Shown: positions 1 through 64,000 of the stretch, piece by piece | Layout: each line of letters opens with the position of its first letter | Position numbering within the stretch: position 1 is the stretch's first letter | Origin: an uncultured Gammaproteobacteria bacterium | Lineage (GTDB): Bacteria > Patescibacteriota > Patescibacteriia > 2-01-FULL-39-33 | Length of the DNA: 64,000 nucleotides | Assembly: GCA_964558935.1 (NCBI GenBank) | Contig: CAZLFP010000003.1 | Coordinates: 39,684-103,683 of the forward strand | Reading direction: 5' to 3' | Notes under the pieces: model-generated | Database searches by the model: none | What the model was told of the DNA's origin: nothing | The model's input: only the letters and a program-made list of their open reading frames with translations | Translations under genes and position numbers: made by a program

Positions 1-2
1 CC

Positions 3-632
3 TTAGGTAGAATAGATATTGAAGGGTTGACTCAGCAAACTGTGATTCGAGGCTCACAAGGCTACAATAAATATGGGCATAAACTTATAGTTCAAGGTGA
101 TATTACAAATATGGATTTAGACAACACTGTAGTTGTGATCAATAATGATTTGACAATCGGTAGTGATGTGACTTTTAATAACGGAGACACCAATGGCAGT
201 GGCCTGATCGTTGTCAGGGGAGATCTCAAAATTAACAAGAATATAATGTATGAGAATGCACCTCCGGCTAGCTTGAAGCAATTAGCTTCAGTTGCCTGGG
301 TTGTGGAGGGAGATATTATTGTCGGACCCGAGGTAGAACAGATTGCCGGCGCTTTCATTGCGGTTGGCAAAGATGATACTGCATGTACCTATTCTGGACC
401 TGATAATGACATAGTTAATATCAACAAATGCGGAGTTTTCCGGAGCCAGACCAGTAATAAATTTTTGGATGTATACGGCTTAATTGCAGCTGCCGGCTAC
501 AAATTTGAACGAACTCGAGCAGCTGTGGATCGAGGTTCTGAACTGATCATTTACGACGGTCGTTTAATTGCCAATCCACCTCCCGGCATGTCTGGATTTG
601 CTGAAGGTTTACCGGTAGTGAGAGAATTTTAG
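3..632 (+). CDS. Hypothetical protein, 3' portion. The reading frame is open to the window edge, so the gene is 5'-truncated. Gly/Asn/Asp-rich beta-strand-like repeats.
   Basis: ORF 27..632 starts at a TTG with no in-frame stop upstream to position 3. Repetitive V/I-x-G-D and NGDTNGSG motifs suggest a beta-helix-like fold. No recognisable catalytic motif. Confidence 0.35.
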   Translation, partial: LGRIDIEGLTQQTVIRGSQGYNKYGHKLIVQGDITNMDLDNTVVVINNDLTIGSDVTFNNGDTNGSGLIVVRGDLKINKNIMYENAPPASLKQLASVAWVVEGDIIVGPEVEQIAGAFIAVGKDDTACTYSGPDNDIVNINKCGVFRSQTSNKFLDVYGLIAAAGYKFERTRAAVDRGSELIIYDGRLIANPPPGMSGFAEGLPVVREF

Positions 633-665
633 GCTGTTTGGTTTGTAGATTTAAATATTATTTCA

Positions 666-1763
666 ATGGGACTTTTTTCTAAAAAAACAAGTTATTTGGG
701 GATAGATATTGGTTCTTCTTCAGTTAAGGTAGTGGAGTTGGAGAATTTCAACGGACGGCCCAAATTGGCCACCTATGGCTTTACCGAGAAGAGCTTGTCG
801 GACTGGAACGGCGACAGTTCTTTGGGCAATCCTGAAGATATGGCAGCTGTGGTTAAGGAAGTGTGTCAGAAAGCCAAAACCAATTCCACCAAAGTCATAG
901 CGGCCTTGTCTAATTTTACGGTTTTTACCAGCATTATTTCCCTGCCGGAAATGTCCAAAAAGGAACTGGCTTCAGCCATTTCCTGGGAGGCCAAGAAAGT
1001 TATACCCGTCCCTTTGGAAGATATTATTTTAGACTGGAAAATCATTGAAGACAGCCAGCCGGAAGCAGTTACGACCGAGGCAGATAATAACCAGGTGGCC
1101 AATAAGATCAAATCCAAACCCAAAAAGAATTTAAAGATCTTGTTGACCGGAGCCAGTAAGAGTTTGGTTAAGAAATATATGGATATCTTTGCCCAGGCCA
1201 ATCTGTCTTTACTGAGTTTGGAAACAGAGAATTTTGCTTTAATCAGATCTTTAATCGGGAATGACAAGTCAGTCATGGCTTTAATAGATTTGGGGGCTTC
1301 GACTTCCAGTATTGCCATTGTAGACAAGGGAGTGCCGGTCTTAAGCCGGTCTTTGGATCTGGGTGGCCTGATGCTGACCAGGAATATTAGCAACAGTTTA
1401 AATGTCAATTTGGAGCGGGCTGAACAGTTTAAGCAGGATTTGGCCCTGGAATCGGATTCAGCCGCTGATGCTATGCCGCAATTGGTGGAAAAGTCCATGT
1501 CTTCCATTGTCAACGAGATTAAATACACCATTGGTTCCTTTCAAGAACAACAAGGCAAAAAAGTGGAAAAAATCATTTTAACCGGCGGCGGTTCTTTGTT
1601 GGGTAATTTAACCGGTTACATGTCGCGGGTTTTAAATGTCAACACCTATGTGGGAGATCCTTGGGCCAGAGTCATCTATCCGACCGAGTTAAAGCCGGTT
1701 TTGGATCGGTTGGGAGCGAGATTTGCGGTTGCCATCGGACTGGCCATGCGAAATATTGAATAA
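666..1763 (+). CDS. pilM: Type IV pilus assembly protein PilM (actin-like ATPase fold)
   Basis: N-terminal LGIDIGSSSVKVVEL sugar-kinase/actin fold motif. Size ~365 aa. Immediately upstream of an INLLP-motif PilN-like gene. Confidence 0.85.
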   Translation: MGLFSKKTSYLGIDIGSSSVKVVELENFNGRPKLATYGFTEKSLSDWNGDSSLGNPEDMAAVVKEVCQKAKTNSTKVIAALSNFTVFTSIISLPEMSKKELASAISWEAKKVIPVPLEDIILDWKIIEDSQPEAVTTEADNNQVANKIKSKPKKNLKILLTGASKSLVKKYMDIFAQANLSLLSLETENFALIRSLIGNDKSVMALIDLGASTSSIAIVDKGVPVLSRSLDLGGLMLTRNISNSLNVNLERAEQFKQDLALESDSAADAMPQLVEKSMSSIVNEIKYTIGSFQEQQGKKVEKIILTGGGSLLGNLTGYMSRVLNVNTYVGDPWARVIYPTELKPVLDRLGARFAVAIGLAMRNIE

Positions 1764-1774
1764 CTTTCGGGATT

Positions 1775-3394
1775 ATGCCAAATATTAACCTATTACCTGA
1801 CGATCTGCGCCAAGCCGAAGAAAAAGAATTGCGTAAGTTGGCTAAACAGCCGAAAATAGAAACCATTGAATTGTCTCAAGTACACAAGCAAGATCGGATT
1901 AAAGAGAGAACAGATAAGCCCAAGCAATCTTGGTGGAAAAAAGTCTTTGGTGAAGCACCGGCTAAGCCCAAGGTGGAATCAGCAGCGCCGGCAACACCTG
2001 CAGTGGCTCAAAGTATGAGCAGTGACCTATTATCTCAGGCCAAGAAGCAAAAGATCAGTTGGAGCAAACCAGTTACAAAGGCCAAGGCAAAGGTTAAGCA
2101 ACCGGTACTGGGCAAGCCTGCTCAGATTATCAAGCCGGTGGAACTCAAAGAGATGGCCAAACCTCAGCCTAAATTGAAAGAGGTTAGACCTCTGGCACCT
2201 CGACCCGTTAAGGTAGTGGAGAAATTGCTGTCTCAAGACAAGCCCAAAAAATGGCCTCAGACACAGCCGGTAGTCAAAACAAAGCCTAAAAAACTGCCTC
2301 AGCCGGTTAAACTGCCTCAGCCAGTGAAGCCGTTGCCACCCAAGGTTAAACCCGTTGCAATACACAAAGCCGGACAGGTCAGTTGGTGGCAAAAGCTGAA
2401 AGATTACTTTGCACCCCGAGCTGACAAGAGTAAAGAGCTGGACTTAAAGGCGGCGAAACTACCCACTTATGCACCAGTCAAGGAGCTACCCAAATTGGAA
2501 CAGTTGCCGGATACTCCACCTCCGGTGGTCGAGCTCAAATTAAAGCCCAAACCCCAGCCTAAACCGGCTCCGGCACCCAAACCGCCCAAACCGGTTAAAC
2601 TCAAACCAGTTAAACAACCTAAAATAAAACCAATTAAACAACCTAGAGTCAAGCGGGATAATTGGTGGAAATATCTTAAACAATGGCTTATGCAACCAAC
2701 TAAGCAAACACAACCTAAACCAGCGACGCCGCCTGCAGCGCCACGGCCGTCCCAACCGACAGCTCCTCAGGGTAAATACCACGTAGTTGAAGAAACAGCC
2801 AAACAAGGCTGGGGAGGGGTTAATCTATTGCCTAATGCAGCTGAAACTCGCAAAGTTTCTCCGACCATGAAGGGTCTGGGCTTAAGTGCGGCTGTCATTA
2901 TTCCCATTCTGCTCTTAATGGGCTGGTATTATGTAATTGGCTACCAAGAGGATATGTTAGACAAGCAAATCTTAACGGCTGAAAAGGAAATGGACAGTAT
3001 TTCTTCAGGTTTGGAAATTAAACGCCAGGTAGCGGAACAGAATGCTTTTTTGGAGAAAAAGATGCTGGCCATTAAAGGACTGTTGGATGACCATATTTAT
3101 TGGTCTGATTTCTTTAATCTGTTGGAAAAGTACACTTTGGATGAGGTGCATTATACGGATTTTACGGCAGATATTGGCGGAGAACTGTCTTTACCGGCCA
3201 TTGCTCAAGGCAACAGCATTGCCGATACCTATGCTGTGATCGCTCAACAGTTGCAAGCTCTGGAACAGGCTGATGATTTTGTTAAAACCGTGACAGTCGA
3301 GAATATTGATTTGGAAGTGGAGGAAGGCCAAGGTGTCACCGGTGCCTCCTTTGAAATCCAGTTGACATTGGTCGATGATGTGTTTGTTAAATAA
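1775..3394 (+). CDS. pilN: PilN-like inner-membrane pilus assembly protein with a ~330-aa Pro/Lys-rich low-complexity spacer
   Basis: N-terminus MPNINLLPDDL carries the conserved PilN INLLP motif. A single TM segment (LGLSAAVIIPILLLMGWYYVIGY) sits ~365 aa in, followed by a coiled-coil periplasmic domain. The intervening region is a PxKP/KPxP repeat (KPKPQPKPAPAPKPPKPVKLKPVKQPKIKP). Confidence 0.7.
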   Translation: MPNINLLPDDLRQAEEKELRKLAKQPKIETIELSQVHKQDRIKERTDKPKQSWWKKVFGEAPAKPKVESAAPATPAVAQSMSSDLLSQAKKQKISWSKPVTKAKAKVKQPVLGKPAQIIKPVELKEMAKPQPKLKEVRPLAPRPVKVVEKLLSQDKPKKWPQTQPVVKTKPKKLPQPVKLPQPVKPLPPKVKPVAIHKAGQVSWWQKLKDYFAPRADKSKELDLKAAKLPTYAPVKELPKLEQLPDTPPPVVELKLKPKPQPKPAPAPKPPKPVKLKPVKQPKIKPIKQPRVKRDNWWKYLKQWLMQPTKQTQPKPATPPAAPRPSQPTAPQGKYHVVEETAKQGWGGVNLLPNAAETRKVSPTMKGLGLSAAVIIPILLLMGWYYVIGYQEDMLDKQILTAEKEMDSISSGLEIKRQVAEQNAFLEKKMLAIKGLLDDHIYWSDFFNLLEKYTLDEVHYTDFTADIGGELSLPAIAQGNSIADTYAVIAQQLQALEQADDFVKTVTVENIDLEVEEGQGVTGASFEIQLTLVDDVFVK

Positions 3395-3415
3395 TTAGAT
3401 TAATAAATTACAGAT

Positions 3416-4027
3416 ATGGCACAGGATAAGAATACTAAAAAAACTAAAAAGTCGACTAACCTGCCAGGAATTGTGGATAACTTTTTTTTGCCGGTGCTCA
3501 TACTCTTGGCGGTTGCCGTCTTTATGGGTGGGTATATGTACCTGCTCAAGCAAGCCTACACAGACCTTGTGACCGTCCAACAGAAGCGCTTGAACCAGGT
3601 GGAAAAAACCATTGAGGATTTAAAAAAGCAAGAACAAGATCTGGACAAACTGAAAACAGCCGGAATTTCCTTTGACCAGTCGGAAAAAGAGCTGTTAAAT
3701 GCGGCTTTACCAGATGAATATGATTTTGCCTCCATTGTCATTCAGTTGACCTACTTGGCTGAAGAGTACGGCTTTACAGTTACCAGTTTGGAAATTGAAC
3801 CGGCTAAACCGGCTAAAAACGAAGACAACCAGATTACCTTACCTGCCGGCGTTAAGGCGGTTGACATTAGTCTGGAAGCGCAAGGCGTGGATTATCTGGG
3901 TTGGAAGCGTTTGGTGTCTGCTTTGGAAGGCAGTGCCATGATTATTGATGTTAAAGCGGTTAACATGGTAGTTGAAGAAGGCACCTATTCCTTGGAGTTA
4001 ACGTCATATTACTATCCAAAATCATAA
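3416..4027 (+). CDS. pilO: PilO-like pilus assembly protein (N-terminal TM plus coiled coil)
   Basis: N-terminal TM (FFLPVLILLAVAVFMGGYMYLL), then a coiled-coil segment, ~200 aa, directly after pilM-pilN. Assigned by position and architecture. Confidence 0.55.
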   Translation: MAQDKNTKKTKKSTNLPGIVDNFFLPVLILLAVAVFMGGYMYLLKQAYTDLVTVQQKRLNQVEKTIEDLKKQEQDLDKLKTAGISFDQSEKELLNAALPDEYDFASIVIQLTYLAEEYGFTVTSLEIEPAKPAKNEDNQITLPAGVKAVDISLEAQGVDYLGWKRLVSALEGSAMIIDVKAVNMVVEEGTYSLELTSYYYPKS

Positions 4028-4036
4028 TTTAAAGCT

Positions 4037-4306
4037 ATGAAGAGTCAAAATTTAATTATTGGGTTGGTCATTTTGGTGGGTGTAGCCGGCTATCTAGCTT
4101 GGGATATTTACCAGATTCATCAGTCCATTAAATATGCCAGTTCTTTAGCTCCCGGTTTAAGGTTTTCCCAATCGGTTGGCAATGACAAAGTCAAGGCTGA
4201 AGTTATTGCCATGTTGGCAGATATGAAAGTGCATCGGTATGGAGAGTGGCCATTGGGACCGGTGGTTTTAAGCAGTGAGCGGGGCAATCCTTTTGCCGCT
4301 AAATAA
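4037..4306 (+). CDS. Small single-pass membrane protein in the pilus operon (PilP-like position), hypothetical
   Basis: 89 aa with an N-terminal TM (LIIGLVILVGVAGYLAW). Sits between the pilO-like gene and pilB. No recognisable motif. Confidence 0.4.
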   Translation: MKSQNLIIGLVILVGVAGYLAWDIYQIHQSIKYASSLAPGLRFSQSVGNDKVKAEVIAMLADMKVHRYGEWPLGPVVLSSERGNPFAAK

Positions 4307-4315
4307 TTTCCAGAC

Positions 4316-6043
4316 ATGACACAGACTTCCCAGCTTAAAATTAAAGATTATTTAATTGCTCAGAATTTAGTGACTGAGGAGAAATTGGCTGAATTGGTGT
4401 CTCCCGGCCAGAATATGGAAGAGACATTGGTGAAGAAAAAAAAGTTCTTTTCACATCAGGAATTCACGAATATTAAAAGTCAGGTTTTTAATCTGCCGGT
4501 GGCGGATTTGTCGGATTTGGACGTCGAATCCAGTGTCTTGAATATTTTGAGCCAAAAAGCGGCTCAGAACTACCAAGTCTTGATTTTCGAGCGTCAAGGC
4601 AACCAGATTAAGGTTGGCATGGTGGACCCCGGTAATTTCCAAGCCAAAGAAGCGATTGAGTTCTTAGCTGCCCAGCAAGGCTTGAAACCGGAGTATTATG
4701 TCATTTCCTTCCAGGATTTTGTTAAAGTGTTCCGGTCTTACAGTGGTTTCCAGGAAGAGATTGGCACGGCATTGGAGTCGGCGAAAGTTAAGTTTGAACA
4801 AAAGGTGGAAAAGCTAAAAACCGTCAGTGATGCCGATTTACAGTCAGTGGTTAAAAGTGCGCCCGTAGCTAAGATCGTGTCTGTTATTATCCAGCATGCA
4901 GTGGAGGGTCGAGCTTCAGATATCCACATTGAACCCTCGCGCAATGCCGGTCGGGTTAGATACCGGGTGGACGGGGTATTGCATACTTCTTTGGAAGTGC
5001 CAGGTTACTTGTATTCTTCCATCGTGTCTCGCATCAAAGTTTTGGCCAGTATGAAGCTGGATGAAACGCGTATTCCACAGGATGGCAGAATTAGAGTGAG
5101 CGTGGATGAGAGGGAAATTGATTTAAGAGTTTCTGTTTTACCAACTCTTGATCTGGAAAAGGTGGTTATGCGGGTGTTGGATACTTCAGCCGGAGTGCCG
5201 ACTTTGAAAGAATTAGGTTTTAGCGACCAGCAGATAGAGGTTATTGACCGGAATATGAAAAAGCCGTATGGCTTATTCTTAATGACCGGTCCGACCGGTT
5301 CCGGTAAAACCACCACTTTGTATTCGATCTTGAATAACCTGAATTCCGAGACGTTTAATATTACCACTCTGGAAGATCCGATAGAATACTATGTTCAAGG
5401 CGTTAACCAGTCTCAGATCAACCATACGGTTGGCTACACCTTTGCTTCCGGTTTGAGAGCGATTTTAAGGCAAGATCCGAATATTATCATGGTGGGTGAG
5501 ATTAGAGATAATGAAACGGCTGAGCTGGCCATTCATGCCGGTTTGACCGGTCACTTGGTTTTTTCCACTTTACACACCAACAGCGCTTGGGGAGCCGTGC
5601 CTCGGTTAATAGATATGAAGTGCGAACCATTCTTGTTGGCTTCCACCTTGAATTTGGTTATGGCTCAAAGATTGGTTAGAACCATTTGTCCGGACTGCAA
5701 GGTAGAGGACCGGGTTTCTGACAAGATCAGACAAAGATTGGACAATGAACTAGCAGCTATGCCACCGGAGATATTGGCCAAATTTAACGGTCAGCATACT
5801 TTTTACAAAGGCAAGGGTTGTCAGTCTTGTGCCAATTCCGGCTATCTGGGCAGAACGGTGGTGGCAGAGATCTTGGAGATTAACCGAGATTTGAAAGATT
5901 TGATTGCGGAAGGCAGTACGTCCAAGAAGCTGGATGAGATTCAAAAGGAGCAGAAATTCCTGACTCTGGTTCAAGATGGGGTCTTAAAAGCTTTGGAAGG
6001 CAAGACGACCGTCGAAGAAGTGGTTCGTGTATCTCAGCTATAA
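4316..6043 (+). CDS. pilB: Type IV pilus assembly (extension) ATPase PilB/GspE
   Basis: Canonical Walker A GPTGSGKTTT, Asp box EDPIEY, Walker B IIMVGEIRD, His box HLVFSTLHT and a C-terminal tetracysteine motif (CPDC...CQSC). N-terminal GSPII-type domain. Confidence 0.92.
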   Translation: MTQTSQLKIKDYLIAQNLVTEEKLAELVSPGQNMEETLVKKKKFFSHQEFTNIKSQVFNLPVADLSDLDVESSVLNILSQKAAQNYQVLIFERQGNQIKVGMVDPGNFQAKEAIEFLAAQQGLKPEYYVISFQDFVKVFRSYSGFQEEIGTALESAKVKFEQKVEKLKTVSDADLQSVVKSAPVAKIVSVIIQHAVEGRASDIHIEPSRNAGRVRYRVDGVLHTSLEVPGYLYSSIVSRIKVLASMKLDETRIPQDGRIRVSVDEREIDLRVSVLPTLDLEKVVMRVLDTSAGVPTLKELGFSDQQIEVIDRNMKKPYGLFLMTGPTGSGKTTTLYSILNNLNSETFNITTLEDPIEYYVQGVNQSQINHTVGYTFASGLRAILRQDPNIIMVGEIRDNETAELAIHAGLTGHLVFSTLHTNSAWGAVPRLIDMKCEPFLLASTLNLVMAQRLVRTICPDCKVEDRVSDKIRQRLDNELAAMPPEILAKFNGQHTFYKGKGCQSCANSGYLGRTVVAEILEINRDLKDLIAEGSTSKKLDEIQKEQKFLTLVQDGVLKALEGKTTVEEVVRVSQL

Positions 6044-6062
6044 TTAAATAATTTAGATATTT

Positions 6063-6449
6063 ATGCCGAAAAAAGACAAAATCGCGATCCTGATCATTGA
6101 AGATGATGTTTTTTTAGCTGATTTGTATCGCGCTAAGTTTGAAATGGAGGGATTTGATGTCTTCTTGGCCCATGATGGTGAAAAGGGGCTGGAAGCGACT
6201 AAGAAAAAAATGCCGGATGCCATTTTATTGGATCTGGTTTTACCGAAGATTGACGGCTTCAGTGTTTTGGATGAACTGAAGAAAAATGCTAAATTAAAAT
6301 CCATTCCGGTTATTTTGCTGACCAATTTGAGTCAAAAGGCGGATGTGGATAAGGGTATTGCCAAGGGAGCAGATGATTATTTAATTAAAGCTCATTTCAT
6401 GCCATCTGAGGTGGTAACCAAGATTATGAAGCTGGTTAAAAAGAGTTAG
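6063..6449 (+). CDS. Single-domain CheY-like response regulator (REC only)
   Basis: 128 aa with an acidic pocket (EDD), a phosphoacceptor Asp in LLDLVLPKIDGF and a conserved Lys (KAHF). No output domain. Confidence 0.85.
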   Translation: MPKKDKIAILIIEDDVFLADLYRAKFEMEGFDVFLAHDGEKGLEATKKKMPDAILLDLVLPKIDGFSVLDELKKNAKLKSIPVILLTNLSQKADVDKGIAKGADDYLIKAHFMPSEVVTKIMKLVKKS

Positions 6450-6450
6450 T

Positions 6451-7521
6451 ATGGACACTGCTCAAGCTTTGTCAATTCGTAAGATTTTGACCCAGGCGAT
6501 TGCCCGGGGCGCGGCTGATCTCCACTTTTCAGTCGGTAATCGTCCGACTTTAAGGATTAACGGAGATCTGGCCGGTATGGAAGACCAGGATATTATTGAC
6601 ATGGCTTTTATGGAACAGCTGGTGTCTTGGCTGTTGACCCCGGAACAGAGCAAGCTGTTAAAGCAGAATAGGGAGATTATCATAACGCATGATTTTGACA
6701 AACAGCTCAGGTTTAAAATTAATATTTTTTACCAACGGAATTTTTTGTCAGCCACTTTAAGGCATATTCCCTGGCAAGTACCGGTTTTAGATTCACTGAA
6801 TTTAAATCCTAAAGTCAAGGCACTGACCAATTTACAGAAAGGCTTGGTTATTGTAGCAGGTTCCTTCGGTTCCGGTCGGTCAACCACGGTGGCTGCCATG
6901 CTGGAAGAGATTAATTTAAGCCGTAAAGAGTATATTATTACCATTGAAGACCCGATTGAGTATTTGTATATCAACAAGCAGAGTATTATTGAACAAAGAC
7001 AGGTGGGCAGAGATGTTAGAACTATGGCTGATGCCATTAAGTACTTTGAAGAAGAGGATGGAGACATTTTGTATCTGGAAGGCATGGAAGATCCCAAGAT
7101 CATACCTCAGGTGTTGGAAATTGCCAGAGCTGGCGCTTTGGTTATAACCCATGTCACGGCTGCGACGGCAGCGGAAACCATATCGCGGATTATAGACAGT
7201 TTCACCAGTTTGGATCAGGAGAGGATCCGCGATTTACTGGCTTCAGCGCTCCAGGCGGTGGTGTGCCAGAAAGTCATACCCCAAATGGGCGGAGGAGTGA
7301 TGGTGATCCAGGAAATATTAATGGTGAATGACACTGTTAAGTCCATTATATTGGACGGTCGAACCAACCAGTTGGCCAGTGTCATTATGAATTCAGCTGA
7401 AGACGGCATGGTTTCATTTGACCAGATCTTAGCCAAATTAGTGGCAGAGCGGCGCATTTCTCTGGTTGATGCTTTGGACAATGCCACCGATCGCAAAAGA
7501 TTAGAAAAAATGATTAGATAA
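6451..7521 (+). CDS. pilT: PilT-like twitching-motility ATPase paralog with degenerate catalytic motifs
   Basis: PilT-size (356 aa) with a PilT-like layout and Asp box EDPIEY. Walker A reads GSFGSGRSTT (Lys replaced by Arg), Walker B reads LEGMED instead of VGEMRD, and the His box reads ALVITHVTA instead of HLVFGTLHT. Confidence 0.8.
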   Translation: MDTAQALSIRKILTQAIARGAADLHFSVGNRPTLRINGDLAGMEDQDIIDMAFMEQLVSWLLTPEQSKLLKQNREIIITHDFDKQLRFKINIFYQRNFLSATLRHIPWQVPVLDSLNLNPKVKALTNLQKGLVIVAGSFGSGRSTTVAAMLEEINLSRKEYIITIEDPIEYLYINKQSIIEQRQVGRDVRTMADAIKYFEEEDGDILYLEGMEDPKIIPQVLEIARAGALVITHVTAATAAETISRIIDSFTSLDQERIRDLLASALQAVVCQKVIPQMGGGVMVIQEILMVNDTVKSIILDGRTNQLASVIMNSAEDGMVSFDQILAKLVAERRISLVDALDNATDRKRLEKMIR

Positions 7522-7539
7522 GAAATAAGCTAAAAAAAT

Positions 7540-8748
7540 ATGCCGGTATTTGAATATAAGGCGAAAAATCAAGCGGGGGAAGTGCAAGAGGGCTTAGTGG
7601 AGGCTGCCAGTGAAGAAGCGGTGGCTGTTTTGTTGGGGGATAAGAATCTGTCTGTCGTATCCATTACAGCCAAGGAAGAGGCGGGTTTAGGTGGCATCAG
7701 TCTGACGTTAACCAAGGTTAAGACCAAGGATTTGGTGGTGTTCTTTCGTCAATTATCTGTCATGGTGGAAGCTAATCTGCCGATTGTCAAAGCCATGCGG
7801 ATTTTGACTCGTCAAACAGACAACCGGTATTTAAAAGCTGTAATAGCCAGTATTGCGGATGAAGTCGAAGGTGGTGCCAAACTGTCTCAGGCCATGTCCA
7901 CATATCCGGAAGTGTTTTCCAATTTTTACACCAATGTGGTGGCCTCCGGTGAAACTTCCGGTCGTTTAAGTGATGTTATGAATTATTTGGCTGATCAGGC
8001 TGAAAAGGATTATGATTTAAAATCCAAACTGCAGGGTGAAATGATTTATCCGGCTTTTATTTTTGGCATGTTGGGCATTGTTGGTTTTGTGATCATGACT
8101 TGGGTAATACCTCAAATTACGGAAATGGTGACTCAATCCGGAGCTGAACTCCCGATTGCCACTCAGATTCTAATTGCCGTATCCAAGTTTTTTGGCAGTT
8201 ATTGGTGGGCAGTGTTGTTGGGTTTGGTTGGTTTGGGTGGAGGTCTGTTTTACTTCGTTAAAAAAACCGAAGGTGGCAAACAAATGTTTGACCAGCTGAT
8301 TGTCAACATTCCCATTTTTGGTTCTGTTTTCAGAATTATTTACATTGTTAGGATTACCCAGTCTTTCCATACGCTGTTGGTCGGTGGTGTACCTGTCTCT
8401 CAAGCCTTGGAAACGGTTAAGGAGGTTGTGGATAACGTGGTCTACAAAGCAGTCATTGAACAAGCCATTCAAGATGTGGATGAGGGTACTTCTTTAGCTG
8501 AAAGTTTAATTGTCAGCAAATACATTCCCAACATGGTGGCTCAAATGATCAGTATTGGAGAAGAAACAGGTAAATTAGACCAAATTTTAGGTAGAATTTC
8601 TGATTTTTATACCCGAGAGATTAATAATTCACTTAAGAATTTAACCTCTTTGATCACACCAATCATTATGGTGATCTTAGCGGTTGCGATCGGTGGTTTT
8701 GTGGCAGCTGTGATTATGCCGATGTGGCAGTTATCTGCTGCTTTCTAG
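7540..8748 (+). CDS. pilC: Type IV pilus inner-membrane platform protein PilC/GspF
   Basis: 402 aa with two GspF repeats and three TM segments, typical of the PilC/GspF family. Follows the ATPase genes. Confidence 0.9.
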   Translation: MPVFEYKAKNQAGEVQEGLVEAASEEAVAVLLGDKNLSVVSITAKEEAGLGGISLTLTKVKTKDLVVFFRQLSVMVEANLPIVKAMRILTRQTDNRYLKAVIASIADEVEGGAKLSQAMSTYPEVFSNFYTNVVASGETSGRLSDVMNYLADQAEKDYDLKSKLQGEMIYPAFIFGMLGIVGFVIMTWVIPQITEMVTQSGAELPIATQILIAVSKFFGSYWWAVLLGLVGLGGGLFYFVKKTEGGKQMFDQLIVNIPIFGSVFRIIYIVRITQSFHTLLVGGVPVSQALETVKEVVDNVVYKAVIEQAIQDVDEGTSLAESLIVSKYIPNMVAQMISIGEETGKLDQILGRISDFYTREINNSLKNLTSLITPIIMVILAVAIGGFVAAVIMPMWQLSAAF

Positions 8749-8765
8749 GTTTTTAGGTGAAAATT

Positions 8766-8774
8766 TGGTATAAT
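8766..8774 (+). promoter_or_regulatory. Extended -10 promoter element (TGgTATAAT) upstream of the major pilin gene
   Basis: TG-n-TATAAT at 8766-8774 within a 143-nt AT-rich intergenic region, unusually long for this compact window. Confidence 0.35.
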
Positions 8775-8844
8775 TAAATTATCTAATTACTAGTTGTTGA
8801 TAAGTAATTAACAAAGGTCGAGATGTACTTTAAACAATTTTCCT

Positions 8845-8856
8845 CCACTCGAGTGG
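8845..8856. promoter_or_regulatory. Perfect 12-bp palindrome CCACTCGAGTGG, candidate operator upstream of the major pilin
   Basis: Exact inverted repeat 36 nt upstream of the pilin start codon, between the putative -10 and the ATG. Confidence 0.3.
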
Positions 8857-8891
8857 GAAAAAATTTATACTAATTAATAATTCATAATAAT

Positions 8892-9314
8892 ATGAAGCAA
8901 AAAGGTTTTACTTTAATTGAGTTGTTGGTGGTTATTGCCATTATTGGTCTGTTGTCTTCTTTGGCGGTTGTCTCTTTAGGCGGTGCCAGAAATAAGGCCT
9001 ATGATGCCCAGATTAAGAGTGATTTGGGACAGGTTAGGACTTTAGCTGAGGTTCATTATGTCGGAGCAGGTTCATATGCTGGTTTTTCTAACATCCAAGG
9101 CTTAACTCCTCCGGCTTGCTCAACAGGCGGTGATTATACACCATCTATCAGTAGTAACGGTGTTGAATATAGATCACATGCTCCGTTATGTGGTGAATCT
9201 GGTAAATATTTTTGTGTAGACTCTTCAGGTAATGCTTGTCAAACAGATGGGGCATCTGCAGATGAAGATTTAGAAGATGAAGACACATCTACCGCTCCTT
9301 GTGTCTGTGAATAG
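8892..9314 (+). CDS. pilA: Type IV (major) pilin
   Basis: Class III signal MKQKG^FTLIELLVVIAIIGLL with G at -1 and E at +5. C-terminal Cys pair (APCVCE) and an acidic tail. It has its own promoter region and a strong terminator. Confidence 0.88.
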   Translation: MKQKGFTLIELLVVIAIIGLLSSLAVVSLGGARNKAYDAQIKSDLGQVRTLAEVHYVGAGSYAGFSNIQGLTPPACSTGGDYTPSISSNGVEYRSHAPLCGESGKYFCVDSSGNACQTDGASADEDLEDEDTSTAPCVCE

Positions 9315-9328
9315 TTTTTTTCATCAAA

Positions 9329-9355
9329 TCCCCCTTAATCGGGGGATTTTTTTAT
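9329..9355 (+). terminator. Rho-independent terminator after the major pilin
   Basis: Hairpin ATCCCCC-TTAATC-GGGGGAT followed by a T7 run. Confidence 0.8.
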
Positions 9356-9371
9356 GCTATAATATCTGTAT

Positions 9372-9791
9372 ATGACCCAAAGGACCAAGTTTAAATTAGT
9401 GATCTACCTTATTTTACTCATCATTGGCATTAGCTTGGTGACTTGGTTATGGTTGCATAACCTGGCGGTTCAAAGAGATTATGAGAGAATCTCAGATATG
9501 CGCAACCTGCAAAGCAGATGGCTAAGCTATTTTGCCAAATATAATACTTTTGAGATCTCTCATTGCCAAGCTGGGCGCTTAATATCCAGTTGTGGTGGCG
9601 GCAATGGCCAAGTGTTAGACACAACCGGTTTAGTCGATCCCTTAAACCAAGATCAGTACAGGTATGTGGTGGAAGCTGTGACTCAAGATGATTTTAGCGT
9701 CAGTTTTTATTTGGAAACACAAATTGGTAATTTATTGCCGGGTCAATATCTGTTGGATTCACAGGGAATTTCCATTCCAACTCAATCTTAA
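9372..9791 (+). CDS. Hypothetical N-terminally anchored membrane protein between the pilin gene and pilD
   Basis: 139 aa with an N-terminal TM (KLVIYLILLIIGISLVTWLWL) and a Cys pair (SHCQAGRLISSCGGG). No prepilin G/E motif. Confidence 0.45.
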   Translation: MTQRTKFKLVIYLILLIIGISLVTWLWLHNLAVQRDYERISDMRNLQSRWLSYFAKYNTFEISHCQAGRLISSCGGGNGQVLDTTGLVDPLNQDQYRYVVEAVTQDDFSVSFYLETQIGNLLPGQYLLDSQGISIPTQS

Positions 9792-9794
9792 ATT

Positions 9795-10577
9795 ATGCTT
9801 CTAATTGTCTTAACTTTTATCTTTGGACTGCTGGTGGGCAGTTTTTTAAATGTGGTGATACTGCGCCTCAAATCTCAAGAGGATATCATGTTGGCCAGGT
9901 CTCATTGTCCCAAGTGCCGAACGACTTTACAGGTGTGGGATTTACTGCCGGTTATAAGTTTTGTGTTGCTCAGAGGCCGCTGTCGTTACTGCCAGACTCG
10001 GATTGCTTGGCAGTATCCACTTATTGAACTGGCCACTGCCAGTTTGATGGCCGGCACCACTTATGTGGTGACTCAAGGTCAAGGTTTAAGCTCTTTGACG
10101 GACAGTTATGCAGTCATTGCCTGGCTGAGAGATTTGTATATTGTCGGACTTTTGATTGTCATCTTTGTGTATGATCTAAAATATTATTTAATTTTAGATA
10201 AAGTCACTTTACCGGCTATAGTTATTCTTTTAATCATTAATTGGTATTTAGGCTGGCCGGTTTTAGACATGCTGTTGGCGGCCGGTTTGGGTGGCGGTTT
10301 TTTTGGTCTGCAGTTTGTACTTTCAAAAGGCCAATGGATTGGAGGAGGGGATTTGCGTTTGGGGGTGTTAATGGGGATTATCTTAAGTTGGCCCAATATT
10401 CTGGTCGGTTTGTTTTTAGCTTATATCATCGGGGCGGTGATTTCCCTGTTGCTGGTGGCTGTTAAAAGAAAAACTGCCAAGTCAGCCGTACCTTTTGGCA
10501 CTTTCTTAACCATTGGCACATATCTGAGTATGTTGTTTGGCAGTCAGATTGTGACTTGGTACCTAAATATGTTATAA
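9795..10577 (+). CDS. pilD: Prepilin peptidase (A24 family) PilD
   Basis: N-terminal tetracysteine zinc motif (CPKC...CRYC) and a multi-TM body with the conserved Asp-containing loops of the A24 family. It is the only prepilin peptidase in the window. Confidence 0.9.
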   Translation: MLLIVLTFIFGLLVGSFLNVVILRLKSQEDIMLARSHCPKCRTTLQVWDLLPVISFVLLRGRCRYCQTRIAWQYPLIELATASLMAGTTYVVTQGQGLSSLTDSYAVIAWLRDLYIVGLLIVIFVYDLKYYLILDKVTLPAIVILLIINWYLGWPVLDMLLAAGLGGGFFGLQFVLSKGQWIGGGDLRLGVLMGIILSWPNILVGLFLAYIIGAVISLLLVAVKRKTAKSAVPFGTFLTIGTYLSMLFGSQIVTWYLNML

Positions 10578-10584
10578 TATAGGT

Positions 10585-11112
10585 ATGTTAATGTCTGAGA
10601 AGGGCTTTACTTTTATTGAAATCCTCTTGGTCGTGGCGATTGCGGCCGTGTTTTCTGGTATGGCAATTCTTAATTTCAGAGTCAATGATGCTAACCGCGA
10701 CTTAAATAACCAAGCTCTCATTATTGTCAGTAAGCTTAAAGATATGCAGAATGCGGCTTTAACCGGAACCGTTGCCGGCTCAGGGGTTCAGAGTGAGTAT
10801 CGGGTTAGTTTTGAAGATAACGATGGTAGTCGAGATAGTTTGGTAGTGGGAACAATTGCAGGTTTCAAAGAAACCAAATTGGATTCGAATATAGATATCA
10901 ACTATTATGATGCAGATTATAATCAAGTTTCTATGAGGCTAATGACCATTGCATTTAAACCGCCGAGAGCTGATGTATTCATGAGATTTGGTGGCAATAG
11001 TTATACCCAAAACAGTCTAATCATTGGCCTTAGTCATTCCAACACATCTCAGCAGCGCTTTGTGGAGGTTAATCGTATCTCTGGACGCATCGATATTCGT
11101 AATGAACGTTAA
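10585..11112 (+). CDS. Minor pilin / pseudopilin
   Basis: Prepilin signal MSEKG^FTFIEILLVVAIAAV (E at +5). Confidence 0.72.
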   Translation: MLMSEKGFTFIEILLVVAIAAVFSGMAILNFRVNDANRDLNNQALIIVSKLKDMQNAALTGTVAGSGVQSEYRVSFEDNDGSRDSLVVGTIAGFKETKLDSNIDINYYDADYNQVSMRLMTIAFKPPRADVFMRFGGNSYTQNSLIIGLSHSNTSQQRFVEVNRISGRIDIRNER

Positions 11113-11122
11113 GTGATTTATC

Positions 11123-11809
11123 ATGTCTGACATGCAAAAAATGTCTAATCAATCTGGTTTCACCCTCTTGGAACTGTTAGTTGCTCTAACCATTATTACG
11201 GTCGGCCTGTTTGCGGTTTGGAGTTTGTTTTTAGCTAACTATAACTCAGAAAAAGAAGCGCGTAGTCGAGTGATTGCCGTTAATCTGGCTCGGGAAGGTA
11301 TTGAAGTGGTCAGGAATATCCGAGATTCTAATTGGATGAAGATTAATGAAAATGTGTATCAAAATGTTTCGACACCCTACCAATGGTACGATGGATTGCT
11401 GGCAGCAGGAGATGCTACTTCTGTCATTCGCGATCTTGACGGAGAAGCTTATTTGTATTTTGATGCCGTTCACATAGATGATCCATCGTCAGATTTAAAG
11501 TTAAATGACGACGGTTTTTATGTTAACCAAGCTGACGCTTCAGGCGGAAAAAATACTCCCTATCGTCGCATTATTATGACTAAAAGTATTTGCTGTGATG
11601 ACGTGAATATTGTTGATAATCAGTGTGATAAGGATGCTCAAGGTCGGTTTAAACCGTTTACAGGATCCAATGTCGGTGGAGTTTTCCCGCTCTGTAACCC
11701 AGATAACCAGCTGACAATTGGGATTGATGTGAGTGTTGCCATTCGCTGGCAAATAGACGGACAGGATAGGAATCTGGTCGTTAAAGATCAACTTTTTAAT
11801 TGGCGTTAA
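11123..11809 (+). CDS. Minor pilin / pseudopilin
   Basis: Prepilin signal NQSG^FTLLELLVALTII. Confidence 0.72.
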   Translation: MSDMQKMSNQSGFTLLELLVALTIITVGLFAVWSLFLANYNSEKEARSRVIAVNLAREGIEVVRNIRDSNWMKINENVYQNVSTPYQWYDGLLAAGDATSVIRDLDGEAYLYFDAVHIDDPSSDLKLNDDGFYVNQADASGGKNTPYRRIIMTKSICCDDVNIVDNQCDKDAQGRFKPFTGSNVGGVFPLCNPDNQLTIGIDVSVAIRWQIDGQDRNLVVKDQLFNWR

Positions 11810-12366
11810 TTATGTTTAACCAAAGATCACAATCCGGCTTTACTCTAATAGAAATCATTTTATCCATTGGTGTTTTTGCTGTTTTGTCAATCATTATTTC
11901 AGGCATTTATTTAAACACCAGCAATCTGCAAAGAACCACCGCTAATTTTCAATTACTGCAGAACGATGGCCGGTATATTTTGGACAAGATCGCCAAAGAA
12001 TTTAGAGCCAGGGAATTGGATTATACCCAAATTGATGAAAGTATAAACACGGCAATTTATTTTAAACCTGACCAAACCGGCAAAGAGGTGTCTTTAATAT
12101 ATGATGAAGATACTCAAGATTTAATGTATTGGGAAGACAGCTTGTCTGCACCCTTAAACGCGGGTAACGTGGAAGTGATCAACTTGAAGTTTTTGGTCTA
12201 TCCAGCTGAATATGACCCCACTATTTTTGATAATGACTACACTCCCATTTTAAACCAACCCAGACTAACCATCTTGCTCAGTTTAAGAAATCGGGATTTA
12301 GATCCCAGATACCAGCAAGAACTAACCTTGCAAACCACCATCTCAAGTAAAGTTTACCTAAGATAA
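11800..12366 (+). CDS. Minor pilin / pseudopilin
   Basis: Prepilin signal RSQSG^FTLIEIILSIGVFA. Overlaps the previous gene by 10 nt. Confidence 0.7.
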   Translation: MALIMFNQRSQSGFTLIEIILSIGVFAVLSIIISGIYLNTSNLQRTTANFQLLQNDGRYILDKIAKEFRARELDYTQIDESINTAIYFKPDQTGKEVSLIYDEDTQDLMYWEDSLSAPLNAGNVEVINLKFLVYPAEYDPTIFDNDYTPILNQPRLTILLSLRNRDLDPRYQQELTLQTTISSKVYLR

Positions 12367-12369
12367 CCT

Positions 12370-13200
12370 ATGCGTAACCAACAAGGAGTCATTCTGCTGA
12401 TCGCTCTCATCATTATGTCAATTCTGCTATCCACTGCGGTGGCTTTTGGCATTATTATCATGTCTTCTCTCAGACAGGCCAAGGCGACAGATGATGCTGT
12501 GGTGGCGTATTATGCGGCTGATGCCGGGTTGGAAAGAAGCTTGTTTCATCTGAGAAAGAATGATGTGATAAACTTTGTCGGCAGTGATGAAACTGAAGTC
12601 AATTCTCTAAAAGAATATTATAGCGATTATGACGGATTGGAAGTTGAGCTTGGCACTAACCAGGCCAGTTGGAATATTTTAAACTCGTCAGATACTAGAA
12701 GTGCCATTTACCGTCAAAGATTGTTTAACGGCCAGAGTCTTAAGGTGTATCTGTTAAAATTAGATGATTACGTTGGTGGTGAGAATGAGCCCAATAATGT
12801 TTGGATAGATTGGAATCCAATAGATAATCCAGCGGTTAGAATTCAGGTGACTTTAACCAGTTTGACCTATCCGTTTGATATTGAATATAGTCAGGTCTTT
12901 TTTACACCCGGAGAAGAATATATAGAGCTACCGGATTTAGGCAATGATTATGTGTTAGAAATTAAAGTCTTGGGCAATTCAGAAGATGATTTTCTGGATG
13001 AGTTGGAAGTTATGGTGCAGAATGATGCTACTGATTTTTTACAGGGAGAAAATGCTAAATTGTATGTTACCACTTTGCATTCTGAGGGCAATTACCGTGG
13101 GTCCAGGCAGGTTATTCAAGCGGAGATCCCACCTTTTGATCCGGTATCCGGAGTCTTAGGTTTTGTTCTATTCTCAGATCAAGATATTATTAAGCAATAA
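12370..13200 (+). CDS. PilX-like minor pilin (large, non-canonical N-terminus)
   Basis: N-terminus MRNQQGVILLIALIIMSILLSTAVAF resembles a PilX/PilK-type hydrophobic helix without E at +5. Last gene of the minor pilin set. Confidence 0.5.
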   Translation: MRNQQGVILLIALIIMSILLSTAVAFGIIIMSSLRQAKATDDAVVAYYAADAGLERSLFHLRKNDVINFVGSDETEVNSLKEYYSDYDGLEVELGTNQASWNILNSSDTRSAIYRQRLFNGQSLKVYLLKLDDYVGGENEPNNVWIDWNPIDNPAVRIQVTLTSLTYPFDIEYSQVFFTPGEEYIELPDLGNDYVLEIKVLGNSEDDFLDELEVMVQNDATDFLQGENAKLYVTTLHSEGNYRGSRQVIQAEIPPFDPVSGVLGFVLFSDQDIIKQ

Positions 13201-15189
<1,989 letters not shown>

Positions 15190-15532
15190 AAAAACCACTG
15201 AAGCGATTCAGTGGCAGTATCAAGGCAAGCACTGCGTGTCATAATGCCGAGTTAGCCGGAGGCAGGCTCACTTAAGAGTGAGCTTGGTTGCCGGTTAGGT
15301 AGCTATGGGGGTAGAAGTGGTCTATCGGCTGACCAGCATTACTTGGCACCCAGTCATCACCGGGTCAAACACCGCAGCTGTTTGCCATCGCAAACAGGCT
15401 CAACCGAGCATTAATACTTACCTTGACTTAACAACCATAACACAGGCGTGTTCTGGGGTCAAGCTAACCCCTTGCCATTTTGAGGTCAACCATGCTAAAA
15501 TAGGCCATAGATTGCTGAAACCAACATTTACT
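15190..15532 (+). ncRNA. Candidate structured non-coding RNA or leader of unknown class. Strand uncertain.
   Basis: A 343-nt non-coding gap with several perfect hairpins: 15198-15216, a nested extended helix at 15250-15300, an 8-bp stem at 15378-15397 and GGGGT-N7-ACCCC at 15455-15471. The track ORF 15305..15826 is an artefactual upstream extension of gatC. Confidence 0.3.
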
Positions 15533-15826
15533 ATGCAGTTAACCCAAGAACAAGTTGAGCACATAGCTCAGCTAGCCAGATTAAACTTAACTGACCAAGA
15601 AAAGATTACTTACCAACAAGAGTTATCTTCCATTTTGGATTATGTGGATAAATTGCAGGCTGTTGATACAACCAATGTTCAAGAGACTTCACAAGTGACC
15701 GGTTTACAGAATGTAACCAGATCTGATACAGTGATTGACCAAGGATTGAACGAACAACTGTTGGAACAAGCGCCTCAGGCCAAGCATGGCTATTATGTTA
15801 TCCCTAAGATTTTTGACAACAAGTAA
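15533..15826 (+). CDS. gatC: Glu-tRNA(Gln)/Asp-tRNA(Asn) amidotransferase subunit C
   Basis: 97 aa starting MQLTQEQVEHIAQLARLNLTDQEK, the typical GatC N-terminus, immediately upstream of gatA. The track ORF start at 15305 is rejected. Confidence 0.85.
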   Translation: MQLTQEQVEHIAQLARLNLTDQEKITYQQELSSILDYVDKLQAVDTTNVQETSQVTGLQNVTRSDTVIDQGLNEQLLEQAPQAKHGYYVIPKIFDNK

Positions 15827-15828
15827 AC

Positions 15829-17292
15829 ATGGATTTACACCAATTATCTGTCCTTCAAGCTTTTGAAGGCTTAAGAGATAAACAATTTACCGCTCAGGAC
15901 TTAACCCAAGCCAGTTTAGATCAAATTGCCCGTTTGGATGAGCAAGTCAAAGCCTATATCACCGTCACTTCAGATTTGGCTTTGCAGACGGCCAAAGAAG
16001 TGGACGCAAAAATTGCTGCCGGGGATGAATTGCCTCCCTTGGCCGGTATTCCGGTTGGCATTAAAGATGTTTTTTGCACACAAGGTGTGACCAGTACAGC
16101 CGGTTCTAAGATTTTGGAACATTACGTACCGGCTCAAAATGCTACCGCTGTGGCTAAATTGGTGGCTAACCAGGCAGTGATGGTGGGTAAAACAAATATG
16201 GATGAATTTGCCATGGGTGGTTCGACTGAGAATTCCGGTTTTTTTCCAACCAAGAATCCGTGGGATTTGGACCGGGTACCGGGCGGCAGTTCGGGTGGTA
16301 GTGCAGCAGCTGTGGCGGCTTGCATGTGTCAGTATGCTTTGGGCACAGACACCGGTGGTTCTATTCGTCAGCCGGCTGCTTTTTGCGGTATTGCTGGATT
16401 GAAAGTTTCCTATGGTCGAGTTTCCAGGAGTAATGTGATGGCAATGGCTTCTTCCCTGGATACCATTGGACCCATGGCCAGGCGAGTGGAAGATCTGGCC
16501 GTGGTTTTGTCTCAAATTGCGGGTTTGGATCCTCAAGATGCGACCACCCCTGATGTGGCTGTACCGGATTATACTCAGTTTTTAAATCAAGATATTACCG
16601 GTCTGAAAATCGGTCTGCCCAAGGAGTATTTTATTGAAGGTATGGATCCGGAAGTCAGACAGGTTGTTTTGGACGCTGCCAAACAACTGGAAGCCATGGG
16701 AGCTCAAGTTGTGGACATTTCTCTACCGCACACTGATTTGGCTGTTGCCGTGTATTATATCCTGGTACCGTCAGAAGTTAGTTCCAATTTGGCCAGATAT
16801 GATGGTATACGATATGGTTTGTCAGACAGAGAGAGTGGCAATTTGGCAGATATTTATCTCAAGAATCGTTCCTTAGGCTTGGGCAAGGAAGTTAAAAGAC
16901 GGATTATGATCGGCAGTTATGCTTTGTCGGCCGGCTACTATGATGCCTATTACAAAAAAGCCATGCAAGTCAGAACTCTGGTTAAACAAGATTTTGACCG
17001 AGCGTTTGAACAAGTGGATGCCATTTTAACACCGGTGGCTCCCACCCCGGCCTTTAAATTGGGTGAGAACATCAATGATCCACTGAAGATGTATCTGGCC
17101 GATGTCTTTACCATTCCTGCTTCTTTGGCCGGTATCTGTGGTTTGTCTTTACCGGCTGGCCGAGTTAATAATCTACCGGTCGGTATTCAGTTGCTGGGCA
17201 AGAGAATGGATGAAGCCATGGTATTGAGAATTGGCCATCAGTATGAGCAAGCCACAGACTGGCATCTTAAACAACCAGATTTAATTCAATAA
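15829..17292 (+). CDS. gatA: Glu-tRNA(Gln)/Asp-tRNA(Asn) amidotransferase subunit A (amidase signature family)
   Basis: Amidase signature GGSSGGSAAAVAA, a Ser-cisSer-Lys catalytic context, 487 aa, located after gatC. Confidence 0.95.
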   Translation: MDLHQLSVLQAFEGLRDKQFTAQDLTQASLDQIARLDEQVKAYITVTSDLALQTAKEVDAKIAAGDELPPLAGIPVGIKDVFCTQGVTSTAGSKILEHYVPAQNATAVAKLVANQAVMVGKTNMDEFAMGGSTENSGFFPTKNPWDLDRVPGGSSGGSAAAVAACMCQYALGTDTGGSIRQPAAFCGIAGLKVSYGRVSRSNVMAMASSLDTIGPMARRVEDLAVVLSQIAGLDPQDATTPDVAVPDYTQFLNQDITGLKIGLPKEYFIEGMDPEVRQVVLDAAKQLEAMGAQVVDISLPHTDLAVAVYYILVPSEVSSNLARYDGIRYGLSDRESGNLADIYLKNRSLGLGKEVKRRIMIGSYALSAGYYDAYYKKAMQVRTLVKQDFDRAFEQVDAILTPVAPTPAFKLGENINDPLKMYLADVFTIPASLAGICGLSLPAGRVNNLPVGIQLLGKRMDEAMVLRIGHQYEQATDWHLKQPDLIQ

Positions 17293-17305
17293 TTATTCAT
17301 AACCT

Positions 17306-17932
17306 GTGACTATGGAAGAAGACAAACAAGTTAGTCGTAACCAATTTTGGACCGGTTTCCTGGGGGGAGTGGCCATTGTCTCTGTAATTGGTTTAGTTAT
17401 TCTAGGCGTAGCCTATGTGAGTAAAGATAATAACAATTCAGGCGAGGTGGCCGGTGAACAAGCGGCTCCTGAAGCTCCTGCTCAAAACCAAGCTGCCGGC
17501 CAGATGGAATTGCCCCAAGGTTTAAAATGGGCAGCAGGCGAGGGTATTTCCACATTTTTGGAATTGGAAGCAGCTGAGATTTGCCAACAAGATGGTGTGC
17601 CAATGGTTTTCCTATTTACCACCACCTGGTGTCCGCATTGTTCTTGGGTCAAAGATACTTTTGACACTACCATGCGCGAGTTAGAATCTCAGGGTAAGGT
17701 TAAAGCTTTCCATTATGAAGTGGATACCGGAGACGACACCATTACCGAAGCAGTGGAAAGTGAAGTGCCAGCCGATCATTTGGCGATTTTCAGTCAATTT
17801 AATCCCGAAGGTTCCATTCCAACCTTTGTGTTTGGTTGTAAGTACTTTCGAATTGGCAATGGGCATGAGAGACAAGATGATCTAGCGGCTGAGGCTAAAG
17901 AATTTGAAAGCTTAGTCGATTTAATGCAATAG
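17306..17932 (+). CDS. Membrane-anchored thioredoxin-like protein
   Basis: N-terminal TM, a thioredoxin-fold active site WCPHC and an acidic linker. Confidence 0.65.
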   Translation: MTMEEDKQVSRNQFWTGFLGGVAIVSVIGLVILGVAYVSKDNNNSGEVAGEQAAPEAPAQNQAAGQMELPQGLKWAAGEGISTFLELEAAEICQQDGVPMVFLFTTTWCPHCSWVKDTFDTTMRELESQGKVKAFHYEVDTGDDTITEAVESEVPADHLAIFSQFNPEGSIPTFVFGCKYFRIGNGHERQDDLAAEAKEFESLVDLMQ

Positions 17933-17943
17933 CGTATCAGATT

Positions 17944-17972
17944 AAAGGCGGCTGTTGAGCCGCCTTTTTTGT
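17944..17972 (+). terminator. Rho-independent terminator
   Basis: AAAGGCGGC-TGTTGA-GCCGCCTTT hairpin followed by a T-run. Confidence 0.8.
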
Positions 17973-17973
17973 C

Positions 17974-18002
17974 TGGACAAAAAGCTCCATTTGTGGTAAA
18001 AT
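17974..18002 (+). promoter_or_regulatory. Sigma70-like promoter for tRNA-Ser (TGGACA-N17-TAAAAT with an upstream TG)
   Basis: -35 TGGACA at 17974-17979 and -10 TAAAAT at 17997-18002, 14 nt upstream of the tRNA 5' end. Confidence 0.45.
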
Positions 18003-18015
18003 CCAACTGTTGTCC

Positions 18016-18105
18016 GGAGAGGTGGCCGAGTGGTTGAAGGCGCACGCTTGGAAAGCGTGTATACGTGTTAATAGCGTATCAAGGGTTCGAATCCCTTTCT
18101 CTCCG
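18016..18105 (+). tRNA. tRNA-Ser (anticodon GGA), long variable arm
   Basis: GGAGAGG acceptor stem, D-arm GCCGAGTGGTTGAAGGC, anticodon loop TTGGAAA, a long variable arm, T-arm AAGGGTTCGAATCCCTT and a 3' acceptor strand TCTCTCC. CCA is not encoded. Confidence 0.9.
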
Positions 18106-18164
18106 CATTTGGCTTTTGTGCATTATGTGCTAAAATACTAGCAGTTAAATCATAACCAGATTTT

Positions 18165-18749
18165 ATGCGTCAAACTTTAGACAATTTAACCAAAGCTTTC
18201 ATTGGCGAATCTCAAGCCAGAAACCGCTACGATTTCTACGCTAAGGTGGCCAGTAAAGAAGGTTACGAAAAAGTAAGTCAAATCTTTGCTCTGACAGCCG
18301 CTCAAGAAAAAGAGCATGCCAAAAGATTGTTTGAACATATTCAGGAAGTCAAGGAGAAATTAAATGAAACCGGCTCAGAAATCGTAGTCGAGGCCCAGTC
18401 GCCCAATGTCTATGGTACGACTGTAGAGAACCTTAAAGCTGCCATGGCCGGAGAAAAATATGAATACACCCAGATGTATCCAGAATTTGCCCAAACTGCT
18501 CAGGAAGAAGGTTTGAACAAGATCGCTGACAGAATGCTGGCCATTGCCAAAGCGGAAGAGCATCATGAAGAAAGATACCAAAAACTGTTAGCACATATTG
18601 AGGCCGGTACCATGTTCAAGCGTAACCAAGAGGTTTGGTGGGTGTGTTTGGAATGCGGTTATATTCATTTGGGCTTGGAAGCGCCGGAGAAATGTCCGTC
18701 TTGCGATCATGACCGAGCTTTCTACGAATTCAAATGTGAAGACTATTAA
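18165..18749 (+). CDS. rbr: Rubrerythrin
   Basis: Ferritin-like diiron domain with E...EKEH and EEHHEERY motifs, plus a C-terminal rubredoxin-like CLECG...CPSCD motif. Confidence 0.9.
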   Translation: MRQTLDNLTKAFIGESQARNRYDFYAKVASKEGYEKVSQIFALTAAQEKEHAKRLFEHIQEVKEKLNETGSEIVVEAQSPNVYGTTVENLKAAMAGEKYEYTQMYPEFAQTAQEEGLNKIADRMLAIAKAEEHHEERYQKLLAHIEAGTMFKRNQEVWWVCLECGYIHLGLEAPEKCPSCDHDRAFYEFKCEDY

Positions 18750-18803
18750 TTCTCAAGCGGCAGGTTTCTGTCGCTTTTGCTCATAAGACATAACTATATT
18801 CGT

Positions 18804-19190
18804 ATGACTAAACTACACGAAGTGTATAAATGTGAAGTGTGTGGCAATATTGTAGAAATGCTTCACACCGGTGTTGGCCAGTTAATTTGCTGTGGCCAAC
18901 CCATGCAGCTGCAAGCGGAGAACACAGTGGATGCAGCGACAGAAAAACATGTGCCTGTAGCTACCCAAACAGAACAAGGAGTTAAGGTGGTTGTTGGTTC
19001 AGAATTGCATCCCATGGAAAACGATCATTACATAGAATGGATCGAAGTCATTACCGGAGCTGGCAGTTTAAAACACTTTTTAAAACCAGGAGATAATCCG
19101 GAAGTGGAGATTAAACTCCAGGGAGAGATTGAGTCAGTCAGAGAATATTGCAATCTGCATGGATTGTGGAAGACAGATCAAATAAAATAA
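18804..19190 (+). CDS. dfx: Desulfoferrodoxin-type superoxide reductase
   Basis: N-terminal desulforedoxin motif CEVCGN...CCG followed by an SOR domain with His ligands and HPMENDHYIEW. Start chosen at the ATG at 18804, because the track ORF begins in the upstream spacer. Confidence 0.85.
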   Translation: MTKLHEVYKCEVCGNIVEMLHTGVGQLICCGQPMQLQAENTVDAATEKHVPVATQTEQGVKVVVGSELHPMENDHYIEWIEVITGAGSLKHFLKPGDNPEVEIKLQGEIESVREYCNLHGLWKTDQIK

Positions 19191-19195
19191 GGTAG

Positions 19196-21001
19196 ATGAG
19201 CAGTCAAACTGAACAGATTAAAGCCAAATTGGACTTGGTTGATTTTATTGCCGGCTACACAAAAATTACACCCGCCGGCATAGATAATTTTAAGGCGGTG
19301 TGTCCTTTTCATAACGAAAAAACACCGTCTTTAATGATCAGTCGGTCCAAGCAAATCTGGAAATGCTTTGGCTGTGGTGCGGGTGGAGATATTTTTGACT
19401 TTGCCATGAAAATGGAAGGTTTGGATTTTAGTCAGGCTTTGCACATGTTGGCCGGTAAAGCCGGTGTTACTTTAGACCGGCAATCCAATCCGCAGTCTAA
19501 CGCGAAAACAAAACTTATGGAAGTCTGCCGTTGGGCAGCTGCTTTTTGGCATAAGATTTTAGTGGACGCGGAGCAAGCACAACCGGTCAGAGACTATTTG
19601 CTCAACAGGGGGATTGAAGAAACCAGTTGGGAAGATTGGCAGTTAGGCTATGCTTTAGATAAATGGGATAGTTTGTACCAATTCTTAATTAAAAAAGGTT
19701 TTAAAGCTCAAGATCTGGTTCAAGCTGGTTTGGTGGTACCCAAAAAAAGCGGAGTTGGCTATTATGATCGTTTCCGTCATAGAATAATTTTTCCCATCCA
19801 GGATGTTAGCGGTCAGGTGGTTGGTTTTGGAGGACGCGCTTTAGATCCTCAGGAGCCGGCCAAGTATCTAAACTCTCCTCAAACTCCCATCTACAACAAG
19901 AGTCAAGTCGTGTATGGCTTGTACCAAGCCAAGAACCAGATCAAGCAGCAGGATGCCGCTATTGTCGTTGAAGGCTACATGGATGTCATACCTTCCCACC
20001 AGCTGGGCATTAAAAACGTGGTCGCCATCTCCGGTACTGCTCTGACAGCTGAACAATTAAAATTACTGAAAAGATATTCACAGAATTTACTCTTAAGTCT
20101 GGATATGGACCAGGCCGGCCAGTTGGCTGCCAAGCGCAGTTTGGAATTAGCTTTAGCTTCGGATTGCAACGTTAATATGATAGTCCTGCCGGCAGGTAAG
20201 GATCCGGGGGAATGCATTGCTCAAGATCCGGCGGCCTGGACCACCGCCATCCAAGCGGCTCAGCCGGCAATGGATTATTTGTTTCAGCAAGCCATGGCGC
20301 AAGCTGACAGTTCCACTCCTCAGGGTAAAAAGCAGATTGTCAACCAATTATTGCCTTGGATTGTTAAAATTGGCAACGGGGTAGAAAAAGATTATTGGCT
20401 GAAAAGATTGGCTCAAGATTTGGCTGTGACTGAAAGTGTTCTAAGAGAAACAGTCAGTCAGTTAACGGTTAATCGTTCCGAGGTACAGACTGAAACTTTA
20501 AAAAAAGAACAACCAGACCAGCAAAGCCAATTGTTTGTTAAAATCATGGCTATTATTCAGTTAATTCCGCCTGAACTACCTCGGTTAATAGACATGATTC
20601 AACCAGTTCATTGGACTTCAGACAGTCTGCAAAACCTTTACAAAAAACTGATAATATTCTATACTAAGAATAATCATGTGTTTAAGGATTTATCTGTGGA
20701 TAAGTCTGGATTTGATGTATATACGTTACTTACCACTAGTTTTAAGGATGATTTAACCAAACAGGAATTGAAAATACTCCAAGACGCTAGTTGGTTGGCA
20801 GACACAGATTACCATGCTCTGTCTGAAACAGATTTGCAAGTAGAGTTGAGGCAGTTAATAAAACTGTTACAGACAAAATATTGGCAGAGTCAGGTCGCTA
20901 ATTTAAAGCAAAAATTACAGCAAGCTGAAGCTCAACAGGATGCTGACCAAGTGAGTCGGATCTATGAGCAGTTAAGTCAATTGTTACATCAGAAAGTATA
21001 A
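19196..21001 (+). CDS. dnaG: DNA primase DnaG
   Basis: Zinc-ribbon CPFHNEKTPS...CFGCG, a TOPRIM domain (EGYMDV...DMDQAG) and gene order dnaG-rpoD. Confidence 0.92.
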   Translation: MSSQTEQIKAKLDLVDFIAGYTKITPAGIDNFKAVCPFHNEKTPSLMISRSKQIWKCFGCGAGGDIFDFAMKMEGLDFSQALHMLAGKAGVTLDRQSNPQSNAKTKLMEVCRWAAAFWHKILVDAEQAQPVRDYLLNRGIEETSWEDWQLGYALDKWDSLYQFLIKKGFKAQDLVQAGLVVPKKSGVGYYDRFRHRIIFPIQDVSGQVVGFGGRALDPQEPAKYLNSPQTPIYNKSQVVYGLYQAKNQIKQQDAAIVVEGYMDVIPSHQLGIKNVVAISGTALTAEQLKLLKRYSQNLLLSLDMDQAGQLAAKRSLELALASDCNVNMIVLPAGKDPGECIAQDPAAWTTAIQAAQPAMDYLFQQAMAQADSSTPQGKKQIVNQLLPWIVKIGNGVEKDYWLKRLAQDLAVTESVLRETVSQLTVNRSEVQTETLKKEQPDQQSQLFVKIMAIIQLIPPELPRLIDMIQPVHWTSDSLQNLYKKLIIFYTKNNHVFKDLSVDKSGFDVYTLLTTSFKDDLTKQELKILQDASWLADTDYHALSETDLQVELRQLIKLLQTKYWQSQVANLKQKLQQAEAQQDADQVSRIYEQLSQLLHQKV

Positions 21002-21015
21002 TATATTGCTAGTTA

Positions 21016-22398
21016 ATGCCCAGAAAAAAAAGCGTCGGTCAGAGTAAAACAGTTAAGAAAAAGACAGCTGTTGCTCGCCGCAAATCCAGTGTAAAACGGG
21101 CAAAGAAAAAAACTACTCGGAAGACAACTAGTTCTAAACCCCAAAAAACTCAGTCAGTTTCTAGAAAAAAGTCCACGTCTAAATCTAAAAAGGCGACAGG
21201 TAAACGGACCACTAGAAAGACTACCCTTCAGAGAACTAGAAAAACCAAAACTCCGAGAGTTAAAATAAGTCCAGACCAAGAAGCGATTGTAACCTTAATT
21301 CGAAAGGGTAGATCGCGTGGTTTTGTGACGGAACAAGAAATACTCTTGGCTCTACCTGAAATAGAAGAGTATGTTTTAGACTACGAAGCTTTGTTGGAAT
21401 CTTTAGACAGATTAAGTGTTAATGTGGTGGAAACAGGTGGTTTCTTGGGCCAATTTAAGTCGGCTTTGGATCGTCAAGAACAAGCTCAAGCACCTAAAGT
21501 TAAAGGAAAAAGCATTAAGGAAAAGACCATTTCTCCGGTTAGTGGCATGCTGTCCTCTGTTAATTTGGGGGATATTTCCGCTGATTCCATTCAAATGTAT
21601 TTGAGGGAAATTGGACAAGTGCCACTGTTGAGCTCAGAAGAAGAAGTTTCGCTGGCTAAGAGAATTGAAAGGGGAGATATTGAAGCAAGACAGCAGTTAA
21701 TACGGGCTAATTTAAGGTTGGTTGTTTCAATTGCCAAAAGATTTACCGGTAAATCATTGTCTTTATTGGATCTCATCCAGGAAGGAAATATTGGACTGTT
21801 TAGAGCGGTGGATAAGTTTGACTACCGTAAGGGGTATAAGTTTTCCACGTATGCCACTTGGTGGATTAGGCAGGCGATTTCCCGGTCTTTAGCCGATCAG
21901 TCTCGGACAATTCGGATTCCGGTCCATATGGTGGAAAATATTAACAAATTCCAACAGGTCGAGAGAAGGTTGGTTCAGGATTTGGGTCGGGAACCTATGC
22001 CAGAGGAGATTGCGGCTGAAATGGGAGAGGATCTGGACCGTATTAATCATATTATTAAGATTTCACAGGAAACGATTTCTTTGGGCACTCCGGTTGGAGA
22101 TGACAGCGATGATTCGATTCTGGAAGATTTCATTGAAGACCGGAAAACCATTACGCCCGACAGAACAGCGGCTTTGCAAATATTAAGAGATTATGTGAAT
22201 GAAGTGATTGCTGAATTAACGCCTCGTGAGCAGAAAGTGTTGGAGATGAGATTCGGGTTAAGAGATGGTGTAGCGCACACTCTGGAAGAAGTGGGTCGCG
22301 AATTTGATGTCACGCGTGAGAGAATCAGGCAGATTGAAGCAAAAGCCCTGGAGAAAATCGAGAAATTCAAAGGCGTGGAAAAATTGAGAGATTTTTAA
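21016..22398 (+). CDS. rpoD: RNA polymerase primary sigma factor (sigma-70 family) with a ~90-aa highly basic N-terminal extension
   Basis: Regions 2-4 are present ([10 protein letters not shown], the RLVVSIAKR motif, C-terminal [26 protein letters not shown]). The first ~90 aa are a Lys/Arg/Thr/Ser-rich low-complexity stretch. Confidence 0.95.
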
Positions 22399-22448
22399 TT
22401 ATTGTTTAATTATAGCTAAATAATTAGGCTGTTGCTGTTTGTTTAACA

Positions 22449-22477
22449 TTGACAAGGTTGAGATTATTTGCTAAAAT
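22449..22477 (+). promoter_or_regulatory. Consensus sigma70 promoter (TTGACA-N17-TAAAAT) for tRNA-Asn
   Basis: Perfect -35 TTGACA at 22449-22454, a 17-nt spacer and -10 TAAAAT at 22472-22477. Confidence 0.5.
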
Positions 22478-22517
22478 TGGATAGTGAATCATGAAGATGA
22501 TTTTTTTTATTGAATCT

Positions 22518-22589
22518 TCCGCGATAGCTCAATGGTAGAGCAACCGGCTGTTAACCGGTAGGCTACTGGTTCGAGTCCAGTTCGCGGAG
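22518..22589 (+). tRNA. tRNA-Asn (anticodon GUU)
   Basis: Acceptor TCCGCGA/TCGCGGA, D-arm TAGCTCAATGGTAGAGCA, anticodon stem-loop ACCGG-CTGTTAA-CCGGT and T-arm CTGGTTCGAGTCCAG. Confidence 0.9.
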
Positions 22590-22597
22590 CATTACAG

Positions 22598-22621
22598 AAA
22601 TCCCTGCAAAGGGATTTTTAT
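22598..22621 (+). terminator. Rho-independent terminator after tRNA-Asn
   Basis: AAATCCCT-GCAA-AGGGATTT hairpin followed by a T-run. Confidence 0.7.
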
Positions 22622-22762
22622 ATTTGGTTAAAATCTCCAATTTATGGTATAATTATACTATCCATAACTGTGGATAGGTGATATTTTTATTAAACTTCTA
22701 CAATTGTCTAAACCCCACTAAACAAGCAGATTAATTTGGTTGTTTGGTTTGAAATAGATATT

Positions 22763-24025
22763 ATGCCCGCCAATTTTTTAAACAAACATTTAGATGTAAA
22801 AGTGTTGCAATACTTGGATATTATTAGCGCTATTGTGGTGGTTATTAACACGCGCGGTCAAGTTGCGTACATCAACAAACTGGGAGCTAAAGCCATGGGC
22901 TATACACCTCAGGAAATGATTGGCCAGGATTGGGTAGTCAATTTTTTACCCAAGGATATCCAGGCGGAAGTAAAGCAGTTGTCCCAAAAAATGCTGAAGG
23001 GAAAGATCAAGGTTGTGGAGCATTTTGAAAACCCAATTGTAACCAAAACCGGTCAGCAGCGTATCATTGCTTGGAGCGGTCAGATTCTAAAAGATGACCA
23101 GGGTAAGATTACCGGACATATGAGTACCGGCATAGACATTACAGATTTAAAGGAATCTCAACATCTTTTTCAGACAATTGTGGAACACAGTCATGATGCC
23201 ATTATGGTCACACAAATGAATGGTGTAGTCAGTTATCTAAGTCCATCGGCCAAAAGAGTGCTGGGTCATGACCCTAAGCGAATAGTCGGTATAGATCCGG
23301 ATATTATTGATCCTCAAGACAAGGATAAGGTGGCTCAAGCTTTCCAGAGTGCCCTGCAGGGTCAGTCTGGCTCACAGCTGGAATACCGGATTGTCACTGA
23401 TCAGGGACAGTCTAAATGGATTTCTCATTCTTGGTCACCCATTATATCGCAAGGTAAAATTAAAGAGATTGTGAGTATTATCTCTGATATTGATGAAACT
23501 AAACGCCGGACTGAACAGGAAGCGCAGAGAAAGGATCAGTTAATTGATGCACTTAGAAAATATGAGATCATGTTTAATATCAACCGAGACATTATTATCC
23601 AATTGGATCCCAAGGGCAAGATTTTAGACATTAACAACCGAGTAGAGGATTATGGCTATGCCAAATCTGATTTTATTGGAAAAAGCACTTTTAAGCTGGC
23701 CGGTGTTATTCCCAAGAAATGGTGGCCGAAAATCGTTCAAGTGTATGCACAGCGAATGAAAAAAGCAGAGGTGGAGAATTACGAGATACAGATTAAGGAT
23801 AAGCAGGGTAGTTTGTATGATGTGGAAATCAGCCCGGTTTCCATTCGAAATGACCAAGGCAAGGTTATTGGTGCCTTTGTCAGTCTACACGACATAACTC
23901 AGTTGAAAAAAAGTCAGCAAGAATTGAAAGATAAAATCAAGGATTTGGAAAGATTGAATGAACTGATGGTGGGTCGGGAATTAAAAATGGCTGAGTTAAA
24001 AAAGAAATTAAAGCAGTATGAATAA
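22763..24025 (+). CDS. Multi-PAS sensor protein with no catalytic output domain and a C-terminal coiled coil
   Basis: Three PAS-like modules (two PAS/PAC-like repeats with NTRGQVAYINKLGAKAMGYTPQEMIGQDW, MVTQMNGVVSYLSPSAKRVLGHDPKRIVG and DPKGKILDINNRVEDYGYAKSDFIGKS). Ends in a coiled coil ...ERLNELMVGRELKMAELKKKL. Start chosen at MPANFL (22763). Confidence 0.8.
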   Translation: MPANFLNKHLDVKVLQYLDIISAIVVVINTRGQVAYINKLGAKAMGYTPQEMIGQDWVVNFLPKDIQAEVKQLSQKMLKGKIKVVEHFENPIVTKTGQQRIIAWSGQILKDDQGKITGHMSTGIDITDLKESQHLFQTIVEHSHDAIMVTQMNGVVSYLSPSAKRVLGHDPKRIVGIDPDIIDPQDKDKVAQAFQSALQGQSGSQLEYRIVTDQGQSKWISHSWSPIISQGKIKEIVSIISDIDETKRRTEQEAQRKDQLIDALRKYEIMFNINRDIIIQLDPKGKILDINNRVEDYGYAKSDFIGKSTFKLAGVIPKKWWPKIVQVYAQRMKKAEVENYEIQIKDKQGSLYDVEISPVSIRNDQGKVIGAFVSLHDITQLKKSQQELKDKIKDLERLNELMVGRELKMAELKKKLKQYE

Positions 24026-24034
24026 TCCAAAAAT

Positions 24035-24520
24035 ATGACCAATATTTTAATTGTTAGTTTGGGAGTTGTTTGTTTTATAATCACCATTGCCAGTTATCCC
24101 AAACTGTTGAAACTGATGACGAATGTCAATCTGAAATCAGCCTGGCTGGTCATGTTGGGTTTTGTTATCAGTTTTACTCTGGGATATGCCTTGTTCATTT
24201 ATCTCTTATTATTTGAACTCACGATCGAAAATATTGATCTATTGGAAACCATAGTGAGTTTAATCTTTTTTTTAGGTGCTGTCTTTGTGGTTTTGTCTAC
24301 CCAGATTTTAATGTTGACCATCGAGAAGTTCAATAATTTGAATCAGGATTGTCAGCAGGTTAACGACAAGCTGGAAAAATTGAAAGATAGTTTAGATCAG
24401 AAGGTCAGAGAGAGAACAGCTCAATTGGAGAGAATCAGCAGTGCAACCATTAATCGGGAATCCAAAATGCTCAAGCTAAAAAAGGAATTGGACAGTATTA
24501 AGAAAAAATTGAATGATTAG
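24035..24520 (+). CDS. Small 4-TM membrane protein with a C-terminal signalling-helix-like coiled coil
   Basis: Four hydrophobic segments, then VRERTAQLERISSATINRESKMLKLKKEL, an S-helix-like ERT motif. Overlaps the histidine kinase start by 8 nt. Confidence 0.55.
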   Translation: MTNILIVSLGVVCFIITIASYPKLLKLMTNVNLKSAWLVMLGFVISFTLGYALFIYLLLFELTIENIDLLETIVSLIFFLGAVFVVLSTQILMLTIEKFNNLNQDCQQVNDKLEKLKDSLDQKVRERTAQLERISSATINRESKMLKLKKELDSIKKKLND

Positions 24521-27500
24521 CTTACTGTTAAACTTTTATTTTGTATCTGAACTGCTGTATGTGGTAGTGATTTTGGTGTTATTGTTATTACTTCTGCTGC
24601 AGTCGAAAAAAGATCAAAAAGCCTATTCTCTGGGTTGGTTAATGTACTTTGCGGTTATGTGGATGGGTCTTGATTTGATCAATTTGTTTTTTTCCGGACT
24701 AGACGTCAGTCTGCTGATATGGAAATTGATTCTCTTCTTTGGTTTGGCTATGGCCGTGTTTGCTTTGCGATTTATCGTCATTTATCTGTATAACCGGATC
24801 GGGTGGTATTGGGACTTGCTGTTTTTCTGCGTGCTTGCTGTTTTTTTTGGTGTCATTACCTTTACAGATCTTTTCATGATTGGGGTTAAGCCACTGGAGT
24901 ACTTTGGACAATCTAATTTCATAGTCGGCCCCTATTACTGGTTGTCTGCTTTGATTATCGTGCTGTCGGTTGTGATTGGCATTGTTTTGCTGGTAATTCG
25001 GTATTTTACAGAACAGAATCCTCAAGAGAAAAAAGATACCCGCAGCCTGTTACTGTCTTTCATTATGATCTTGGCGATAGCACCGGTGACCAATTTGTTG
25101 ATGCCCATGATGGGTATGGGTGGTTTCCGACTGGCGAATGTCGCTGTGACTGTTATCATTATTGTTTTTTTCTATATTATTTACCGACGCAATGCTTTGG
25201 GAATTGTTCTAAACAGAATTAAAATTAGAACCAAGATTTACTTAATATCTTTGATCCAGTTTATGCTCTTTACGCTGTGTCTGATCGTGATTATCGGCAG
25301 CGTATCGATCGGCCAGTTGGAACAAGAAATCGCCAATCATTTGGAATCGATCGCTTCAGCCAGAGCCAGTCATATTCAAACCTATTTTAATCAGAATTTG
25401 GATCGTTTACGTCTCATTACCAGTCGCACCCAGTTGAGAATGTTAGTTCGAGAGTATCAAAGCGAGCCTAGCTATGAAACTCAACAGCAGATGAATCGAA
25501 TTTTGCAAGATGCGATTATTCCGGTTCAAGAGCTGAGGTTCATCTCCATTGTTGATATAAACGGCCGGATCATCGCTTCGACCGATGAATCCATGTTGGG
25601 CCAGAATGTAAGTCAAGATCATTATTTTATCCATGGCCTTAAAGATGAACATGTTTCCTTTGAAAAACATATTGGCCATAATCATCATGACCTGTATTTT
25701 GCAGGACCTTTGACCTTAAATGATGAACTGATTGGCATAGGCGTATCTGCCATCGGACCTTTTGAGCTGTCAGACATTATTCGAGATCGGACCGGTTTGG
25801 GACAGACCGGTGAAGTCATGCTCGCTTTTCAAGACTTGGCCGGTAATTGTATTTTTCCCCTTGAGCGGCGTTTTGAGAGCCAAGCTTTGGAACCCGCTTG
25901 TATAGATGATCAGGATACAGCCATGGGCCGAGCTTTAAATCAAGAAGAGACGTTGTTGTTGGATCAGCAAGATTACCGGGGACAGACTGTGATTGCCGTC
26001 ACCAGGTACATACCCGGCATTGATCTGGGACTGGTGGCTAAGATTGATCGAGATGAAGCCTTGTCCGCTGTCTACAGTCTGGCTCTAATCTTGTTGCTGG
26101 CGGGTGTTAGTTTTTCTGCATTGTATTTTGTGGTGAACTATTTCATTGCCCGCTTCATTTCCCAGCCCATTGAAAATTTGAGAAAGGGTGCTCAAGAATT
26201 TGAAAAAGGCAATTATAACTTCCAGATAGACACAATTTCGCAAGATGAAGTCGGAGATTTGGGTCGTTCTTTCATTCAATTGATTGAATCAATCCGGAAA
26301 TCTCGTTCTGAGGTTGAGAAGAAGGTGGCTAAACAAACCAAAGAGATTGTGGCCTCCAACAAGAGGATGGCTTCTCAGCAGGAGGCGGTTTTAAATATTC
26401 TGGAGGATATTGAAGAAGAAAAAGACAGAACAGAGCAAGAAAAGGACAAAGCAAATACGATTTTGCAAGGTATTGGTGACGGAGTGATGGTGATTGATAA
26501 TGATCTGAGAATTACCCTGTTCAATAAAATGGCGTCTGAGATTTCCGGTTATTCTGCCAAAGAGGTTTTAAACAAAAAATACAATCAGTTCATTAAATTT
26601 GTAGATGAGAAGAATAAGAAGTCAAATGACGATTATATTAAAGAGGCCATGGCTACCAACAGTATTATGGAGATGCCGGATGATACTCTGTTGATCAAAA
26701 AAGACGGTAGTTTCGTACCGGTTAATGATTCAGCCGCTGCCCTATCTGACCGGGAAGGACATAGTATCGGTTGTGTGATTGTATTTAGAGATGTAACCAA
26801 AGAGAGAGAAGTCGACAAAATGAAGACAGAGTTTGTGTCGCTGGCTTCCCATCAGTTAAGAACTCCGCTGTCAGCCATTAAGTGGTTTTTGGAAATGCTT
26901 TTGGAGGGTGATGCCGGCAGAATTACCAAAAACCAGAAGAATTACTTACAGCAGGCTTTTGACAGTAATGAAAGGATGATTTCTTTGGTTAATGACTTGT
27001 TAAATATCTCCCGAATTGAATCCGGCCGGTTGTCACTGGTGCCCAAGCCTACGGATTTAATTGAATTGTCTCAAACTGTGATTGATGAATTAATGCCTTC
27101 CATCCGAGCCCATAACCAGATTTTTAAGTTCATTAAGCCTAAAAAATTGCCTAAAATTAAGCTGGATACCAATTTAATCGGGCAGGTTATTGCCAACTTG
27201 CTGTCAAATGCGATAAAATATACACATAGACAAGGTGAGATAGTTTTAAAGATTGAACGGAAAGACGGCCAAGTGGCGATTTCGGTTAAAGATCAGGGAG
27301 TGGGCATTCCCCAGAACCAGCAGAGTAAAGTTTTCCAAAAGTTCTTCAGAGCGGATAATGTCGTCACTTTGGAAACCGAAGGTTCCGGATTGGGTTTGTA
27401 TGTAGCTAAAAAGGTAGTTGAAGCATCAGGCGGACATATTGGATTTGTGTCTCAGGAGGGTAAGGGCTCCACTTTTACCTTTACTTTGCCGCTGTCTGGC

Positions 27501-27551
27501 AGTAAAGCCATCAAAGGTGAGAAATCTTTGGAAAAAATCAAGTTTAAATAA
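24513..27551 (+). CDS. Large membrane sensor histidine kinase (multi-TM N-terminal module, extracytoplasmic sensor domain, HAMP, PAS, HisKA, HATPase_c)
   Basis: ~7 N-terminal TM helices, a periplasmic Cache-like region, a second TM plus HAMP, a PAS module, an H-box ASHQLRTPLSAIKWF, an N-box LLSNAIKYT and G-boxes DQGVGIP / GSGLGLYVAKK. Confidence 0.9.
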   Translation: MISLLLNFYFVSELLYVVVILVLLLLLLLQSKKDQKAYSLGWLMYFAVMWMGLDLINLFFSGLDVSLLIWKLILFFGLAMAVFALRFIVIYLYNRIGWYWDLLFFCVLAVFFGVITFTDLFMIGVKPLEYFGQSNFIVGPYYWLSALIIVLSVVIGIVLLVIRYFTEQNPQEKKDTRSLLLSFIMILAIAPVTNLLMPMMGMGGFRLANVAVTVIIIVFFYIIYRRNALGIVLNRIKIRTKIYLISLIQFMLFTLCLIVIIGSVSIGQLEQEIANHLESIASARASHIQTYFNQNLDRLRLITSRTQLRMLVREYQSEPSYETQQQMNRILQDAIIPVQELRFISIVDINGRIIASTDESMLGQNVSQDHYFIHGLKDEHVSFEKHIGHNHHDLYFAGPLTLNDELIGIGVSAIGPFELSDIIRDRTGLGQTGEVMLAFQDLAGNCIFPLERRFESQALEPACIDDQDTAMGRALNQEETLLLDQQDYRGQTVIAVTRYIPGIDLGLVAKIDRDEALSAVYSLALILLLAGVSFSALYFVVNYFIARFISQPIENLRKGAQEFEKGNYNFQIDTISQDEVGDLGRSFIQLIESIRKSRSEVEKKVAKQTKEIVASNKRMASQQEAVLNILEDIEEEKDRTEQEKDKANTILQGIGDGVMVIDNDLRITLFNKMASEISGYSAKEVLNKKYNQFIKFVDEKNKKSNDDYIKEAMATNSIMEMPDDTLLIKKDGSFVPVNDSAAALSDREGHSIGCVIVFRDVTKEREVDKMKTEFVSLASHQLRTPLSAIKWFLEMLLEGDAGRITKNQKNYLQQAFDSNERMISLVNDLLNISRIESGRLSLVPKPTDLIELSQTVIDELMPSIRAHNQIFKFIKPKKLPKIKLDTNLIGQVIANLLSNAIKYTHRQGEIVLKIERKDGQVAISVKDQGVGIPQNQQSKVFQKFFRADNVVTLETEGSGLGLYVAKKVVEASGGHIGFVSQEGKGSTFTFTLPLSGSKAIKGEKSLEKIKFK

Positions 27552-27569
27552 ATCATAATCATTTAACAT

Positions 27570-27935
27570 ATGAAAAAACACAAGATTTTGGTGGTTGAAG
27601 ATGAAAAGACTTTGGCTCAAGCCTTGCTGGACAAACTGACGCGAGCCGGTTTTGATGTCATGGCTGCCTATAACGGTGAGGAGGGATTAAGTAAAGTTAA
27701 GTCCGAGAAGCCGGATTTGGTTTTGTTGGATATTGTCATGCCGGTTATGGATGGTTTGACCATGCTGACGGAATTGAGAAAAACCTCTCAAGTACCGGTC
27801 ATCATTTTGACCAATTTGTCTTCCGAAGAAAGTTTAAGCGATGCCATGAGTGGCGGCAGTTATGAGTACTTAGTCAAATCCAATTATTCCTTAGATGAAG
27901 TGATTGAACGCATAAATAATACTTTAAACAAGTAG
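27570..27935 (+). CDS. Single-domain response regulator (REC only)
   Basis: Acidic pocket EDE, phosphoacceptor Asp in VLLDIVMPVMDG, conserved T/K (ILTNL...K). No output domain. Confidence 0.85.
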   Translation: MKKHKILVVEDEKTLAQALLDKLTRAGFDVMAAYNGEEGLSKVKSEKPDLVLLDIVMPVMDGLTMLTELRKTSQVPVIILTNLSSEESLSDAMSGGSYEYLVKSNYSLDEVIERINNTLNK

Positions 27936-27936
27936 C

Positions 27937-28302
27937 ATGACTAAAGTTTTGGTGGTTGAGGATGATAAATTCCTGTTGGCTGCCTATTCTGCAAAACTTA
28001 AGAATTCCGGCTTTGAAACGATTTTAGCGGTCGACGGTGAAGAAGCTATGACCAAAGTTCAAGCTGAAAAACCAGATATTATTCTGCTGGATTTGGTGTT
28101 GCCCAAAAAAGACGGTTTTGATGTCTTATTTGACATTAAGCAAAATCCAGATACCAAGAGTATCCCGGTGATTATTTTGTCAAATTTGGGCCAGGAAGAA
28201 GATGTAGCCAAGGGTAAGAAACTGGGTGCGACTCACTATCTGGTTAAATCCAATATTGCCATTAAAGATGTGGTGGCAAAAATTAAAGAAGTTCTAGCAT
28301 AG
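27937..28302 (+). CDS. Single-domain response regulator (REC only), paralog of the previous gene
   Basis: EDD pocket and an Asp in ILLDLVLPKKDGF. 121 aa with no output domain. Start overlaps the previous stop. Confidence 0.85.
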   Translation: MTKVLVVEDDKFLLAAYSAKLKNSGFETILAVDGEEAMTKVQAEKPDIILLDLVLPKKDGFDVLFDIKQNPDTKSIPVIILSNLGQEEDVAKGKKLGATHYLVKSNIAIKDVVAKIKEVLA

Positions 28303-28304
28303 TT

Positions 28305-29996
28305 ATGACTTTATCCAGTTCCAAACTCAAATCTTTGTTGGTTGAGTCGGGTATTCTAACGCCGGCTGATTTTAAAAAAGCCGAGCAGTTGGCTAAATCA
28401 CAAAAGAAAACTCTAGCTTCAGCTTTAGTCGAGTTGGAATTGATCAAAGACGAACAACTGGGACAGTTAACGGCAGAAGAATGGGAAGTGCCATTTTTTA
28501 GCTCCAAGCGAGAAAAAATCGATGAAGAAGTTTTAAATCTGATTCCGGAGATTATGGCTCGCAGTCAAAAAGTCATTGCTTTTGACAGGACTCCTGACGC
28601 GGTTAAGGTCGCTATGGTTGATCCGGCTGATTTGGAAACCAAGCATATGATTGAAAAAAGGGTGGGTCAGGATATTGTTGTGCATTACATTACACCCTTG
28701 GATTTGGAAGAAGCTTTAACTACCTACAAGGCGGATTTAAGACAAGAGTTTCAGACGATTTTGGAAGAATTGAAAGACGAGTCATTGAGCCGAGAACAAA
28801 GAGACGGGATTGTGGTTAAAATGGTTGATGTGTTAATCGCCTATGGCTACCAAAACAGATCTTCTGATGTCCATATTGAACCCTATGCCAAAAAAATCGT
28901 GGTTCGGTTCCGAATTGACGGTATCATGCATGATGTTTTGGATATTCCCAAGCAGTTAAGCGAATATATTTTAACCAGAATTAAAATACTGGCAAAGTTA
29001 AGAACAGACGAGCATCGGGCGGCTCAAGACGGTAAGTTTCGTTTCGATACCGGCAAAGAGAAAATAGATATTCGTGTTTCCATTGTACCTGTGACTCAAG
29101 GTGAGAACGTAGTCATGCGTTTGCTGTCTTCCAGGGCCAGACAGTTTAATTTGCCTGATTTGGGCTTTTCCGACCGAGACTACAAATTGCTGTCCCAAGC
29201 GATTAAAAATCCGCATGGCATGGTGCTGGTAACCGGACCGACCGGTTCCGGTAAAACCACCACCTTGTATGCCATTTTAAAGATTTTAAATAAAAGGGAA
29301 GTTCATGTTTCCACCATTGAAGATCCGGTTGAATACGATATTGAAGGCGTGAGTCAGATTCAGGTTAATTCCAGAACCAATTTATCTTTTGCCAAAGGTT
29401 TAAGATCCATTGTACGTCAAGATCCGGATATTATCATGGTCGGTGAAATCAGAGATAAGGAAACAGCCAATATTGCGGTTAACGCCGCCATGACCGGTCA
29501 TTTGGTTTTGTCGACTTTGCACGCCAATGATACGGCCACTACCTTGCCCAGATTACTGGATATGGAAATCGAGCCTTTTTTGGTTTCTTCCACCGTCAAT
29601 ATTATTATTGCTCAAAGATTGGTTAGAAAGATTTGTCAAAACTGTCGGGTGTCATACAGCTTTAAGGAGCATGCCAAGGAACTGACAGCTCATCGTCAGC
29701 ATATAGAGAAAATATTCCAGGCGAGTGGTAAAAAGATAGAGTCAATTAGATTATACAAAGGTAAGGGTTGTAAGATTTGCGGTGGCACCGGCTATGTCGG
29801 CCGGATTGGTATTTTTGAAATCATGTTAATGAATGAAGAAATCAAAGAAATGGTCATGAAAAATGCTTCTTCCAACGAGATTATGGCTGTAGCAAAAGCC
29901 GAAGGCATGGTAACCATGTTTGAAGATGGTTTACTGAAAGTTAAACAGGGTTTGACGACCATTGAAGAAGTATTGCGGGTGGTTAAAACAGAATAA
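28305..29996 (+). CDS. Second GspE/PilB-family type IV filament assembly ATPase
   Basis: Walker A GPTGSGKTTT, Asp box EDPVEY, Walker B IIMVGEIRD, His box HLVLSTLHA and a tetracysteine motif CQNC...CKIC. All catalytic motifs are intact. Confidence 0.9.
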   Translation: MTLSSSKLKSLLVESGILTPADFKKAEQLAKSQKKTLASALVELELIKDEQLGQLTAEEWEVPFFSSKREKIDEEVLNLIPEIMARSQKVIAFDRTPDAVKVAMVDPADLETKHMIEKRVGQDIVVHYITPLDLEEALTTYKADLRQEFQTILEELKDESLSREQRDGIVVKMVDVLIAYGYQNRSSDVHIEPYAKKIVVRFRIDGIMHDVLDIPKQLSEYILTRIKILAKLRTDEHRAAQDGKFRFDTGKEKIDIRVSIVPVTQGENVVMRLLSSRARQFNLPDLGFSDRDYKLLSQAIKNPHGMVLVTGPTGSGKTTTLYAILKILNKREVHVSTIEDPVEYDIEGVSQIQVNSRTNLSFAKGLRSIVRQDPDIIMVGEIRDKETANIAVNAAMTGHLVLSTLHANDTATTLPRLLDMEIEPFLVSSTVNIIIAQRLVRKICQNCRVSYSFKEHAKELTAHRQHIEKIFQASGKKIESIRLYKGKGCKICGGTGYVGRIGIFEIMLMNEEIKEMVMKNASSNEIMAVAKAEGMVTMFEDGLLKVKQGLTTIEEVLRVVKTE

Positions 29997-30005
29997 ACAT
30001 ATATT

Positions 30006-31088
30006 ATGGCAGGTGGCAAAAGCATGTTTTCCGCAGATATTTCTATCGGCGGAGTTAATTTAACTCAAAAGGCGTTGTTTGCCAAACATTTGGCAGTCAT
30101 GCTTCGGTCCGGACTGACCATTACCGAAGCTTTGGGTATTGCGGCAGATTCTTCGACCGGTAAAATGAAGCGAGTCTCGGCCAATCTGCTTAAGTCTGTG
30201 GAAGCCGGCAATCCCTTATCTGAAGCCATGCAAAGATTCCCCAAGGTTTTTTCCGGTTTGTTTGTATCTGCTGTGTATTCGGGTGAAGAATCCGGTACTT
30301 TGGAGGAAAATTTGGAAAACATAGCGGAACAGTTGGAGAAGCAAAAAGAGCTCAGTGGCAAGATCAAGGGTGCGATGCTGTATCCCATTGTTGTCTTAGT
30401 GGCTGCCTTTATATTGGGCATGGCCATGGCTTTCTTGGTTTTACCCAAAATTGTGCCTTTGTTTGAAGGCTTGAGAGTGGAACTGCCTTTTACAACCAAA
30501 GCTTTAATTTGGTTTGCTAAAATTGTGCAAGAACAGGGCTTATGGTTGTTTGGCGGTATTATAGTCGGAGTCATCTTTTTAATCTGGTTATTTCGTCAAA
30601 AGTTTACCCGTCCCATTTCTCATGGCTTAGCTCTGCGCTTTCCGGTGGTAAAAAGCATCACTCGCAATGCTAATTTATCTGAATTCTGCCGAACTTTGGG
30701 CACCTTGCTCAAATCCGGTCTCAATATTGATGAAGCCCTGAGGATAACCGGAGAAAGCTTGAACAATTACCATTACAAACGAGCAATTAAAAGCGTTACC
30801 GGTAGGGTGTCTAAGGGGACAAAGCTGTCAGATAATCTAAAAGCGCATGGTGATTTATTTCCCAAACTGGTCACGAGAATGATTAGGGTGGGTGAAGAAT
30901 CCGGCAAATTGGATGAAACTTTAACCTATTTGGCCGATTTTTATGACACGGAAGTGGAAATTGCCACCAAAACCCTGTCCACTGCCATTGAACCTATATT
31001 GTTGATTGTGATTGGTTTAATCGTTGGTTTTTTAGCTTTGTCTATTATTACCCCTATTTACCAAATCACCGGCAGTGTTAAACGTTAA
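30006..31088 (+). CDS. Second GspF/PilC-family platform protein
   Basis: 360 aa with two GspF repeats and three TM segments. Directly follows the ATPase. Confidence 0.85.
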   Translation: MAGGKSMFSADISIGGVNLTQKALFAKHLAVMLRSGLTITEALGIAADSSTGKMKRVSANLLKSVEAGNPLSEAMQRFPKVFSGLFVSAVYSGEESGTLEENLENIAEQLEKQKELSGKIKGAMLYPIVVLVAAFILGMAMAFLVLPKIVPLFEGLRVELPFTTKALIWFAKIVQEQGLWLFGGIIVGVIFLIWLFRQKFTRPISHGLALRFPVVKSITRNANLSEFCRTLGTLLKSGLNIDEALRITGESLNNYHYKRAIKSVTGRVSKGTKLSDNLKAHGDLFPKLVTRMIRVGEESGKLDETLTYLADFYDTEVEIATKTLSTAIEPILLIVIGLIVGFLALSIITPIYQITGSVKR

Positions 31089-31533
31089 AGATATGGCTAA
31101 AGGCTTTTCCATGGTCGAACTCTTAATTGTAATCGGTATTCTACTGATTATTTTTTTAGCTGCCATCCCGGTGTATGGTAATTTTCAAGCGTTGGCCCAA
31201 TTAAACAATACCACCAGCCAAATGGTGCAGAATATTAGAACCGCTAAGGGTTTGGCTGGGGTGAGATATAATAATTCTAGGCACGGAGTTAAGTTTTTCA
31301 ACAACAGTTATACCGTGTATCAAGGAGCAACCTATGCCGGTAGAGATACGGATTATGACAGAGTTTTTGATTTGGATGATGTTTTTAATCTGACCACTAC
31401 TCTGGCTTCGGATGAGGTTAATTTTAGAAGAGGATCGGGTTTGCCGGACAATACCGGTACCATAACTCTAGTGCATGATGTAGAAGGTACTAAACAGATT
31501 ACGATCAATGAATGGGGACTGATAGAAGAATAG
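31075..31533 (+). CDS. Pseudopilin / minor pilin
   Basis: Prepilin signal MAKG^FSMVELLIVIGILLI (E at +5). An alternative start is the ATG at 31093. Confidence 0.7.
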   Translation: MLNVKDMAKGFSMVELLIVIGILLIIFLAAIPVYGNFQALAQLNNTTSQMVQNIRTAKGLAGVRYNNSRHGVKFFNNSYTVYQGATYAGRDTDYDRVFDLDDVFNLTTTLASDEVNFRRGSGLPDNTGTITLVHDVEGTKQITINEWGLIEE

Positions 31534-31598
31534 GAGTTGGGTGTTTAGAAATTAAGCCATTTAGTTTCTAAATCCTGACTCTTAATTCACAACTGCGG

Positions 31599-34500
31599 AT
31601 GAGATTTTCAGTTTTTAACAGGTTAGTTAAAAACCACAATGGACAAGGTTTGTTGGAGGTTATTTTGGCTTTGGCCATTTTTTCTTTTATTGCAGCTGCG
31701 ATGATGAGCATGGCTCTCGGCGGATTTCAAGCATTGGAAAGAGGAGGAGAACAAACAGAAGCTGAAGCTTTGGCTCAAGAAGGACTGGAGGCGGTCAAGG
31801 CCATTCAAGAAAGAGCCTGGAATGAAATGGAGTATGGAGTCAGTGCCGTCTCCAATGTTTCTTCCCAGTGGGAGTTTGTGGGAGAAGGTACGACTGAAAA
31901 TATTGGTCAGTTTACCCGAACCATTACCATCGCTGATGTCTGTCGTGACGCTTCAGATAATATTGACACCTGCCCCAGCAATTATACGGATGAACATACC
32001 AAAAGAGTGATTGTGGAAGTGACTTGGGATACTCTTCAAGGCAATATCAATACTGTGCGGCAAGAAGGCTATCTTACCAATTGGGATTCTACAGACTGGA
32101 CTCAAACCGATTGGGTGGGTGGAGACGGACAATCTATTTGGAGCGATACCACTCAGTATGACACCGGTAGTAATGTGGATGATACAATTGCCGGTCAAAT
32201 TTCTTTGGCTGCTATTTTAGGTGATGGCTGCGGTTTAAAAGTATGGCCTTTTACGACTGCCGGCAATTATACGTACGATAGTCAAGACATTGAAGTAACC
32301 GGAGGCAATGCTCAATTGGTTGGAACCGTTGTGAGTGGTTCAATACAGGATTCAGGTTTTAATAATACCTCAGACACTGATTACAATTGGCCTTTTACGA
32401 CTGCCGGCAATTATACTTATGATTCAAACAAAATAACCGTAACCGGTGGAGCGGCACAGTTGTATGAAATTTCTGAAGTATGCCAAGGTACACCGGATCC
32501 TTGTGCGGGCATTGGAGTGCAGGGTACTTGTACTTCTCAGGGGGGTTGTTCTTGGGATCCGGCGGATTGTTCCGGATCTCCAACTGCCTGCGGCAGTTTG
32601 CCGGAAGGGGATTGTTCAGCCTGTGGCTGTTCTTTAGTGCCTGGTAATTGTAGCAACAATGGTGCATGTGGAGATAATGGCGCTGAAGGAGCTTGCACTA
32701 ATTGCAGTTGTGCCACTTGCAGTTGGGATGCCACTAGTTGTCCTTATGTGGAAGCTTGGGATGGACAGAAATGGGTTAAGGAACATGAAGCTTTTCCTTA
32801 TGCAGTATTTAAATCTGTTGTTAACACAACATATGATTCTCTACCAAGTTTAGCGTGTATTGATGGACACGCTAGGGTTAGGATTTATGAGAGTTTGCCA
32901 GAAATAACATATTTACAATATTTTCAAGTCTTCGCTGCCAAACAAACAGGTGGTTATATTAAACCTGATGTTGAGGGTAGACCTAGGGTTATGAATAATT
33001 GGAATAGTCCAGATTTTTGTATTACCTCCTTGGGTCAGTCAGGTCAAGATTGTTTAAATATAATCAAGGATCATGATGAAGAATTTTTTGAACCAGAAAT
33101 AGATAAATCTAAAATAGACGAATGGATTGAGATGGAATTTAGAGATGTGAAAAACGATGAAGCTAAGCTGTACTTGGTAGCTAGAAACCAGCAATTGATA
33201 GCTATTTATTATCAGTACATAGCTCATATTTTGGGTCGTAAGCAGGCAGATCTTTTTTCTGAGGTTTCAGCTTGGCCGGGTTTCTATCAGTTGACGAATA
33301 ATTGGTGGACCAATAGTCTTAAGGTTCAGGTTGAAGTTTGGGATGGCAGTAATTGGCAAAGACAAGGAGTAATATCTGCTGGTTTTCATATGCCGGGTAG
33401 TGGAGCTGATGATTTCTTAGTTAGTTTAAAGAAGTTAGATGATTCAAACAATTTAAAGGTTAGAATTCGTTTTATGTCTGGTGCCTACGGAATTGATTAT
33501 ATTGCTCTAGATGATAGTCTTGATCAAGAACTAGATATCAAAGCAGTCAATCCTAAAGAAATATATGTTAATGGAAAATTATCTGATGATTATTTGGTTT
33601 CTATTGGATATAATGAATATGTTGAATTGGTTTATGATTGCAATCTTGATGAAGATTATTATTTTGGTATTGGTGGTTATTATAATATAGATTTTTATGA
33701 TTCTAGTCGTCAAAAAGATCCGATTTCTGCCTGGTCTGAATTAATGGATTTATTTACAGGTGGAAAAAAATACTTAATACGTACCGCAGTTGATAAAGGT
33801 TTGTATAAAAAAGATAATTGTAATCAAAACTATACCACTGCTGAATTGGCTGCTCAGGCTCAGTTAAGTCCCATTGCATACGTCATATATTTTGAAATAC
33901 TGTTAATTCTGGTTTCAGGTATACTATTTATCGTTGGATATGATAGAAGAAGGTTAGTTATTGGATTTACCATTGGCACGACAATTACCATTGTTTTGTT
34001 ATATGGTTTTACAGTTGTTATTGCCGGCGGAACATGTGGTGGCACCTTAAATTGTTCCGGGTGTAATGAAACAGCTTGTAATTTATGTGCGACATGTACC
34101 TGGAATGCAGGATCATGTAGTGGAACACCAAGTGTTTGTACTACGCATAGCACAGAAGATCAGTGCTCAGATTGCGGATGTTCATGGGATGAGGCCAATT
34201 GTTTTGGTACTTCAAGTGTTTGTTCAACGTACGCAACTGAAGGCAACTGTAACGGACAGCAAGGCTGTATTTGGTCTGGTGAGTATGCGACCACTTCTCC
34301 AAGCATATATCCAACTAGCTCATATTCTGCCCCCGGTGTTTTTAGCTGGGACAGTTTTTCGGCAACAACCACCGTTAGCGGTTCTCCATTTGTGGATGAT
34401 GAATCTTCAGAATTTAATGGTGCCAAGAGCAACACTCAGTATGACTCTGCCAATTATTGGTTGGAATTAACATCTGCGGGTCAAACTGCCGGCAGCGGTA

Positions 34501-37500
34501 CCTATACTTCACCCATCCGCAATGTCGGAGCCAATGCATCATGGGATAGTATCGCTTGGATTCCCACCATGCCTTTTGGTAAAGAACTGCCCAATGGCGG
34601 TTCGGCTGAAACAGCCTATTTAATGGGTAACGTTGATATGTCAGACAATGTACTCCTTTTGCATCTGAGTGCCACTTCCACTTCTATTATTGATTGGTCA
34701 GGCAATGGCTATAATGGAACATACAATGGAGCCTTAACTGGTCAGACTGGAAAATTGAATGGTGCTTTAGGCTTTGACGGTACAGATGATATTGTGACTT
34801 TTACGTATAATTTGAATAGTACCTTGGGTGGTACTGCCTCACTTGCATTCTGGATTAATACCACAGACACCGGTAATAACAATGTTGCTGATGCTCCGGC
34901 AGTGACCGGTGTTGAAGAGTCGGGTGGAGATGATGATGTTTTTTGGGGTTCTTTAAATGCTTCCGGTAAGTTTGTTATTCAGGCAGGTAATACAGCCGGT
35001 GCAGTTAGTAGTACGACTATTAATGACGGCAGTTGGCATCACGTTGTTATGACCAGAAACTCCACCACGGGAGAGGTTAAAATATATGTTGATGGTGTTT
35101 TAGAAGATACGGCTATCTCAGATTTGGGAGTCAAGGGCAATGCGTTCTATACGATTGGCCGTTTAACCGATACCGGATTTCCAGCTAATCATTACTATTT
35201 ACAAGGCACTTTAGATGAACTGGCCATCTTTGATACTGTGATTGATGAGGATATGGTAATGGAATTATATAAACGAGGAGCCTTGAGAATTAAGTATCAG
35301 GTAAAGTCATGTAATGATAGCGGTTGTGTCGGAGAGTCTTTTATTGGACCTGATGGTACGACCGGTGATTATTACGATGAAACAGATAATACTACCAATG
35401 GGTTGCCAAGTCTAACTTTAACCAATGTGTCAGATAATCCATACTTTCAATACCGAGCGACTTTGGAAACGGACGATACTGCTTTAACTCCAGAGCTCAG
35501 AAGTTTTACGACTAACTATACCGGAGGAGGTTTAGCTAATGTCACTTATCAGTTATCAGATGATGATGGCACTACTTGGTACTATTGGGGTGGCTCATCT
35601 TGGGATGTAGCCGGAGCGTCCAATTCAAGCACAGAAGCTACAGTTGATGCTAACATTAGTGACTTTAGTACCAGTACGGAACAAATTAAATTTAAAGCCT
35701 TTCTAAACAGTGAAGGCACTCAGAATGTTGAACTGGATAATGTCTTCCTAGGCTTTACTCCCGGTGGCTCACCTTGGACATATAGTGACTGGGATGCCGG
35801 TGGTGGAGAAGTTAATCCGGATGGAACAATAGATGCCAGCGGAGGCAATCCGGGTTCGTTTGCCAAAATAACCGTTCCCAATGGTCAAAATGATGAATTG
35901 GGTGGCTATTTTGAACAAGCTTTTACCACCACGGTAGATAATCCTTCCGGTACCGTTGATTTTGACTATAAGATGATTGCTTTTAATGCCACGGCTAATG
36001 TGTCGCAAATTAGAATATTTGTAGATACTTCATCTGGTGCACCAACTAATCAGGTAGGTAGTTCAATAGATGTGACTAGTGCTGGAAACTGGACAAGTGC
36101 CTCTCAAATAGATATTTCTTCTGACTTGGGAACTGCAGGAACATACTATTTAAAAGTTGCCTATTGGGTTGAAACTCCAGGCGGTGGCGGAGGTGGTCCT
36201 TTTGTGGTTGGTTTTGACAATGTGGATTTAAACTGGACTTTAACTACATATCCGGATGATGAACCAACGATACAGCCAACCGAATCGTATGAGGGTCCTG
36301 GTGTTAATTTCTGGTCATCTTTCTCTGAAACTGCCACCAAAGGAACAGGGGAAATCTACTACCAACTTTCAGATGACGATGGTTCCAATTGGTATTATTG
36401 GGGTGGTTCTTCATGGGTCAGTGCCGGAGCTTCGAACTATAACACGGCTAGCGTAATTAATTCCAATATTGGCACTTTTAGCACTTCAACCGAAACTATT
36501 TTATTTAAAGCTTTCTTAGACAGCGATGGCACACAACAAGTTCAATTGGATCAGGTTGCCATCTATTGTTCCAAATTATATGATTGGCCTTTTTCTACGC
36601 CGGGAGATTATACCTATGATGACCAGAAGATAGAGGTAACCGGTGGTCAAGCTCAATTGGTTGAGTCTGGAGGATATGTTATTAGATCGACTGAGTACGC
36701 AATAACAGACTATACTGGTGTTACAGGAGAAATTACACTGACCAATGATTTATCCTCCAATTATTTTGTTATGGTTAAAGGTAGTGATGGTGATGGTACT
36801 GATACTGGTAATAGGGGTCCAGATGAAAACTATTTTGCTTTAACTTCAGATCCGTTTGGCACCGGAGATTTAGCTGTCACAGGAGAAAATAATACACTAG
36901 GCTTCACTCGCGGAGGTAATGTAGACGGCTGGACCGGTGTGATTACAGTCGTGGAGTGTTTAAATAATTGTTCATCAGATGGTTTTGAACTGTTAGATGT
37001 GGCCAGGGTGACCCACAGTGGAACAACTTTAACCGGTACAGACACTTTTACTAGCGGTTGGGGATCGGATATAGACCAGGTCATGTTATTTGGCGGATAT
37101 GATGGAGCAGGCTGTAATACCGCAGATACAGATAATTCAGATCATAAGGTCTGTCATGCTCGCATTTGGCCGTCAGGAACTAACACTATTAATTGGCAGA
37201 GAAACGATACGGATGTCAGCAGCATGACAACTGCCTATTCAACTGTTATGGCTTTAAAGTGGGGTAGTAATTGGACAGTTCAAAGAGTCACAGTTTCCGG
37301 CAGTGCCGGTGGTGCTGGTGCTAATGCCACCGGTGAGTACAATACTGCTACAATTAATTCTGTAGCTAGAGATAATACCTGGGTATGGGGAACTGGTTGG
37401 ACTAATGACCAGGGTATTGGCGATGCGTCCGAGGGTACCTTAATCACTCTTGGTGATGGAGTTAATCAAAATACCAATGAAACCAGTGTTGCAGTTGGTC

Positions 37501-38498
37501 AGGAGTATTCAGATACCAGAGAATTTGAAGTTTATGCTTTGACCCATGATGATATTTCTGTGGATTATCGGTTTAAAGCAGATGGCAATGGTGCAGATTT
37601 AACTTATGATCAAACTGTTGATACAGCTGCCAGTTCTACAGCTAGAATGGCTTTGGGGTATAATACCTGTAATGGTACTGGTGATGCTTATCCTCGTCCC
37701 ATTTTTTCAGCCAGATATACTTCAAATACCAATATTCAACTACTCAGAAATCGTTGGAATCAAGCTTTTGTGGCCTGGACCCAGAGTATTGATTTCTCCG
37801 GTATTAATAAGCCAATTACCTATCCCTCGGATGATCCGACCATCCAACCCAGTGCTTTCTATAATCTAGGAGGTGTAAGTGAGTTAACTGCTTTTGAGGA
37901 AACAGCCAATAAAGATGGGGGAGAGATATATTATCAGTTATCCAATAATAACGGAGCCACCTGGTTATACTGGGGAGGATCAAATTGGACCACAGCTGGG
38001 GCTTCAGACTATAATACAGCCAGTGTGGTCAATACTAATATTGGAAGTTTTCCCACTTCAACCACTCAATTCCTATTCAAAGCTTTCTTGAGTGGTAATG
38101 GTTCTCAACAAGTGGCTTTAGATAATGTTAGAATCTTTTGGGGTGAAGATGCCGGAGGTGGAGGTTCAGTCGGTTATGAGACCAGTGGTTTTTTGGTGTC
38201 TTCAGCCTTGGACATGGGAGACGCATCTCCGGTGCAAGTCATTGAATGGAGCGAAGACAGACCGGCTGATACTGAAATCAAGCTACAAGTTAGAACTGCA
38301 CCGGACAGTGGTGGCAGTCCCGGTACTTGGACAGATTGGTTTGGAGAAACAGGATCTGGTACTTTTTTTACAACCACCAGTCCTACCTTAATACCAACCA
38401 CCATTAATGCTAACCAGTGGTTGCAGTACAGAGCCGAATTAAGTGGAGATGGCACGGTAACTCCTGTGTTATATGATATAAATCTTAATTACAAATAA
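31599..38498 (+). CDS. Giant (2,299-aa) modular pseudopilin-like surface protein: prepilin-type N-terminus, Cys-rich modules, an AT-rich insert with a TM hairpin, a LamG/ConA-like lectin domain and triplicated ~100-aa repeats
   Basis: A single uninterrupted ORF. The N-terminus NG^QGLLEVILALAIFSFIAAAMMSMAL has E at +5 followed by a hydrophobic alpha1 helix. A LamG-type motif set spans ~34870-35350 (LAFWINT...SWHHVVMTRN...IYVDGVL...LDELAIFDTV). Three YYQLSDDDG.WYYWGGSSW...FKAFL...G.Q.V.LD.V repeats. Embedded in the second filament locus. Confidence 0.85.
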   Translation: MRFSVFNRLVKNHNGQGLLEVILALAIFSFIAAAMMSMALGGFQALERGGEQTEAEALAQEGLEAVKAIQERAWNEMEYGVSAVSNVSSQWEFVGEGTTENIGQFTRTITIADVCRDASDNIDTCPSNYTDEHTKRVIVEVTWDTLQGNINTVRQEGYLTNWDSTDWTQTDWVGGDGQSIWSDTTQYDTGSNVDDTIAGQISLAAILGDGCGLKVWPFTTAGNYTYDSQDIEVTGGNAQLVGTVVSGSIQDSGFNNTSDTDYNWPFTTAGNYTYDSNKITVTGGAAQLYEISEVCQGTPDPCAGIGVQGTCTSQGGCSWDPADCSGSPTACGSLPEGDCSACGCSLVPGNCSNNGACGDNGAEGACTNCSCATCSWDATSCPYVEAWDGQKWVKEHEAFPYAVFKSVVNTTYDSLPSLACIDGHARVRIYESLPEITYLQYFQVFAAKQTGGYIKPDVEGRPRVMNNWNSPDFCITSLGQSGQDCLNIIKDHDEEFFEPEIDKSKIDEWIEMEFRDVKNDEAKLYLVARNQQLIAIYYQYIAHILGRKQADLFSEVSAWPGFYQLTNNWWTNSLKVQVEVWDGSNWQRQGVISAGFHMPGSGADDFLVSLKKLDDSNNLKVRIRFMSGAYGIDYIALDDSLDQELDIKAVNPKEIYVNGKLSDDYLVSIGYNEYVELVYDCNLDEDYYFGIGGYYNIDFYDSSRQKDPISAWSELMDLFTGGKKYLIRTAVDKGLYKKDNCNQNYTTAELAAQAQLSPIAYVIYFEILLILVSGILFIVGYDRRRLVIGFTIGTTITIVLLYGFTVVIAGGTCGGTLNCSGCNETACNLCATCTWNAGSCSGTPSVCTTHSTEDQCSDCGCSWDEANCFGTSSVCSTYATEGNCNGQQGCIWSGEYATTSPSIYPTSSYSAPGVFSWDSFSATTTVSGSPFVDDESSEFNGAKSNTQYDSANYWLELTSAGQTAGSGTYTSPIRNVGANASWDSIAWIPTMPFGKELPNGGSAETAYLMGNVDMSDNVLLLHLSATSTSIIDWSGNGYNGTYNGALTGQTGKLNGALGFDGTDDIVTFTYNLNSTLGGTASLAFWINTTDTGNNNVADAPAVTGVEESGGDDDVFWGSLNASGKFVIQAGNTAGAVSSTTINDGSWHHVVMTRNSTTGEVKIYVDGVLEDTAISDLGVKGNAFYTIGRLTDTGFPANHYYLQGTLDELAIFDTVIDEDMVMELYKRGALRIKYQVKSCNDSGCVGESFIGPDGTTGDYYDETDNTTNGLPSLTLTNVSDNPYFQYRATLETDDTALTPELRSFTTNYTGGGLANVTYQLSDDDGTTWYYWGGSSWDVAGASNSSTEATVDANISDFSTSTEQIKFKAFLNSEGTQNVELDNVFLGFTPGGSPWTYSDWDAGGGEVNPDGTIDASGGNPGSFAKITVPNGQNDELGGYFEQAFTTTVDNPSGTVDFDYKMIAFNATANVSQIRIFVDTSSGAPTNQVGSSIDVTSAGNWTSASQIDISSDLGTAGTYYLKVAYWVETPGGGGGGPFVVGFDNVDLNWTLTTYPDDEPTIQPTESYEGPGVNFWSSFSETATKGTGEIYYQLSDDDGSNWYYWGGSSWVSAGASNYNTASVINSNIGTFSTSTETILFKAFLDSDGTQQVQLDQVAIYCSKLYDWPFSTPGDYTYDDQKIEVTGGQAQLVESGGYVIRSTEYAITDYTGVTGEITLTNDLSSNYFVMVKGSDGDGTDTGNRGPDENYFALTSDPFGTGDLAVTGENNTLGFTRGGNVDGWTGVITVVECLNNCSSDGFELLDVARVTHSGTTLTGTDTFTSGWGSDIDQVMLFGGYDGAGCNTADTDNSDHKVCHARIWPSGTNTINWQRNDTDVSSMTTAYSTVMALKWGSNWTVQRVTVSGSAGGAGANATGEYNTATINSVARDNTWVWGTGWTNDQGIGDASEGTLITLGDGVNQNTNETSVAVGQEYSDTREFEVYALTHDDISVDYRFKADGNGADLTYDQTVDTAASSTARMALGYNTCNGTGDAYPRPIFSARYTSNTNIQLLRNRWNQAFVAWTQSIDFSGINKPITYPSDDPTIQPSAFYNLGGVSELTAFEETANKDGGEIYYQLSNNNGATWLYWGGSNWTTAGASDYNTASVVNTNIGSFPTSTTQFLFKAFLSGNGSQQVALDNVRIFWGEDAGGGGSVGYETSGFLVSSALDMGDASPVQVIEWSEDRPADTEIKLQVRTAPDSGGSPGTWTDWFGETGSGTFFTTTSPTLIPTTINANQWLQYRAELSGDGTVTPVLYDINLNYK

Positions 38499-38992
38499 TG
38501 AATAAAGGCTTTACTTTAGTTGAATTAATCATTTACATTGCCATTATTGGTCTCATGGTGGTGTCTTTTGCTACTTTTAGCATTGCCATCTCAGATTCAA
38601 GAGAAAAGTCATATGTCGTGTCAGAAGTCCATCACAATTTAAGGGATCCGTTTACCTTAATGACTAAGAGAGCCAGGTTTGCCAGTAGCGTAGTTACACC
38701 AACAGCCGGTAATTCTTCTACCACTCTGGAGTTAGACATGCCGGGAGCCAGTCCTAATTTAACCTTTAAAGTCATTGATGATATCTTAACTGTGCAAGAA
38801 GGAGTCGGTACACCCGTCGCTGTGACCAGTGACGAGGTTCAAGTCACTGAGTTAGCTTTTACCAATTATGCCAGTCCCGGCTTAAGATCCAATTTAAAAA
38901 TCGAGTATACGGTTGAATATGCTCATGAAGATGGAGATCCCATCTATACTTATGACAAAAGCATTGAAACCACAGTCAGAGTTAGAAAATAA
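38498..38992 (+). CDS. Pseudopilin / minor pilin
   Basis: Prepilin signal MNKG^FTLVELIIYIAIIGL. Its start overlaps the stop of the giant gene. Confidence 0.75.
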   Translation: MNKGFTLVELIIYIAIIGLMVVSFATFSIAISDSREKSYVVSEVHHNLRDPFTLMTKRARFASSVVTPTAGNSSTTLELDMPGASPNLTFKVIDDILTVQEGVGTPVAVTSDEVQVTELAFTNYASPGLRSNLKIEYTVEYAHEDGDPIYTYDKSIETTVRVRK

Positions 38993-38993
38993 T

Positions 38994-39401
38994 ATGAATA
39001 TTTTAAACAATCAAAAGGGAATAGCGGCTTTTCTGGTGATTGTGATGATTTCGGCCGTAGCTTTAATTATGGCATATTCAGCAGCTATCTTAGGTTTGGG
39101 TGAAATTGAAATGGGTTTTGACTCGCAACAAGGCGGACAGGCTTTTGCCCTTGCCGATGGTTGTATTGAAGAAGCCATGCGCAGATTGAGATTGGACACT
39201 GATTACACAGGCAGTTCTTTGAGTTTTGGAGCCAATTCCTGTATAATTAGTGTAACCGGAGCTGGCAGTAATCGTACTATATATACTACCAGTACTGTTG
39301 GTGAATATTATAAAAAGATTGAAGCTCAAGTTTCTTTTACAGACAGTCCGACAACTGGTGTAGTTTTAAGTTTAGACAGTTGGGAAGAAAGCGATCAATA
39401 G
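38994..39401 (+). CDS. PilX-like minor pilin
   Basis: N-terminus MNILNNQKGIAAFLVIVMISAVALIMAYSAAILGLGEI is PilX/GspK-like. Start chosen at 38994, because the track start at 38913 would overlap the previous gene by 80 nt. Confidence 0.55.
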   Translation: MNILNNQKGIAAFLVIVMISAVALIMAYSAAILGLGEIEMGFDSQQGGQAFALADGCIEEAMRRLRLDTDYTGSSLSFGANSCIISVTGAGSNRTIYTTSTVGEYYKKIEAQVSFTDSPTTGVVLSLDSWEESDQ

Positions 39402-39406
39402 CAGAC

Positions 39407-40750
39407 ATGTTACAATACGGCCAACAATCTGTAGGTATCGATATTTCAGATCAAACCATTGAGGTGGCTGAAATTCTTAGTGGTTTTCGCAAAAAAATCA
39501 CGAGCTTGGGTCAAAGAAAATTACCAACCGGTTTGGTGGAAAGGGGTAGAATAAAAGATGTCAAAGCTTTAACCAAGGAATTGGATGCCTGTTTCAAACA
39601 AGCCAAACCCAAACCCATTAATTATCGACGAGCTGTTTTTTCTTTGCCGGAAAGCCAAGTTTATACGCATGATTTTATCCTTAAGGAAGCTAACAAAAAG
39701 AAATGGGAGGATCTGATCAAACAAGAAGCACTGGCTAATTTTCCCATTCCTGAGAATGATTTGGTTTATGCCTATACCATACTCACTCACAACAAGCAAG
39801 GAGCCACGGTTTTGTTGGCAGCCAGCAGTTACCAAGTGATTAATGAATGGCGAGCATTCTTTCGACAAGCTAAAATCCGAGTTGATTATTTTGCGGTTGA
39901 AGCTTTGGCTATCTTCAGAGGTTTGTTTGTCGGTGGTGTTAAAGAGCCGGTGGCTATAATTGATTTGGGAGCTTATACAACTTTAATCTCTATCTTTGAC
40001 AAACATGGTTTGGAATTCACTTATTCCGTGAATACAGCCGGCAACAGATTGAACAGTGAAATTGCCAAAGCTCTTAATATAGGTCAGGATCAAGCTGAAA
40101 AAATGAAGATTAAGCTGGGTCTTACAGATCCGGACAGCCAGGTTTTCAATGTTATTTTAAAGACTTTGGAGAAAATTACAAGAGGTATTGATGTGTCTGT
40201 GGATTACTACCAGAACAAGTCAGGTCAACAAATAAAAAAAGCGGTGTTAATTGGGGGTACGAGCCGATTAAAAGGCTTATTGGAATACTTTCAGAGTAAT
40301 TTAGAGTATGAGGTACAATTGGGTTCATCCAAATTGTTTAAAACCCATAAACTGGACTTGGGCTATATTGAAGCCATTGGTTTGGCCAATATTGGATTAA
40401 AAGAAAAATGGTTGAAAAAAGACCCGGTCTTTGTATTAAAAGATGTTAAAAAACCGTCAAAAAAGTCTAAATCTAGCGGAAAAAAAGCGGGAAAAAAGAC
40501 TCGGGATGTTGAGTCGATGTCTAGCGAGTATTATACTCTTGAGGATCAGGAAATTGAATTTGAAGCGAAAAAATTGCGCCGACAACAGATTACTTTTTTA
40601 ATTATTGTTATCATTGGAGCGATCGCTATCAGTTTGGCTTTTTGGTACCAGAATGAACAGAAGAAAAAGAAAGCCCAGGAATATGAACAGCAACTGGAAA
40701 CTTTTTTGGAAGATCGGCAGCGTGAGATTCAGTACAATATTGAACAGTAG
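39407..40750 (+). CDS. PilM-like actin-fold assembly protein fused to a Lys-rich linker and a C-terminal TM anchor (PilM-PilN-like fusion)
   Basis: N-terminus SVGIDISDQTIEVAEI matches the PilM fold. C-terminus has KKPSKKSKSSGKKAGKK followed by a TM (ITFLIIVIIGAIAISLAFWY) and a coiled coil. No separate pilN or pilO in this locus. Confidence 0.75.
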   Translation: MLQYGQQSVGIDISDQTIEVAEILSGFRKKITSLGQRKLPTGLVERGRIKDVKALTKELDACFKQAKPKPINYRRAVFSLPESQVYTHDFILKEANKKKWEDLIKQEALANFPIPENDLVYAYTILTHNKQGATVLLAASSYQVINEWRAFFRQAKIRVDYFAVEALAIFRGLFVGGVKEPVAIIDLGAYTTLISIFDKHGLEFTYSVNTAGNRLNSEIAKALNIGQDQAEKMKIKLGLTDPDSQVFNVILKTLEKITRGIDVSVDYYQNKSGQQIKKAVLIGGTSRLKGLLEYFQSNLEYEVQLGSSKLFKTHKLDLGYIEAIGLANIGLKEKWLKKDPVFVLKDVKKPSKKSKSSGKKAGKKTRDVESMSSEYYTLEDQEIEFEAKKLRRQQITFLIIVIIGAIAISLAFWYQNEQKKKKAQEYEQQLETFLEDRQREIQYNIEQ

Positions 40751-40831
40751 TGGATAATTTAGGACATTTGCTTGTATTTTAAACTGTGTTATAATATAAT
40801 TAACATAAATATTAGAAATAAGTTTGCTACT

Positions 40832-41323
40832 ATGAAAAAAACTGGTTTTACCTTAATTGAATTATTAATTGTGATTGCCATTATTGCAATTATCGCAGCT
40901 GTGGCTTTTGTGGCTTTGGATCCTCTAACACGTTTTAGAGACTCAAGAGATTCAGCCAGATGGTCTGATGTAACGGCTATGTTATCTGCGATTGTGGTTG
41001 ATCAGGTTGACAATGGAGGTAATTATCTCTGGTCGATTCAAAATGCGACAACGGCGACAAATGTTATGATCAGCAATGCTACCACTACCACTGGTTGTAA
41101 TGCCACTGCTTGTGATACAGCCGTAACCAGTACAGCTGCTTGCATTAACATGCAAGGCTTGGTGGATGAGGGTTATCTGGGCACTATGCCAGTTAGTCCG
41201 AACGGCAGCGGCAGCTGGGATTCCGCTTTAACCGGTTATTATTTGACCAAGAACACGAATGGCTCGATTACAATCACGGCATGCGAAGCTGAGAATTCCG
41301 GTACAATCAGTTTGACAAGGTAA
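40832..41323 (+). CDS. Type IV pilin paralog 1 (Thr/Ala/Asn-rich globular domain, three Cys in the C-terminal half)
   Basis: Prepilin signal MKKTG^FTLIELLIVIAIIAII. Start chosen at 40832, not the track start at 40772. Preceded by an AT-rich promoter-like region. Confidence 0.85.
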   Translation: MKKTGFTLIELLIVIAIIAIIAAVAFVALDPLTRFRDSRDSARWSDVTAMLSAIVVDQVDNGGNYLWSIQNATTATNVMISNATTTTGCNATACDTAVTSTAACINMQGLVDEGYLGTMPVSPNGSGSWDSALTGYYLTKNTNGSITITACEAENSGTISLTR

Positions 41324-41339
41324 GAAATTTATAATCTAA

Positions 41340-41852
41340 ATGCGGAGGCTTAAGGATCAAAGAGGTTTAACTTTAATAGAGCTGCTAGTCGTTGTAACGA
41401 TATTGGGTATACTAGCAGCTGCTATTTTTGTGGCTTTAAATCCGGTTAAATTGTTTAAAGACTCCAGAGACGTGGTCAGAAGGCAGGATGTGGAAACGAT
41501 TCTAACGGCAATTGGTTTGTACCAGGTTAACAGCGGAGGTATTAATCCGACCGAGATTCAGGGTTTAACTGCGGGTCGAGTGTATATGATCACCGACGGA
41601 GCCCAAGCCACCGGCTGTGATGATTACGGAACCAATGGCTGTGATACCGAGGTATACGGTGATAGTTATTGTGCTGATTTGGATGAATTGGTGGATAATG
41701 GCTATTTGGGCGATATTCCGATCAGTCCCACCGGCACGACCACTTGGTCTGAAGACATGACCGGTTACACGATTGAAAAATCATCCAACGGCAACATCTT
41801 CATTCGAGCCTGTGAATCTGAAAGCGGAGATGAAATTTGGGTAGTAAGATAA
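41340..41852 (+). CDS. Type IV pilin paralog 2
   Basis: Prepilin signal QRG^LTLIELLVVVTILGILAAAIFVALNP. Shares DSRD, GLYQV and C-terminal GYLGDIPISPTGTTTWSEDMTGYTIEK blocks with paralog 3. Confidence 0.85.
   Translation: MRRLKDQRGLTLIELLVVVTILGILAAAIFVALNPVKLFKDSRDVVRRQDVETILTAIGLYQVNSGGINPTEIQGLTAGRVYMITDGAQATGCDDYGTNGCDTEVYGDSYCADLDELVDNGYLGDIPISPTGTTTWSEDMTGYTIEKSSNGNIFIRACESESGDEIWVVR
41703..41770 (+). repeat. 68-nt exact repeat (copy 1) shared by pilin paralogs 2 and 3
   Basis: TATTTGGGCGATATTCCGATCAGTCCCACCGGCACGACCACTTGGTCTGAAGACATGACCGGTTACAC is identical to 42199-42266. Confidence 0.9.
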
Positions 41853-41853
41853 T

Positions 41854-42348
41854 ATGAATACAAAAGGTTTAACTTTAATTGAATTATTGATCGTGGTGGC
41901 CATTTTGGCCATTTTGGCTTCAATTATTTTTTTAGCTTTGAATCCGGTTAAGAGATTCCAAGATTCTCGCGATGCGGTTAGAGCTGAAGATATTGAGAAT
42001 ATCATTAATGCCATTGGTTTGTACCAGGTGGATAATGGTGGTATTTTGCCGTCTGAAATTCAAGGTTTGACAGCTGACAGAGTGTATATGATTACCGACG
42101 GAGATGAAACCAGCGGTTGTGATGATTATAATGATTGCGATACGGAGGTGTATGCAGATAACTACTGTGCTGATTTGGATATTTTAGTCACGGAAGGTTA
42201 TTTGGGCGATATTCCGATCAGTCCCACCGGCACGACCACTTGGTCTGAAGACATGACCGGTTACACAATTGAAAAGACAGCAGCCGGTAATATTTTTATT
42301 CGTGCTTGTGAATCTGAGGGCGGGGATGAGCTTTGGTTATCCAGATAA
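41854..42348 (+). CDS. Type IV pilin paralog 3
   Basis: Prepilin signal NTKG^LTLIELLIVVAILAILASIIFLALNP. C-terminal 26 aa are identical to paralog 2 (24-codon conversion tract, two silent differences). Confidence 0.85.
   Translation: MNTKGLTLIELLIVVAILAILASIIFLALNPVKRFQDSRDAVRAEDIENIINAIGLYQVDNGGILPSEIQGLTADRVYMITDGDETSGCDDYNDCDTEVYADNYCADLDILVTEGYLGDIPISPTGTTTWSEDMTGYTIEKTAAGNIFIRACESEGGDELWLSR
42199..42266 (+). repeat. 68-nt exact repeat (copy 2)
   Basis: Identical to 41703-41770. Flanks diverge except for about 10 further nt with two mismatches. Confidence 0.9.
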
Positions 42349-42363
42349 TTGATGAGTGTTAAA

Positions 42364-42386
42364 CCAGCTCATAAGAGCTGTTTTTT
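42364..42386 (+). terminator. Rho-independent terminator closing the pilin paralog array
   Basis: CCAGCTC-ATAA-GAGCTG hairpin followed by a T6 run. Confidence 0.8.
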
Positions 42387-42419
42387 GATTTCTGGCGATT
42401 TTTTTGCTAAGATAAAGTC

Positions 42420-43157
42420 ATGATTTATGCATTAATTAGTGTTTTCTTAGTCAGTTTAACGGCTTTTATTGGAGCTTTAAGCTTGGCTTTAACAGATAAG
42501 TTGCTTAAGAAAGTCATCATTTATTTAGTGGCTTTTTCTGCCGGCGGTTTGCTGGGTGGCGCTTTTTTTCATTTAATTCCTGAATCATTGGAAGATATTT
42601 CAGATCCTGATTTATTGTTTGTTTATGTGTTGGTAGGTTTTAGTTTGTTTTTTATCTTGGAAAGAATATTAAGATGGCACCATTGCCACCAACCCGACTG
42701 TCAAACTCATCGTCATCTGGGATGGATGAATTTGGTGGGAGACGGCATTCATAATCTGATTGACGGGTTGGTGATTTACGCTGCCTTTGCAGTTGGTCCT
42801 GAGTTGGGTATTCCTGTCACCGTGTCCATTATTTTTCACGAAATACCACAGGAATTGGGAGATTTTGGAGTACTGATTTATGCCGGTTTTTCTAAAGCCA
42901 GAGCTTTGATGTATAATTTTATTTCAGCTCTGTTTGCGGTCTTCGGTGTTTTAATTGGTTTTTTTGTATTTAATCTGACACAGTGCGGCAGTTGCTTTTT
43001 ATTGCCTTTAGCGGCCGGTGGTTTTATTTATATCGCAGCTTCAGATTTAATACCGGAAATTCATAAGCAAGAGCAGAATGTAAAAGCTGTCATTTCGTTT
43101 TTTGTCTTTATTTTGGCAGCTGTCATGATGCTCGTCATTAAAATATTAAGTCATTGA
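42420..43157 (+). CDS. ZIP-family metal (zinc) transporter
   Basis: 8-TM protein with ZIP signature HNLIDGLVI and HEIPQELGDF, plus a His-rich loop (WHHCHQPDCQTHRH). Confidence 0.85.
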   Translation: MIYALISVFLVSLTAFIGALSLALTDKLLKKVIIYLVAFSAGGLLGGAFFHLIPESLEDISDPDLLFVYVLVGFSLFFILERILRWHHCHQPDCQTHRHLGWMNLVGDGIHNLIDGLVIYAAFAVGPELGIPVTVSIIFHEIPQELGDFGVLIYAGFSKARALMYNFISALFAVFGVLIGFFVFNLTQCGSCFLLPLAAGGFIYIAASDLIPEIHKQEQNVKAVISFFVFILAAVMMLVIKILSH

Positions 43158-43158
43158 T

Positions 43159-43425
43159 ATGCGAGTTATTAAAGTTGGGGCCGATTGGTGCCCGGAATGT
43201 TTAATCATGAAGCCTCGGTGGGCTGAAATTGAGCAAGAATTGACTTGGCTCCAGACGGAGTTTGTCGATTTGGACCAACAGTCAGCTATTAAGCAAAAGT
43301 ACCAGATAGACAAGGTGCCGGTTTTTATTTTTTTAGACAAAAATGGTCAGGAATTCGCACGCAAAGAGGGTTTGGTGGAAAAGAAAGACCTTATTGATTT
43401 TATTCAGCAAAACCGAGACAAGTAA
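43159..43425 (+). CDS. Small thioredoxin-like protein
   Basis: 88 aa with active site WCPEC and a thioredoxin-fold length. Confidence 0.75.
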   Translation: MRVIKVGADWCPECLIMKPRWAEIEQELTWLQTEFVDLDQQSAIKQKYQIDKVPVFIFLDKNGQEFARKEGLVEKKDLIDFIQQNRDK

Positions 43426-43429
43426 GCAT

Positions 43430-44611
43430 ATGTTAAAAAAAATAGTTTATTGCATAATTGTGTTGTTAGGCCTAAGTCTAGGCAATCTCACTCAAGCTGC
43501 CGAGTCGGTTGAGTTGCATTTTTTCTATTCTCCCACCTGTCCACACTGTGCTGATGAGAAAGTCTTGTTGGATGAGTGGGAAAACAAGTATCCTGATTTG
43601 CAGATCTACAGATACAATATTGTGGAACCTGACACGGTGGATATTATTGGGGATTTCTACGCTCGTTACCAAGTACCGGCAGAAGAAAAAGGTAGGACAC
43701 CGGTTACTTTTATTCAAAAACCGAACAGCTTGGGTAAATATCTGTTGGGTTACAGCCAAGTGGCAGGTCAGGCCTTGGAAGAATATGTGGTGGCTCTAAT
43801 GGAAAACGGATTACACAACGGTGGTCAGGTAACAGATATCAGTTCCACAACCCAATTCACCCTTCCCTGGATTGGCCAAATAAATCCAACAGGTTTGTCG
43901 CCTTTGGCTTTAAGTATGATTGTGGGAGCCTTAGACGGCTTTAATGCCTGTGCCATGGTGGCTTTGGGTTTTTTACTCATGATTCTAGTTTCAACCGGTA
44001 TACGCCAACGCGTTTTTTGGATAGGTGGTACTTTTATTTTTGTTTCCGGATTGGTTTATTTTCTGTTCATCACCGCTTGGTTAAATTTATTTTTATTTCT
44101 AGGTTATTTAAAGGTCATTACAATCATTGTGGGCGTGTTTATCATTGCTTTCAGCCTGTTTGTGCTGAAAGATTATTTTTCGGGTATTGTGTGTCAGATT
44201 TGCCAAGTTAAAGAACATGAAGGTGTATTAACTAAGTTTCAAAGAAAATTGTTTGCCAAAATGACTCAGCTGGCTCAAACAGACATGCCACTGATTTGGT
44301 TACTGCTGGGAGTAGCGGTGGTGGCGGCCGGTATAAACTTAGTGGAACTGTTTTGTTCGTTGGGTTTTCCGTTGGCATACACTAAGATTTTAACCAATTA
44401 CCAATTGCCCACTTGGCAGTACTATGGCTATTTGGTAGTCTATGTGATCTTTTATATGCTGGATGATTTTTTAATTTTTGTCTTAGCTTTATTTACTTTA
44501 AGAGTCACAAAATTGAGTGACCGATATCTGAAGATTATTAAACTAATAAGTGGCATTATTTTATTGATTTTAGGCGTTTTAATCATCTTTCGTCCGGAAA
44601 TCTTAGCCTAA
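43430..44611 (+). CDS. Signal-anchored thioredoxin-like domain fused to a DsbD/CcdA-type transmembrane electron-transfer domain
   Basis: Signal or TM at the N-terminus, then a Trx-like CPHC motif (FFYSPTCPHCADEK). A multi-TM C-terminal domain has the conserved TM cysteines (GFNACAMVALGF and LVELFCSLGFP) typical of CcdA/DsbD. Start chosen at 43430. Confidence 0.65.
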   Translation: MLKKIVYCIIVLLGLSLGNLTQAAESVELHFFYSPTCPHCADEKVLLDEWENKYPDLQIYRYNIVEPDTVDIIGDFYARYQVPAEEKGRTPVTFIQKPNSLGKYLLGYSQVAGQALEEYVVALMENGLHNGGQVTDISSTTQFTLPWIGQINPTGLSPLALSMIVGALDGFNACAMVALGFLLMILVSTGIRQRVFWIGGTFIFVSGLVYFLFITAWLNLFLFLGYLKVITIIVGVFIIAFSLFVLKDYFSGIVCQICQVKEHEGVLTKFQRKLFAKMTQLAQTDMPLIWLLLGVAVVAAGINLVELFCSLGFPLAYTKILTNYQLPTWQYYGYLVVYVIFYMLDDFLIFVLALFTLRVTKLSDRYLKIIKLISGIILLILGVLIIFRPEILA

Positions 44612-44619
44612 AACGACTT

Positions 44620-45714
44620 ATGTACAAAATACTTGTTACAATCTGTTGTTTTTTCATCTGCTGGCCAGTCATGAGTTTGGCGAGCCAGGGTCAAACTTTC
44701 CAAGCCAGAGTTATTCAGATTCTTGAGACAAGACAGCTGACCACAGATCAGGGTCAAGTTGTGAGTCAACAAAATCTTAAACTCAAGGGTTTGTCTGGAG
44801 ACTACCAAGGACAAGAATTTAACTATTTGGGTATAGATGATTACCAACTTGTAGACAGCCAGGTTTACCAAATAGGAGATAAGGTTTGGGTGAGTGCTGA
44901 GTCAGACGTAGACAACCAGGTGGTTTTTTATGTTTTGGATCATGTGAGAACCAATAGTCTGTATCTGCTGATCTTGGTATTTTGTTTGGCAGTGATTCTG
45001 ATCGGAGGCTGGCAGGGCATGAGGTCTCTGTTGAGCTTACTCGTTAGTCTGGTCATTATCTGTGGATTGATTATTCCGGCTATCTTGAGCAATTACCCTG
45101 TCCTACCGGTGGGCATTGGCGGTGCCATGCTTATTCTCATCTGCATTATCTATCTCACTGAAGGTATTAATCTTAAGTCCCACTTAGCCATATTTAGTAT
45201 TTTAATCTGCTTGGTTATCACCAGTGCCCTAGCTGTAGTGTTTACGAATCTAACTCAATTAAATGGCTTGGCCCAAGATGAAGTGGCCTACCTCATTACC
45301 ATTCCCGGTTTAAACCTTAATTTTCAAGGTCTGTTGCTGGTCGGTATTATATTGGGCACTTTAGGTGTCTTGGACGATGTGGTGATTGGTCAAATAGAAG
45401 CTGTTAAGCAGCTTAAGATTGCTAACCAACAGTTAAGCCGGATTAAAGTTTTCAGCCTGGGTATGCAGGTCGGCAAGGCACACTTGGGTGCGATTATTAA
45501 TACCTTGTTTTTGGCCTATGCCGGTGCTGCCCTGCCTTTACTGCTCCTGATCAATCTCAATCCGACCGGGGTCAGTCTGGAGCAAATTTTAAGCAATCCC
45601 GTGATGATGACTGAAATTGTCAGAACCATTGTGGGCAGTTTAGGCTTGGTTTTAGCCGTACCCATAGCCACTTTTTTGGCCAGTCAGTTTCTCAAACCCG
45701 GCCAGTTGCAATAA
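44620..45714 (+). CDS. YibE/F-like multi-TM membrane protein with an N-terminal extracytoplasmic domain
   Basis: Signal peptide, ~110-aa soluble domain, then 7-8 TM helices. The assignment is tentative. Confidence 0.5.
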   Translation: MYKILVTICCFFICWPVMSLASQGQTFQARVIQILETRQLTTDQGQVVSQQNLKLKGLSGDYQGQEFNYLGIDDYQLVDSQVYQIGDKVWVSAESDVDNQVVFYVLDHVRTNSLYLLILVFCLAVILIGGWQGMRSLLSLLVSLVIICGLIIPAILSNYPVLPVGIGGAMLILICIIYLTEGINLKSHLAIFSILICLVITSALAVVFTNLTQLNGLAQDEVAYLITIPGLNLNFQGLLLVGIILGTLGVLDDVVIGQIEAVKQLKIANQQLSRIKVFSLGMQVGKAHLGAIINTLFLAYAGAALPLLLLINLNPTGVSLEQILSNPVMMTEIVRTIVGSLGLVLAVPIATFLASQFLKPGQLQ

Positions 45715-45762
45715 TCGGTTAAATGTAATAAAATTTAAGATACAGATAAGTAACACAAAAAT

Positions 45763-46602
45763 ATGTTTAATCCTTTTAAAAAGGCTCAAGAGCGAGAAAA
45801 AAAAGAACGTTCTTTCATTGAAGGCCTCAGCTACGGTCTAGGCGGTTCATTAATTATACTGGTTGTTATTCTGGCTATCATGTTTGCCGTTAACAGACAA
45901 CCGGAGCAAGTCACGGATACTCCGGGAGCGGATTTGAGAATTACCATTATTACGTCCAAGAATTGCCAAGATTGTTTTGATATTAACATGGTTTTAGACG
46001 CCATTTTCCAAGCTGATGTTAATGAAACAGGCAGAGAAACTTTATACATTGAAGATAAGGCTACTCAGAAACTGATAGATAAGTACCAGATTGAAAAAGT
46101 CCCATCTTTGTTGATTGCCGGTGAGCTGTATGAAAACGAGGAATTGAAAAGTTTTTGGCCGATTATCGGAGAAGTGGTAGATAATGTTTTTGTGTTTAGA
46201 CAACTTATCCCTCCTTACATAGAAACTGCCACCGGTAACCTGAGAGGTCGAGTGGAAGTCACTTATTTAACAGACAACAGCTGTCAGGAGTGCTATGATG
46301 TTTTTGACCATCGAGACGCTTTAACCGGTTTGGGCTTAACTTTGAGGCAGGAAAGTGAAATTGATGTTGATTCTGAAGCCGGACAAGCTTTGGTTGATCA
46401 GTATGGTATTACCCAAGTGCCAACCATTATTTTAACCGGAGATGTTGATGTTTACCAGTCTGTACAACAGATTTGGCCGATGTATGGTACGATAACAGCT
46501 GACGGGGCCTATGTTTTTTCAGCTCTGGATTTGATAGGCACTTACCGTGATTTGGAGACCGGTGAAATAGTCGAATTTGATGAGGCCAGTTTGACACAAT
46601 AA
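45763..46602 (+). CDS. Membrane-anchored protein with two tandem thioredoxin/DsbA-like CxxC repeats
   Basis: N-terminal TM, then two internally similar modules: ITIITSKNCQDCFD...IEKVPSLLIAG and VTYLTDNSCQECYD...ITQVPTIILTG. Confidence 0.5.
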   Translation: MFNPFKKAQEREKKERSFIEGLSYGLGGSLIILVVILAIMFAVNRQPEQVTDTPGADLRITIITSKNCQDCFDINMVLDAIFQADVNETGRETLYIEDKATQKLIDKYQIEKVPSLLIAGELYENEELKSFWPIIGEVVDNVFVFRQLIPPYIETATGNLRGRVEVTYLTDNSCQECYDVFDHRDALTGLGLTLRQESEIDVDSEAGQALVDQYGITQVPTIILTGDVDVYQSVQQIWPMYGTITADGAYVFSALDLIGTYRDLETGEIVEFDEASLTQ

Positions 46603-46628
46603 AGGGTTTTAAAAGTTTAAAGATATCC

Positions 46629-46660
46629 AACCCCGTTAACTGCTAGCGGGGTTGCTTTTT
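46629..46660 (+). terminator. Probable rho-independent terminator
   Basis: AACCCCG-(11-nt loop)-CGGGGTT followed by GCTTTTT. Confidence 0.55.
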
Positions 46661-46689
46661 AACCTTAAAATTGGTAAGATTTTAGTATT

Positions 46690-47373
46690 ATGACAGGAAA
46701 ACTTTATATCATTGCCACTCCAATTGGGAATCTCAAAGATCTGACTTTGAGAGCTTTGGAAGTTTTACAGCAAGTTGAGATAGTGGCTTGTGAAGATACC
46801 AGAGTATCCAAGAAATTATGGGATCATTATGAGTTGAAAACTCAAATGATTTCATATCATCAACATAGCACAGACAGTAGGGTGAGACAGATTATGGATT
46901 GGCTGAAGCAAGGTAAGGAAATAGGCTTGATTACTGATGCCGGTACACCTGGCATTGCCGATCCTGGTAACAAATTAATCGCCGATATTCTAAAGGAGTT
47001 GCCAGACTGTCAAATTATACCGGTCCCGGGTCCTTCAGCTGTGATTGCCGCTTTGAGCGTATCAGGTTTTAAAACTGATAGATACACATTTTTCGGTTTT
47101 ATTCCAAACAAGAAGGGTAAACAGACTATGTTACGGCAAATAGTCGATAGCCAGTACACGGCTGTTTTTTATGAGTCATGTCATCGGATTATGAAAACCT
47201 TAAATATGTTAAAAGAGCTGATGCCCCTTGGGGCTCAGAAACAGATAGTCGTGACTCGCGAACTGACTAAAAAATTTGAAACCATTTATCGCGGGACCTT
47301 GGATCAGGTTATGGATCAATTACAAGTCGGCGCCACTAAAGGTGAATTCGTGGTGGTTGTCGGTGCTAAATAA
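46690..47373 (+). CDS. rsmI: 16S rRNA (cytidine1402-2'-O)-methyltransferase RsmI (tetrapyrrole methylase fold)
   Basis: N-terminal GKLYIIATPIGNLKDLTLRALEVL and DTRVSKKL motifs typical of RsmI. Confidence 0.9.
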   Translation: MTGKLYIIATPIGNLKDLTLRALEVLQQVEIVACEDTRVSKKLWDHYELKTQMISYHQHSTDSRVRQIMDWLKQGKEIGLITDAGTPGIADPGNKLIADILKELPDCQIIPVPGPSAVIAALSVSGFKTDRYTFFGFIPNKKGKQTMLRQIVDSQYTAVFYESCHRIMKTLNMLKELMPLGAQKQIVVTRELTKKFETIYRGTLDQVMDQLQVGATKGEFVVVVGAK

Positions 47374-48902
47374 TGAATATTAATATGTCTAAATTCTATA
47401 TCACAACACCTATCTATTACGTGAATGACAAGCCGCATATCGGTCATGCTTACACAACCATTGCGGCTGATGTCTTAGCGCGCTATCATCGGTTGAGAGG
47501 AGAGGACACCTACTTTTTGACCGGCACGGATGAACACGGAGCCAAAGTGGCTCAAACAGCTGAAGAGCAGGGTAAGTCTCCTCAAGAGTTTTGCAATGAA
47601 AACTCTGCCAAGTTTCAGCTCTTGTGGGATCGGTTGAATATTTCCAATGACCAGTTTATCCGAACCACGTCAGATCTTCATAAGCAAGGGGTGAAGCAAT
47701 TTTTAACTAAGTTAAAGGACAAGGGGGCCATCTATGAAGGCGATTATGAGGGCTTGTACTGTACGGGCTGTGAAAAATTCATGACGGAAAAAGATTTGGT
47801 GGACGGCAAGTGTCCAGATCACCAGACAGCACCTGAGGTGGTGAAAGAAAAAAATTATTTCTTTAGTTTGAATGAATATATTCAACAAGTGAAAGAACTG
47901 ATTGACCAGGACAAGATTAAAATTCTGCCTGCTCACCGCAAGAATGAAGTTTTGGGTCTAATCAAACAGGGTTTGGAAGATTTTTCCATTTCCAGAGAAA
48001 GTGTGAAATGGGGCATTGAGCTGCCTTTTGACGAACGGCAAGTCACTTATGTTTGGGTGGAAGCATTACAAAACTATTTGACCGCCATTGGTTATGGTTC
48101 GAATCAGGACAAATTTATCAGGTATTGGCCGGCTAACATTCATCTCATGGCCAAAGATATCATTAAGTTCCATGCTTTGTATTGGCCGGCTCTGTTGTTG
48201 GCAGCGGATTTACCACTACCGTCAGTCATTTATGCTCATGGCTTTTTTACGGTGGATGGACAAAAGATGAGCAAATCTTTGGGCAACACCATAGATCCAG
48301 ACGCTTTAATCGATGCTTTAGGTACGGATGCGGTCAGATATTTATTGTTATCTCAGTTTCCTTTTGGACAGGATGGTGATGTTAAAGCCAGTGCTTTTGC
48401 CATTCAATACAATGCGGATTTGGCAAATGGTTTGGGTAATTTGGTCTCCAGAGTAATTGCCATGACAGACAAATATTTCAATGGCCTGGTGCCGCAAAAA
48501 GATTATGAATTTGCAGATGAAGTGGCTGGTATTTGGGGACAGTATGAAGAGGCTTTAAACAATTTTCAAGTAGATAAAGCCATTGAAACCATTAAGAAAT
48601 TAAATGCCTTTGCAGACGGTTATGTGGAAAGGCAAAAACCGTGGGAATTAGCCAAAGATGAAGCCAATCAAGAGCAGTTGGCTAAAGTTATCTATAATCT
48701 GTTGGAAATTGTCAGACAGTTATCCATTATGATTTTTCCCATCATGCCAGATACTTCAGATAGGATTGCCGGTAGTTTGAACCAAACAAATTGGAAGGAT
48801 AAGACTTACCCAGAATTGAAAAAGTGGGGTGGTTTAGAGTCGGGAGTTAAAGTTGAAAAAGGCGAGTCTTTATTCCCCAGATTGGATAATCAGGCTAAAT
48901 AG
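47373..48902 (+). CDS. metG: Methionyl-tRNA synthetase (class I)
   Basis: HIGH motif (PHIGHAYTT), KMSKS motif (KMSKSLGN) and a Zn knuckle CTGC...CPDH. Confidence 0.95.
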   Translation: MNINMSKFYITTPIYYVNDKPHIGHAYTTIAADVLARYHRLRGEDTYFLTGTDEHGAKVAQTAEEQGKSPQEFCNENSAKFQLLWDRLNISNDQFIRTTSDLHKQGVKQFLTKLKDKGAIYEGDYEGLYCTGCEKFMTEKDLVDGKCPDHQTAPEVVKEKNYFFSLNEYIQQVKELIDQDKIKILPAHRKNEVLGLIKQGLEDFSISRESVKWGIELPFDERQVTYVWVEALQNYLTAIGYGSNQDKFIRYWPANIHLMAKDIIKFHALYWPALLLAADLPLPSVIYAHGFFTVDGQKMSKSLGNTIDPDALIDALGTDAVRYLLLSQFPFGQDGDVKASAFAIQYNADLANGLGNLVSRVIAMTDKYFNGLVPQKDYEFADEVAGIWGQYEEALNNFQVDKAIETIKKLNAFADGYVERQKPWELAKDEANQEQLAKVIYNLLEIVRQLSIMIFPIMPDTSDRIAGSLNQTNWKDKTYPELKKWGGLESGVKVEKGESLFPRLDNQAK

Positions 48903-48919
48903 AAATTAACTTGTGAGTC

Positions 48920-49408
48920 ATGTTGTTTACCCTCACCGACTTAGTTTTAGTTGGTATTATTATCTTCTTTGCCACTTTGGGGTTGGTTTTGGGTTTAATT
49001 CAAGCTATTGGAGCTTTAATTGGTTTGGCTGTGGGTATTTGGACTGCTCTGGCTTTTTACGTACCGGTAGCTAGCTGGTTGGAACCGATGCTAATTGGCA
49101 ATACCACGGCTGCTCAAATTTTGGCTTTCATTGCCTTATTCCTCATTACCAGTCGTTTGATAGCCTTAGCCTTTTGGGTGATTAATAAGATATTTAAACT
49201 ATTAGCCTTAATACCTTTTTTGGGTTCTATCAACCGGATTGGCGGTTTTTTACTCGGGATTATTGAGGGTATCTTATTTTGTGGAATCAGTATTTATGTT
49301 GTAGTCAACCTTTCCCATGAAGCCGGTTGGTTAATTGAATCTTTAAATCAGTCTCAAGTCGCTCATAGCTTAGTCTGGTTAATTCATTATTTAACGAATT
49401 TAATTTAA
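48920..49408 (+). CDS. CvpA-family membrane protein
   Basis: 162 aa with 4 TM helices and a CvpA-like N-terminus (LTDLVLVGIIIFFATLGLVLGLI). Confidence 0.55.
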   Translation: MLFTLTDLVLVGIIIFFATLGLVLGLIQAIGALIGLAVGIWTALAFYVPVASWLEPMLIGNTTAAQILAFIALFLITSRLIALAFWVINKIFKLLALIPFLGSINRIGGFLLGIIEGILFCGISIYVVVNLSHEAGWLIESLNQSQVAHSLVWLIHYLTNLI

Positions 49409-49409
49409 T

Positions 49410-50237
49410 ATGTTGGTAGATTCTCATGCTCATTTGAACTTTCAAGCTTTTGAAGCTGACAGACAGCAAGTGATTGCCCGTTGTCTAAAGCAGGATATGA
49501 AAGTTATAAACGTGGGTTCACAATCTCTGACTTCCCAAATGGCGGTTAAAATTGCCGGCCAATATCCGGATATGTACGCGGCGGTTGGCATTCACCCCAT
49601 TCATGTTGGTCAATACGAATATGATCCACATGAGAGCCAGGCTCATGAGCAAATCGAACAATTGACCACCGAGCAAATGTTTGAACAAATCAGTCAATTG
49701 GCCAAGCAAGCCAAGGTGGTGGCTATCGGTGAAACCGGTTTAGATTATTATAGATTGAAAGGAGAAAAGGAAGCAACTCAGCAGTTGCAACGAGACTGGT
49801 TTGTACAACACTTAGACCTGGCGCAATCTCTTAAACTGCCGGTTATCTTGCACTGTAGAACCGAAGAGGGTTACCGAGATATGTATGAGCTGATCCGTCG
49901 CAGAAGCTTAACCGGAGTTGTTCATTGTTTTGGTTCAGATGCTGTCATGGCTCAGAAATTTGTGGATTTAGGTTACTATATTGGCTTAACCGGGATTGTT
50001 ACTTTTAGAAAAAATGCTGAAGAACTTCAACGGGTGGCCATAGATATGCCACTGGACAGGATTTTAATTGAAACAGACTGTCCATACCTGACACCGGAAC
50101 CGCATCGGGGAGAAAGAAATGAACCGATATACGTTAAATACATTGCTGGCAAAATAGCTCAGCTTAAAGGCTTAAGCGTGGAACAAGTCGCCCAGGCGAC
50201 GTCTGACAATGCAATTGAATTATTTAATCTAAGTTAA
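49410..50237 (+). CDS. tatD: TatD-family metal-dependent hydrolase/DNase
   Basis: N-terminal DSHAHL and an internal ETGLDY, plus HCF and IETDCPYL motifs. Confidence 0.9.
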   Translation: MLVDSHAHLNFQAFEADRQQVIARCLKQDMKVINVGSQSLTSQMAVKIAGQYPDMYAAVGIHPIHVGQYEYDPHESQAHEQIEQLTTEQMFEQISQLAKQAKVVAIGETGLDYYRLKGEKEATQQLQRDWFVQHLDLAQSLKLPVILHCRTEEGYRDMYELIRRRSLTGVVHCFGSDAVMAQKFVDLGYYIGLTGIVTFRKNAEELQRVAIDMPLDRILIETDCPYLTPEPHRGERNEPIYVKYIAGKIAQLKGLSVEQVAQATSDNAIELFNLS

Positions 50238-50238
50238 T

Positions 50239-51840
50239 ATGAGGAAAATTAATTCACCCTTAATCATCTTAAGTCTGGTGGGTGTTGTCATGCTGGTGGT
50301 CTATTCATCCCTGTATCTTAGTTTAAGACCAGCCATGTTTAACAATGATATGTGGATTTTTAACACACCGGATGAAACGGCCAACTATTACTTTATTCAG
50401 CAAGCCACTTTAACCAGTCAGTTTCAAGCGTACGAGCCATTGAATGAATTGTCTGGTGATTTAAACTTGGTTCATCCCAGAAGTACCACAGTGGTGGATA
50501 ATTATCTGATGCCCGGCAGTTTATTGGGTTTTTTACTGATCATGAGATTATTTGCCCGCATTTTTTCATTGGGAGTTGTCCCGGTGGTTATTCCAATTTT
50601 ATCTGTCATAACTGTAATCTATTATTACAAATTGATCAGATTGGTTTTTACTCAACGGGTTGCATTTTATTCCGCACTCAGTCTGTATGTCTTACCGGCT
50701 TTTTGGTATTACTCTTCACGTTCTTTGTTTAACAATCTGATGTTTATAGATCTGCTGATTATCGGCTTGTATTATTTGATCAGCTATTACACGGTCAGTA
50801 AAAGTTATAAATTGGTTGTCTCAGCTATTCTGCTGGGTTTGGCCTTAACTGTTCGGACCACTGATTTGATCTGGGTGGTGGCTATGGTTTTTTTAATTAT
50901 AATTTTCAATTACCATCAGTTCAAACCATCTCAATTCATTGCTTTGGTTTTGTTCGGAGCCTTAGCTTTTGTGCCGGTCTTGGCTTACCAACAACATTTG
51001 TACGGGAACCCTTTGACCACCGGCTATACACCGCAGTTGGCGGAGCAAACCGCACACAGCCTTAATTATTATCTAGCCCTGGCCCAAAAGCTGTTTTTAC
51101 CTTTTGGTTTAAATCTCAAAAATATTGGTCTCAATGTGTATCATTATGGACTGAAGATGTTTTGGTGGTACTTAATACCGGCGATTATGGGAGCTTGTAT
51201 TTTACTGGTCAAGTGGTTCAGAGGCAAGTTGCCTGCCAAACAACGGGCGTACTGCATTCTCAGTCTGGTCGTCTGCAGTCTAATTCTGCTCTCGTACGGT
51301 AGCTGGTGGTTCTACAATAATCTCATGGCTAAAGCCTTGATCGGCTCTTCACAAGTCAGATATTTTCTGCCCATCTATATTTTGTCCCTACCGTTTATGG
51401 TGAGTGCTTTAATTTCTGCAGTCAAACAATTTAAGTTTCAGACAGTCAAGTATGTTGTCAGCATAATGTTAATTGCCGGCGTTGTATATCTGTCTGTAAA
51501 CAGCGTGTTATTTCAAGGTGAAGAAAGCTTAACAGCCATCGCCGGTACGATCAGTGAGTACCATGGTATTAACAAGCAGGTTAGGCAGTTGACTGAGCAT
51601 GATGCTGTTATTGTCAGCAGTTACAACGACAAAGTTTTTTTTCCGAAACGTAAAGTTATTGTCTATTGGAGACAACTGGAGTATTTGGCTAATATCAGTC
51701 AGTTATCTGATTACGTTTCCATTTATCTCTACAGCATTAATCCTGAAGACGTGGAATATGTCTCAGCTAATTCAGATCTGTATCTGGATGTGATCAAACA
51801 GATTAACCAGACAGAAACTTTATACCAATTTAAAAAATAA
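50239..51840 (+). CDS. Polytopic membrane protein, possibly a GT-C-type (ArnT/PMT-like) glycosyltransferase
   Basis: 533 aa with ≥10 TM helices and a C-terminal soluble domain. The family call is tentative. Confidence 0.4.
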   Translation: MRKINSPLIILSLVGVVMLVVYSSLYLSLRPAMFNNDMWIFNTPDETANYYFIQQATLTSQFQAYEPLNELSGDLNLVHPRSTTVVDNYLMPGSLLGFLLIMRLFARIFSLGVVPVVIPILSVITVIYYYKLIRLVFTQRVAFYSALSLYVLPAFWYYSSRSLFNNLMFIDLLIIGLYYLISYYTVSKSYKLVVSAILLGLALTVRTTDLIWVVAMVFLIIIFNYHQFKPSQFIALVLFGALAFVPVLAYQQHLYGNPLTTGYTPQLAEQTAHSLNYYLALAQKLFLPFGLNLKNIGLNVYHYGLKMFWWYLIPAIMGACILLVKWFRGKLPAKQRAYCILSLVVCSLILLSYGSWWFYNNLMAKALIGSSQVRYFLPIYILSLPFMVSALISAVKQFKFQTVKYVVSIMLIAGVVYLSVNSVLFQGEESLTAIAGTISEYHGINKQVRQLTEHDAVIVSSYNDKVFFPKRKVIVYWRQLEYLANISQLSDYVSIYLYSINPEDVEYVSANSDLYLDVIKQINQTETLYQFKK

Positions 51841-51849
51841 TTATTAGAT

Positions 51850-52263
51850 ATGGACTGTCTTTTTTGTCGAATTATCGCCGGTGACATACCGGCGTATAAG
51901 GTGTACGAGGATGAGCAGGTACTGGCTTTTTTAGATATCAATCCTGTCAATCCCGGACACACCCTGGTTATTCCCAAAACGCATTTTGCCAATTTTGCGG
52001 ATACACCGGTAGACGTTATATGCCAACTGATGGCAGTAATAAAAAAAATAACGCCGGCTATTTTAAACGGCGTGGGAGCTTCTGCTTTCAATCTTGGTTT
52101 AAACAACGGTCAGGTTGCCGGACAGGTCATAGAGCATGTCCATTTCCATATCACACCCAGATTTCCCCAAGATGGACATCAGCTTTTCAAAGGCCAAACT
52201 TACGCACAAGGGGAAGCAGAGCGAGTTTTAGAGCAGATTAAGCAGAACTTATCTGATGTTTAA
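51850..52263 (+). CDS. HIT-family (HINT) nucleotide hydrolase
   Basis: Histidine triad HVHFHITPR. 137 aa. Confidence 0.9.
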   Translation: MDCLFCRIIAGDIPAYKVYEDEQVLAFLDINPVNPGHTLVIPKTHFANFADTPVDVICQLMAVIKKITPAILNGVGASAFNLGLNNGQVAGQVIEHVHFHITPRFPQDGHQLFKGQTYAQGEAERVLEQIKQNLSDV

Positions 52264-53571
52264 TTGAATAATTTCTGGCTGGTTGGTTATTTCCGCCTGC
52301 AGATAAAGATCAGTACCCTTGTGGTTAATTTCCAGTTTATCTAACTGGTTAAAATGTACCAATTCAACCATATTTCTCAGCTCACGATTATCCAATTCAA
52401 TCACTTTCAGCGTGTTGTCGCAGGCGAAGATAATATGTCTGCCTTCAGGATGCCAGATTGCTTGCTGGATTTGACTGCCGAGTCTGGTAATTAATTCCGG
52501 CTCATTTTTATTGAGATCGAAGATCCACAATTCCCAATCTGTATAATATAACAAGGTATTGTTATCCAGCCAGTCCAGAGCCTTGGCCTTGGCTTGTACT
52601 GGCTTAACCGTATTGTCCGGATCAATGACCAGCAAATCTTGACTCTTTGGATCATGCAGTATGAGTTTGTCCAGATCTTTGTTGATAAACGAATAGCGTT
52701 GGCAATTCGAATCATAGATAGTGCGTGTTTCGTTTAAGTTGGACAGACTACTTTCAACCAAAGTTTGTTCTTGGCAGGTGTAGAGTTTGTTTTGTTTGAT
52801 TAAGAAATTATGCTCAATTAACGGTCCAATTAAACTGGTGGTATCTTGAAATAAATCTATCTGCCACAACCCTTGTTGGTTTAGAGCATACACAAGACTG
52901 TCATTGCTGGTGTCCCATTTAACCTTGGTGTATTTATTATCCGGAATTTTCATTAGTTTGGGACGAGGTTGTTGTTCAATATTGATAACATAATAATTAG
53001 TAACCGTTTCATCCTGAGCGGCTAATAAGATTTTTTTACTGGTGTTGGACCAGCCTAAAATTTTAACTTCCAAGTAGCGGCTCAAATCTGCCAGATTGGA
53101 GAGTTGGTTGAAATTAAACTCGACCATAATGACCTGGTTATTCTGGTCTATGGTCACAATTTTTTGCTGGTCTGGAGCCGCCAGCCAGTCTTGACTGACA
53201 TGTTGAGTTAAAGTAATGGGTCCGGTTTGCTTCCACAGTATGATGTCTTCCGCAAAGGTGGTCGTATTCTCGTAAACCCGCAATTTTTTTTGCCATGAAT
53301 GGTAACCTTCTTTGGTAACCTTAATTTCGTAATCTGCCGGTAGCAGCTGTTCAATTCTAGTCGGGGTAGGATCACCGGCGACTAATTGATTGTTTAAATA
53401 GACGTCAGCCCTTTTGGGCAGGGAGCTGACAATTAGAATACCTGTTTTTTGGATAGTACCTCTTTTAATGTTCAGCCTGTAGCCTTGGGTGTAGAGAATG
53501 ACACTAGGTGCTGTCACCAGGAAGATTATTAGGAAAAAGAGATAAACTAAGCGTCTGTAGATTAATTTCAT
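52249..53571 (-). CDS. N-terminally anchored PEGA-domain protein with a C-terminal beta-propeller-like (TolB/WD40-like) region
   Basis: N-terminal TM, a PEGA-like module (ILIVSSLPKRADVYLNNQLVAGDPTP...YEIKVTKEGYHSWQKKLRV) and a repetitive beta-strand region with W/D-rich blades. Confidence 0.55.
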   Translation of the reverse strand: MKLIYRRLVYLFFLIIFLVTAPSVILYTQGYRLNIKRGTIQKTGILIVSSLPKRADVYLNNQLVAGDPTPTRIEQLLPADYEIKVTKEGYHSWQKKLRVYENTTTFAEDIILWKQTGPITLTQHVSQDWLAAPDQQKIVTIDQNNQVIMVEFNFNQLSNLADLSRYLEVKILGWSNTSKKILLAAQDETVTNYYVINIEQQPRPKLMKIPDNKYTKVKWDTSNDSLVYALNQQGLWQIDLFQDTTSLIGPLIEHNFLIKQNKLYTCQEQTLVESSLSNLNETRTIYDSNCQRYSFINKDLDKLILHDPKSQDLLVIDPDNTVKPVQAKAKALDWLDNNTLLYYTDWELWIFDLNKNEPELITRLGSQIQQAIWHPEGRHIIFACDNTLKVIELDNRELRNMVELVHFNQLDKLEINHKGTDLYLQAEITNQPEIIQLNIR

Positions 53572-53924
53572 ATTGGCTGACCGCTAATTAAATGAAAATG
53601 GAGATGAGGCGAGTCTTGGAATTTACCCAGATTGGTGACCAGACGGATGCCCTGTGTTTTGCCCAGCTTCCTAGATAGGTTTCTGGCTACAACCAGAATT
53701 TCTTGCATCAGACTCAGATCCTGATCTTCAAAGGCTGCAAAATCATCGATATGTTGTTTGGGGAGAATGACAATATGAGTAGCATACTTCGGTTTTGTGT
53801 GGTAGAAAGCCAGAACCCGATCTGATTCATACAAGATATCAACCGGCAAGTGACCGTTTAAGATTTCTTGGCAGTAGATATCATATTTGGGCATATTAGT
53901 CTTGTTTCTGAATTTTAGCTCCAA
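53568..53924 (-). CDS. HIT-family (HINT) protein, second copy
   Basis: Histidine triad PHLHFHLI. 118 aa. Convergent with the other HIT gene. Confidence 0.85.
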   Translation of the reverse strand: MELKFRNKTNMPKYDIYCQEILNGHLPVDILYESDRVLAFYHTKPKYATHIVILPKQHIDDFAAFEDQDLSLMQEILVVARNLSRKLGKTQGIRLVTNLGKFQDSPHLHFHLISGQPI

Positions 53925-55146
53925 TGCTTTGCAATCTCTCTACAATATTCTGGTAACCTCGTTCAATTTGGTAAATATTTTCAATTTCTGTCGTACCTTC
54001 AGCCACTAAGCCGGCTAAAACCAAAGCCATACCAGCTCTTAAGTCCGGACTTTCCAATTTACGACCAATCAAAGGTGTTGGACCGCTCACAATCACTCTG
54101 TGAGGATCACACATAATTATCTTGGCACCCATGGCGACCAACTTGTCTGTGTAGAATAATCTGCCCTCATAAATCATTTCATGGATCAGGGTTTGTCCGT
54201 GAGCTTGAGTCATTAGAACGGTATAGGGGGCTTGTAAATCAGTTGGGAAGCCGGGATATTCATGAGTTCGCAGTTCGGTTGCTCTGAATCGGCTTTTTTT
54301 GGTCAGAATATAATCCGGACCGATTTCCAAATTGGCTCCGGCTCTTTGCAAAGTATGCAGTACGGTTTCCAAATGTTGAGGCTGACACTGACTCACTTTG
54401 ATCTGACTGCCAGTAATTAAACCGGCCATCACCAGTGAACCAGCTTCAATTCTGTCCGGTATTAAATTGTATGTACCGCCTGTTAACCGGTTAACACCTT
54501 GGATGCGAATGGTTGGACTGCCGGCTCCGGTTATTTTTGCTCCACAGTTGTTGAGATAATCGGCTAAAGACGGTATTTCCGGTTCCATGGCTGCATTCAC
54601 AAGTGTGGTAGTCCCTTCTGCCAAGCAGGCTGTCATCATCAGAGCTTCAGTGGCTGTTACAGAAATCCACGGTAAAACAATTTTAATACCTCGCAATTTT
54701 TTACATTTTAAAGTGAAAAAATCATCATGGTCGTACACCTCAGCTCCCATCTGTTTGAAATTGTCCAAAAACAAATCGATGGGTCTTTGGCCAATGACAC
54801 AGCCTCCAGGATGAGACATGGTAACTTCTCCAAATCTGGCTAACAGGGGACCAACCAGCATAATGGAAGATCTGAGTTTTTTGACCAAATCCGGATCCGG
54901 ATTAGCCTTCTTAAGGTTTTGACTCTTAACAGTCAAGCTGGATTCTTGCCAGCTTACTTCAACTCCCATTTTTTCTAAGATTTCCACCAGTCTTTTAATA
55001 TCCTCAATCTGAGGAACATTCTGGATCTGACAATCTTCTTGAGACAACAAAGCTGCCGCTAAGATTTTTAAAGCAGCATTTTTGGCTCCGGCGACAGCAA
55101 TTTCTCCGGCTAAGGGAAAACCACCTTGTATTACGTATTTAGCCAT
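53896..55146 (-). CDS. murA: UDP-N-acetylglucosamine 1-carboxyvinyltransferase
   Basis: 416 aa with the EPSP synthase fold and a MurA N-terminus (MAKYVIQGGFPLAGEIAVAGAKNAALKILAA). Confidence 0.95.
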   Translation of the reverse strand: MAKYVIQGGFPLAGEIAVAGAKNAALKILAAALLSQEDCQIQNVPQIEDIKRLVEILEKMGVEVSWQESSLTVKSQNLKKANPDPDLVKKLRSSIMLVGPLLARFGEVTMSHPGGCVIGQRPIDLFLDNFKQMGAEVYDHDDFFTLKCKKLRGIKIVLPWISVTATEALMMTACLAEGTTTLVNAAMEPEIPSLADYLNNCGAKITGAGSPTIRIQGVNRLTGGTYNLIPDRIEAGSLVMAGLITGSQIKVSQCQPQHLETVLHTLQRAGANLEIGPDYILTKKSRFRATELRTHEYPGFPTDLQAPYTVLMTQAHGQTLIHEMIYEGRLFYTDKLVAMGAKIIMCDPHRVIVSGPTPLIGRKLESPDLRAGMALVLAGLVAEGTTEIENIYQIERGYQNIVERLQSIGAKIQKQD

Positions 55147-55290
55147 ATATATGAGCTATTATGACACAGATTACGAGATTTTAATAGTTGACATAATACT
55201 AATAATATACTCAAATTAATTTCCTTTGAATTCAATATTATGCTAAAATAATAGCATCATTTTACCCTTAAGTTGTTAACTAAAGTTTAA

Positions 55291-56577
55291 ATGCCAGATC
55301 AAGAGAAGATACCCGTACCCACCTCTCATCACCAGCCAACCCAGAGGACTGTCAATCTTAAAGTCTATCTGCTGTCATTGGTGATCGTCTTTGGTATAGG
55401 TGGTTATCTGGGCTATATATACACGCCCAAGCCCAATTACACCATTAAAGGAGCCAGTCCGGAACAAGCTGCGGAATATGGCAACGTAGTCAACGAAGAC
55501 GAAGCGATTCCAGAGTATTTAACCCAAGACGTAGATTTTAATCTTTTTTGGGATGTTTGGGATTTAATTAATTCCAAGTATTATGACAAAAATGTGCCTC
55601 AGACCCAGTTGTTTTACGGAGCTTTGGCTGGTTTGGTCAATTCCTTGGGTGATCCCCACACCGTTTTTATGACCGCTCAGGATTCAGATAGTTTTGAAGA
55701 GGAGTTACAGGGCCATTTTGAAGGCATTGGAGCTGAAATTGGGATTAGAAATGAGCAGTTGAGTGTTATTTCACCCCTGCCGGATCATCCGGCCATTAAA
55801 GCCGGTTTAAGAGCCAAAGATTTAATTTTGCAAATAGACGGTGAAGACACTCAGGGAATGTCTCTGCACGAGGCTGTTTCAAAAATTAGAGGGCCCAAAG
55901 GAACTGAGGTAGTTTTAACCATTTATCGCCAAGGTTTAACTCAGCCTCAAGATTATGCCATTACCAGGCAGGAGATTAATGTTAAAAGCTTAACCTTGGA
56001 ATACCAAGATAAGGTTGGAGTGATTAAAATCAGGCAATTCAATGGAGACACCGTACCGCTTTTAAATGATGCCATCTTGGATGTTACCAGTCGTTCAGAC
56101 GTTAAAGGTTTAATTGTGGATTTAAGGAACAATCCCGGTGGTTATCTGCAAGCGGCCATTGAAGTGGCCGGGGAATGGATAGATGGTCAAACCGTTGTGG
56201 TAGAGAAAGATCGTGTCGGTAATGAATTAAAACATCGCTCGAATCGTCCAGCCAGATTAGATAACTATCCAACCATTGTTTTAATCAACGCCGGCAGTGC
56301 CTCTGGTTCAGAGATTTTAGCCGGTGCTTTGCAGGATTACGGACAGTGCCAAGTTGTAGGAGAAACTTCATATGGCAAAGGTTCAGTTCAAGAGTTGATT
56401 TATCTGGACAATGATGCTTCTGTTAAGCTGACAGTGGCCAAATGGTTTACACCCAACGGTCGCAGTATTGAGGGCAATGGCATTCAACCGGATTTTGTAA
56501 TAGAAATGTCAGAAGAGGATTACAACCAATTCCAGGATCCGCAAATGGTAAAAGCTTTGGAATTACTGAGCCAATGA
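55291..56577 (+). CDS. ctp: Carboxyl-terminal processing protease (S41) with a PDZ domain
   Basis: N-terminal TM, a PDZ domain, an S41 catalytic region with the Ser in GSASGSEILAGAL and the Lys region in GKGSVQ. Confidence 0.9.
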   Translation: MPDQEKIPVPTSHHQPTQRTVNLKVYLLSLVIVFGIGGYLGYIYTPKPNYTIKGASPEQAAEYGNVVNEDEAIPEYLTQDVDFNLFWDVWDLINSKYYDKNVPQTQLFYGALAGLVNSLGDPHTVFMTAQDSDSFEEELQGHFEGIGAEIGIRNEQLSVISPLPDHPAIKAGLRAKDLILQIDGEDTQGMSLHEAVSKIRGPKGTEVVLTIYRQGLTQPQDYAITRQEINVKSLTLEYQDKVGVIKIRQFNGDTVPLLNDAILDVTSRSDVKGLIVDLRNNPGGYLQAAIEVAGEWIDGQTVVVEKDRVGNELKHRSNRPARLDNYPTIVLINAGSASGSEILAGALQDYGQCQVVGETSYGKGSVQELIYLDNDASVKLTVAKWFTPNGRSIEGNGIQPDFVIEMSEEDYNQFQDPQMVKALELLSQ

Positions 56578-56846
56578 CAGCTGTAAGGTTAAAGATTACC
56601 GGAGCCGTTCAAGGAGTTGGTTGTCGCTATGCCTTTCAAAGGCTAGCTCAAACTCTCAAACTGGTGGGTTGGGTAAAAAATGAACCGGATGGTAGTGTGA
56701 GTGCGTGGATTCAGGGTCCAGACCAAGCTGTTCAAGAATTAATTGCTGTCTGCCGAGCAGGATTTGGCCGAATACGGGTGGAGCAAGTAGCTGTTACCCA
56801 AATGACTCTTGACAAAAAACTTGCAGATTTTAAAATAATCTTTTAA
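56574..56846 (+). CDS. acyP: Acylphosphatase
   Basis: 90 aa with signature VQGVGCRY and GWVKNEPDGSV. Confidence 0.85.
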   Translation: MTAVRLKITGAVQGVGCRYAFQRLAQTLKLVGWVKNEPDGSVSAWIQGPDQAVQELIAVCRAGFGRIRVEQVAVTQMTLDKKLADFKIIF

Positions 56847-56887
56847 AATGATACATAAATTAAATAATGGGAGGGAATTAATCGGTT

Positions 56888-57328
56888 ATGCAGGTAATTT
56901 TACTCAAAAATATTCCCAGTTTAGGCAACCGAGGTGATATTAAAGACGTCACCCCTGGTTATGCGCGCAATTATTTAATACCACAGGGTTGGGCTGAGGT
57001 GGTGACTGAAGCCAGAGTGGCTGCATTAGCCAAAACCAATCAGCAGCAAGCCAAGCGAGCTGTTAAAGATTTGGTCGCCACAGAACAGTTGGCTGACAAA
57101 TTAAATGGCCGGTTGATTGAAATATCTGCAAAAGCCAATGAAGACGGCAAGTTGTATGCTGCCGTATCGCCGGCTGCCATTGTAAAAATTTTGAAGAACC
57201 AGGGTTTTAACATACACAAGACACAAATTGTGTTGCCGGCACCCATTAAGGAGTTGGGAGAAGTGCCAGTTACCATTAGCTTAGATCATGGCTTAGAAGC
57301 TGAAATAACTTTAAACGTACATGATTAA
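56888..57328 (+). CDS. rplI: 50S ribosomal protein L9
   Basis: MQVILLKNIPSLGNRGDIKDVTPGYARNYLIPQG matches the conserved L9 N-terminal domain. Confidence 0.92.
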   Translation: MQVILLKNIPSLGNRGDIKDVTPGYARNYLIPQGWAEVVTEARVAALAKTNQQQAKRAVKDLVATEQLADKLNGRLIEISAKANEDGKLYAAVSPAAIVKILKNQGFNIHKTQIVLPAPIKELGEVPVTISLDHGLEAEITLNVHD

Positions 57329-57357
57329 CCAGATTTACGTTTCAGTTTAGACAGACC

Positions 57358-57380
57358 AAGGGGAGTTTGCCCCCTTTTTT
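57358..57380 (+). terminator. Rho-independent terminator after rplI
   Basis: AAGGGG-AGTTTG-CCCCTT hairpin followed by T8. Confidence 0.75.
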
Positions 57381-57385
57381 TATTT

Positions 57386-57976
57386 ATGCAAAAAATAGTT
57401 ATCACCGGCGGACCATGCGCCGGCAAAACCAGTATTACTCAAGCTTTAGCTCAGCAGATGCCGGACCAACTGTTGAGTGTACCTGAAGCAGCTACCATTA
57501 TCTTGTCTGGCGGTTTTTCTCCTCAATTGGGTTTTGAAGCTGTTTTACGAGATAATTGGCAGATTAAGTTCCAAAAAGCCGTTGTTGCTTTGCAAAAACA
57601 GTTGGAAGACTTTTATTTGGATTGGGCTCATGCCAAAGGTTGTGATTTAATTCTGTGTGACAGTGGAAGTTTAACCGGTGCTGCCTATTTCCCGGGTACT
57701 TTCGAAGAGTTTTGTCAGCACGTTCAACTGGATCCAAGAGATGAATTAAACAATTACACCGCCATTATCCACTTGGAAAGTTTGGCGGTCAGCCAGCCGG
57801 ATAAATACGGCCAAATCAACAATCTAGCCAGATTTTATGATGTGGCGGGGGCTAAACAGGCAGATGCAATTTTAAAGCAGGTTTGGTCTCAGCATACGAA
57901 TTACTCTTATATTCCATCTCAATTGAGTTTGGCTGACAAGATTAAACAGGTTGTAAATATTTTAAATAATAATTAA
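57386..57976 (+). CDS. P-loop NTPase (AAA_28 / NadR-like kinase fold), function unknown
   Basis: Walker A GGPCAGKTS at the N-terminus and a Walker B-like LILCDSG. 196 aa. Confidence 0.55.
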   Translation: MQKIVITGGPCAGKTSITQALAQQMPDQLLSVPEAATIILSGGFSPQLGFEAVLRDNWQIKFQKAVVALQKQLEDFYLDWAHAKGCDLILCDSGSLTGAAYFPGTFEEFCQHVQLDPRDELNNYTAIIHLESLAVSQPDKYGQINNLARFYDVAGAKQADAILKQVWSQHTNYSYIPSQLSLADKIKQVVNILNNN

Positions 57977-57988
57977 CGGGAAGGTGCT

Positions 57989-59620
57989 ATGAACAAAAAT
58001 AAATTTATCTTTGTAATTGGAGGAGTGATGTCCGGTGTTGGTAAGGGGATTGCCAGCGCTTCCATCGGTAAAATCCTGCAAAGCAAAGGGTATGCCGTCA
58101 CAGCCATTAAGATCGATCCATATCTAAATGTGGATGCCGGCACTATGAATCCAGTCGAACACGGTGAAGTTTTTGTCACCAAAGACGGTGATGAAACCGA
58201 CCAAGACATTGGTAATTATGAACGCTTTTTAGACCAAGATATTCTGCGGGATAATTACATGACCAGCGGGCGTGTGTATTGGACAGTCTTGGAAAAGGAA
58301 AGAAATTTGGAGTATGGCGGTAAATGTGTGGAAGCAGTACCGCATATACCTTACGAGATTATACGTAGAATCAGACGAGCGGCCAGCAAAGCCAAAGCAG
58401 AGATTACCATTGTGGAAATTGGCGGAACGGTTGGGGAATACCAGAATATACTGTTTTTTGAAGCGGCCCGTATGATGCATTTGGAAAAGCCAAATGATGT
58501 TCAATTCGTATTGGTGTCGTATTTGCCCATTCCATCCAAGATTGGTGAAATGAAGACCAAGCCGACTCAGAACGCGGCTAAAACCCTTAATTCATTTGGC
58601 ATTCAACCGGATTTTGTACTCTGTCGGGCGGAACAGTCGGTAGACGCTCCCAGGAAAGAAAAAATTGCCTTATTCTGCAATGTCACCAAAGAGGCCATTA
58701 TCTCAGCTCCGGATGTGGATAATATCTACGAGATACCGCTTAATTTTGAAAAGGACAAGCTGTCTGAGAAGATTTTAAAGGGCTTTAACTTAAAACCCAA
58801 GAAAAAAGATTTGGTAGAGTGGAAAGCTTTTGTCAAAAAAGCTAAGAATGATCATAAACAGGTTAAGGTTGGCATAATTGGCAAATACTTTGCCAGTGGA
58901 GATTTTATACTGCCGGACGCATATATATCTGTCATTGAAAGCATTAAGCATGCGGCTTGGCATAATGATTGCCAACCAAAGATCGATTGGATCAATTCCG
59001 ATGTGTATGAAAAGGATAAGAATAAGTTAGCAGAATTAAAGAAATATGACTGTTTAATTGTACCGGGCGGTTTTGGCAGTCGAGGTATCGATGGCAAAAT
59101 TGCAGCCATTCAATATGCTAGAGAAAAGAAGATTCCTTTCCTGGGTTTATGTTATGGTATGCAATTGGCCTCCATTGAATTTATTCGCCATGTGTGCGGT
59201 AAAACACAGGCCCACACTGAAGAAATAGATCCTAAAACCAAAGATCCGGTCATTCACATCATGCCGGAACAGGCCGAGAAGCTGGCTAAAAAACAATATG
59301 GCAATACCATGCGTCTGGGTGCGTATCCGTGTGTTTTAGCCAAAGATTCCTTTGCCATGGAACTCTATGGAGTGACCAGGATCAGTGAAAGACACAGGCA
59401 TAGATATGAGTTTAACAACAAGTACCGGCCCCTTGTGGAAAAACATGGTTTAGTCATTTCAGGCACTTCACCGGACAAAAAATTGGTTGAGATGATAGAG
59501 TTGCCTAAGGCGATTCATCCATTTTTTGTTGCGGTTCAATTTCATCCGGAACTTCAATCCAGGCCTCTTAGACCGCACCCTTTGTTTATGGGACTGATTA
59601 GAGCCGGGATTGGGAAATAA
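57989..59620 (+). CDS. pyrG: CTP synthase
   Basis: N-terminal synthetase domain (GGVMSGVGKGI) and a C-terminal class-I glutamine amidotransferase with the catalytic Cys in GLCYGMQ and HPE near the end. Confidence 0.95.
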   Translation: MNKNKFIFVIGGVMSGVGKGIASASIGKILQSKGYAVTAIKIDPYLNVDAGTMNPVEHGEVFVTKDGDETDQDIGNYERFLDQDILRDNYMTSGRVYWTVLEKERNLEYGGKCVEAVPHIPYEIIRRIRRAASKAKAEITIVEIGGTVGEYQNILFFEAARMMHLEKPNDVQFVLVSYLPIPSKIGEMKTKPTQNAAKTLNSFGIQPDFVLCRAEQSVDAPRKEKIALFCNVTKEAIISAPDVDNIYEIPLNFEKDKLSEKILKGFNLKPKKKDLVEWKAFVKKAKNDHKQVKVGIIGKYFASGDFILPDAYISVIESIKHAAWHNDCQPKIDWINSDVYEKDKNKLAELKKYDCLIVPGGFGSRGIDGKIAAIQYAREKKIPFLGLCYGMQLASIEFIRHVCGKTQAHTEEIDPKTKDPVIHIMPEQAEKLAKKQYGNTMRLGAYPCVLAKDSFAMELYGVTRISERHRHRYEFNNKYRPLVEKHGLVISGTSPDKKLVEMIELPKAIHPFFVAVQFHPELQSRPLRPHPLFMGLIRAGIGK

Positions 59621-59622
59621 AA

Positions 59623-59650
59623 AACAACCCCCTATTAACAGGGGGTTGTT
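59623..59650. terminator. Bidirectional rho-independent terminator shared by pyrG (+) and rpmA (-)
   Basis: AACAACCCCC-TATTAACA-GGGGGTTGTT stem. A-run on the plus-strand upstream side gives a T-run on the minus strand. Confidence 0.7.
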
Positions 59651-59660
59651 TGAATAAAGA

Positions 59661-59933
59661 TTATTCAACACTCACAATTTGAACATATTCCAATTTGCCA
59701 TTAAATTTTTTTACTCTTTTCTTGGTATATTTTACAACTCCATCGGCTGTTGAAAATAAAGTGTCATCTTTGCCTTTTCTGACATTGTCTCCTGGTCGGT
59801 ACTTGGTACCTCTTTGTCGAACAATAATTGCGCCTTTTTTGGCTTTTTGACCGCCATACAGCTTGACACCCAGTCTTTGAGCATTGGAATCGCGGCCTAA
59901 CCTGGTACTACCACCAGCTTTCTTATGTGCCAT
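59661..59933 (-). CDS. rpmA: 50S ribosomal protein L27
   Basis: [29 protein letters not shown] is the conserved L27 N-terminus. Confidence 0.95.
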
Positions 59934-60028
59934 ATGTCATATTTATTAATAATAGCTTGTCAACCATTATTGTAGCCAATATTAGTTAATTTGTCAAGGT
60001 GAAATTCCAATGGTATAATATCCATAAT

Positions 60029-60694
60029 ATGGATAGAATGAAACTCATAACTTTATTAATCATTACCAGCTGCTTGCTGGTTGGTTGTTTTCAGTCCCGG
60101 GAAGAACCTCTTAAGACTGAGTCACCAACCAGTACCGGTCAGTCAGGAACTGAAGATCAGGCTCTGGAATCAGGGAATGACTCTTCTGTTGAGTTAAATC
60201 AGGATGAAATGTCAGCCAACCAGCCAACTGAACCTGCGCCTACCGATGAACCGGTCATTAAAAAGTATTATCCCAAGCAAACCTCGACTCAAACGAAATC
60301 ATCTGGGTCAGAGGAACAAGCTGAGCGCCAATTTACTTTAACCAATGAATTGGCGGCCAAACTCTATTTGGCAGACAAATATGATCCGGGAATCTGCTAT
60401 GGCATGCCGGGCCCCGTACCCCAGCAATCCATTGACAGTGTCTTAAGTCATGATCCCGGATTGACTCTGTACCTCAGAACCAATTACGATCTGCCGACAG
60501 ACCTGGATGTTTACACTAAAATCAAGCAACTAAACGGCATACGGTTGGATGAAATCGCCGGTGGTAAGTATTCTTTTAATTTTACAGATGGCCAGTGCTG
60601 CACGTTGACTGCTTACCAGGGTGAAATATCCATCATTGGACAAAATATTACAGATAACATTTTGCAGCAAGAAACCAAGAATAATCCGTGTTAA
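60029..60694 (+). CDS. Putative lipoprotein, function unknown
   Basis: Lipobox LLVGC after a hydrophobic signal (MDRMKLITLLIITSCLLVGC), then a Ser/Thr/Glu/Gln-rich linker and a Cys-containing C-terminal domain. Confidence 0.5.
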   Translation: MDRMKLITLLIITSCLLVGCFQSREEPLKTESPTSTGQSGTEDQALESGNDSSVELNQDEMSANQPTEPAPTDEPVIKKYYPKQTSTQTKSSGSEEQAERQFTLTNELAAKLYLADKYDPGICYGMPGPVPQQSIDSVLSHDPGLTLYLRTNYDLPTDLDVYTKIKQLNGIRLDEIAGGKYSFNFTDGQCCTLTAYQGEISIIGQNITDNILQQETKNNPC

Positions 60695-61474
60695 ATGATG
60701 AGGTTGTTTATACTTTTCTCTTTAATTCTGATATTGGCCGGTTGTGGACAGCAACCGACTTTAGTTAAGGTTAATTTGGATCGTCAAGAGCTGGAGCAAT
60801 TAAGTACCACTTCCGAGAGTTTGATAGAAGATATTAAAACAGGATTCAGTCAAGAAGTTAGCGGCCAAATTCCAACTGAGCTGACCATACCCGGCAAGGT
60901 TCTGTTGGATGTAGATTTTGCCATGCAGGCTCCTTTTTCTGACTGGTCACCGCCATATGACGAAGCGTGCGAAGAAGCCGCCATGATTATGGCTTATTAT
61001 TATTTTTCGAACAAAGAATTGACCAAGGATCTGATGAATGAAGAGATATTGGCATTGGTTGAATGGGAAGCCAAGCACGGGTACCAGATAGATTTAACGG
61101 CAGCGCAAACAGTCGAGGTTTTACGAGACTATTTTAATCTCAAAGCCTGGCTGGAAGATGAGGTCACAGCCGATAGAATTAAATATGAGCTCTCGCTCGG
61201 TCACTTAGTAATTCCACCCACAGCTGGTCGAGAGTTGGAGAATAAGTTTTTCAGGCAACCGGGACCCATTTACCATATGTTTGTGGTTAAGGGTTATGAT
61301 GACCAAGATTTTATCGTCAATGATGTCGGGATAGGAAAGGGGGAAAGCTTTCGCTACAGCTATGATGATTTAATCGATGCTGTCCATGATTGGGATCATG
61401 ATTTAGCTAAGGATGAGATGAGTGCTGAAGAGATTAAGACTACGCCTAAGGTTTTAGTCATTGTAGCGAAGTAG
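60695..61474 (+). CDS. Putative lipoprotein with a papain-like (C39-like) peptidase fold
   Basis: Lipobox ILAGC. Candidate catalytic Cys in DEACEEAAMIMAYYY and a later His/Asp in IYHMFVVKGYDD. The family call is tentative. Confidence 0.4.
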   Translation: MMRLFILFSLILILAGCGQQPTLVKVNLDRQELEQLSTTSESLIEDIKTGFSQEVSGQIPTELTIPGKVLLDVDFAMQAPFSDWSPPYDEACEEAAMIMAYYYFSNKELTKDLMNEEILALVEWEAKHGYQIDLTAAQTVEVLRDYFNLKAWLEDEVTADRIKYELSLGHLVIPPTAGRELENKFFRQPGPIYHMFVVKGYDDQDFIVNDVGIGKGESFRYSYDDLIDAVHDWDHDLAKDEMSAEEIKTTPKVLVIVAK

Positions 61475-61498
61475 CAGTTAACTTGTCCACAGACAGGC

Positions 61499-61522
61499 TT
61501 GACAGCCTGTTTTTTTATTGTT
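61499..61522 (+). terminator. Rho-independent terminator
   Basis: ACAGGCT-TGAC-AGCCTGT hairpin followed by a T-run. Confidence 0.8.
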
Positions 61523-61557
61523 ACAGTAATAATACCAACTAAAATAGTAGGAATTAT

Positions 61558-61965
61558 ATGTTATTTACGACAAAAACTGAATATGGTATGCGGGCTATGG
61601 TGGAATTGGCTAAAAAAGCCAGTCAAGATCAACCCTTGCCTGTTTCGCAAATTGCTCGTGACCAACATTTGTCTCAAGCCTACTTGGAAAGATTATTTGC
61701 CAAATTGAAAGCGGATGGCTTGATTATGAGCACTAAAGGTTCGGGTGGTGGATATTATTTGGCTCGTCCTCCCAAACAGATTAATATCTTTGAAATCATT
61801 GAGGCTTTGGACGGTCCACTGATGGTTTTTTCCTGTATTTCTGAAGATGAGAATAAACTGGCTTGTTCCGCTAAAAATTGTTTGACCAAGCAAGTTTGGC
61901 ATGAATTGCAAAAGCAGATTATTCACACCTTGCGTCAGTTTACATTAAAAGATTTAGTTAATTAA
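61558..61965 (+). CDS. Rrf2-family transcriptional regulator (IscR-like)
   Basis: N-terminal winged-helix (LFTTKTEYGMRAMVELAK...PLPVSQIARDQHLSQAYLERLFAKLKADGLI) and a Cys cluster (FSCISEDENKLACSAKNC). Heads an iscU/nfu/iscS operon. Confidence 0.85.
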   Translation: MLFTTKTEYGMRAMVELAKKASQDQPLPVSQIARDQHLSQAYLERLFAKLKADGLIMSTKGSGGGYYLARPPKQINIFEIIEALDGPLMVFSCISEDENKLACSAKNCLTKQVWHELQKQIIHTLRQFTLKDLVN

Positions 61966-61968
61966 ACT

Positions 61969-62358
61969 ATGTATACAGACAAGGTTTTAGATCATTTTCA
62001 CCATCCCAGGAACCAGGGTCGCATTCAAGCAGCAGATGGCATTGGTCAGGTAGGCAATCCGGTGTGCGGTGATGTGATGAAAATATATATTAAGGTAAAA
62101 GACCAGCCAGAGCCGGTTATTCAGGACATTAAATTTGAAACTTTGGGTTGTGGAGCAGCCATTGCCACGTCCTCCATGCTCACAGAGATGGTCAAAGGAC
62201 AAACCATTCAGCAGGCTCTGAAGATCAGTAAAACACAAATTGCTCAAGAGTTGGGTGGGTTACCGCCAGCCAAGTTGCATTGCTCGGTACTGGCTCACGA
62301 TGCCCTGCGTGAAGCCATTTTGGATTACCAGTCAAAAAATAATTATAAATATGCCTAA
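61969..62358 (+). CDS. iscU: Fe-S cluster assembly scaffold IscU/NifU-like
   Basis: The three conserved Cys (NPVCGDVM, LGCGAAIA, KLHCSVLAHDAL). 129 aa. Confidence 0.9.
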   Translation: MYTDKVLDHFHHPRNQGRIQAADGIGQVGNPVCGDVMKIYIKVKDQPEPVIQDIKFETLGCGAAIATSSMLTEMVKGQTIQQALKISKTQIAQELGGLPPAKLHCSVLAHDALREAILDYQSKNNYKYA

Positions 62359-62506
62359 ACAAACAACAGTACACAGGCAAGAGTGCGAAATTTATTCACG
62401 AGTTGTCGGCTATTTACGGCCAACCCAGAGCTGGAATGCCGGTAAACAGGCTGAATTTCATGATCGCAGTGTGTACCAGGCCAAAACCACAACCAATCAT
62501 AAATAA
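62351..62506 (+). CDS. 51-aa ORF resembling the extreme C-terminal glycyl-radical segment of the anaerobic ribonucleotide reductase NrdD (candidate spare-part protein or gene remnant)
   Basis: MPKQTTVHRQECEIYSRVVGYLRPTQSWNAGKQAEFHDRSVYQ matches the RVxGYL...NxGKxxE...R glycyl-radical tail of NrdD. Lacks the Zn ribbon and catalytic body. Overlaps the iscU stop by 8 nt. Track ORF 62240..62506 trimmed to the ATG at 62351. Confidence 0.5.
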   Translation: MPKQTTVHRQECEIYSRVVGYLRPTQSWNAGKQAEFHDRSVYQAKTTTNHK

Positions 62507-62511
62507 ATTCT

Positions 62512-62739
62512 ATGGAAGATAAGATTAAAGCAGCTTTAGATCAACTAAGGCCTCATTTGCAAATGGACGGGGGAGATGTAGACTTTGTATCTTTTGATCA
62601 AGAGCAAGGTATTTTAAAATTAAAATTGCAAGGCGCTTGTCAAGGCTGTCCCATGTCTCAGATTACCTTGCAGGAAGGCATTGGCAAAGTTTTAAAACAA
62701 GACATGCCTGAGATTAAACAAGTCATAGCTGTCACTTAA
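62512..62739 (+). CDS. NifU-like (Nfu-type) Fe-S cluster carrier domain protein
   Basis: 75 aa with a CxxC motif (GACQGCPMS) and a typical Nfu C-terminal domain (LRPHLQMDGGDVDFVSF). Confidence 0.8.
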   Translation: MEDKIKAALDQLRPHLQMDGGDVDFVSFDQEQGILKLKLQGACQGCPMSQITLQEGIGKVLKQDMPEIKQVIAVT

Positions 62740-62741
62740 AT

Positions 62742-63935
62742 ATGCCTGATACAGACCTGATATACTTAGACAATGCAGCCACCACTCAAATGGATGACCG
62801 CGTCATGTCAGCAATGCTGCCGTATTTAACAACCGAGTATGGCAATGCTTCTTCTTTGCATTCTGCCGGTTTAAACAACCGGGTGGCAGTAGATCGATCT
62901 CAGGCACTCATTGCCGCTTACCTGGGTGTAAATAAGGATGAAGTGTTTTTTACTTCTGGTGCGACTGAGAGTAATAATTTGGCGCTTTGGGGAGTGGTTA
63001 AAGCCTTGCAAACCAAACACAGCCAGATCCATATTATTACCTCTGCCATTGAGCATGACGCTGTTTTGGAACCGTGCCAGGCTTTAGAAAAACAGGGCAT
63101 AGCGGTGACCTATTTGCCTGTTAATAGTCGAGGTGTAGTCAGTCTGGAAGCTATTAAAAAAGCTATTCGACCACAGACTCGCTTGATTTCAATCATGTAC
63201 GTCAACAATGAAATCGGCACCATTCAGCCGATTGCACACATTGGACGTTTGGTTAGTCAATTGAATGCCGAGAGAAAAAACCAAATCTACTTACATACGG
63301 ATGCCACCCAAGCGTTAAATGCCTGTTCTTGTCGGTTGACTGATTTAAAGGTGGATTTAATGTCATTTTCCGGGCATAAGATATATGGTCCCAAAGGAAT
63401 TGGTGTTCTGTATTTGAAAAAGGGTACACCCTTGATTCCTTTGTTCTATGGCGGACATCAGCAACATAATGTCCGGCCGGGTACTTACAACGTGCCAGGT
63501 ATTGTTGGCTTGGCTGAAGCGATTAAAATACTACAACAACCTCAGCACCAAGCGGAAATAGATAAGATTCAGACAATTAAAAGATACTTAATAGACCAGT
63601 TGCAAGCTAAAATTCCTCAGGTTAGACTCAATGGTGATGTTACTAAATCCATACCTCATATTTTAAACTTAAGTTTTCTTGGCGTGGAAGGAGAGAGTTT
63701 GTTGCTTATGCTGTCAAAACAAAAAATAGCAGTCTCGACAGGATCTGCTTGTTCGGCCGGTTCTTTAAAACCCTCCCATGTTTTAACGGCTTTGGGTTTG
63801 AAGCCGGAAGTCGCTCATGGTAGCCTGCGTATGAGTTTGGGCAGATTTAACCGGTTAAGCCAGGCTAGACAATTAGTTCGAGTCTTGCCCCCCTTGGTAG
63901 CTAAATTGAGAAGCATGTCGCCTTTAGCCGATTAA
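62742..63935 (+). CDS. iscS: Cysteine desulfurase (class V aminotransferase, IscS/NifS-like)
   Basis: PLP-Lys motif SFSGHKIYGPKGIGVLY and catalytic Cys loop STGSACSAGS. 397 aa. Confidence 0.9.
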   Translation: MPDTDLIYLDNAATTQMDDRVMSAMLPYLTTEYGNASSLHSAGLNNRVAVDRSQALIAAYLGVNKDEVFFTSGATESNNLALWGVVKALQTKHSQIHIITSAIEHDAVLEPCQALEKQGIAVTYLPVNSRGVVSLEAIKKAIRPQTRLISIMYVNNEIGTIQPIAHIGRLVSQLNAERKNQIYLHTDATQALNACSCRLTDLKVDLMSFSGHKIYGPKGIGVLYLKKGTPLIPLFYGGHQQHNVRPGTYNVPGIVGLAEAIKILQQPQHQAEIDKIQTIKRYLIDQLQAKIPQVRLNGDVTKSIPHILNLSFLGVEGESLLLMLSKQKIAVSTGSACSAGSLKPSHVLTALGLKPEVAHGSLRMSLGRFNRLSQARQLVRVLPPLVAKLRSMSPLAD

Positions 63936-64000
63936 GTCTGGTCAGGATTAATTGGTTGTTCGTAGAGAAAAGGATTTCTGGTGGTCAGTTCAGAGCTGGT

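Follow-up and report, generated by a model that had tools for sequence, protein, structure and literature searches.

Introduction

In the ultrasmall CPR/Patescibacteria, host contact, motility, and DNA uptake are predicted to depend mainly on type IV pili, and “PilT, retraction ATPase” is a regular entry in surveys of their genomes (e.g., PMC11809585, PMC12206443). In experimentally studied PilTs, the Walker A lysine and the catalytic glutamate (E204) are required for ATP hydrolysis and retraction (PMC6821130). The gamma-phosphate histidine (H229/H230) is likewise required for both; E204A and H229A each abolish twitching and PilT function, H230 is said to be conserved throughout the PilT/VirB11 family, and R195 contacts D161 and T133 across the subunit interface (PMC6858323). 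Residues such as R195, T133, T221, H223, and H230 are given here in G. metallireducens PilT numbering.

PilT that lacks ATPase activity nevertheless binds PilC and supports function in a non-catalytic way, and in Vibrio cholerae the ATP-locked variant E204A and the variant K136A have different phenotypes (PMC6821130). For the PilT homolog PilT1 of Bdellovibrio bacteriovorus, a role in pilus regulation or stabilization, not retraction, was proposed by its authors (PMC4237445). Judged by analogy, Bdellovibrio PilT1 and the engineered PilT variants K136A and E204A are the closest described counterparts of the protein analyzed here, which we call PilT′. Its gene lies in a 64-kb stretch of contig sequence (64,000 nucleotides, hereafter “the window”), in a type IV pilus operon of an ultrasmall CPR/Patescibacteria bacterium, probably of the Buchananbacteria/Falkowbacteria type.

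Results

The pilT′ open reading frame begins with ATG and encodes a full-length PilT-fold protein of 356 amino acids. PilT′ scores above the gathering threshold of Pfam PF00437 (T2SSE; 65.8 bits, cutoff 24.9, E 3.5e-18). It also aligns end to end with NCBIfam TIGR01420 (pilT_fam), residues 9 to 349 covering profile positions 2 to 342 of 343, with a score of 298.6 bits (E 6.3e-89) that just misses the curated cutoff of 319.1. A phmmer search of the PDB matched Aquifex PilT (2ewv, 4.5e-69), Geobacter PilT4 (6ojx, 1.1e-59), and P. aeruginosa PilT (3jvu, 6.3e-53). The AF2 model is confident (pLDDT 88.6, pTM 0.85) and contains both PilT domains, an N-terminal PAS-like domain and a RecA-like ATPase domain; Foldseek matched it to PilT4 at TM 0.83-0.86 (0.85 to 6ojx/6ojy), then to PilT2, PilU, and PilT. 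The gene, its motifs, and its neighbors are listed in Table 1.

Table 1. Features of the pilus operon and sequence motifs of pilT′, in window coordinates
Feature	Position	Strand	Basis or remarks
pilM	666-1763	+	PilM_2 at 5.9e-44
539-aa protein in pilN position	1775-3394	+	Gene order as in homologous loci
pilO-like gene	3416-4027	+	Weak PilO match
89-aa ORF	4037-4306	+	Gene order as in homologous loci
pilB1, extension ATPase	4316-6043	+	PF00437 at 5.1e-126, plus MshEN
Single-domain CheY-like response regulator	6063-6449	+	PF00072 at 1.6e-22; Asp14, Asp15, and Asp57 present
pilT′	6451-7521	+	ORF and translation; PF00437, TIGR01420, and PDB PilT matches; AF2 model and Foldseek
Walker A/P-loop, GSFGSGRSTT (canonical GPTGSGKSTT)	6859-6888	+	Alignment register, codon, family counts
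Asp box, IEDPIEY, intact (Glu166, Glu170)	6943-6963	+	Identical to Aquifex PilT; contains EDPIE
Family signature, YFEEEDGD; Glu201 for interface Arg R195	7042-7065	+	Family counts; served as scan pattern
Degenerate Walker B, DILYLEGMED (canonical DVIFVGEMRD)	7063-7092	+	Alignment and family columns
Lost His box, AGALVITHVTA	7129-7161	+	Alignment to GHLVFGTLHT and family columns
TVKSIILDG, weakened equivalent of the PilT AIRNLIRE helix (AIRNLIREN)	7333-7359	+	Alignment; family columns
pilC, platform protein	7540-8748	+	PF00482 at 3.7e-62, two T2SSF repeats; PilC and GspF models
Region with pilins, pilD, and further ORFs	8892-13200	+	
Pilins	8892-9314; 10585-11112; 11123-11809; 11800-12366	+	N_methyl matches
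pilD, prepilin peptidase	9795-10577	+	Peptidase_A24 match
ligA-gatC-gatA, conserved	13207-17292		Follow the pilus genes

The preliminary description had read the active-site motifs from a manual alignment. An HMMER alignment of PilT′ to solved PilTs, gap-free through all motifs, bears out its registers: the reported Walker A, Walker B, and His-box substitutions are real and stand at structurally equivalent positions. Arg143 (CGG, 6877-6879), not lysine, is found at the position of the invariant Walker A lysine (K136), so that the P-loop departs from the pattern GxxGxGK[ST], and Phe139 stands at the T133 position. Because CGG is two substitutions away from AAA or AAG, Arg143 is not a single-base error. 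The Walker B segment lacks hhhhGE, having Glu210 at the glycine position, Gly211 at that of the catalytic glutamate (E204), and Glu213 at that of the arginine. In the His box, Ala227, Ala229, and Thr236 stand at the T221, H223, and H230 positions, respectively; both histidines are gone, and His234 is present but out of register with them. The equivalent of the AIRNLIRE helix, TVKSIILD, retains the hydrophobic pattern and has lost the arginine and the glutamate. Other elements of canonical PilTs are kept, namely the QRExG segment, the N-domain RFR/RFK arginines, and, as previously noted, the Asp box, in which IEDPIEY is identical to the canonical sequence. Both extension ATPases have intact canonical motif residues, again as first described; PilB1 carries GPTGSGKTT, LEDPIE, MVGEIRD, and GHLVFSTLHT, and PilB2 carries GPTGSGKTT, the Asp box, GEIRD, and GHLVxSTLH. 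Every residue experimentally required for PilT hydrolysis and retraction is replaced in PilT′, and the catalytic impairment proposed at the outset is the best reading of these motifs.

The degenerate motifs are not peculiar to this one pilus locus. We compared alignment columns between 75 canonical PilTs and the relatives of PilT′, about 86 sequence clusters (47-66% identity) labeled Buchananbacteria, Falkowbacteria, or “Patescibacteria group,” which we refer to as the Arg family. The Walker A residue is arginine in 85/86 clusters of this family and lysine in 75/75 canonical PilTs, and position 201 is glutamate in 83/86 members and arginine in 75/75 canonical PilTs. Phe139 is shared by 84 of the 86 members, and position 210 is acidic (Glu or Asp) in 82. 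More generally, catalytic and interface positions that are fixed in 75/75 canonical PilTs are changed in the Arg family, while no variation is seen at G137, G142, S/T144-146, E166, E170, R87, R104, Q182, or R183 in the Arg family, in other His-box-less PilTs, or in canonical PilTs. The 86 clusters form one clade in a crude neighbor-joining (NJ) tree of sequences sampled by similarity to PilT′. The degenerate PilT is a conserved, selected state common to a whole Patescibacteria lineage.

Several motifs are lost together and the TIGR01420 score falls just under the cutoff, as might be expected if pilT′ were a pseudogene in decay, an ORF arising by chance, or the product of an error in sequencing or assembly. 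We rejected this explanation, which is exceedingly improbable given the conservation and the synonymous arginine codons. The reading frame runs intact over the full length, its predicted fold is confident, and its CGG codon is two changes from lysine. Dozens of orthologs share these substitutions while varying in synonymous codons and keeping their synteny; all six arginine codons occur at the Walker A position across related loci, and 43 columns are invariant among 33 Arg-family members. PilT′ is 56% identical to the L001 homolog, and PilC and PilB of the same locus are 57% and 62% identical; this similar divergence argues that the gene is not decaying. The nearest homologs at the DNA level have about 58% amino-acid identity, a distance at which saturation of synonymous sites is expected.

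In the same crude tree, the Arg family is nested within a larger clade of Patescibacteria PilTs that lack the His box. The Walker A residue is lysine or arginine in 296/299 of these His-less sequences (99%), and this kept positive charge points to retained phosphate binding. A sister His-less subfamily (“Falkowbacteria” type, from ABY1-type Patescibacteria), which we characterized through a profile search with low-GC “Falkowbacteria” His-less sequences, shares with the Arg family both the clade and the pilB-RR-pilT′-pilC cassette. Its members have glycine at T221 and asparagine in place of the lost H230, but unlike the Arg family they keep the Walker A lysine (111/115) and the catalytic glutamate (101/115). 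Loss of the His box alone therefore need not mean inactivity. Judged by these residue states, the Arg family is a further-derived condition within the His-less clade, and the K-to-R exchange is the last step of a wider remodeling in which T133, R195, T221, H223, and H230 were also replaced, with loss of the His box coming first. We also observed a natural tandem fusion (P0128) in which an Arg-type degenerate PilT half is joined to a canonical half.

The catalytic glutamate position is variable in the Arg family (Glu in 44, Gln in 20, Lys in 9, and Asn in 3 members, with Asp, Arg, Ala, and Gly also found). About half of the family thus keep glutamate there, and with the acidic residue at 210 this makes up a Walker B of the classical hhhh[D/E]E-like kind; against general inactivity, some members may hydrolyze ATP slowly. 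We considered whether PilT′ itself still works as a retraction ATPase, perhaps slowly, through a rewired site in which Arg143 would stand in for the lysine, the acidic residue at 210 would act as the Walker B acid/base, and the gamma-phosphate would be sensed by Ser/Thr/Asn at 236. The prevalence of Glu/Asp at 210 fits such a rewiring, as do the strong constraint on the P-loop, Asp box, and N-domain arginines, the sister subfamily with lysine and glutamate but no His box, and the retention of pilT′ in the core operon, adjoining pilC. However, the catalytic glutamate is glycine in PilT′ and is replaced in about half of the family, including by glutamine, a classic hydrolysis-dead substitution. 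In P-loop NTPases, a Walker A K-to-R exchange usually leaves nucleotide binding in place and lowers hydrolysis by orders of magnitude (RecA K72R, Rad51 K191R); we found no test of its effect on hydrolysis in PilT in the literature, and the rule, which the preliminary description applied to this ATPase family, is general P-loop knowledge. In addition, H229A or E204A alone is enough to abolish PilT function (PMC6858323). We regard a rewired, working ATPase as unlikely.

Gene order bears on the origin of pilT′, which had been described as a paralog. Synteny and taxon labels were drawn partly from a profile search of genome contigs that yielded at least seven close relatives, each from a different assembly. 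Arg-family genes share an identical pilM...pilB-CheY-pilT′-pilC-pilins-pilD...ligA cassette, and canonical CPR PilTs are found in the same pilT-pilC-pilin-pilD...ligA-gatCA context. Because pilT′ occupies the slot that canonical PilT has in related CPR operons, it appears to be a derived ortholog and not a spare paralog. As part of our best explanation as a whole, we are inclined to see it as the form that the PilT retraction ATPase of the main type IVa pilus operon has taken in this lineage, a positional ortholog by descent.

The stop codon of the CheY-like regulator gene lies 1 nucleotide before the pilT′ start. This regulator is found 5′ of pilT′ in every Arg-family locus for which upstream sequence is available; among the His-less locus entries, which include some redundant ones, about 38 of 46 have it. 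The pilB-RR-pilT-pilC cassette also holds canonical PilT in Saccharibacteria and others. We rejected the idea that the upstream regulator is specific to degenerate PilT, since five cassettes with the same regulator carry a fully canonical PilT.

Searching the 64 kb by tblastn with canonical PilT and PilT′ as queries revealed three T2SSE-like regions (PilB1, pilT′, and PilB2). In agreement with the preliminary description, the window has no PilT-like gene other than pilT′, even in its second pilus locus, and no second one was found in the flanking sequence, about 10 kb, of roughly 45 related loci. This result is relevant to the possibility that PilT′ is an accessory or adaptor ring docked on PilC, recruiting or modulating a separate, intact PilT/PilU-type ATPase whose gene lies elsewhere. 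There are precedents for such an arrangement: PilT K136A/E204A supports retraction given active PilU and still binds PilC (PMC6821130), and B. bacteriovorus has a motif-deficient pilT1 in a pilB-pilT1-pilC operon with a canonical pilT2 elsewhere (PMC4237445). The P0128 fusion physically couples degenerate and canonical halves, and our view of this genome spans 64 kb. Against it, pilT′ sits in the canonical PilT slot and looks like the replaced original, not an extra copy, and a second PilT-like gene was found neither in the window nor near the related loci. Furthermore, for the ABY1-class Patescibacterium danicum, complete genomes are reported to carry a single pilT (K02669; PMC11809585), which may be of the His-less type. 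On this evidence, an adaptor serving a distant intact ATPase seems improbable.

Discussion

Starting from the observed fold, residue states, conservation, and synteny, we lean toward the explanation that PilT′ is a PilT ortholog that binds nucleotide but hydrolyzes it poorly or not at all, acting as a non-catalytic switch, brake, or adaptor on PilC. Ring formation and nucleotide binding are suggested by the retained PilT fold, the P-loop glycines with a basic residue and Ser/Thr, the Mg-binding glutamates of the Asp box, and the N-domain arginines. Conversely, loss of the Walker A lysine, the catalytic glutamate, the gamma-phosphate histidine with its T221 partner, R195, and T133 predicts very slow or no ATP hydrolysis. 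As far as can be judged from sequence, then, PilT′ probably does not act as a motor and instead binds nucleotide as a switch or brake. A PilT′ ring that stays loaded with nucleotide for long periods could dock under PilC/PilM and compete there with PilB1. Such a ring would uncouple or block extension, serving as a switch, a brake, or a permissive plug for passive disassembly with no power stroke, and the co-transcribed CheY-like regulator may bias the choice of the engaged ring.

A bolder reading extends this mechanism to a whole ABY1-type radiation (Buchanan-, Falkow-, Kuenen-, Komeili-, and Uhrbacteria) that would be without any hydrolyzing retraction ATPase. Its sole PilT would have been converted stepwise (His box, T221, and R195 first, then K-to-R and loss of the catalytic glutamate) into a non-hydrolyzing nucleotide-binding ring, a phospho-relay-controlled clutch on PilC, and the pili of these episymbionts would extend via PilB and shorten only passively or be held. 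We offer this scenario tentatively, as it is on the whole doubtful. If a large lineage does have only a non-hydrolyzing PilT, then behaviors that depend on retraction, such as twitching, forceful attachment, and DNA uptake through pili, may be wrongly inferred from annotation in that lineage. In the Arg family, nature would also have provided a conserved equivalent of the ATP-locked PilT mutants with which motor switching is dissected, and a degenerate-PilT clade retaining the P-loop would offer a ready-made test of PilT ring action without catalysis.

Compared with known systems, PilT′ has the same length and two-domain fold as canonical PilTs (A. aeolicus 2EWV, G. metallireducens PilT4 6OJX, P. 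aeruginosa 3JVV, and CPR members such as that of Saccharibacteria TM7x), with a TM of 0.85 and 31-33% identity, rising to 37-41% for canonical CPR PilTs. It has in common with them the Asp box, QRExG, the N-domain RFR/RFK arginines, and the slot directly 5′ of pilC. It differs in the K-to-R exchange, in glycine for the catalytic glutamate, in the replacement of both histidines, T221, R195, and T133, and in the weakened AIRNLIRE helix. PilU, a paralog resembling PilT, shares this fold, and P. aeruginosa PilU (9N32) matches PilT′ in both structure and sequence. However, PilU keeps the Walker A lysine, the Walker B glutamate, the Asp box, and the His box, and its own ATPase activity is needed (PMC6821130, PMC13584747); we rejected a PilU-type identity for PilT′, whose motifs are degenerate and whose gene has no adjacent PilT.

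The nearest parallels are the two introduced at the beginning. Bdellovibrio PilT1 (Bd1510), like pilT′, is a motif-deficient PilT homolog placed between pilB and pilC (PMC4237445). The likeness is one of description: PilT1 is reported to have a Walker B and no recognizable Walker A, whereas the P-loop scaffold is strictly conserved, with arginine, in the PilT′ family, and Bdellovibrio carries the canonical PilT2 elsewhere in its genome (PMC4237445). The engineered ATPase-dead V. cholerae PilTs (K136A, E204A) form a non-hydrolyzing ring that binds PilC and contributes to pilus dynamics (PMC6821130). These are laboratory mutants that need active PilU, whereas the state of PilT′ is natural and conserved, with no PilU-like partner seen in the 64-kb window.

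An intact PilT-like gene with altered motifs

The gene under study, pilT', lies in the locus 1 pilus operon and is a genuine open reading frame. Its product, PilT', matches Pfam T2SSE (65.8 bits) and its alignment to the NCBIfam "PilT/PilU family" model TIGR01420 runs end to end, scoring 298.6 bits, slightly short of the curated cutoff of 319.1. A phmmer search of all PDB chains ranked Aquifex PilT (2ewv, 4.5e-69), Geobacter PilT (6ojx, 1.1e-59), Thermus PilT, and Pseudomonas PilT ahead of PilU, DotB, and the PilB/GspE group. The preliminary description had reported substituted motifs and a retained Asp box, and its registers are correct because the alignments to PDB PilTs run gap-free through the motifs. 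Walker A reads GSFGSGRSTT where PDB PilT has GPTGSGKSTT, which places Arg at the Lys position; Walker B reads DILYLEGMED for DVIFVGEMRD, the His box GALVITHVTA for GHLVFGTLHT, and the AIRNLIREN segment TVKSIILDG, while the Asp box, IEDPIEY, is identical. The Walker A Arg codon is CGG, 2 changes away from a Lys codon. A confident AlphaFold2 model built from 33 family members (pLDDT 88.6, pTM 0.85) superposes on PilT4, PilT2, PilU, and PilT with TM values of ~0.8 to 0.86; being a monomer model, it carries no information on nucleotide occupancy.

As had also been described, pilT' is the sole PilT-like gene of the window and both PilBs are canonical: tblastn found three secretion-ATPase regions, namely, pilT' and the two PilB genes, and none beyond them.

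Features of the two pilus loci (window positions)
Feature	Position	Strand	Remarks
Locus 1
ORF upstream of pilM	27-632		C-terminal end of larger protein running off window
pilM	666-1763	+	First of listed genes
Protein in pilN position	1775-3394	+	539 aa, unusually long; no Pfam match
pilO-like gene, then 89-aa ORF			Between pilN-position gene and pilB1
pilB1	4316-6043	+	Canonical PilB
Receiver	6063-6449	+	CheY-like, single-domain; Asp14/15 and Asp57 acceptor present
pilT'	6451-7521	+	PilT-like; ATG start, 356 aa
pilC	7540-8748	+	Directly after pilT'
Pilins, pilD, further pilins, then ligA-gatC-gatA			Downstream of pilC
Second pilus locus	22736-38498
Triple-PAS protein			Within locus
Histidine kinase	24513-27551		7TM-dCache-HAMP-PAS
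Receiver	27570-27935		CheY-like
Receiver	27937-28302		CheY-like
pilB2, pilC2, a pilin			After receivers; pilC2 short (360 aa)
2299-aa protein	31599-38498		Sole match a weak Laminin_G

The receiver stop lies 1 nt ahead of the pilT' start. CheY-like receivers between pilB and pilT are common across Patescibacteria pilus operons, including Saccharibacteria loci with canonical PilT (L035, L067), although at TM7x the locus tags, as published, allow no space for such a gene. The second pilus locus comes with a signalling module of its own and lacks a PilT-like gene. In homologous loci, pilM is likewise preceded by large unannotated proteins. A Buchananbacteria-type homologous locus, L001, carries a bAvd/23S_rRNA_IVP-family gene amid its minor pilin genes (15608-15955), possibly an accessory to a diversity-generating retroelement; the window ORFs scanned gave no comparable Pfam match.

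The degenerate protein is a conserved family

Searching 5.8 billion proteins returned ~88 clusters with 47 to 66% identity to PilT', named, where a source was given, as Patescibacteria, Candidatus Buchananbacteria, or Candidatus Falkowbacteria. All but one combine Gx[FY]GSGR[ST][ST]T with a DVLFL[E/D]x-type Walker B and no His box. Homologous loci (51 to 59% identity) have their genes in an identical order, pilM through ligA-gatCA, and the receiver gene is directly upstream of pilT' there too. Identities between locus 1 and L001 are 67% for PilM, 62% for PilB, and 57% for PilC; PilT', at 56%, thus diverges as its neighbours do, and the receiver is the most conserved cassette protein (70%, versus 56 to 67% for neighbours). 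Degenerate PilT' is therefore a conserved family and no local accident, and these data exclude a pseudogene or sequencing error. At the Walker A position, each of the six Arg codons (CGG, AGA, CGC, CGA, CGT, AGG) occurs among related loci; selection maintains the Arg while its codon drifts.

PilT' is derived from canonical PilT

We compared 260 nonredundant single-domain PilT-like proteins, drawn from the search hits, from 90 loci, and from a profile search of 1.84 billion sequences (150 representatives). Where the H230-equivalent His was kept, the Walker A residue was Lys in 75 sequences, Arg in 1, and another residue in 0; where it was lost, the counts were 44, 137, and 3. In a simple neighbour-joining tree of these sequences, sampled by similarity to PilT', the His-less proteins group, with one exception, into a single 185-tip clade that contains ~26 Lys/Arg switches; within it, the 86 tips of the window's Arg family (Patescibacteria PilT-likes with Arg at the Walker A Lys position) make up a monophyletic subclade. 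Another 115 His-less proteins came from a second search built around a low-GC "Falkowbacteria" subfamily; most of these have Lys (111), the catalytic Glu (101), and, in place of H230, Asn (110). The basic P-loop residue is kept in 296 of 299 His-less sequences.

By submitters' names and among the matches listed, His-less loci belong to Buchanan-, Falkow-, Kuenen-, Komeili-, and Uhrbacteria (ABY1-type Parcubacteria), and canonical PilTs with this operon context to Saccharibacteria and Yanofsky-, Staskawicz-, and Azambacteria. Canonical CPR PilT occupies the same pilT-pilC-pilin-pilD...ligA-gatCA slot as pilT' and, in at least 5 cases, a pilB-receiver-pilT-pilC cassette. We therefore conclude that pilT' is a derived positional ortholog of PilT and that the receiver-pilT pairing predates degeneration. 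This orthology makes it unlikely that PilT' is an adaptor for an intact PilT or PilU encoded elsewhere. Further against an adaptor, no second PilT-like gene occurs in the 64-kb window or near any related locus, and the published inventory of complete Patescibacterium genomes (ABY1 class) has exactly one pilT, pilB, pilC, and pilM (PMC11809585 supplement), a pilT that may be His-less.

A further His-less class of PilT-likes is encoded immediately upstream of pilM at loci where neither pilB nor a receiver gene is close by (~10001-11068 in L020, L021, L023, and L025; 654-1721 in L019). It keeps Lys and has Walker B LSELS plus GRLVITNLEADTI; its hosts are higher-GC Patescibacteria, among them a 1.15-Mb single-contig genome.

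Binding residues are kept and catalytic residues replaced

Positions in Geobacter metallireducens PilT equal PilT' positions minus 6. In PilT' numbering, the P-loop (G137, G142, S/T144-146), Asp box (E166, E170), N-domain (R87, R104), and Q182 and R183 are invariant across canonical, other His-less, and Arg-family proteins, so the nucleotide- and Mg-binding scaffold is under strict constraint. In G. metallireducens numbering, residues fixed in 73 to 75 of 75 canonical PilTs are replaced in the Arg family: K137 by Arg (85/86), the Walker B Gly by Glu/Asp (82/86), the EMRD Arg by Asn or Ser, R195 by Glu (83/86), T221 by Gly, H223 by Ser or Ala, and H230 by Ser, Thr, or Ala. The catalytic Glu position holds Glu (44), Gln (20), Lys (9), Asn (3), and others, with Gly in PilT'. 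T133, Thr in just 51 of 75 canonical PilTs, is Phe in 84/86. In PilT, E204 is the catalytic base, and contacts T221-H230, T221-T133, and R195-D161/T133 define closed and open subunit interfaces (McCallum et al., PMC6858323). Since the replaced residues are this catalytic and interface set, the entire hydrolysis and interface-closure network has been replaced in a coordinated manner.

An acidic residue conserved at position 210 and a sister subfamily retaining Lys/Glu would suit a rewired site that still supports slow ATP hydrolysis, a reading we consider improbable given an unconstrained catalytic position in the Arg family and Gly211 in PilT'.

A proposed non-motor ring

PilT' has the PilT fold, is encoded by a core-operon gene beside pilC, conserves the binding residues, and lacks the catalytic ones; from these residues and this context we infer its function. 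In P-loop NTPases generally, rather than PilT specifically, Walker A Lys-to-Arg changes usually keep binding and cripple hydrolysis. PilT' is most likely a non-motor, nucleotide-binding ring. It would still form a ring and bind ATP or ADP, given that without such a role the P-loop and Asp box should drift, and would hydrolyse ATP very slowly or not at all, because of the Lys-to-Arg change and the absent catalytic Glu and His. Acting as a switch, a brake, or a permissive plug, such a ring could compete with PilB1 for access to the PilC/PilM platform, with the neighbouring phosphorylatable receiver as a plausible input.

Comparison with known systems

Full-text literature on PilT in Patescibacteria/CPR and on degenerate or pseudo-ATPase PilT yielded no description of the Arg family, and ABY1 genome papers give the gene simply as "PilT (retraction ATPase)." Since it fails several defining features (curated score, Walker A Lys, catalytic Glu, His box), PilT' is best regarded as a PilT-derived protein and not filed as a functional PilT. 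Natural tandem PilT-PilT fusions also exist (P0121-P0127 and P0128, 708 aa); the N-terminal half of P0128 is degenerate (Arg P-loop GNRGSGRSCT, no His box) and its C-terminal half fully canonical, so that it would covalently pair a dead with an active module.

Unlike PilT', the characterised PilT paralogs compared, namely, Geobacter PilT1-4 (PMC5065972), the Myxococcus PilT paralogs and PilU (PMC13584747), and TM7x PilT (PMC12206443) have all four motifs. There is also precedent for a dead PilT ring that retains function: Vibrio cholerae PilT K136A/E204A keeps PilC binding and supports retraction via PilU, and ATP-locked E204A has a phenotype of its own (PMC6821130). Like PilT', Bdellovibrio bacteriovorus PilT1 sits between pilB and pilC and misses key motifs; a regulatory role has been proposed for it, a canonical PilT2 is encoded elsewhere, and mutants lacking pilT2 alone are more defective than those lacking both pilT1 and pilT2 (PMC4237445).

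Follow-up and report, generated by a model that had tools for sequence, protein, structure and literature searches.

A candidate structured RNA gene, opposite in strand to its neighbours, in the ligA-gatC gap of a Patescibacteria genome

The orphan large structured non-coding RNAs raiA, OLE, ROOL and GOLLD, which are defined by many covarying homologues, are stand-alone, multi-branched and highly structured molecules of unknown function, with a promoter and a terminator of their own and a G+C content above that of their surroundings. 6S RNA (RF00013) is also the product of a stand-alone gene, about 200 nt long and with paired 5' and 3' ends. Structured RNA lies directly upstream of gatC in the T-box leaders of gatCAB, a form of control reportedly present in Clostridium acetobutylicum. 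In Patescibacteria (CPR), whose genomes of about 1 Mb are almost without spare DNA, we know of very few non-coding RNAs beyond rRNA, tRNA, RNase P RNA, SRP RNA and tmRNA. As for RNase P RNA, 10 of 35 closed CPR genomes have none at default thresholds, forms without P12-P18 occur, and diverged ones were recovered by RF00010 once the thresholds were lowered (PMC8172020). A search of the literature on CPR non-coding RNAs, 6S RNA and gatC motifs returned nothing relevant to the locus described here.

This locus, the gap between ligA and gatC in a CPR genome, shares some features with each of these systems. As in raiA, OLE, ROOL and GOLLD, its RNA would be stand-alone, multi-branched and highly structured, with a predicted promoter and terminator and a G+C content higher than that of its surroundings, but it is represented by one sequence and matches no Rfam model. 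With 6S RNA it would share a length of about 200 nt, paired ends and a stand-alone gene; with the RNase P RNAs of CPR bacteria, which can lose helices and be missed by default Rfam thresholds, it shares the group of organisms. Like the gatCAB T-box leaders, the element is located directly upstream of gatC; unlike them, it has its signals on the opposite strand and the gatC promoter in between. On balance the evidence leans, if not heavily, towards a stand-alone non-coding RNA gene of about 240 nt, which would be read from the minus strand, against the direction of ligA and gatC. We infer the strand, the ends and the expression of this RNA from signals in the DNA.

The window, by which we mean the whole 64-kb stretch of DNA that was analysed, belongs to a 124.6-kb contig of Patescibacteria origin. 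In homologue searches the best identity was 67% for LigA and 71% for GatA, to metagenome-assembled genomes of Buchanan-, Komeili-, Kuenen- and Falkowbacteria type, labels that on the LigA matches we take to denote ABY1-type Patescibacteria; the 90% cluster of LigA consists of a single sequence, that of the window itself, and the lineage is a singleton. The left neighbour of the gap is ligA (NAD-dependent DNA ligase, 660 aa; plus strand, 13207-15189, with the stop codon TAA at 15187-15189), an ORF whose homologues carry DNA-ligase Pfam domains, and which is convergent with the predicted RNA gene. The right neighbour is gatC (97 aa; plus strand, 15533-15826). Homologous 97-aa GatC proteins begin with MKLS.EVEHIA..., which places the true start at the ATG at 15533, so that the longer open reading frame 15305-15826 is, as had been proposed, gatC read through from upstream. 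The gap (15190-15532) measures 343 nt and is the longest in the window, where genes cover 96.6% of the sequence and gaps have a median length of 16 nt, the second longest reaching 185 nt; the earlier note was right to single it out as unusually long. Its G+C content is 51%, versus 41.7% for the window. Two other apparent gaps of the window are filled by small ORFs. This one contains no credible ORF of 20 aa or more, and a blastx comparison with all the ORFs of the related loci described below recovered no protein remnant from it, in agreement with its description as non-coding.

The stability of the folded gap exceeds what is expected by chance. Whole-gap folding gives z = -4.6 on the plus and -4.3 on the minus strand, and the predicted minus-strand transcript gives z = -5.0 (200 shuffles). 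When 240-nt segments from the entire window were folded for either strand, each against only 16 shuffles and hence with noisy z values, the segment 15190-15429 ranked first of 534 tests (z = -7.2 on the minus and -4.3 on the plus strand; background mean -0.52, sd 1.26), which upholds the claim of an exceptionally structured region. The four hairpins that had been listed by eye all exist, though not every detail of them stands. CTGTTTGC-CATC-GCAAACAG at 15378-15397 and GGGGT-CAAGCTA-ACCCC at 15455-15471 are present as described. The first hairpin is also real, CCACTGAA-GCGA-TTCAGTGG at 15195-15214, but its coordinates had been placed about 3 nt off, and its loop has 4 nt rather than 6. Of the nested extended helix, the component sequences are all present (GCTCAC-TTAAGA-GTGAGC at 15266-15283, enclosed by AGTTAGCCGG at 15250-15259 and CCGGTTAGGT at 15291-15300), but the helix, which requires two G.U pairs possible only on the plus strand, is not used in the minimum free energy (MFE) fold of either strand.

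Stability by itself does not tell which strand is read. Over 15216-15432 the folding energies are -86.5 kcal/mol for the minus and -85.3 kcal/mol for the plus strand, with 7 and 8 G.U pairs respectively, and both comparisons are indecisive. An alternative to be considered is a structured element on the plus strand, co-directional with its neighbours: a long ligA 3' UTR with a stabilising effect on the mRNA, or else a riboswitch, a T-box-like element or an attenuator in a leader that regulates gatCA. The plus-strand fold is nearly as stable (z of about -4.1 to -4.6), the 47 protein genes of the first 52 kb or so all lie on the plus strand, as do both tRNA genes, and the AGUUAGCCGG/CCGGUUAGGU helix has two G.U pairs valid on that strand only. 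The T-box control reported for gatCAB in Clostridium acetobutylicum also counts for a leader. The AGUUAGCCGG/CCGGUUAGGU helix, however, lies outside the plus-strand MFE fold, and the signals of transcription point in the other direction.

On the minus strand, the hairpin next to ligA reads as a putative intrinsic terminator (15188-15215), formed by GCCACUGAA-UCGC-UUCAGUGGU (15215..15194) and followed by a U7 tract (15194..15188) that overlaps the final two bases of the ligA stop codon. Its stem has 9 bp with 4 G-C pairs, its tail is TTTTTTT, and its strength puts it in the top three of the terminator-like sites between 1 and 20 kb; across the window, the other terminators of such quality are found at gene ends and match the strand of the gene (9326, 17944, 22596 and 46628 on the plus strand, 59651 on the minus strand). 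On the plus strand the same hairpin is followed by CAGTATC, with no T-tract. At the other end of the structure there is a candidate sigma-70-type promoter on the minus strand (15434-15462), with a -35 box TTGACC (15462-15457), a 17-nt spacer and a TG-extended -10 box TGtTATGGT (-10 at 15439-15434); TG-extended promoter-like sites of this kind occur only twice on the minus strand in 64 kb. Both the promoter and the terminator of the putative RNA gene are matches to consensus. They constitute the only pair of such signals that brackets the structure. Collinear and in register with them is the closing stem, P1, whose first base coincides with the point, about 15427, at which transcription is predicted to begin. 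Promoter, stem and terminator would thereby delimit a unit of about 240 nt on the minus strand, which diverges from gatC and converges with ligA.

A second predicted promoter, on the plus strand at 15472-15501 (-35 TTGCCA, 18-nt spacer, TG-extended -10 TGcTAAAAT), is located between the structure and gatC, about 25 nt upstream of the ATG, and would leave gatC a 5' UTR of about 25 nt. The same TGnTAAAAT type of extended -10 precedes tRNA-Ser and tRNA-Asn, the arrangement CTTGCn...TGnTAAAAT recurs before gatC in three related loci (L004, L060 and L061), and the gatC promoter is kept in relatives that do not have the element. Since this promoter is downstream of the structure, a role of the element as leader of gatCA is improbable. 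The same conclusion is favoured by the lack of any T-box, riboswitch or other leader family at E<=10 on either strand, by the fact that no plus-strand terminator or anti-terminator follows the structure before gatC, and by the missing U-tract, on the plus strand, behind the hairpin next to ligA. The earlier note, in which the region was read on the plus strand, had suggested a long regulatory leader for gatCA; this is disfavoured, and we regard a plus-strand element of any of these kinds as quite unlikely.

The promoters of gatC and of the putative RNA gene are divergent, with their -35 boxes only 9 nt apart (15463-15471). The inverted repeat GGGGT-N7-ACCCC (15455-15471) covers the -35 box of the RNA promoter and abuts that of gatC. 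A role as operator is possible, and so is a chance occurrence: the pattern is unique in the window, but at least one match arose in 14 of 100 shuffled sequences. If it is an operator, its position over both -35 boxes could couple the two promoters, although this is speculative.

The predicted fold of the minus-strand RNA is the same whether calculated as MFE or as centroid structure, with a mean pair probability of 0.76 to 0.99 for each helix. From one strand of the closing stem to the other, the structured body comprises about 209 nt (15219-15427, minus strand). P1 (15427-15415 / 15231-15219) has 13 bp, and its 3' strand ends just before the terminator; three of its pairs are G.U and valid on the minus strand only, as they would become A.C mismatches on the plus strand. 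It is followed by hairpin A (15409-15398; 4 bp, GGUU loop), hairpin B (15397-15378; 8 bp, GAUG loop) and helix C (15377-15368 / 15240-15232), and these, together with P1, form a four-way junction in which A, B, C and the 3' strand of P1 adjoin one another directly, without an unpaired base in between. Helix C encloses hairpin D (15365-15348; CCCGGU/ACUGGG, with a GAUG loop) and helix E (15342-15326 / 15258-15241; 16 bp). The apical part, beyond helix E, consists of a small hairpin (15324-15312), an unpaired C-rich stretch of 19 nt (15311-15293) and a longer hairpin (15292-15261) of 4+7 bp, the 7-bp stem being perfect and closed by a CUUA loop. The only unpaired stretches of the fold are UUAAU, GCCAA, ACCAA and the C-rich 19-mer, of which no two are complementary. 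A tertiary contact between the GGUU loop of hairpin A and two AACC sites in unpaired regions is possible on the basis of their sequences.

We considered whether an RNA of this kind belongs to a described family. At the gathering score, a search of the whole window with Rfam produced no match for the gap; at E<=10, on segments of 521 and 215 nt and on both strands, the only matches were to FourU and isrB, both at chance level (that of FourU, on the terminator hairpin, scored 21.6 bits against a gathering score of 60), so that the Rfam comparison proposed earlier identifies no family. The genes rnpB, ffs, ssrA and ssrS were all searched for in the 64-kb window and none was found. A T-box or riboswitch leader is unlikely, in view of the strand signals, the gatC promoter downstream of the structure and the missing plus-strand terminator or anti-terminator mentioned above, and no cis-regulatory family appeared beyond the chance match to FourU. 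tmRNA was rejected because ARAGORN reports only two tRNAs in the window and the Rfam tmRNA models are silent. A 6S-like RNA, another of the possibilities raised in the earlier note, is contradicted by the architecture, a four-way junction with a branched arm rather than a rod with a central bubble, and by the silence of RF00013 at E<=10. As regards SRP RNA, the closing stem and the two small hairpins beside a long arm recall, to our eye, the Alu end of the long SRP RNAs, and the ACCAA/C internal loop (5' ACCAA, 3' C; 15288-15284 / 15265) presumably recalls the asymmetric loop of SRP helix 8; but the resemblance is to that asymmetric loop only, the GGAAGCAGC-type motif of helix 8, with its GNAR tetraloop and symmetric loop, is absent, and no SRP model matches at E<=10. 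RNase P RNA was likewise rejected. Bacterial RNase P RNA typically has 330-400 nt, and at about 210 nt the gap RNA is too short; neither GGAAAGUCC of CR-I nor ACAGAAnCCGGCUUA of CR-V is present on either strand; RF00010 has no match, either at the gathering score or at E<=10 (521 and 215 nt); and the P4 pseudoknot is ruled out, as the fold does not offer two free strands able to pair.

The exclusion of RNase P RNA, tmRNA and SRP RNA, which had been reached by eye, is thus confirmed by Rfam and ARAGORN. The housekeeping RNAs nevertheless merit a second consideration, in that a strongly diverged RNase P, 6S or SRP RNA might be missed by the Rfam models. Such misses are documented for RNase P in CPR bacteria (PMC8172020), for which reason the possibility of a diverged RNase P RNA was checked by hand, and none of the four housekeeping RNA genes was located elsewhere in the window. 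Against this explanation, the models for RNase P RNA (RF00010), 6S RNA (RF00013), SRP RNA and tmRNA remain silent at E<=10 even on the 215-nt segment, and the structural arguments just given (no possible P4 and insufficient length, no SRP GNAR tetraloop or symmetric loop, no 6S rod, no tmRNA detected by ARAGORN) all apply; we therefore hold it to be very improbable. Two further candidates were rejected. The terminal helix, with 3 G.U in 13 pairs, is not the near-perfect inverted repeat of a MITE or REP-like element, and the gap sequence has no second copy within the 64-kb window, half of its contig, or in the 419 kb (window and related loci) to which a covariance model was applied, which also argues against an element of this type. 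An anti-Shine-Dalgarno seed in the C-rich loop was dismissed, as a Shine-Dalgarno-like motif is found at only 4 of 61 gene starts.

We looked for homologues of the gap in related loci, 50 of them reached through LigA in genomes and metagenomes and 14 through contig look-ups, for a total of approximately 0.5 Mb. No sequence similar to the gap was recovered from them: blastn and nhmmer searches with the gap returned nothing from the first 18 loci, and a covariance model built from the one sequence of the C domain retrieved nothing but that domain from 47 sources (the window and related loci, 419 kb). Phage and plasmid collections contained no match either, and no homologue with compensatory changes came to light in the related loci or in these collections. 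The nearest relative is only 65-70% identical at the protein level, so that a failure to detect conservation is weak evidence. In most relatives only 58-150 nt precede gatC and the element is absent, which implies that the RNA is dispensable or replaceable in the clade. What occupies the spacer differs by lineage: a methyltransferase gene in L007 and L028, a different RNA in L004 and L061, and nothing in many.

The earlier note had stated that its proposal of a structured RNA would be refuted by finding no Rfam match and no conservation or covariation in related genomes; by its own rule, the proposal would fail. A rival explanation takes the gap as non-functional DNA, a decaying insert or the remnant of a lost gene, in which hairpins and promoter-like and terminator-like sites are incidental or left over. 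The sequence is conserved in no relative, most of the spacers between ligA and gatC or otherwise upstream of gatC do not contain the element, their content varies between lineages, and the spacer of L004 holds a probable orphaned promoter. Opposed to this are the fold, the most stable of 534 tests, the absence of any coding trace or repetition, and the exact register of promoter, closing stem and terminator; in addition, a coverage of 96.6% and a median gap of 16 nt point to strong deletion pressure against useless DNA, which counts against a remnant. We consider non-functional DNA unlikely. The gene signals, together with an RNA found at the same position in relatives, argue against the failure of the proposal, and among the three options originally offered a lineage-specific sRNA fits best.

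In three lineages the spacer upstream of gatC is large and holds a different predicted RNA gene, also on the minus strand: L004 (7231-7468, with L024, L025 and L032), L061 (5893-6177) and L060 (2306-2590). The RNAs of L004, L060 and L061 are mutually homologous (nhmmer E of 1e-55 to 1e-98) and have a conserved core, CUUUGC, GCCCGUAnnUUUCGGGAGCGG and CCGCnAAAAAGsCC, a pattern restricted to L004, L024, L025, L032, L060 and L061; a pattern scan of viral contigs did not find the core motif, and no Rfam family was found in these RNAs. In each, transcription is predicted to begin with the first nucleotide of a 14-16-bp closing stem. When helices of L004 and L061 were compared, compensatory changes appeared and every pair was intact. 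In the MAFFT alignment of these RNAs hairpin B and helix C are out of register. The RNAs have G.U pairs valid on the minus strand only, and together with the covariation these clearly favour that strand; moreover, in L060 no plus-strand gene precedes the element, and both observations weigh further against a plus-strand element in the gap. A weak nhmmer match in L021 and L022 (E = 0.053) was discarded as merely an A-rich stretch plus a terminator.

The likeness between these RNAs and the one predicted in the gap is one of position and architecture. They occupy the same slot and point the same way, their promoter back-to-back with the conserved one of gatC and with 6-9 nt between the -35 boxes of gatC and RNA (the junctions read GCAAG-8 nt-TTGACC in the window, GCAAG-6 nt-TTGACG in L061 and L060, and GCAAG-6 nt-TTTACA in L004). 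In all four the closing stem starts 6-8 nt past the -10 box. Sizes are comparable (232-278 nt in the relatives, about 240 nt for the gap RNA), the predicted transcripts open with the closing stem and end in a U7 tract, and the branching order of the MFE folds is similar: P1, [A][B][C], with C enclosing D, whose 5' strand reads CCCG, and then E. The weighted tree-edit distance between the fold of the window and those of the relatives was matched by 0-2% of the shuffled sequences of the relatives, a lenient null, in that shuffling already lowers the degree of structure; the unweighted distance was not significant, with 6-26% of the shuffles equally close.

At the level of sequence the likeness vanishes. 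Pairwise local alignments of the gap RNA with the RNAs of the relatives score at the shuffle mean, the nhmmer profile of the relatives finds no match in the window, and the covariance model of the C domain of the window gives only noise (5.8 bits) when applied to the relatives with filters off. The core of the relatives (CUUUGC, GCCCGUAnnUUUCGGGAGCGG, CCGCnAAAAAGsCC) is missing from the gap RNA. There are also differences of structure: the closing stem doubles as terminator in the relatives, whereas the gap RNA would have a separate terminator hairpin; arm A is long in the relatives and a 4-bp hairpin in the gap RNA; and the strand that joins E to C is A-rich and 15-37 nt long in the relatives, while the gap RNA has none. 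As the direct tests of homology fail, we treat the RNA of the relatives as a positional and architectural analogue, a common origin being unproven. A bolder proposition would be that the gap RNA and the RNAs of L004, L060 and L061 are fast-evolving orthologues, members of one undescribed class of ABY1-type Patescibacteria RNAs of about 210-280 nt, with a four-way junction and a position divergent from the gatCAB promoter, which serve as RNA-protein scaffold and might have a link with tRNA-dependent amidation or be co-regulated with gatCAB. We put this forward only tentatively, and on present evidence would call it doubtful.

These results can be assembled in the following manner. A sigma-70-type promoter with an extended -10, placed back-to-back with that of gatC, would start transcription of the gap RNA at about 15427, and transcription would stop at the hairpin 15215..15194 and its U7 tract, at the ligA stop codon. 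The 5' end of the transcript would then pair with the sequence just before the terminator to form the 13-bp closing stem; this would open into the four-way junction, with two hairpins and a third helix, the latter bearing the CCCG hairpin, the 16-bp helix and the apical domain with its 19-nt unpaired C-rich stretch. The RNA overlaps no mRNA beyond the bases of the ligA stop codon under the U7 tract. A compact, multi-branched and almost fully paired shape and the scarcity of Shine-Dalgarno targets suggest a scaffold rather than a leader or an antisense RNA, and our guess, a weak inference, is that the RNA works in trans, by binding protein or serving as a scaffold. In kind, it would be a bacterial stand-alone structured sRNA not assignable to any described family; we regard it as a probable lineage-specific sRNA gene, known from one genome.

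As it consists of one sequence, the gap RNA is a lead and not a discovery. There is a lesson in it for annotation, which is to read this element on the strand that its neighbours do not use, and the RNA family of the relatives is a useful by-product of the search. If the reading of the gap as a minus-strand gene is true, an independently transcribed and very stably folded RNA of 240 nt might well prove to be a new functional RNA, and its candidacy is strengthened by the conserved RNA that relatives have at the same promoter-sharing site. It would offer a starting point for tracing, in bacteria not amenable to culture, the RNA biology peculiar to a lineage.

Two seeming intergenic gaps of the window are occupied by small ORFs, namely one of 89 aa with a hydrophobic N-terminus (4037-4306), one of about 51 aa (about 62352-62506), and one of 75 aa (62512-62739), which by eye looked NifU-like. 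This leaves the gap between ligA and gatC as the window's one large tRNA-free non-coding stretch. An extended -10 promoter of the form TGnTAAAAT lies at 15472-15501, upstream of gatC, and the same form is found at 17974-18002, upstream of tRNA-Ser, and at 22449-22477, upstream of tRNA-Asn; it may represent the typical strong promoter of this organism. The inverted repeat GGGGT-N7-ACCCC at 15455-15471 covers the -35 box of the divergent promoter of the predicted RNA gene in the gap and adjoins the -35 box of gatC, and could be an operator shared by both promoters; it occurs once in the window, although at least one match was present in 14 of 100 shuffles. Across the whole window a Shine-Dalgarno-like motif precedes only 4 of 61 gene starts (starts include 13207, 15533 and 15829). 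Most genes here thus seem to be translated from A/T-rich leaders by SD-independent initiation.

The gatCA neighbourhood was also compared among related Patescibacteria loci. Only 2 nt separate gatC from gatA in the window (15826-15829), versus 132-183 nt in several relatives (L004:7860-8004, L060:2983-3119, L019:5078-5261). The gatCA-thioredoxin cluster is followed by tRNA-Ser in the window, L002, L004 and L005. Downstream of the cluster, L057 (6242-7900) and L058 (6339-7901) carry serine recombinase genes with Resolvase/Recombinase Pfam domains, and L056 has a 2.3-kb stretch without a called gene (5631-7946); an integrated element may be present here.

The minus strand of L004 has a promoter that fits the consensus perfectly, TTGACA-17-TGnTATAAT (7185-7213), but all that it leads into is a bidirectional terminator (7109-7155), which follows after about 25 nt. 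The same promoter in L060 (2205-2233, minus strand) lies upstream of, and drives, a 443-aa gene; the L004 copy is probably orphaned, or else the source of a very small RNA.

Upstream of gatC and opposite to it in direction, related Patescibacteria encode a conserved RNA of 232-278 nt on the minus strand (L004:7231-7468, L061:5893-6177, L060:2306-2590; also in L024, L025 and L032). Its conserved cores include GCCCGUAnnUUUCGGGAGCGG, its closing stem also serves as a terminator, and compensatory changes are seen between lineages. This gatC-divergent RNA has no match among Rfam families and is by itself a candidate for a novel family of ncRNAs.

Follow-up and report, generated by a model that had tools for sequence, protein, structure and literature searches.

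Several elements of the gene cluster described below are known from other systems. TM7x (Nanosynbacter lyticus, Saccharibacteria) has a second type IV pilus (T4P) locus, T4P-2, encoding a thin pilus without PilT and PilD, for which host binding was shown experimentally (Grossman et al. 2025, PMC12206443). In Xanthomonas, a classical HisKA kinase feeds the receiver-only protein EmvR, which binds PilB and reduces its ATPase activity (PMC11973254), and another receiver-only protein, DrdR, binds both PilB and PilT and changes ATPase activity (PMC13507683). PilG and PilH of Pseudomonas are further output-less T4P regulators that act post-translationally (review, PMC11656802). Modular pilins are exemplified by Streptococcus sanguinis PilB with a vWA module and PilC with a ConA-like lectin module, and modular pilins with lectin modules located at the tip have been described (Raynaud et al. 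2021, PMC8179133). In that survey, Magasanikbacteria pilins are among the commonest modular architectures catalogued, and the most extreme modular pilin noted has 860 aa (PMC8179133).

We analysed a 64-kb stretch of DNA (the window) from an ultrasmall CPR/Patescibacteria bacterium and observed that, as in TM7x, a second T4P locus lies beside a canonical pilMNO-pilB-pilT-pilC-pilA-pilD locus (locus 1). This second locus, locus 2, is a genuine type IV pilus gene cluster. It spans 22763-42348 on the + strand, in the order 3xPAS protein, membrane coiled-coil protein, kinase, two receivers, PilB2, PilC2, four minor pilins, PilM and, at the end, three major-pilin paralogues. Pfam and NCBIfam searches upheld every domain call of the initial annotation (multi-PAS protein, kinase, two REC-only regulators, GspE/PilB, GspF/PilC and a PilM with a TM anchor). 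Its proposal of a separate extension machine also held. PilB, PilC, PilM, four minor pilins and major pilins were all found, and Pfam profiles detected no PilT, PilD, PilN or PilO homologues in 22763-42386. The following features flank the genes.

22518-22590, + strand: tRNA-Asn(GTT), upstream boundary of locus 2 (ARAGORN).
22596-22619, + strand: terminator-like hairpin after the tRNA-Asn, upstream boundary (terminator scan, sequence).
22645-22653, + strand: candidate extended -10 promoter element TGGTATAAT before the first gene (consensus match alone, read from the sequence).
42365-42390, + strand: terminator-like hairpin with T-run closing the block (6-bp stem, 4-nt loop).

The hairpin proper at the end of the block covers 42365-42380 and is followed by the T-run; with a stem of just 6 bp it falls short of the strong terminator announced earlier. 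As all the ORFs of ≥100 aa between 27 and 52263 are on the + strand, co-orientation by itself is no evidence of an operon. The tight intergenic gaps within locus 2 (-8 to 65 nt), together with the upstream tRNA-Asn and terminator, are better evidence.

The first part of the locus encodes the sensory proteins and regulators.

22763-24025, + strand: soluble 3xPAS protein with a C-terminal coiled coil and without an output domain (Pfam PAS_9/PAS_4/PAS_3, three stretches).
24035-24520, + strand: 161-aa membrane protein with three hydrophobic helices and a C-terminal coiled coil (hydropathy).
24513-27551, + strand: sensor histidine kinase, 1,012 aa (Pfam HisKA_7TM + dCache + HAMP + PAS + HisKA + HATPase_c).
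27570-27935, + strand: REC_a, receiver-only response regulator (Pfam Response_reg, 89 bits).
27937-28302, + strand: REC_b, receiver-only response regulator, 2 nt upstream of pilB2 (Pfam Response_reg, 80 bits).

The ORF of the 3xPAS protein opens with TTG at 22736, but translation more likely begins with the ATG at 22763. The 161-aa membrane protein matched no Pfam family and gave no tblastn match in the related loci; its tail motif is similar to that of the PAS protein. Neither of these two proteins is a conserved cassette member among the related loci, and PAS-only or PAS-rich proteins flank the cassette in related loci L022 and L081 too. The kinase combines a 7TM receptor module with an extracytoplasmic Cache domain, has nine hydrophobic segments by hydropathy, and its H (H780), N, G1 and G2 boxes are all intact. 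Its core is 30-52% identical to that of the kinases present in 21 of the 30 related loci. The kinases of many relatives are bare HisKA-HATPase proteins of 189-290 aa without a sensor, so what is sensed may be the machine's own state and not the environment. Both regulators have 121 aa, consist of the Response_reg domain alone (Pfam) and retain the acidic pair, the phospho-acceptor Asp, the Thr/Ser and the Lys. They resemble generic OmpR/PhoB-type receiver domains and are not specifically similar to PilG or PilH, and the orthologue group of REC_a was found in L001 and L014.

No other kinase was found in the 64-kb window, and the only three receiver genes found there all lie within the two pilus loci. 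The third is in locus 1, the relevant features of which are as follows.

6063-6449, + strand: receiver-only protein of locus 1, between PilB1 and PilT (Pfam).
6451-7521, + strand: PilT of locus 1.
9795-10577, + strand: PilD of locus 1, sole prepilin peptidase of the 64-kb window (Pfam A24_N_bact + Peptidase_A24).

The locus-1 receiver is a paralogue of REC_b (50% identity). It was kept at the same position in 12 of 13 T4P-1-type metagenome loci, with 57-77% identity, and is conserved more strongly than PilT itself; the kinase may act on it as well.

The assembly proteins of locus 2 are listed next.

28305-29996, + strand: PilB2 extension ATPase, 563 aa (MshEN N-domain + T2SSE, Pfam 427 bits).
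30006-31088, + strand: PilC2 platform protein, 360 aa, 3 TM (Pfam T2SSF x2, 211 bits).
39380-40750, + strand: PilM2 with a C-terminal membrane anchor (PilM_2, 93 bits; NCBIfam pilM; alternative ATG at 39407).

The Walker A, Walker B, His box and tetra-Cys motifs of PilB2 are intact, and the c-di-GMP MshEN motif is absent. Its best NCBIfam model was type_IV_pilB (540 bits, under the 675.65-bit equivalog cut-off), with the PilB model scoring slightly above the GspE model. The ComGA model aligned with residues 177-441 only, at 262 bits against a cut-off of 300. These profile scores support the assignment of PilB2 to the full-length PilB type and not to the ComGA type. The N-terminus of PilC2 is about 45 residues shorter than that of PilC1, and the NCBIfam GspF/PilC alignments begin at profile positions ~52-58; the ComGB model gave 159 bits against its 240-bit cut-off (NCBIfam). 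PilM2 is built from PilM_2, a Lys-rich linker, a single TM helix (~405-425) and a 30-aa tail, and it matched PilM_2 and FtsA, not GspL. The TM anchor is present in ~11 of 20 PilM orthologues, followed by 3-278 residues, and is accompanied by SH3_3 in L081 and L099.

The pilins are encoded on both sides of pilM2.

31075-31533, + strand: minor pilin 1, GspH/FimU-like, G|FSMVE (N_methyl; weak GspH/ComGD/ComGE matches).
31599-38498, + strand: minor pilin 2, PilV/GspI-like, the giant modular pilin, 2,299 aa.
32484-34268, + strand: insert in the giant pilin (aa 296-890), missing from every pilin homologue.
38498-38992, + strand: minor pilin 3, in PilW/GspJ-like position, G|FTLVE (N_methyl).
38994-39401, + strand: minor pilin 4, PilX/GspK-like, MNILNNQKG|IAAFL, Glu5 absent (likely start ATG 38994).
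40772-42348, + strand: three tandem pilins, candidate major subunits (N_methyl, 29-37 bits).

We observed class III signal peptides with Glu5 in six locus-2 proteins (31075-31533, 31599-38498, 38498-38992, 40772-41323, 41340-41852 and 41854-42348), and a seventh has the leader without Glu5. The earlier pseudopilin calls stand for the six with leader and Glu5. They do not stand in the same form for ORF 38913-39401, which has neither an N_methyl nor a Pfam match; read from ATG 38994 it lacks Glu5, which makes it a PilX/GspK-like member. Its orthologues, of 128-152 aa, were found in those related loci whose fetched DNA extends that far. By profile-profile alignment, the four minor pilins correspond one-to-one and in the same order to the locus-1 set. 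Minor pilin 1 aligned with the p175 family (hhalign 95.8% over 134 columns), the pilin module of the giant pilin proved homologous to the PilV-like pilin of locus 1, minor pilin 3 aligned with the p188 family (98.0% over 156 columns), and the best match of minor pilin 4, a weak one, was the x276 family (47%). The tandem pilins (40832-41323, within 40772-41323; 41340-41852; 41854-42348) matched the locus-1 major pilin family (hhalign 99.3%). Among themselves, p170 and p164b are 75% identical and p170 and p183 43%. Their orthologues, 51-62% identical, are the best-conserved pilins of the cassette. All pseudopilin models of NCBIfam scored far under their cut-offs, the best for p170 being GspG.

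As in the modular pilins, non-pilin modules come after a pilin module at the N-terminus of the giant pilin, and its N_methyl score (17.7 bits) is under the Pfam cut-off of 21.2. The pilin module (1-~170) is followed by short WPFTTAGNYTYD repeats, the insert (296-890), a LamG/pentaxin-like module (~1050-1230; LamG by Pfam match), a ~105-aa module present three times (~1302-1385, 1551-1655 and 2075-2179), a unique module (1690-2070) and a conserved C-terminal beta-sandwich (2193-2299); CBM-like and discoidin-like folds are among the modules. Its positional homologues are hypervariable in size (297-2,414 aa) and fixed in position. The insert comprises a Cys-rich stretch, a ~370-aa CBM-like domain, a TM hairpin (760-782 / DRRR / 788-810, by hydropathy) and another Cys-rich stretch. 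It adjoins repeated WPFTTAGNYTYD...VTGG.AQL motifs, has a GC3 of 0.252 compared to 0.29-0.37 in the remaining gene, and has as homologues P0031-P0033, which are stand-alone proteins of ~700 aa, and part of P0017. The internal TM hairpin was unexpected and goes beyond the earlier description of this pilin. Judged from its sequence, a hairpin with a positive cytoplasmic loop should hinder the extraction of the giant pilin into the filament.

We compared 30 related cassette loci with 50 other PilB loci, the latter mostly labelled Saccharibacteria. A receiver gene lies ≤2 kb from pilB2 in 28 of the 30 related loci and in none of the 50 others; in 18 of the 30 it immediately precedes pilB2, and a receiver or a kinase is present in 29. 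PilT and PilD were found within 10 kb in none of the 30, and the same is true of PilN and PilO. The 30 related loci show synteny with locus 2, and the order of the cassette is identical in L081, L099 and L100. The kinase-receiver pair changes its place in Magasanikbacteria, Uhrbacteria, Ryanbacteria and Falkowbacteria while keeping its link to the cassette. At least four placements occur. The pair lies upstream, either on the same strand or divergently, between pilB and pilC, or ahead of pilM, and in some loci the sensor genes sit downstream of the pilins instead. The tie of the two-component genes to the pilus genes is not due to chance. In a quick NJ distance tree, in which deep branching is tentative, PilB2 and its relatives form a clade of their own, apart from the Saccharibacteria PilBs of T4P-1 and T4P-2 types. 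None of the 120 best PilB2 homologues carries a receiver-domain fusion, so there is no Rosetta-stone support. The gene-order comparison proposed in the initial annotation thus showed sensor and regulator genes linked to pilus genes in many genomes. Since this linkage is accompanied by an ATPase of PilB type, the readings that would have refuted that annotation, namely a canonical Com or T2SS set with no link to the sensor genes, or sensor genes conserved elsewhere without the pilus, fail.

We consider it fairly probable that locus 2 represents a conserved CPR type IV filament cassette for an adhesive pilus, in which kinase-driven receivers act on the motor. The cassette consists of a histidine kinase with receiver-only regulator(s), PilB, PilC, four core minor pilins, PilM and major pilin(s). 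The prepilins of locus 2 are plausibly processed by the shared PilD, which would cleave them from its position in locus 1. The four minor pilins would prime assembly and finish at the tip, where the PilV-like pilin would show its very large, fast-evolving array of lectin-like beta-sandwiches (LamG, CBM-like), making the filament adhesive and able to bind a host or surface. PilB2, PilC2 and the membrane-anchored PilM2 would polymerise the major pilins, and retraction would either be lacking or rely on PilT from locus 1. The kinase, to which 7TM, Cache and PAS sensors have here probably been added along with PAS and coiled-coil proteins in accessory roles, would phosphorylate the receiver-only proteins. 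Because these have no DNA-binding output, they would act directly on the motor, switching extension on or off through PilB2 or possibly PilM2 or PilC2, and one of the two may be a phosphate sink. Through the receiver between PilB1 and PilT, the same signal could coordinate both pili. From the gene neighbourhood and by analogy we infer the phosphotransfer from kinase to receiver and the binding of receiver to PilB, and post-translational control through the receiver-only proteins is plausible. The recurrence of the kinase/receiver and pilus cassette in many CPR lineages suggests signal-controlled attachment.

It is rather unlikely that the two-component genes serve expression control or a phosphorelay only, the receivers being sinks or shuttles to a distant DNA-binding regulator and not acting on the motor. 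Receiver-only proteins like Spo0F are relay intermediates, and REC_b has Spo0F as one of its PDB matches; the likeness to OmpR/PhoB-family receiver domains, the failure to find a PilB-receiver fusion and the OmpR-type regulator-kinase pair in the CPR-like contig L082 are in line with such a role. However, the 64-kb window encodes no DNA-binding regulator or Hpt protein, and none was detected in the examined cassette loci. A receiver adjoins pilB in most loci and lies between pilB and pilC in several, its paralogue between PilB1 and PilT is better conserved than PilT, and experiments in other systems have shown receiver-only proteins binding PilB or PilT directly. We also hold it very unlikely that locus 2 encodes a competence-type DNA-uptake pilus instead of an adhesion pilus. 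CPR bacteria are thought to scavenge DNA, Com pili are not known to have a retraction ATPase and use few minor pilins, p152 has weak ComGD and ComGE matches, and recA/recX adjoin the TM7x T4P-2 locus. But comEA, comEC, dprA and recA are all missing from the 64-kb window, within which the earlier suggestion of a DNA-uptake filament found no support. PilB2 is full-length (563 aa, N-terminal MshEN) with the ComGA model below its cut-off, PilM is present whereas the Com model set has none, and the lectin-like giant pilin is the dominant feature. For TM7x, the T4P-2 pilus is reported to make no contribution to competence (PMC12206443).

It is highly improbable that locus 2 makes a T2SS-like pseudopilus, driving proteins such as the large surface protein itself through the envelope, and no long pilus. 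GspC, GspD and GspM are absent, the anchored protein is a PilM_2 match and not GspL, PilB2 scores slightly better with the PilB than with the GspE model, and all the pseudopilin-model scores are far under their cut-offs, even though GspG is the best NCBIfam match of p170. The gene order (E, F, H-, I-, J-, K-, L-like, then G-like) does reproduce the T2SS inner-membrane set, without a retraction ATPase and with an actin-fold, TM-anchored L-like protein; yet the nearest experimentally studied analogue, TM7x T4P-2, forms real filaments. It is unlikely, too, that the 2,299-aa gene specifies no working tip pilin here, its insert with the TM hairpin being an assembly chimera or a recent insertion that makes the protein a membrane-tethered surface adhesin or a dead end. 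The frame is open over 6.9 kb, NCBI holds the same protein (P0001, 100% identity), the flanking pilin parts are intact, and the insert is 43-50% identical to its homologues, making it no recent copy of any sequence found. The suspicion arises from an insert that is missing from all the pilin homologues, differs in GC3 (0.252), equals a complete stand-alone module of ~700-aa proteins and stands beside the repeated WPFTTAGNYTYD...VTGG.AQL motifs, and from a DRRR cytoplasmic loop that fits the positive-inside rule.

Returning to the adhesive, receiver-controlled pilus that we favour, we compared locus 2 with the known systems. It has the PilB-family ATPase, the PilC platform and the class III leaders of the type IV filament superfamily (T4aP-like, monoderm-style), and the prepilin peptidase would be supplied by the locus-1 PilD (9795-10577). 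Canonical T4aP was rejected: PilT, PilN and PilO are absent from locus 2 and, within 10 kb, from its 30 relatives. PilM is present and often has a TM anchor. The Com pilus was rejected on the ComGA and ComGB models below cut-off and the presence of PilM. Locus 2 resembles the T2SS platform (GspE, F, G, H, I, J, K, L) in having a single ATPase and no retraction motor, a set of four minor subunits with Glu5 missing from the last, and an actin-fold protein that is bitopic. Unlike T2SS, it has no secretin, GspC or GspM, and its anchored protein is PilM-like by profile; CPR bacteria are not known to have a typical outer membrane. Identity with the type II secretion system was rejected as GspD, GspC, GspL and GspM domains were not found. 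PilS-PilR of Pseudomonas, Myxococcus and Geobacter likewise places a histidine kinase and a regulator inside the pil cluster; PilR, however, belongs to the NtrC-type enhancer-binding proteins and has AAA+ and HTH domains, whereas the locus-2 regulators are receiver domains only. Pil-Chp (PilG/PilH) was set aside because the kinase is of HisKA/HATPase_c type, and CheA, CheW and MCP domains are absent from the 64-kb window.

Like TM7x T4P-2, locus 2 has its own PilB, PilC and PilM, no PilT or PilD, and a minor pilin that carries a large additional module. PilN2, PilO2, the recA/recX neighbours and the placing of most pilins in other loci are peculiar to TM7x, for which no kinase or receiver is reported, unlike locus 2. 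The Saccharibacteria PilB-PilC...PilM loci compared here have no receiver ≤2 kb away and lack the four-minor-pilin block, and their PilB is in a separate NJ clade. Identity with the TM7x type was rejected on the separate PilB2 clade (NJ, tentative), the absence of PilN/PilO and the different gene order. Gene neighbourhood likens the locus-2 receivers to the EmvR/DrdR class, with putative motor binding. EmvR/DrdR and PilG/PilH are proteobacterial and encoded by orphan genes or within a CheA-type chemosensory system, whereas the locus-2 kinase and receivers lie within the pilus operon beside pilB and are conserved across CPR lineages. The giant pilin shares with modular pilins the N-terminal pilin module and grafted modules of lectin types, thought to be tip-exposed; compared to those catalogued, it is 2,299 aa long (homologues up to 2,414), is a PilV/GspI-like core member and carries a TM hairpin. 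The initial annotation, which recognised no established comparable system, was thus overstated, given TM7x T4P-2, EmvR/DrdR and the modular pilins. The ingredients are known, namely a PilT-less second pilus in Saccharibacteria, PilB-binding single-domain regulators in Xanthomonas and modular pilins, and their combination as found in locus 2 is apparently undescribed.

Locus 2 consists of fifteen closely packed plus-strand genes (22763-42348; gaps of -8 to 65 nt). Profile searches confirmed all the domain calls made in this region by the initial annotation, as well as its statement that no PilT, PilD, PilN or PilO is encoded within the block. The features of the locus and its flanks are the following.

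22518-22590, tRNA-Asn gene, upstream of locus 2
22596-22619, terminator-like hairpin, upstream of locus 2
22645-22653, TGGTATAAT element, upstream of locus 2
locus 2, plus strand, protein with three PAS domains, found by profile searches
locus 2, plus strand, 161-aa protein with three hydrophobic helices and a coiled coil
locus 2, plus strand, kinase of 1,012 aa (7TM module, Cache, HAMP, PAS, HisKA, HATPase_c), with intact H, N, G1 and G2 boxes
27570-27935 and 27937-28302, plus strand, two receiver-only proteins (REC_a and REC_b) of 121 aa each, with the full set of catalytic residues
locus 2, plus strand, PilB2 (MshEN and T2SSE), with Walker A/B, His box and tetra-Cys motifs
locus 2, plus strand, PilC2 with two T2SSF domains
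locus 2, plus strand, pilins with class III leaders
locus 2, plus strand, PilM2, a PilM with a TM helix at its C-terminus
42365-42390, short hairpin and T-run at the 3' end of locus 2

The common orientation of these genes is by itself uninformative, because all the ORFs of at least 100 aa from 27 to 52263 lie on the plus strand. GC skew was positive throughout 1-52263, and this part of the window seems to be located on one replichore with a strong gene-strand bias. A promoter scan gave 69 sites compared to 52 expected by chance. Directly 3' of locus 2 are genes for a ZIP transporter, a 9-TM protein belonging to no family (43343-44611) and a YibE/F protein, and the surroundings of the pilus loci (17306-19190 and 42420-45714) carry oxidative stress genes for a thioredoxin-like protein, a rubrerythrin and a desulfoferrodoxin. 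The PAS-only protein and the 161-aa membrane protein both lack an output domain, and their coiled-coil ends (23890-24025 and 24400-24520) carry motifs that resemble each other, GRELKMAELKKKL and NRESKMLKLKKEL, respectively. They look like detached sensor modules that might pair via the coiled-coil helices.

The closest relatives of PilB2, at 58-64% identity, are found in MAGs of Patescibacteria that bear the labels Magasanikbacteria, Falkowbacteria, Uhrbacteria and Ryanbacteria. When all the window proteins were compared by tblastn with 80 fetched loci, 30 of them were found to share a cassette having the order receiver(s), pilB2, pilC2, p152 (first minor pilin), large pilin, p164a (third), p162 (fourth), pilM2 and major pilin(s). 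In an NJ tree, the PilBs of the cassette loci and PilB2 formed one clade, apart from the PilT-linked and PilT-less PilB clades of Saccharibacteria and from PilB1 of the window; the deep nodes of this quick distance tree are tentative. Locus 2 is a real, conserved feature. The extracytoplasmic part of PilM2 is highly variable, as two orthologues of 581-704 aa have an SH3_3 domain after the TM helix (L081, 17020-19134; L099, 17023-18768), while others extend merely 3-30 residues past this helix or do not have it.

The two-component link to the cassette is real. Of the 30 cassette loci, 28 have a receiver gene no more than 2 kb from pilB2, compared to none of the 50 other PilB loci, which bears out the earlier proposal that the sensor and regulator genes are tied to the pilus genes. 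In the two cassette loci having no nearby receiver, the upstream sequence is incomplete, with a kinase immediately 5' of the cassette in one of the two. A receiver or a kinase is present in 29/30. Neither PilT nor PilD was found within 10 kb in any of the 30. The kinase-receiver pair moves in position yet remains with the cassette. It lies upstream, either on the same strand (for example in L001, L006 and L101) or in divergent orientation (eight loci, L002, L003 and L010 among them), or else between pilB and pilC (L005, L007, L099 and L100) or before pilM (L041); in L081 the PAS, Cache and kinase genes are 3' of the pilins. The kinase core is conserved at 30-52% identity, and the sensor part ranges from none (proteins of 189-290 aa) to the 7TM-Cache-HAMP-PAS arrangement of the window. 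Bare HisKA/HATPase kinases of 189-289 aa with no recognisable sensor were seen in Uhrbacteria, Ryanbacteria and Falkowbacteria (L099, 10862-11983; L100, 2565-3730; L101, 3645-4917); two of these three kinases lie between pilB and pilC. A PAS-only protein was seen again in L022 and L081, and the 161-aa protein had no counterpart among the fetched loci. The sole kinase and all three receiver genes of the window are located in its two pilus loci.

Locus 1 (666-13200) is canonical, encoding PilM, PilN (N-terminus MPNINLLP), a PilO-like protein, PilB1, a receiver, PilT, PilC1, a pilin, PilD and four minor pilins. We scanned metagenome contigs with the window PilT and obtained 14 loci, 13 of them of this type (T4P-1). 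The receiver (6063-6449 in the window; L085-L097) is placed between PilB1 and PilT in 12 of these 13, and it is conserved at 57-77% identity, compared to 36-58% for PilT and 47-67% for PilB1. It shares 50% identity with REC_b, to which it is sister in the receiver tree. Receiver-only proteins are therefore a standing feature of both pilus motors within this clade. No kinase was seen in the T4P-1-type contigs found with PilT. A 139-aa single-TM protein (9372-9791) of no Pfam family is encoded between the major pilin and PilD of locus 1; it occupies the same position in L085, L088 and L091, with 33-42% identity.

Profile-profile alignment of the orthologue families paired each of the four minor pilins of locus 2 with a different one of the four of locus 1, in unchanged order. 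The matches were 95.8% over 134 columns for p152 with p175, 99.0% over 157 columns for the N-module of the giant pilin with p228, and 98.0% over 156 columns for p164a with p188; the top match of p162, x276, was weak. The likeliest start of the p162 ORF (38913-39401) is the ATG at 38994, giving MNILNNQKG/IAAFL, a leader without Glu5, which makes p162 the PilX/GspK-like member. By the pairing of the minor pilins, the 2,299-aa protein is the PilV/GspI-like member of the core set, hugely extended at its C-terminus, and not an additional component. The three tandem pilins matched the locus-1 major pilin family at 99.3%, and are the best-conserved pilins among the relatives (51-62% identity).

Homologues of the giant pilin at the same position of the cassette vary from 297 to 2,414 aa. 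Common to them are a pilin module at the N-terminus, whose leader reads GQ(S/T)L(L/I)E, a ∼105-aa module of which the giant pilin has three copies, and a C-terminal domain of ∼105 aa. Pfam gave only sub-threshold matches on the giant pilin itself, to LamG and pentaxin (∼1126-1229) and N_methyl, and a PDB sequence search gave no match; on the homologues, Laminin_G_3, DUF4082 and related jelly-roll families were found. This generic domain evidence is consistent with the modules forming a binding array. A public record of this protein, P0001 (2,277 aa, 100% identical), begins 22 codons 3' of the ATG at 31599 (31599-31667), and it would not be recognisable as a pilin because this start drops the class III leader and Glu5.

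Residues 296-890 of the giant pilin (32484-34268) are missing from all its pilin homologues. This insert has a GC3 of 0.252, compared to 0.29-0.37 elsewhere in the gene, and contains a CBM-like domain, a pair of Cys-rich stretches and a TM hairpin whose loop reads DRRR. Its module is the core of stand-alone proteins of ∼700 aa (P0031-P0033; 43-48% identity), and is also found within P0017, a 2,877-aa protein labelled Woesearchaeota (41% identity). A membrane hairpin in a pilin should hinder its extraction into the filament. The giant pilin may stay tethered to the membrane, the hairpin may serve some other role, or the insert could be an assembly artefact. In L083 (1-12000), a stand-alone homologue of the insert (701 aa) is part of a five-gene unit (245, 701, 167, 197 and 244 aa) having no Pfam family on any gene; the first four genes are repeated at equal sizes directly 3' on one contig.

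The gene content, the intact motifs, the minor-pilin correspondence and the conserved kinase-receiver linkage to pilB were directly observed, and the following scheme is proposed alongside them. Prepilins of locus 2 would be processed by PilD of locus 1. The four minor pilins would prime the assembly, with the lectin-like giant pilin at the tip, and PilB2, PilC2 and PilM2 would extend the filament; retraction would either not occur or be lent by PilT of locus 1. The kinase would transfer phosphate to a receiver, which would act on the motor directly. We favour direct motor control by the receivers because these regulators have no output domain, adjoin the ATPase genes and have a precedent in EmvR and DrdR, which consist of a receiver alone and change the ATPase activity upon binding to PilB or PilT (PMC11973254, PMC13507683). 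Against it, the best 120 PilB2 homologues are all MshEN and T2SSE only, with no receiver fusion, and the receivers are generic in sequence. Examined for similarity to PilG, PilH or CheY, they gave generic PDB matches, the top ones being the PhoP, CovR and PhoB receivers. Control by c-di-GMP is unlikely, since neither PilB has the MshEN motif RLGxx(L/V/I)(L/V/I)xxG...; an NCBIfam c-di-GMP motif match was below its cut-off.

Direct motor control by receivers could be extended to both pili. Across a wide range of CPR lineages, each of the two motors would then have a receiver-only regulator as an integral subunit, located between PilB1 and PilT in one and next to PilB2 in the other. The receivers would be driven by the kinase of the adhesive-pilus cassette, which has a conserved catalytic core and a sensor part varying from none to 7TM-Cache-PAS. 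Through this phospho-switch, an episymbiont would toggle between a motility pilus and a giant-adhesin pilus upon sensing a host. We consider this joint reading tentative and rather unlikely. If true, type IV pili would have a signalling layer of their own, embedded in the operon and hitherto undescribed.

To our knowledge, every CPR bacterium in culture lives attached to other microbes, and no attachment or motility device other than type IV pili has been demonstrated by experiment in this group. A pilus cassette with its own kinase and receivers offers a concrete, testable regulatory circuit for this attachment, made of small and soluble proteins (a 120-aa receiver, the kinase core and PilB). 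The receiver between PilB1 and PilT is better conserved than any other protein of the canonical locus, which suggests that the principle is general in these organisms. The lectin-like pilin, hypervariable, very large and at a fixed position of the cassette, is a clear candidate for determining the host range.

In membership tests, locus 2 fell outside the Com pilus, T2SS, Pil-Chp, PilS-PilR and the T4P-2 orthogroup of TM7x. In the literature on Patescibacteria/CPR pili, we found no description of one with a response regulator or kinase, which is weak evidence of absence as the coverage was incomplete. The initial annotation recognised no established system of this kind, which appears to hold for the combination and not for its ingredients, each of which has a precedent. 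TM7x, a CPR bacterium, has a second T4P that is devoid of PilT and PilD and is involved in host binding (PMC12206443); single-domain regulators acting on PilB are already known (PMC11656802, PMC13507683, PMC11973254); and modular lectin pilins, including those of Magasanikbacteria, were catalogued in a 2021 survey (PMC8179133). What appears to be new is the embedding of a kinase and receiver in a pilus operon, conserved in several CPR lineages, the parallel receiver in the canonical locus, and the very large size of the variable pilin, which reaches about 2,400 aa, well above the 860 aa cited in that survey as the extreme case (PMC8179133).
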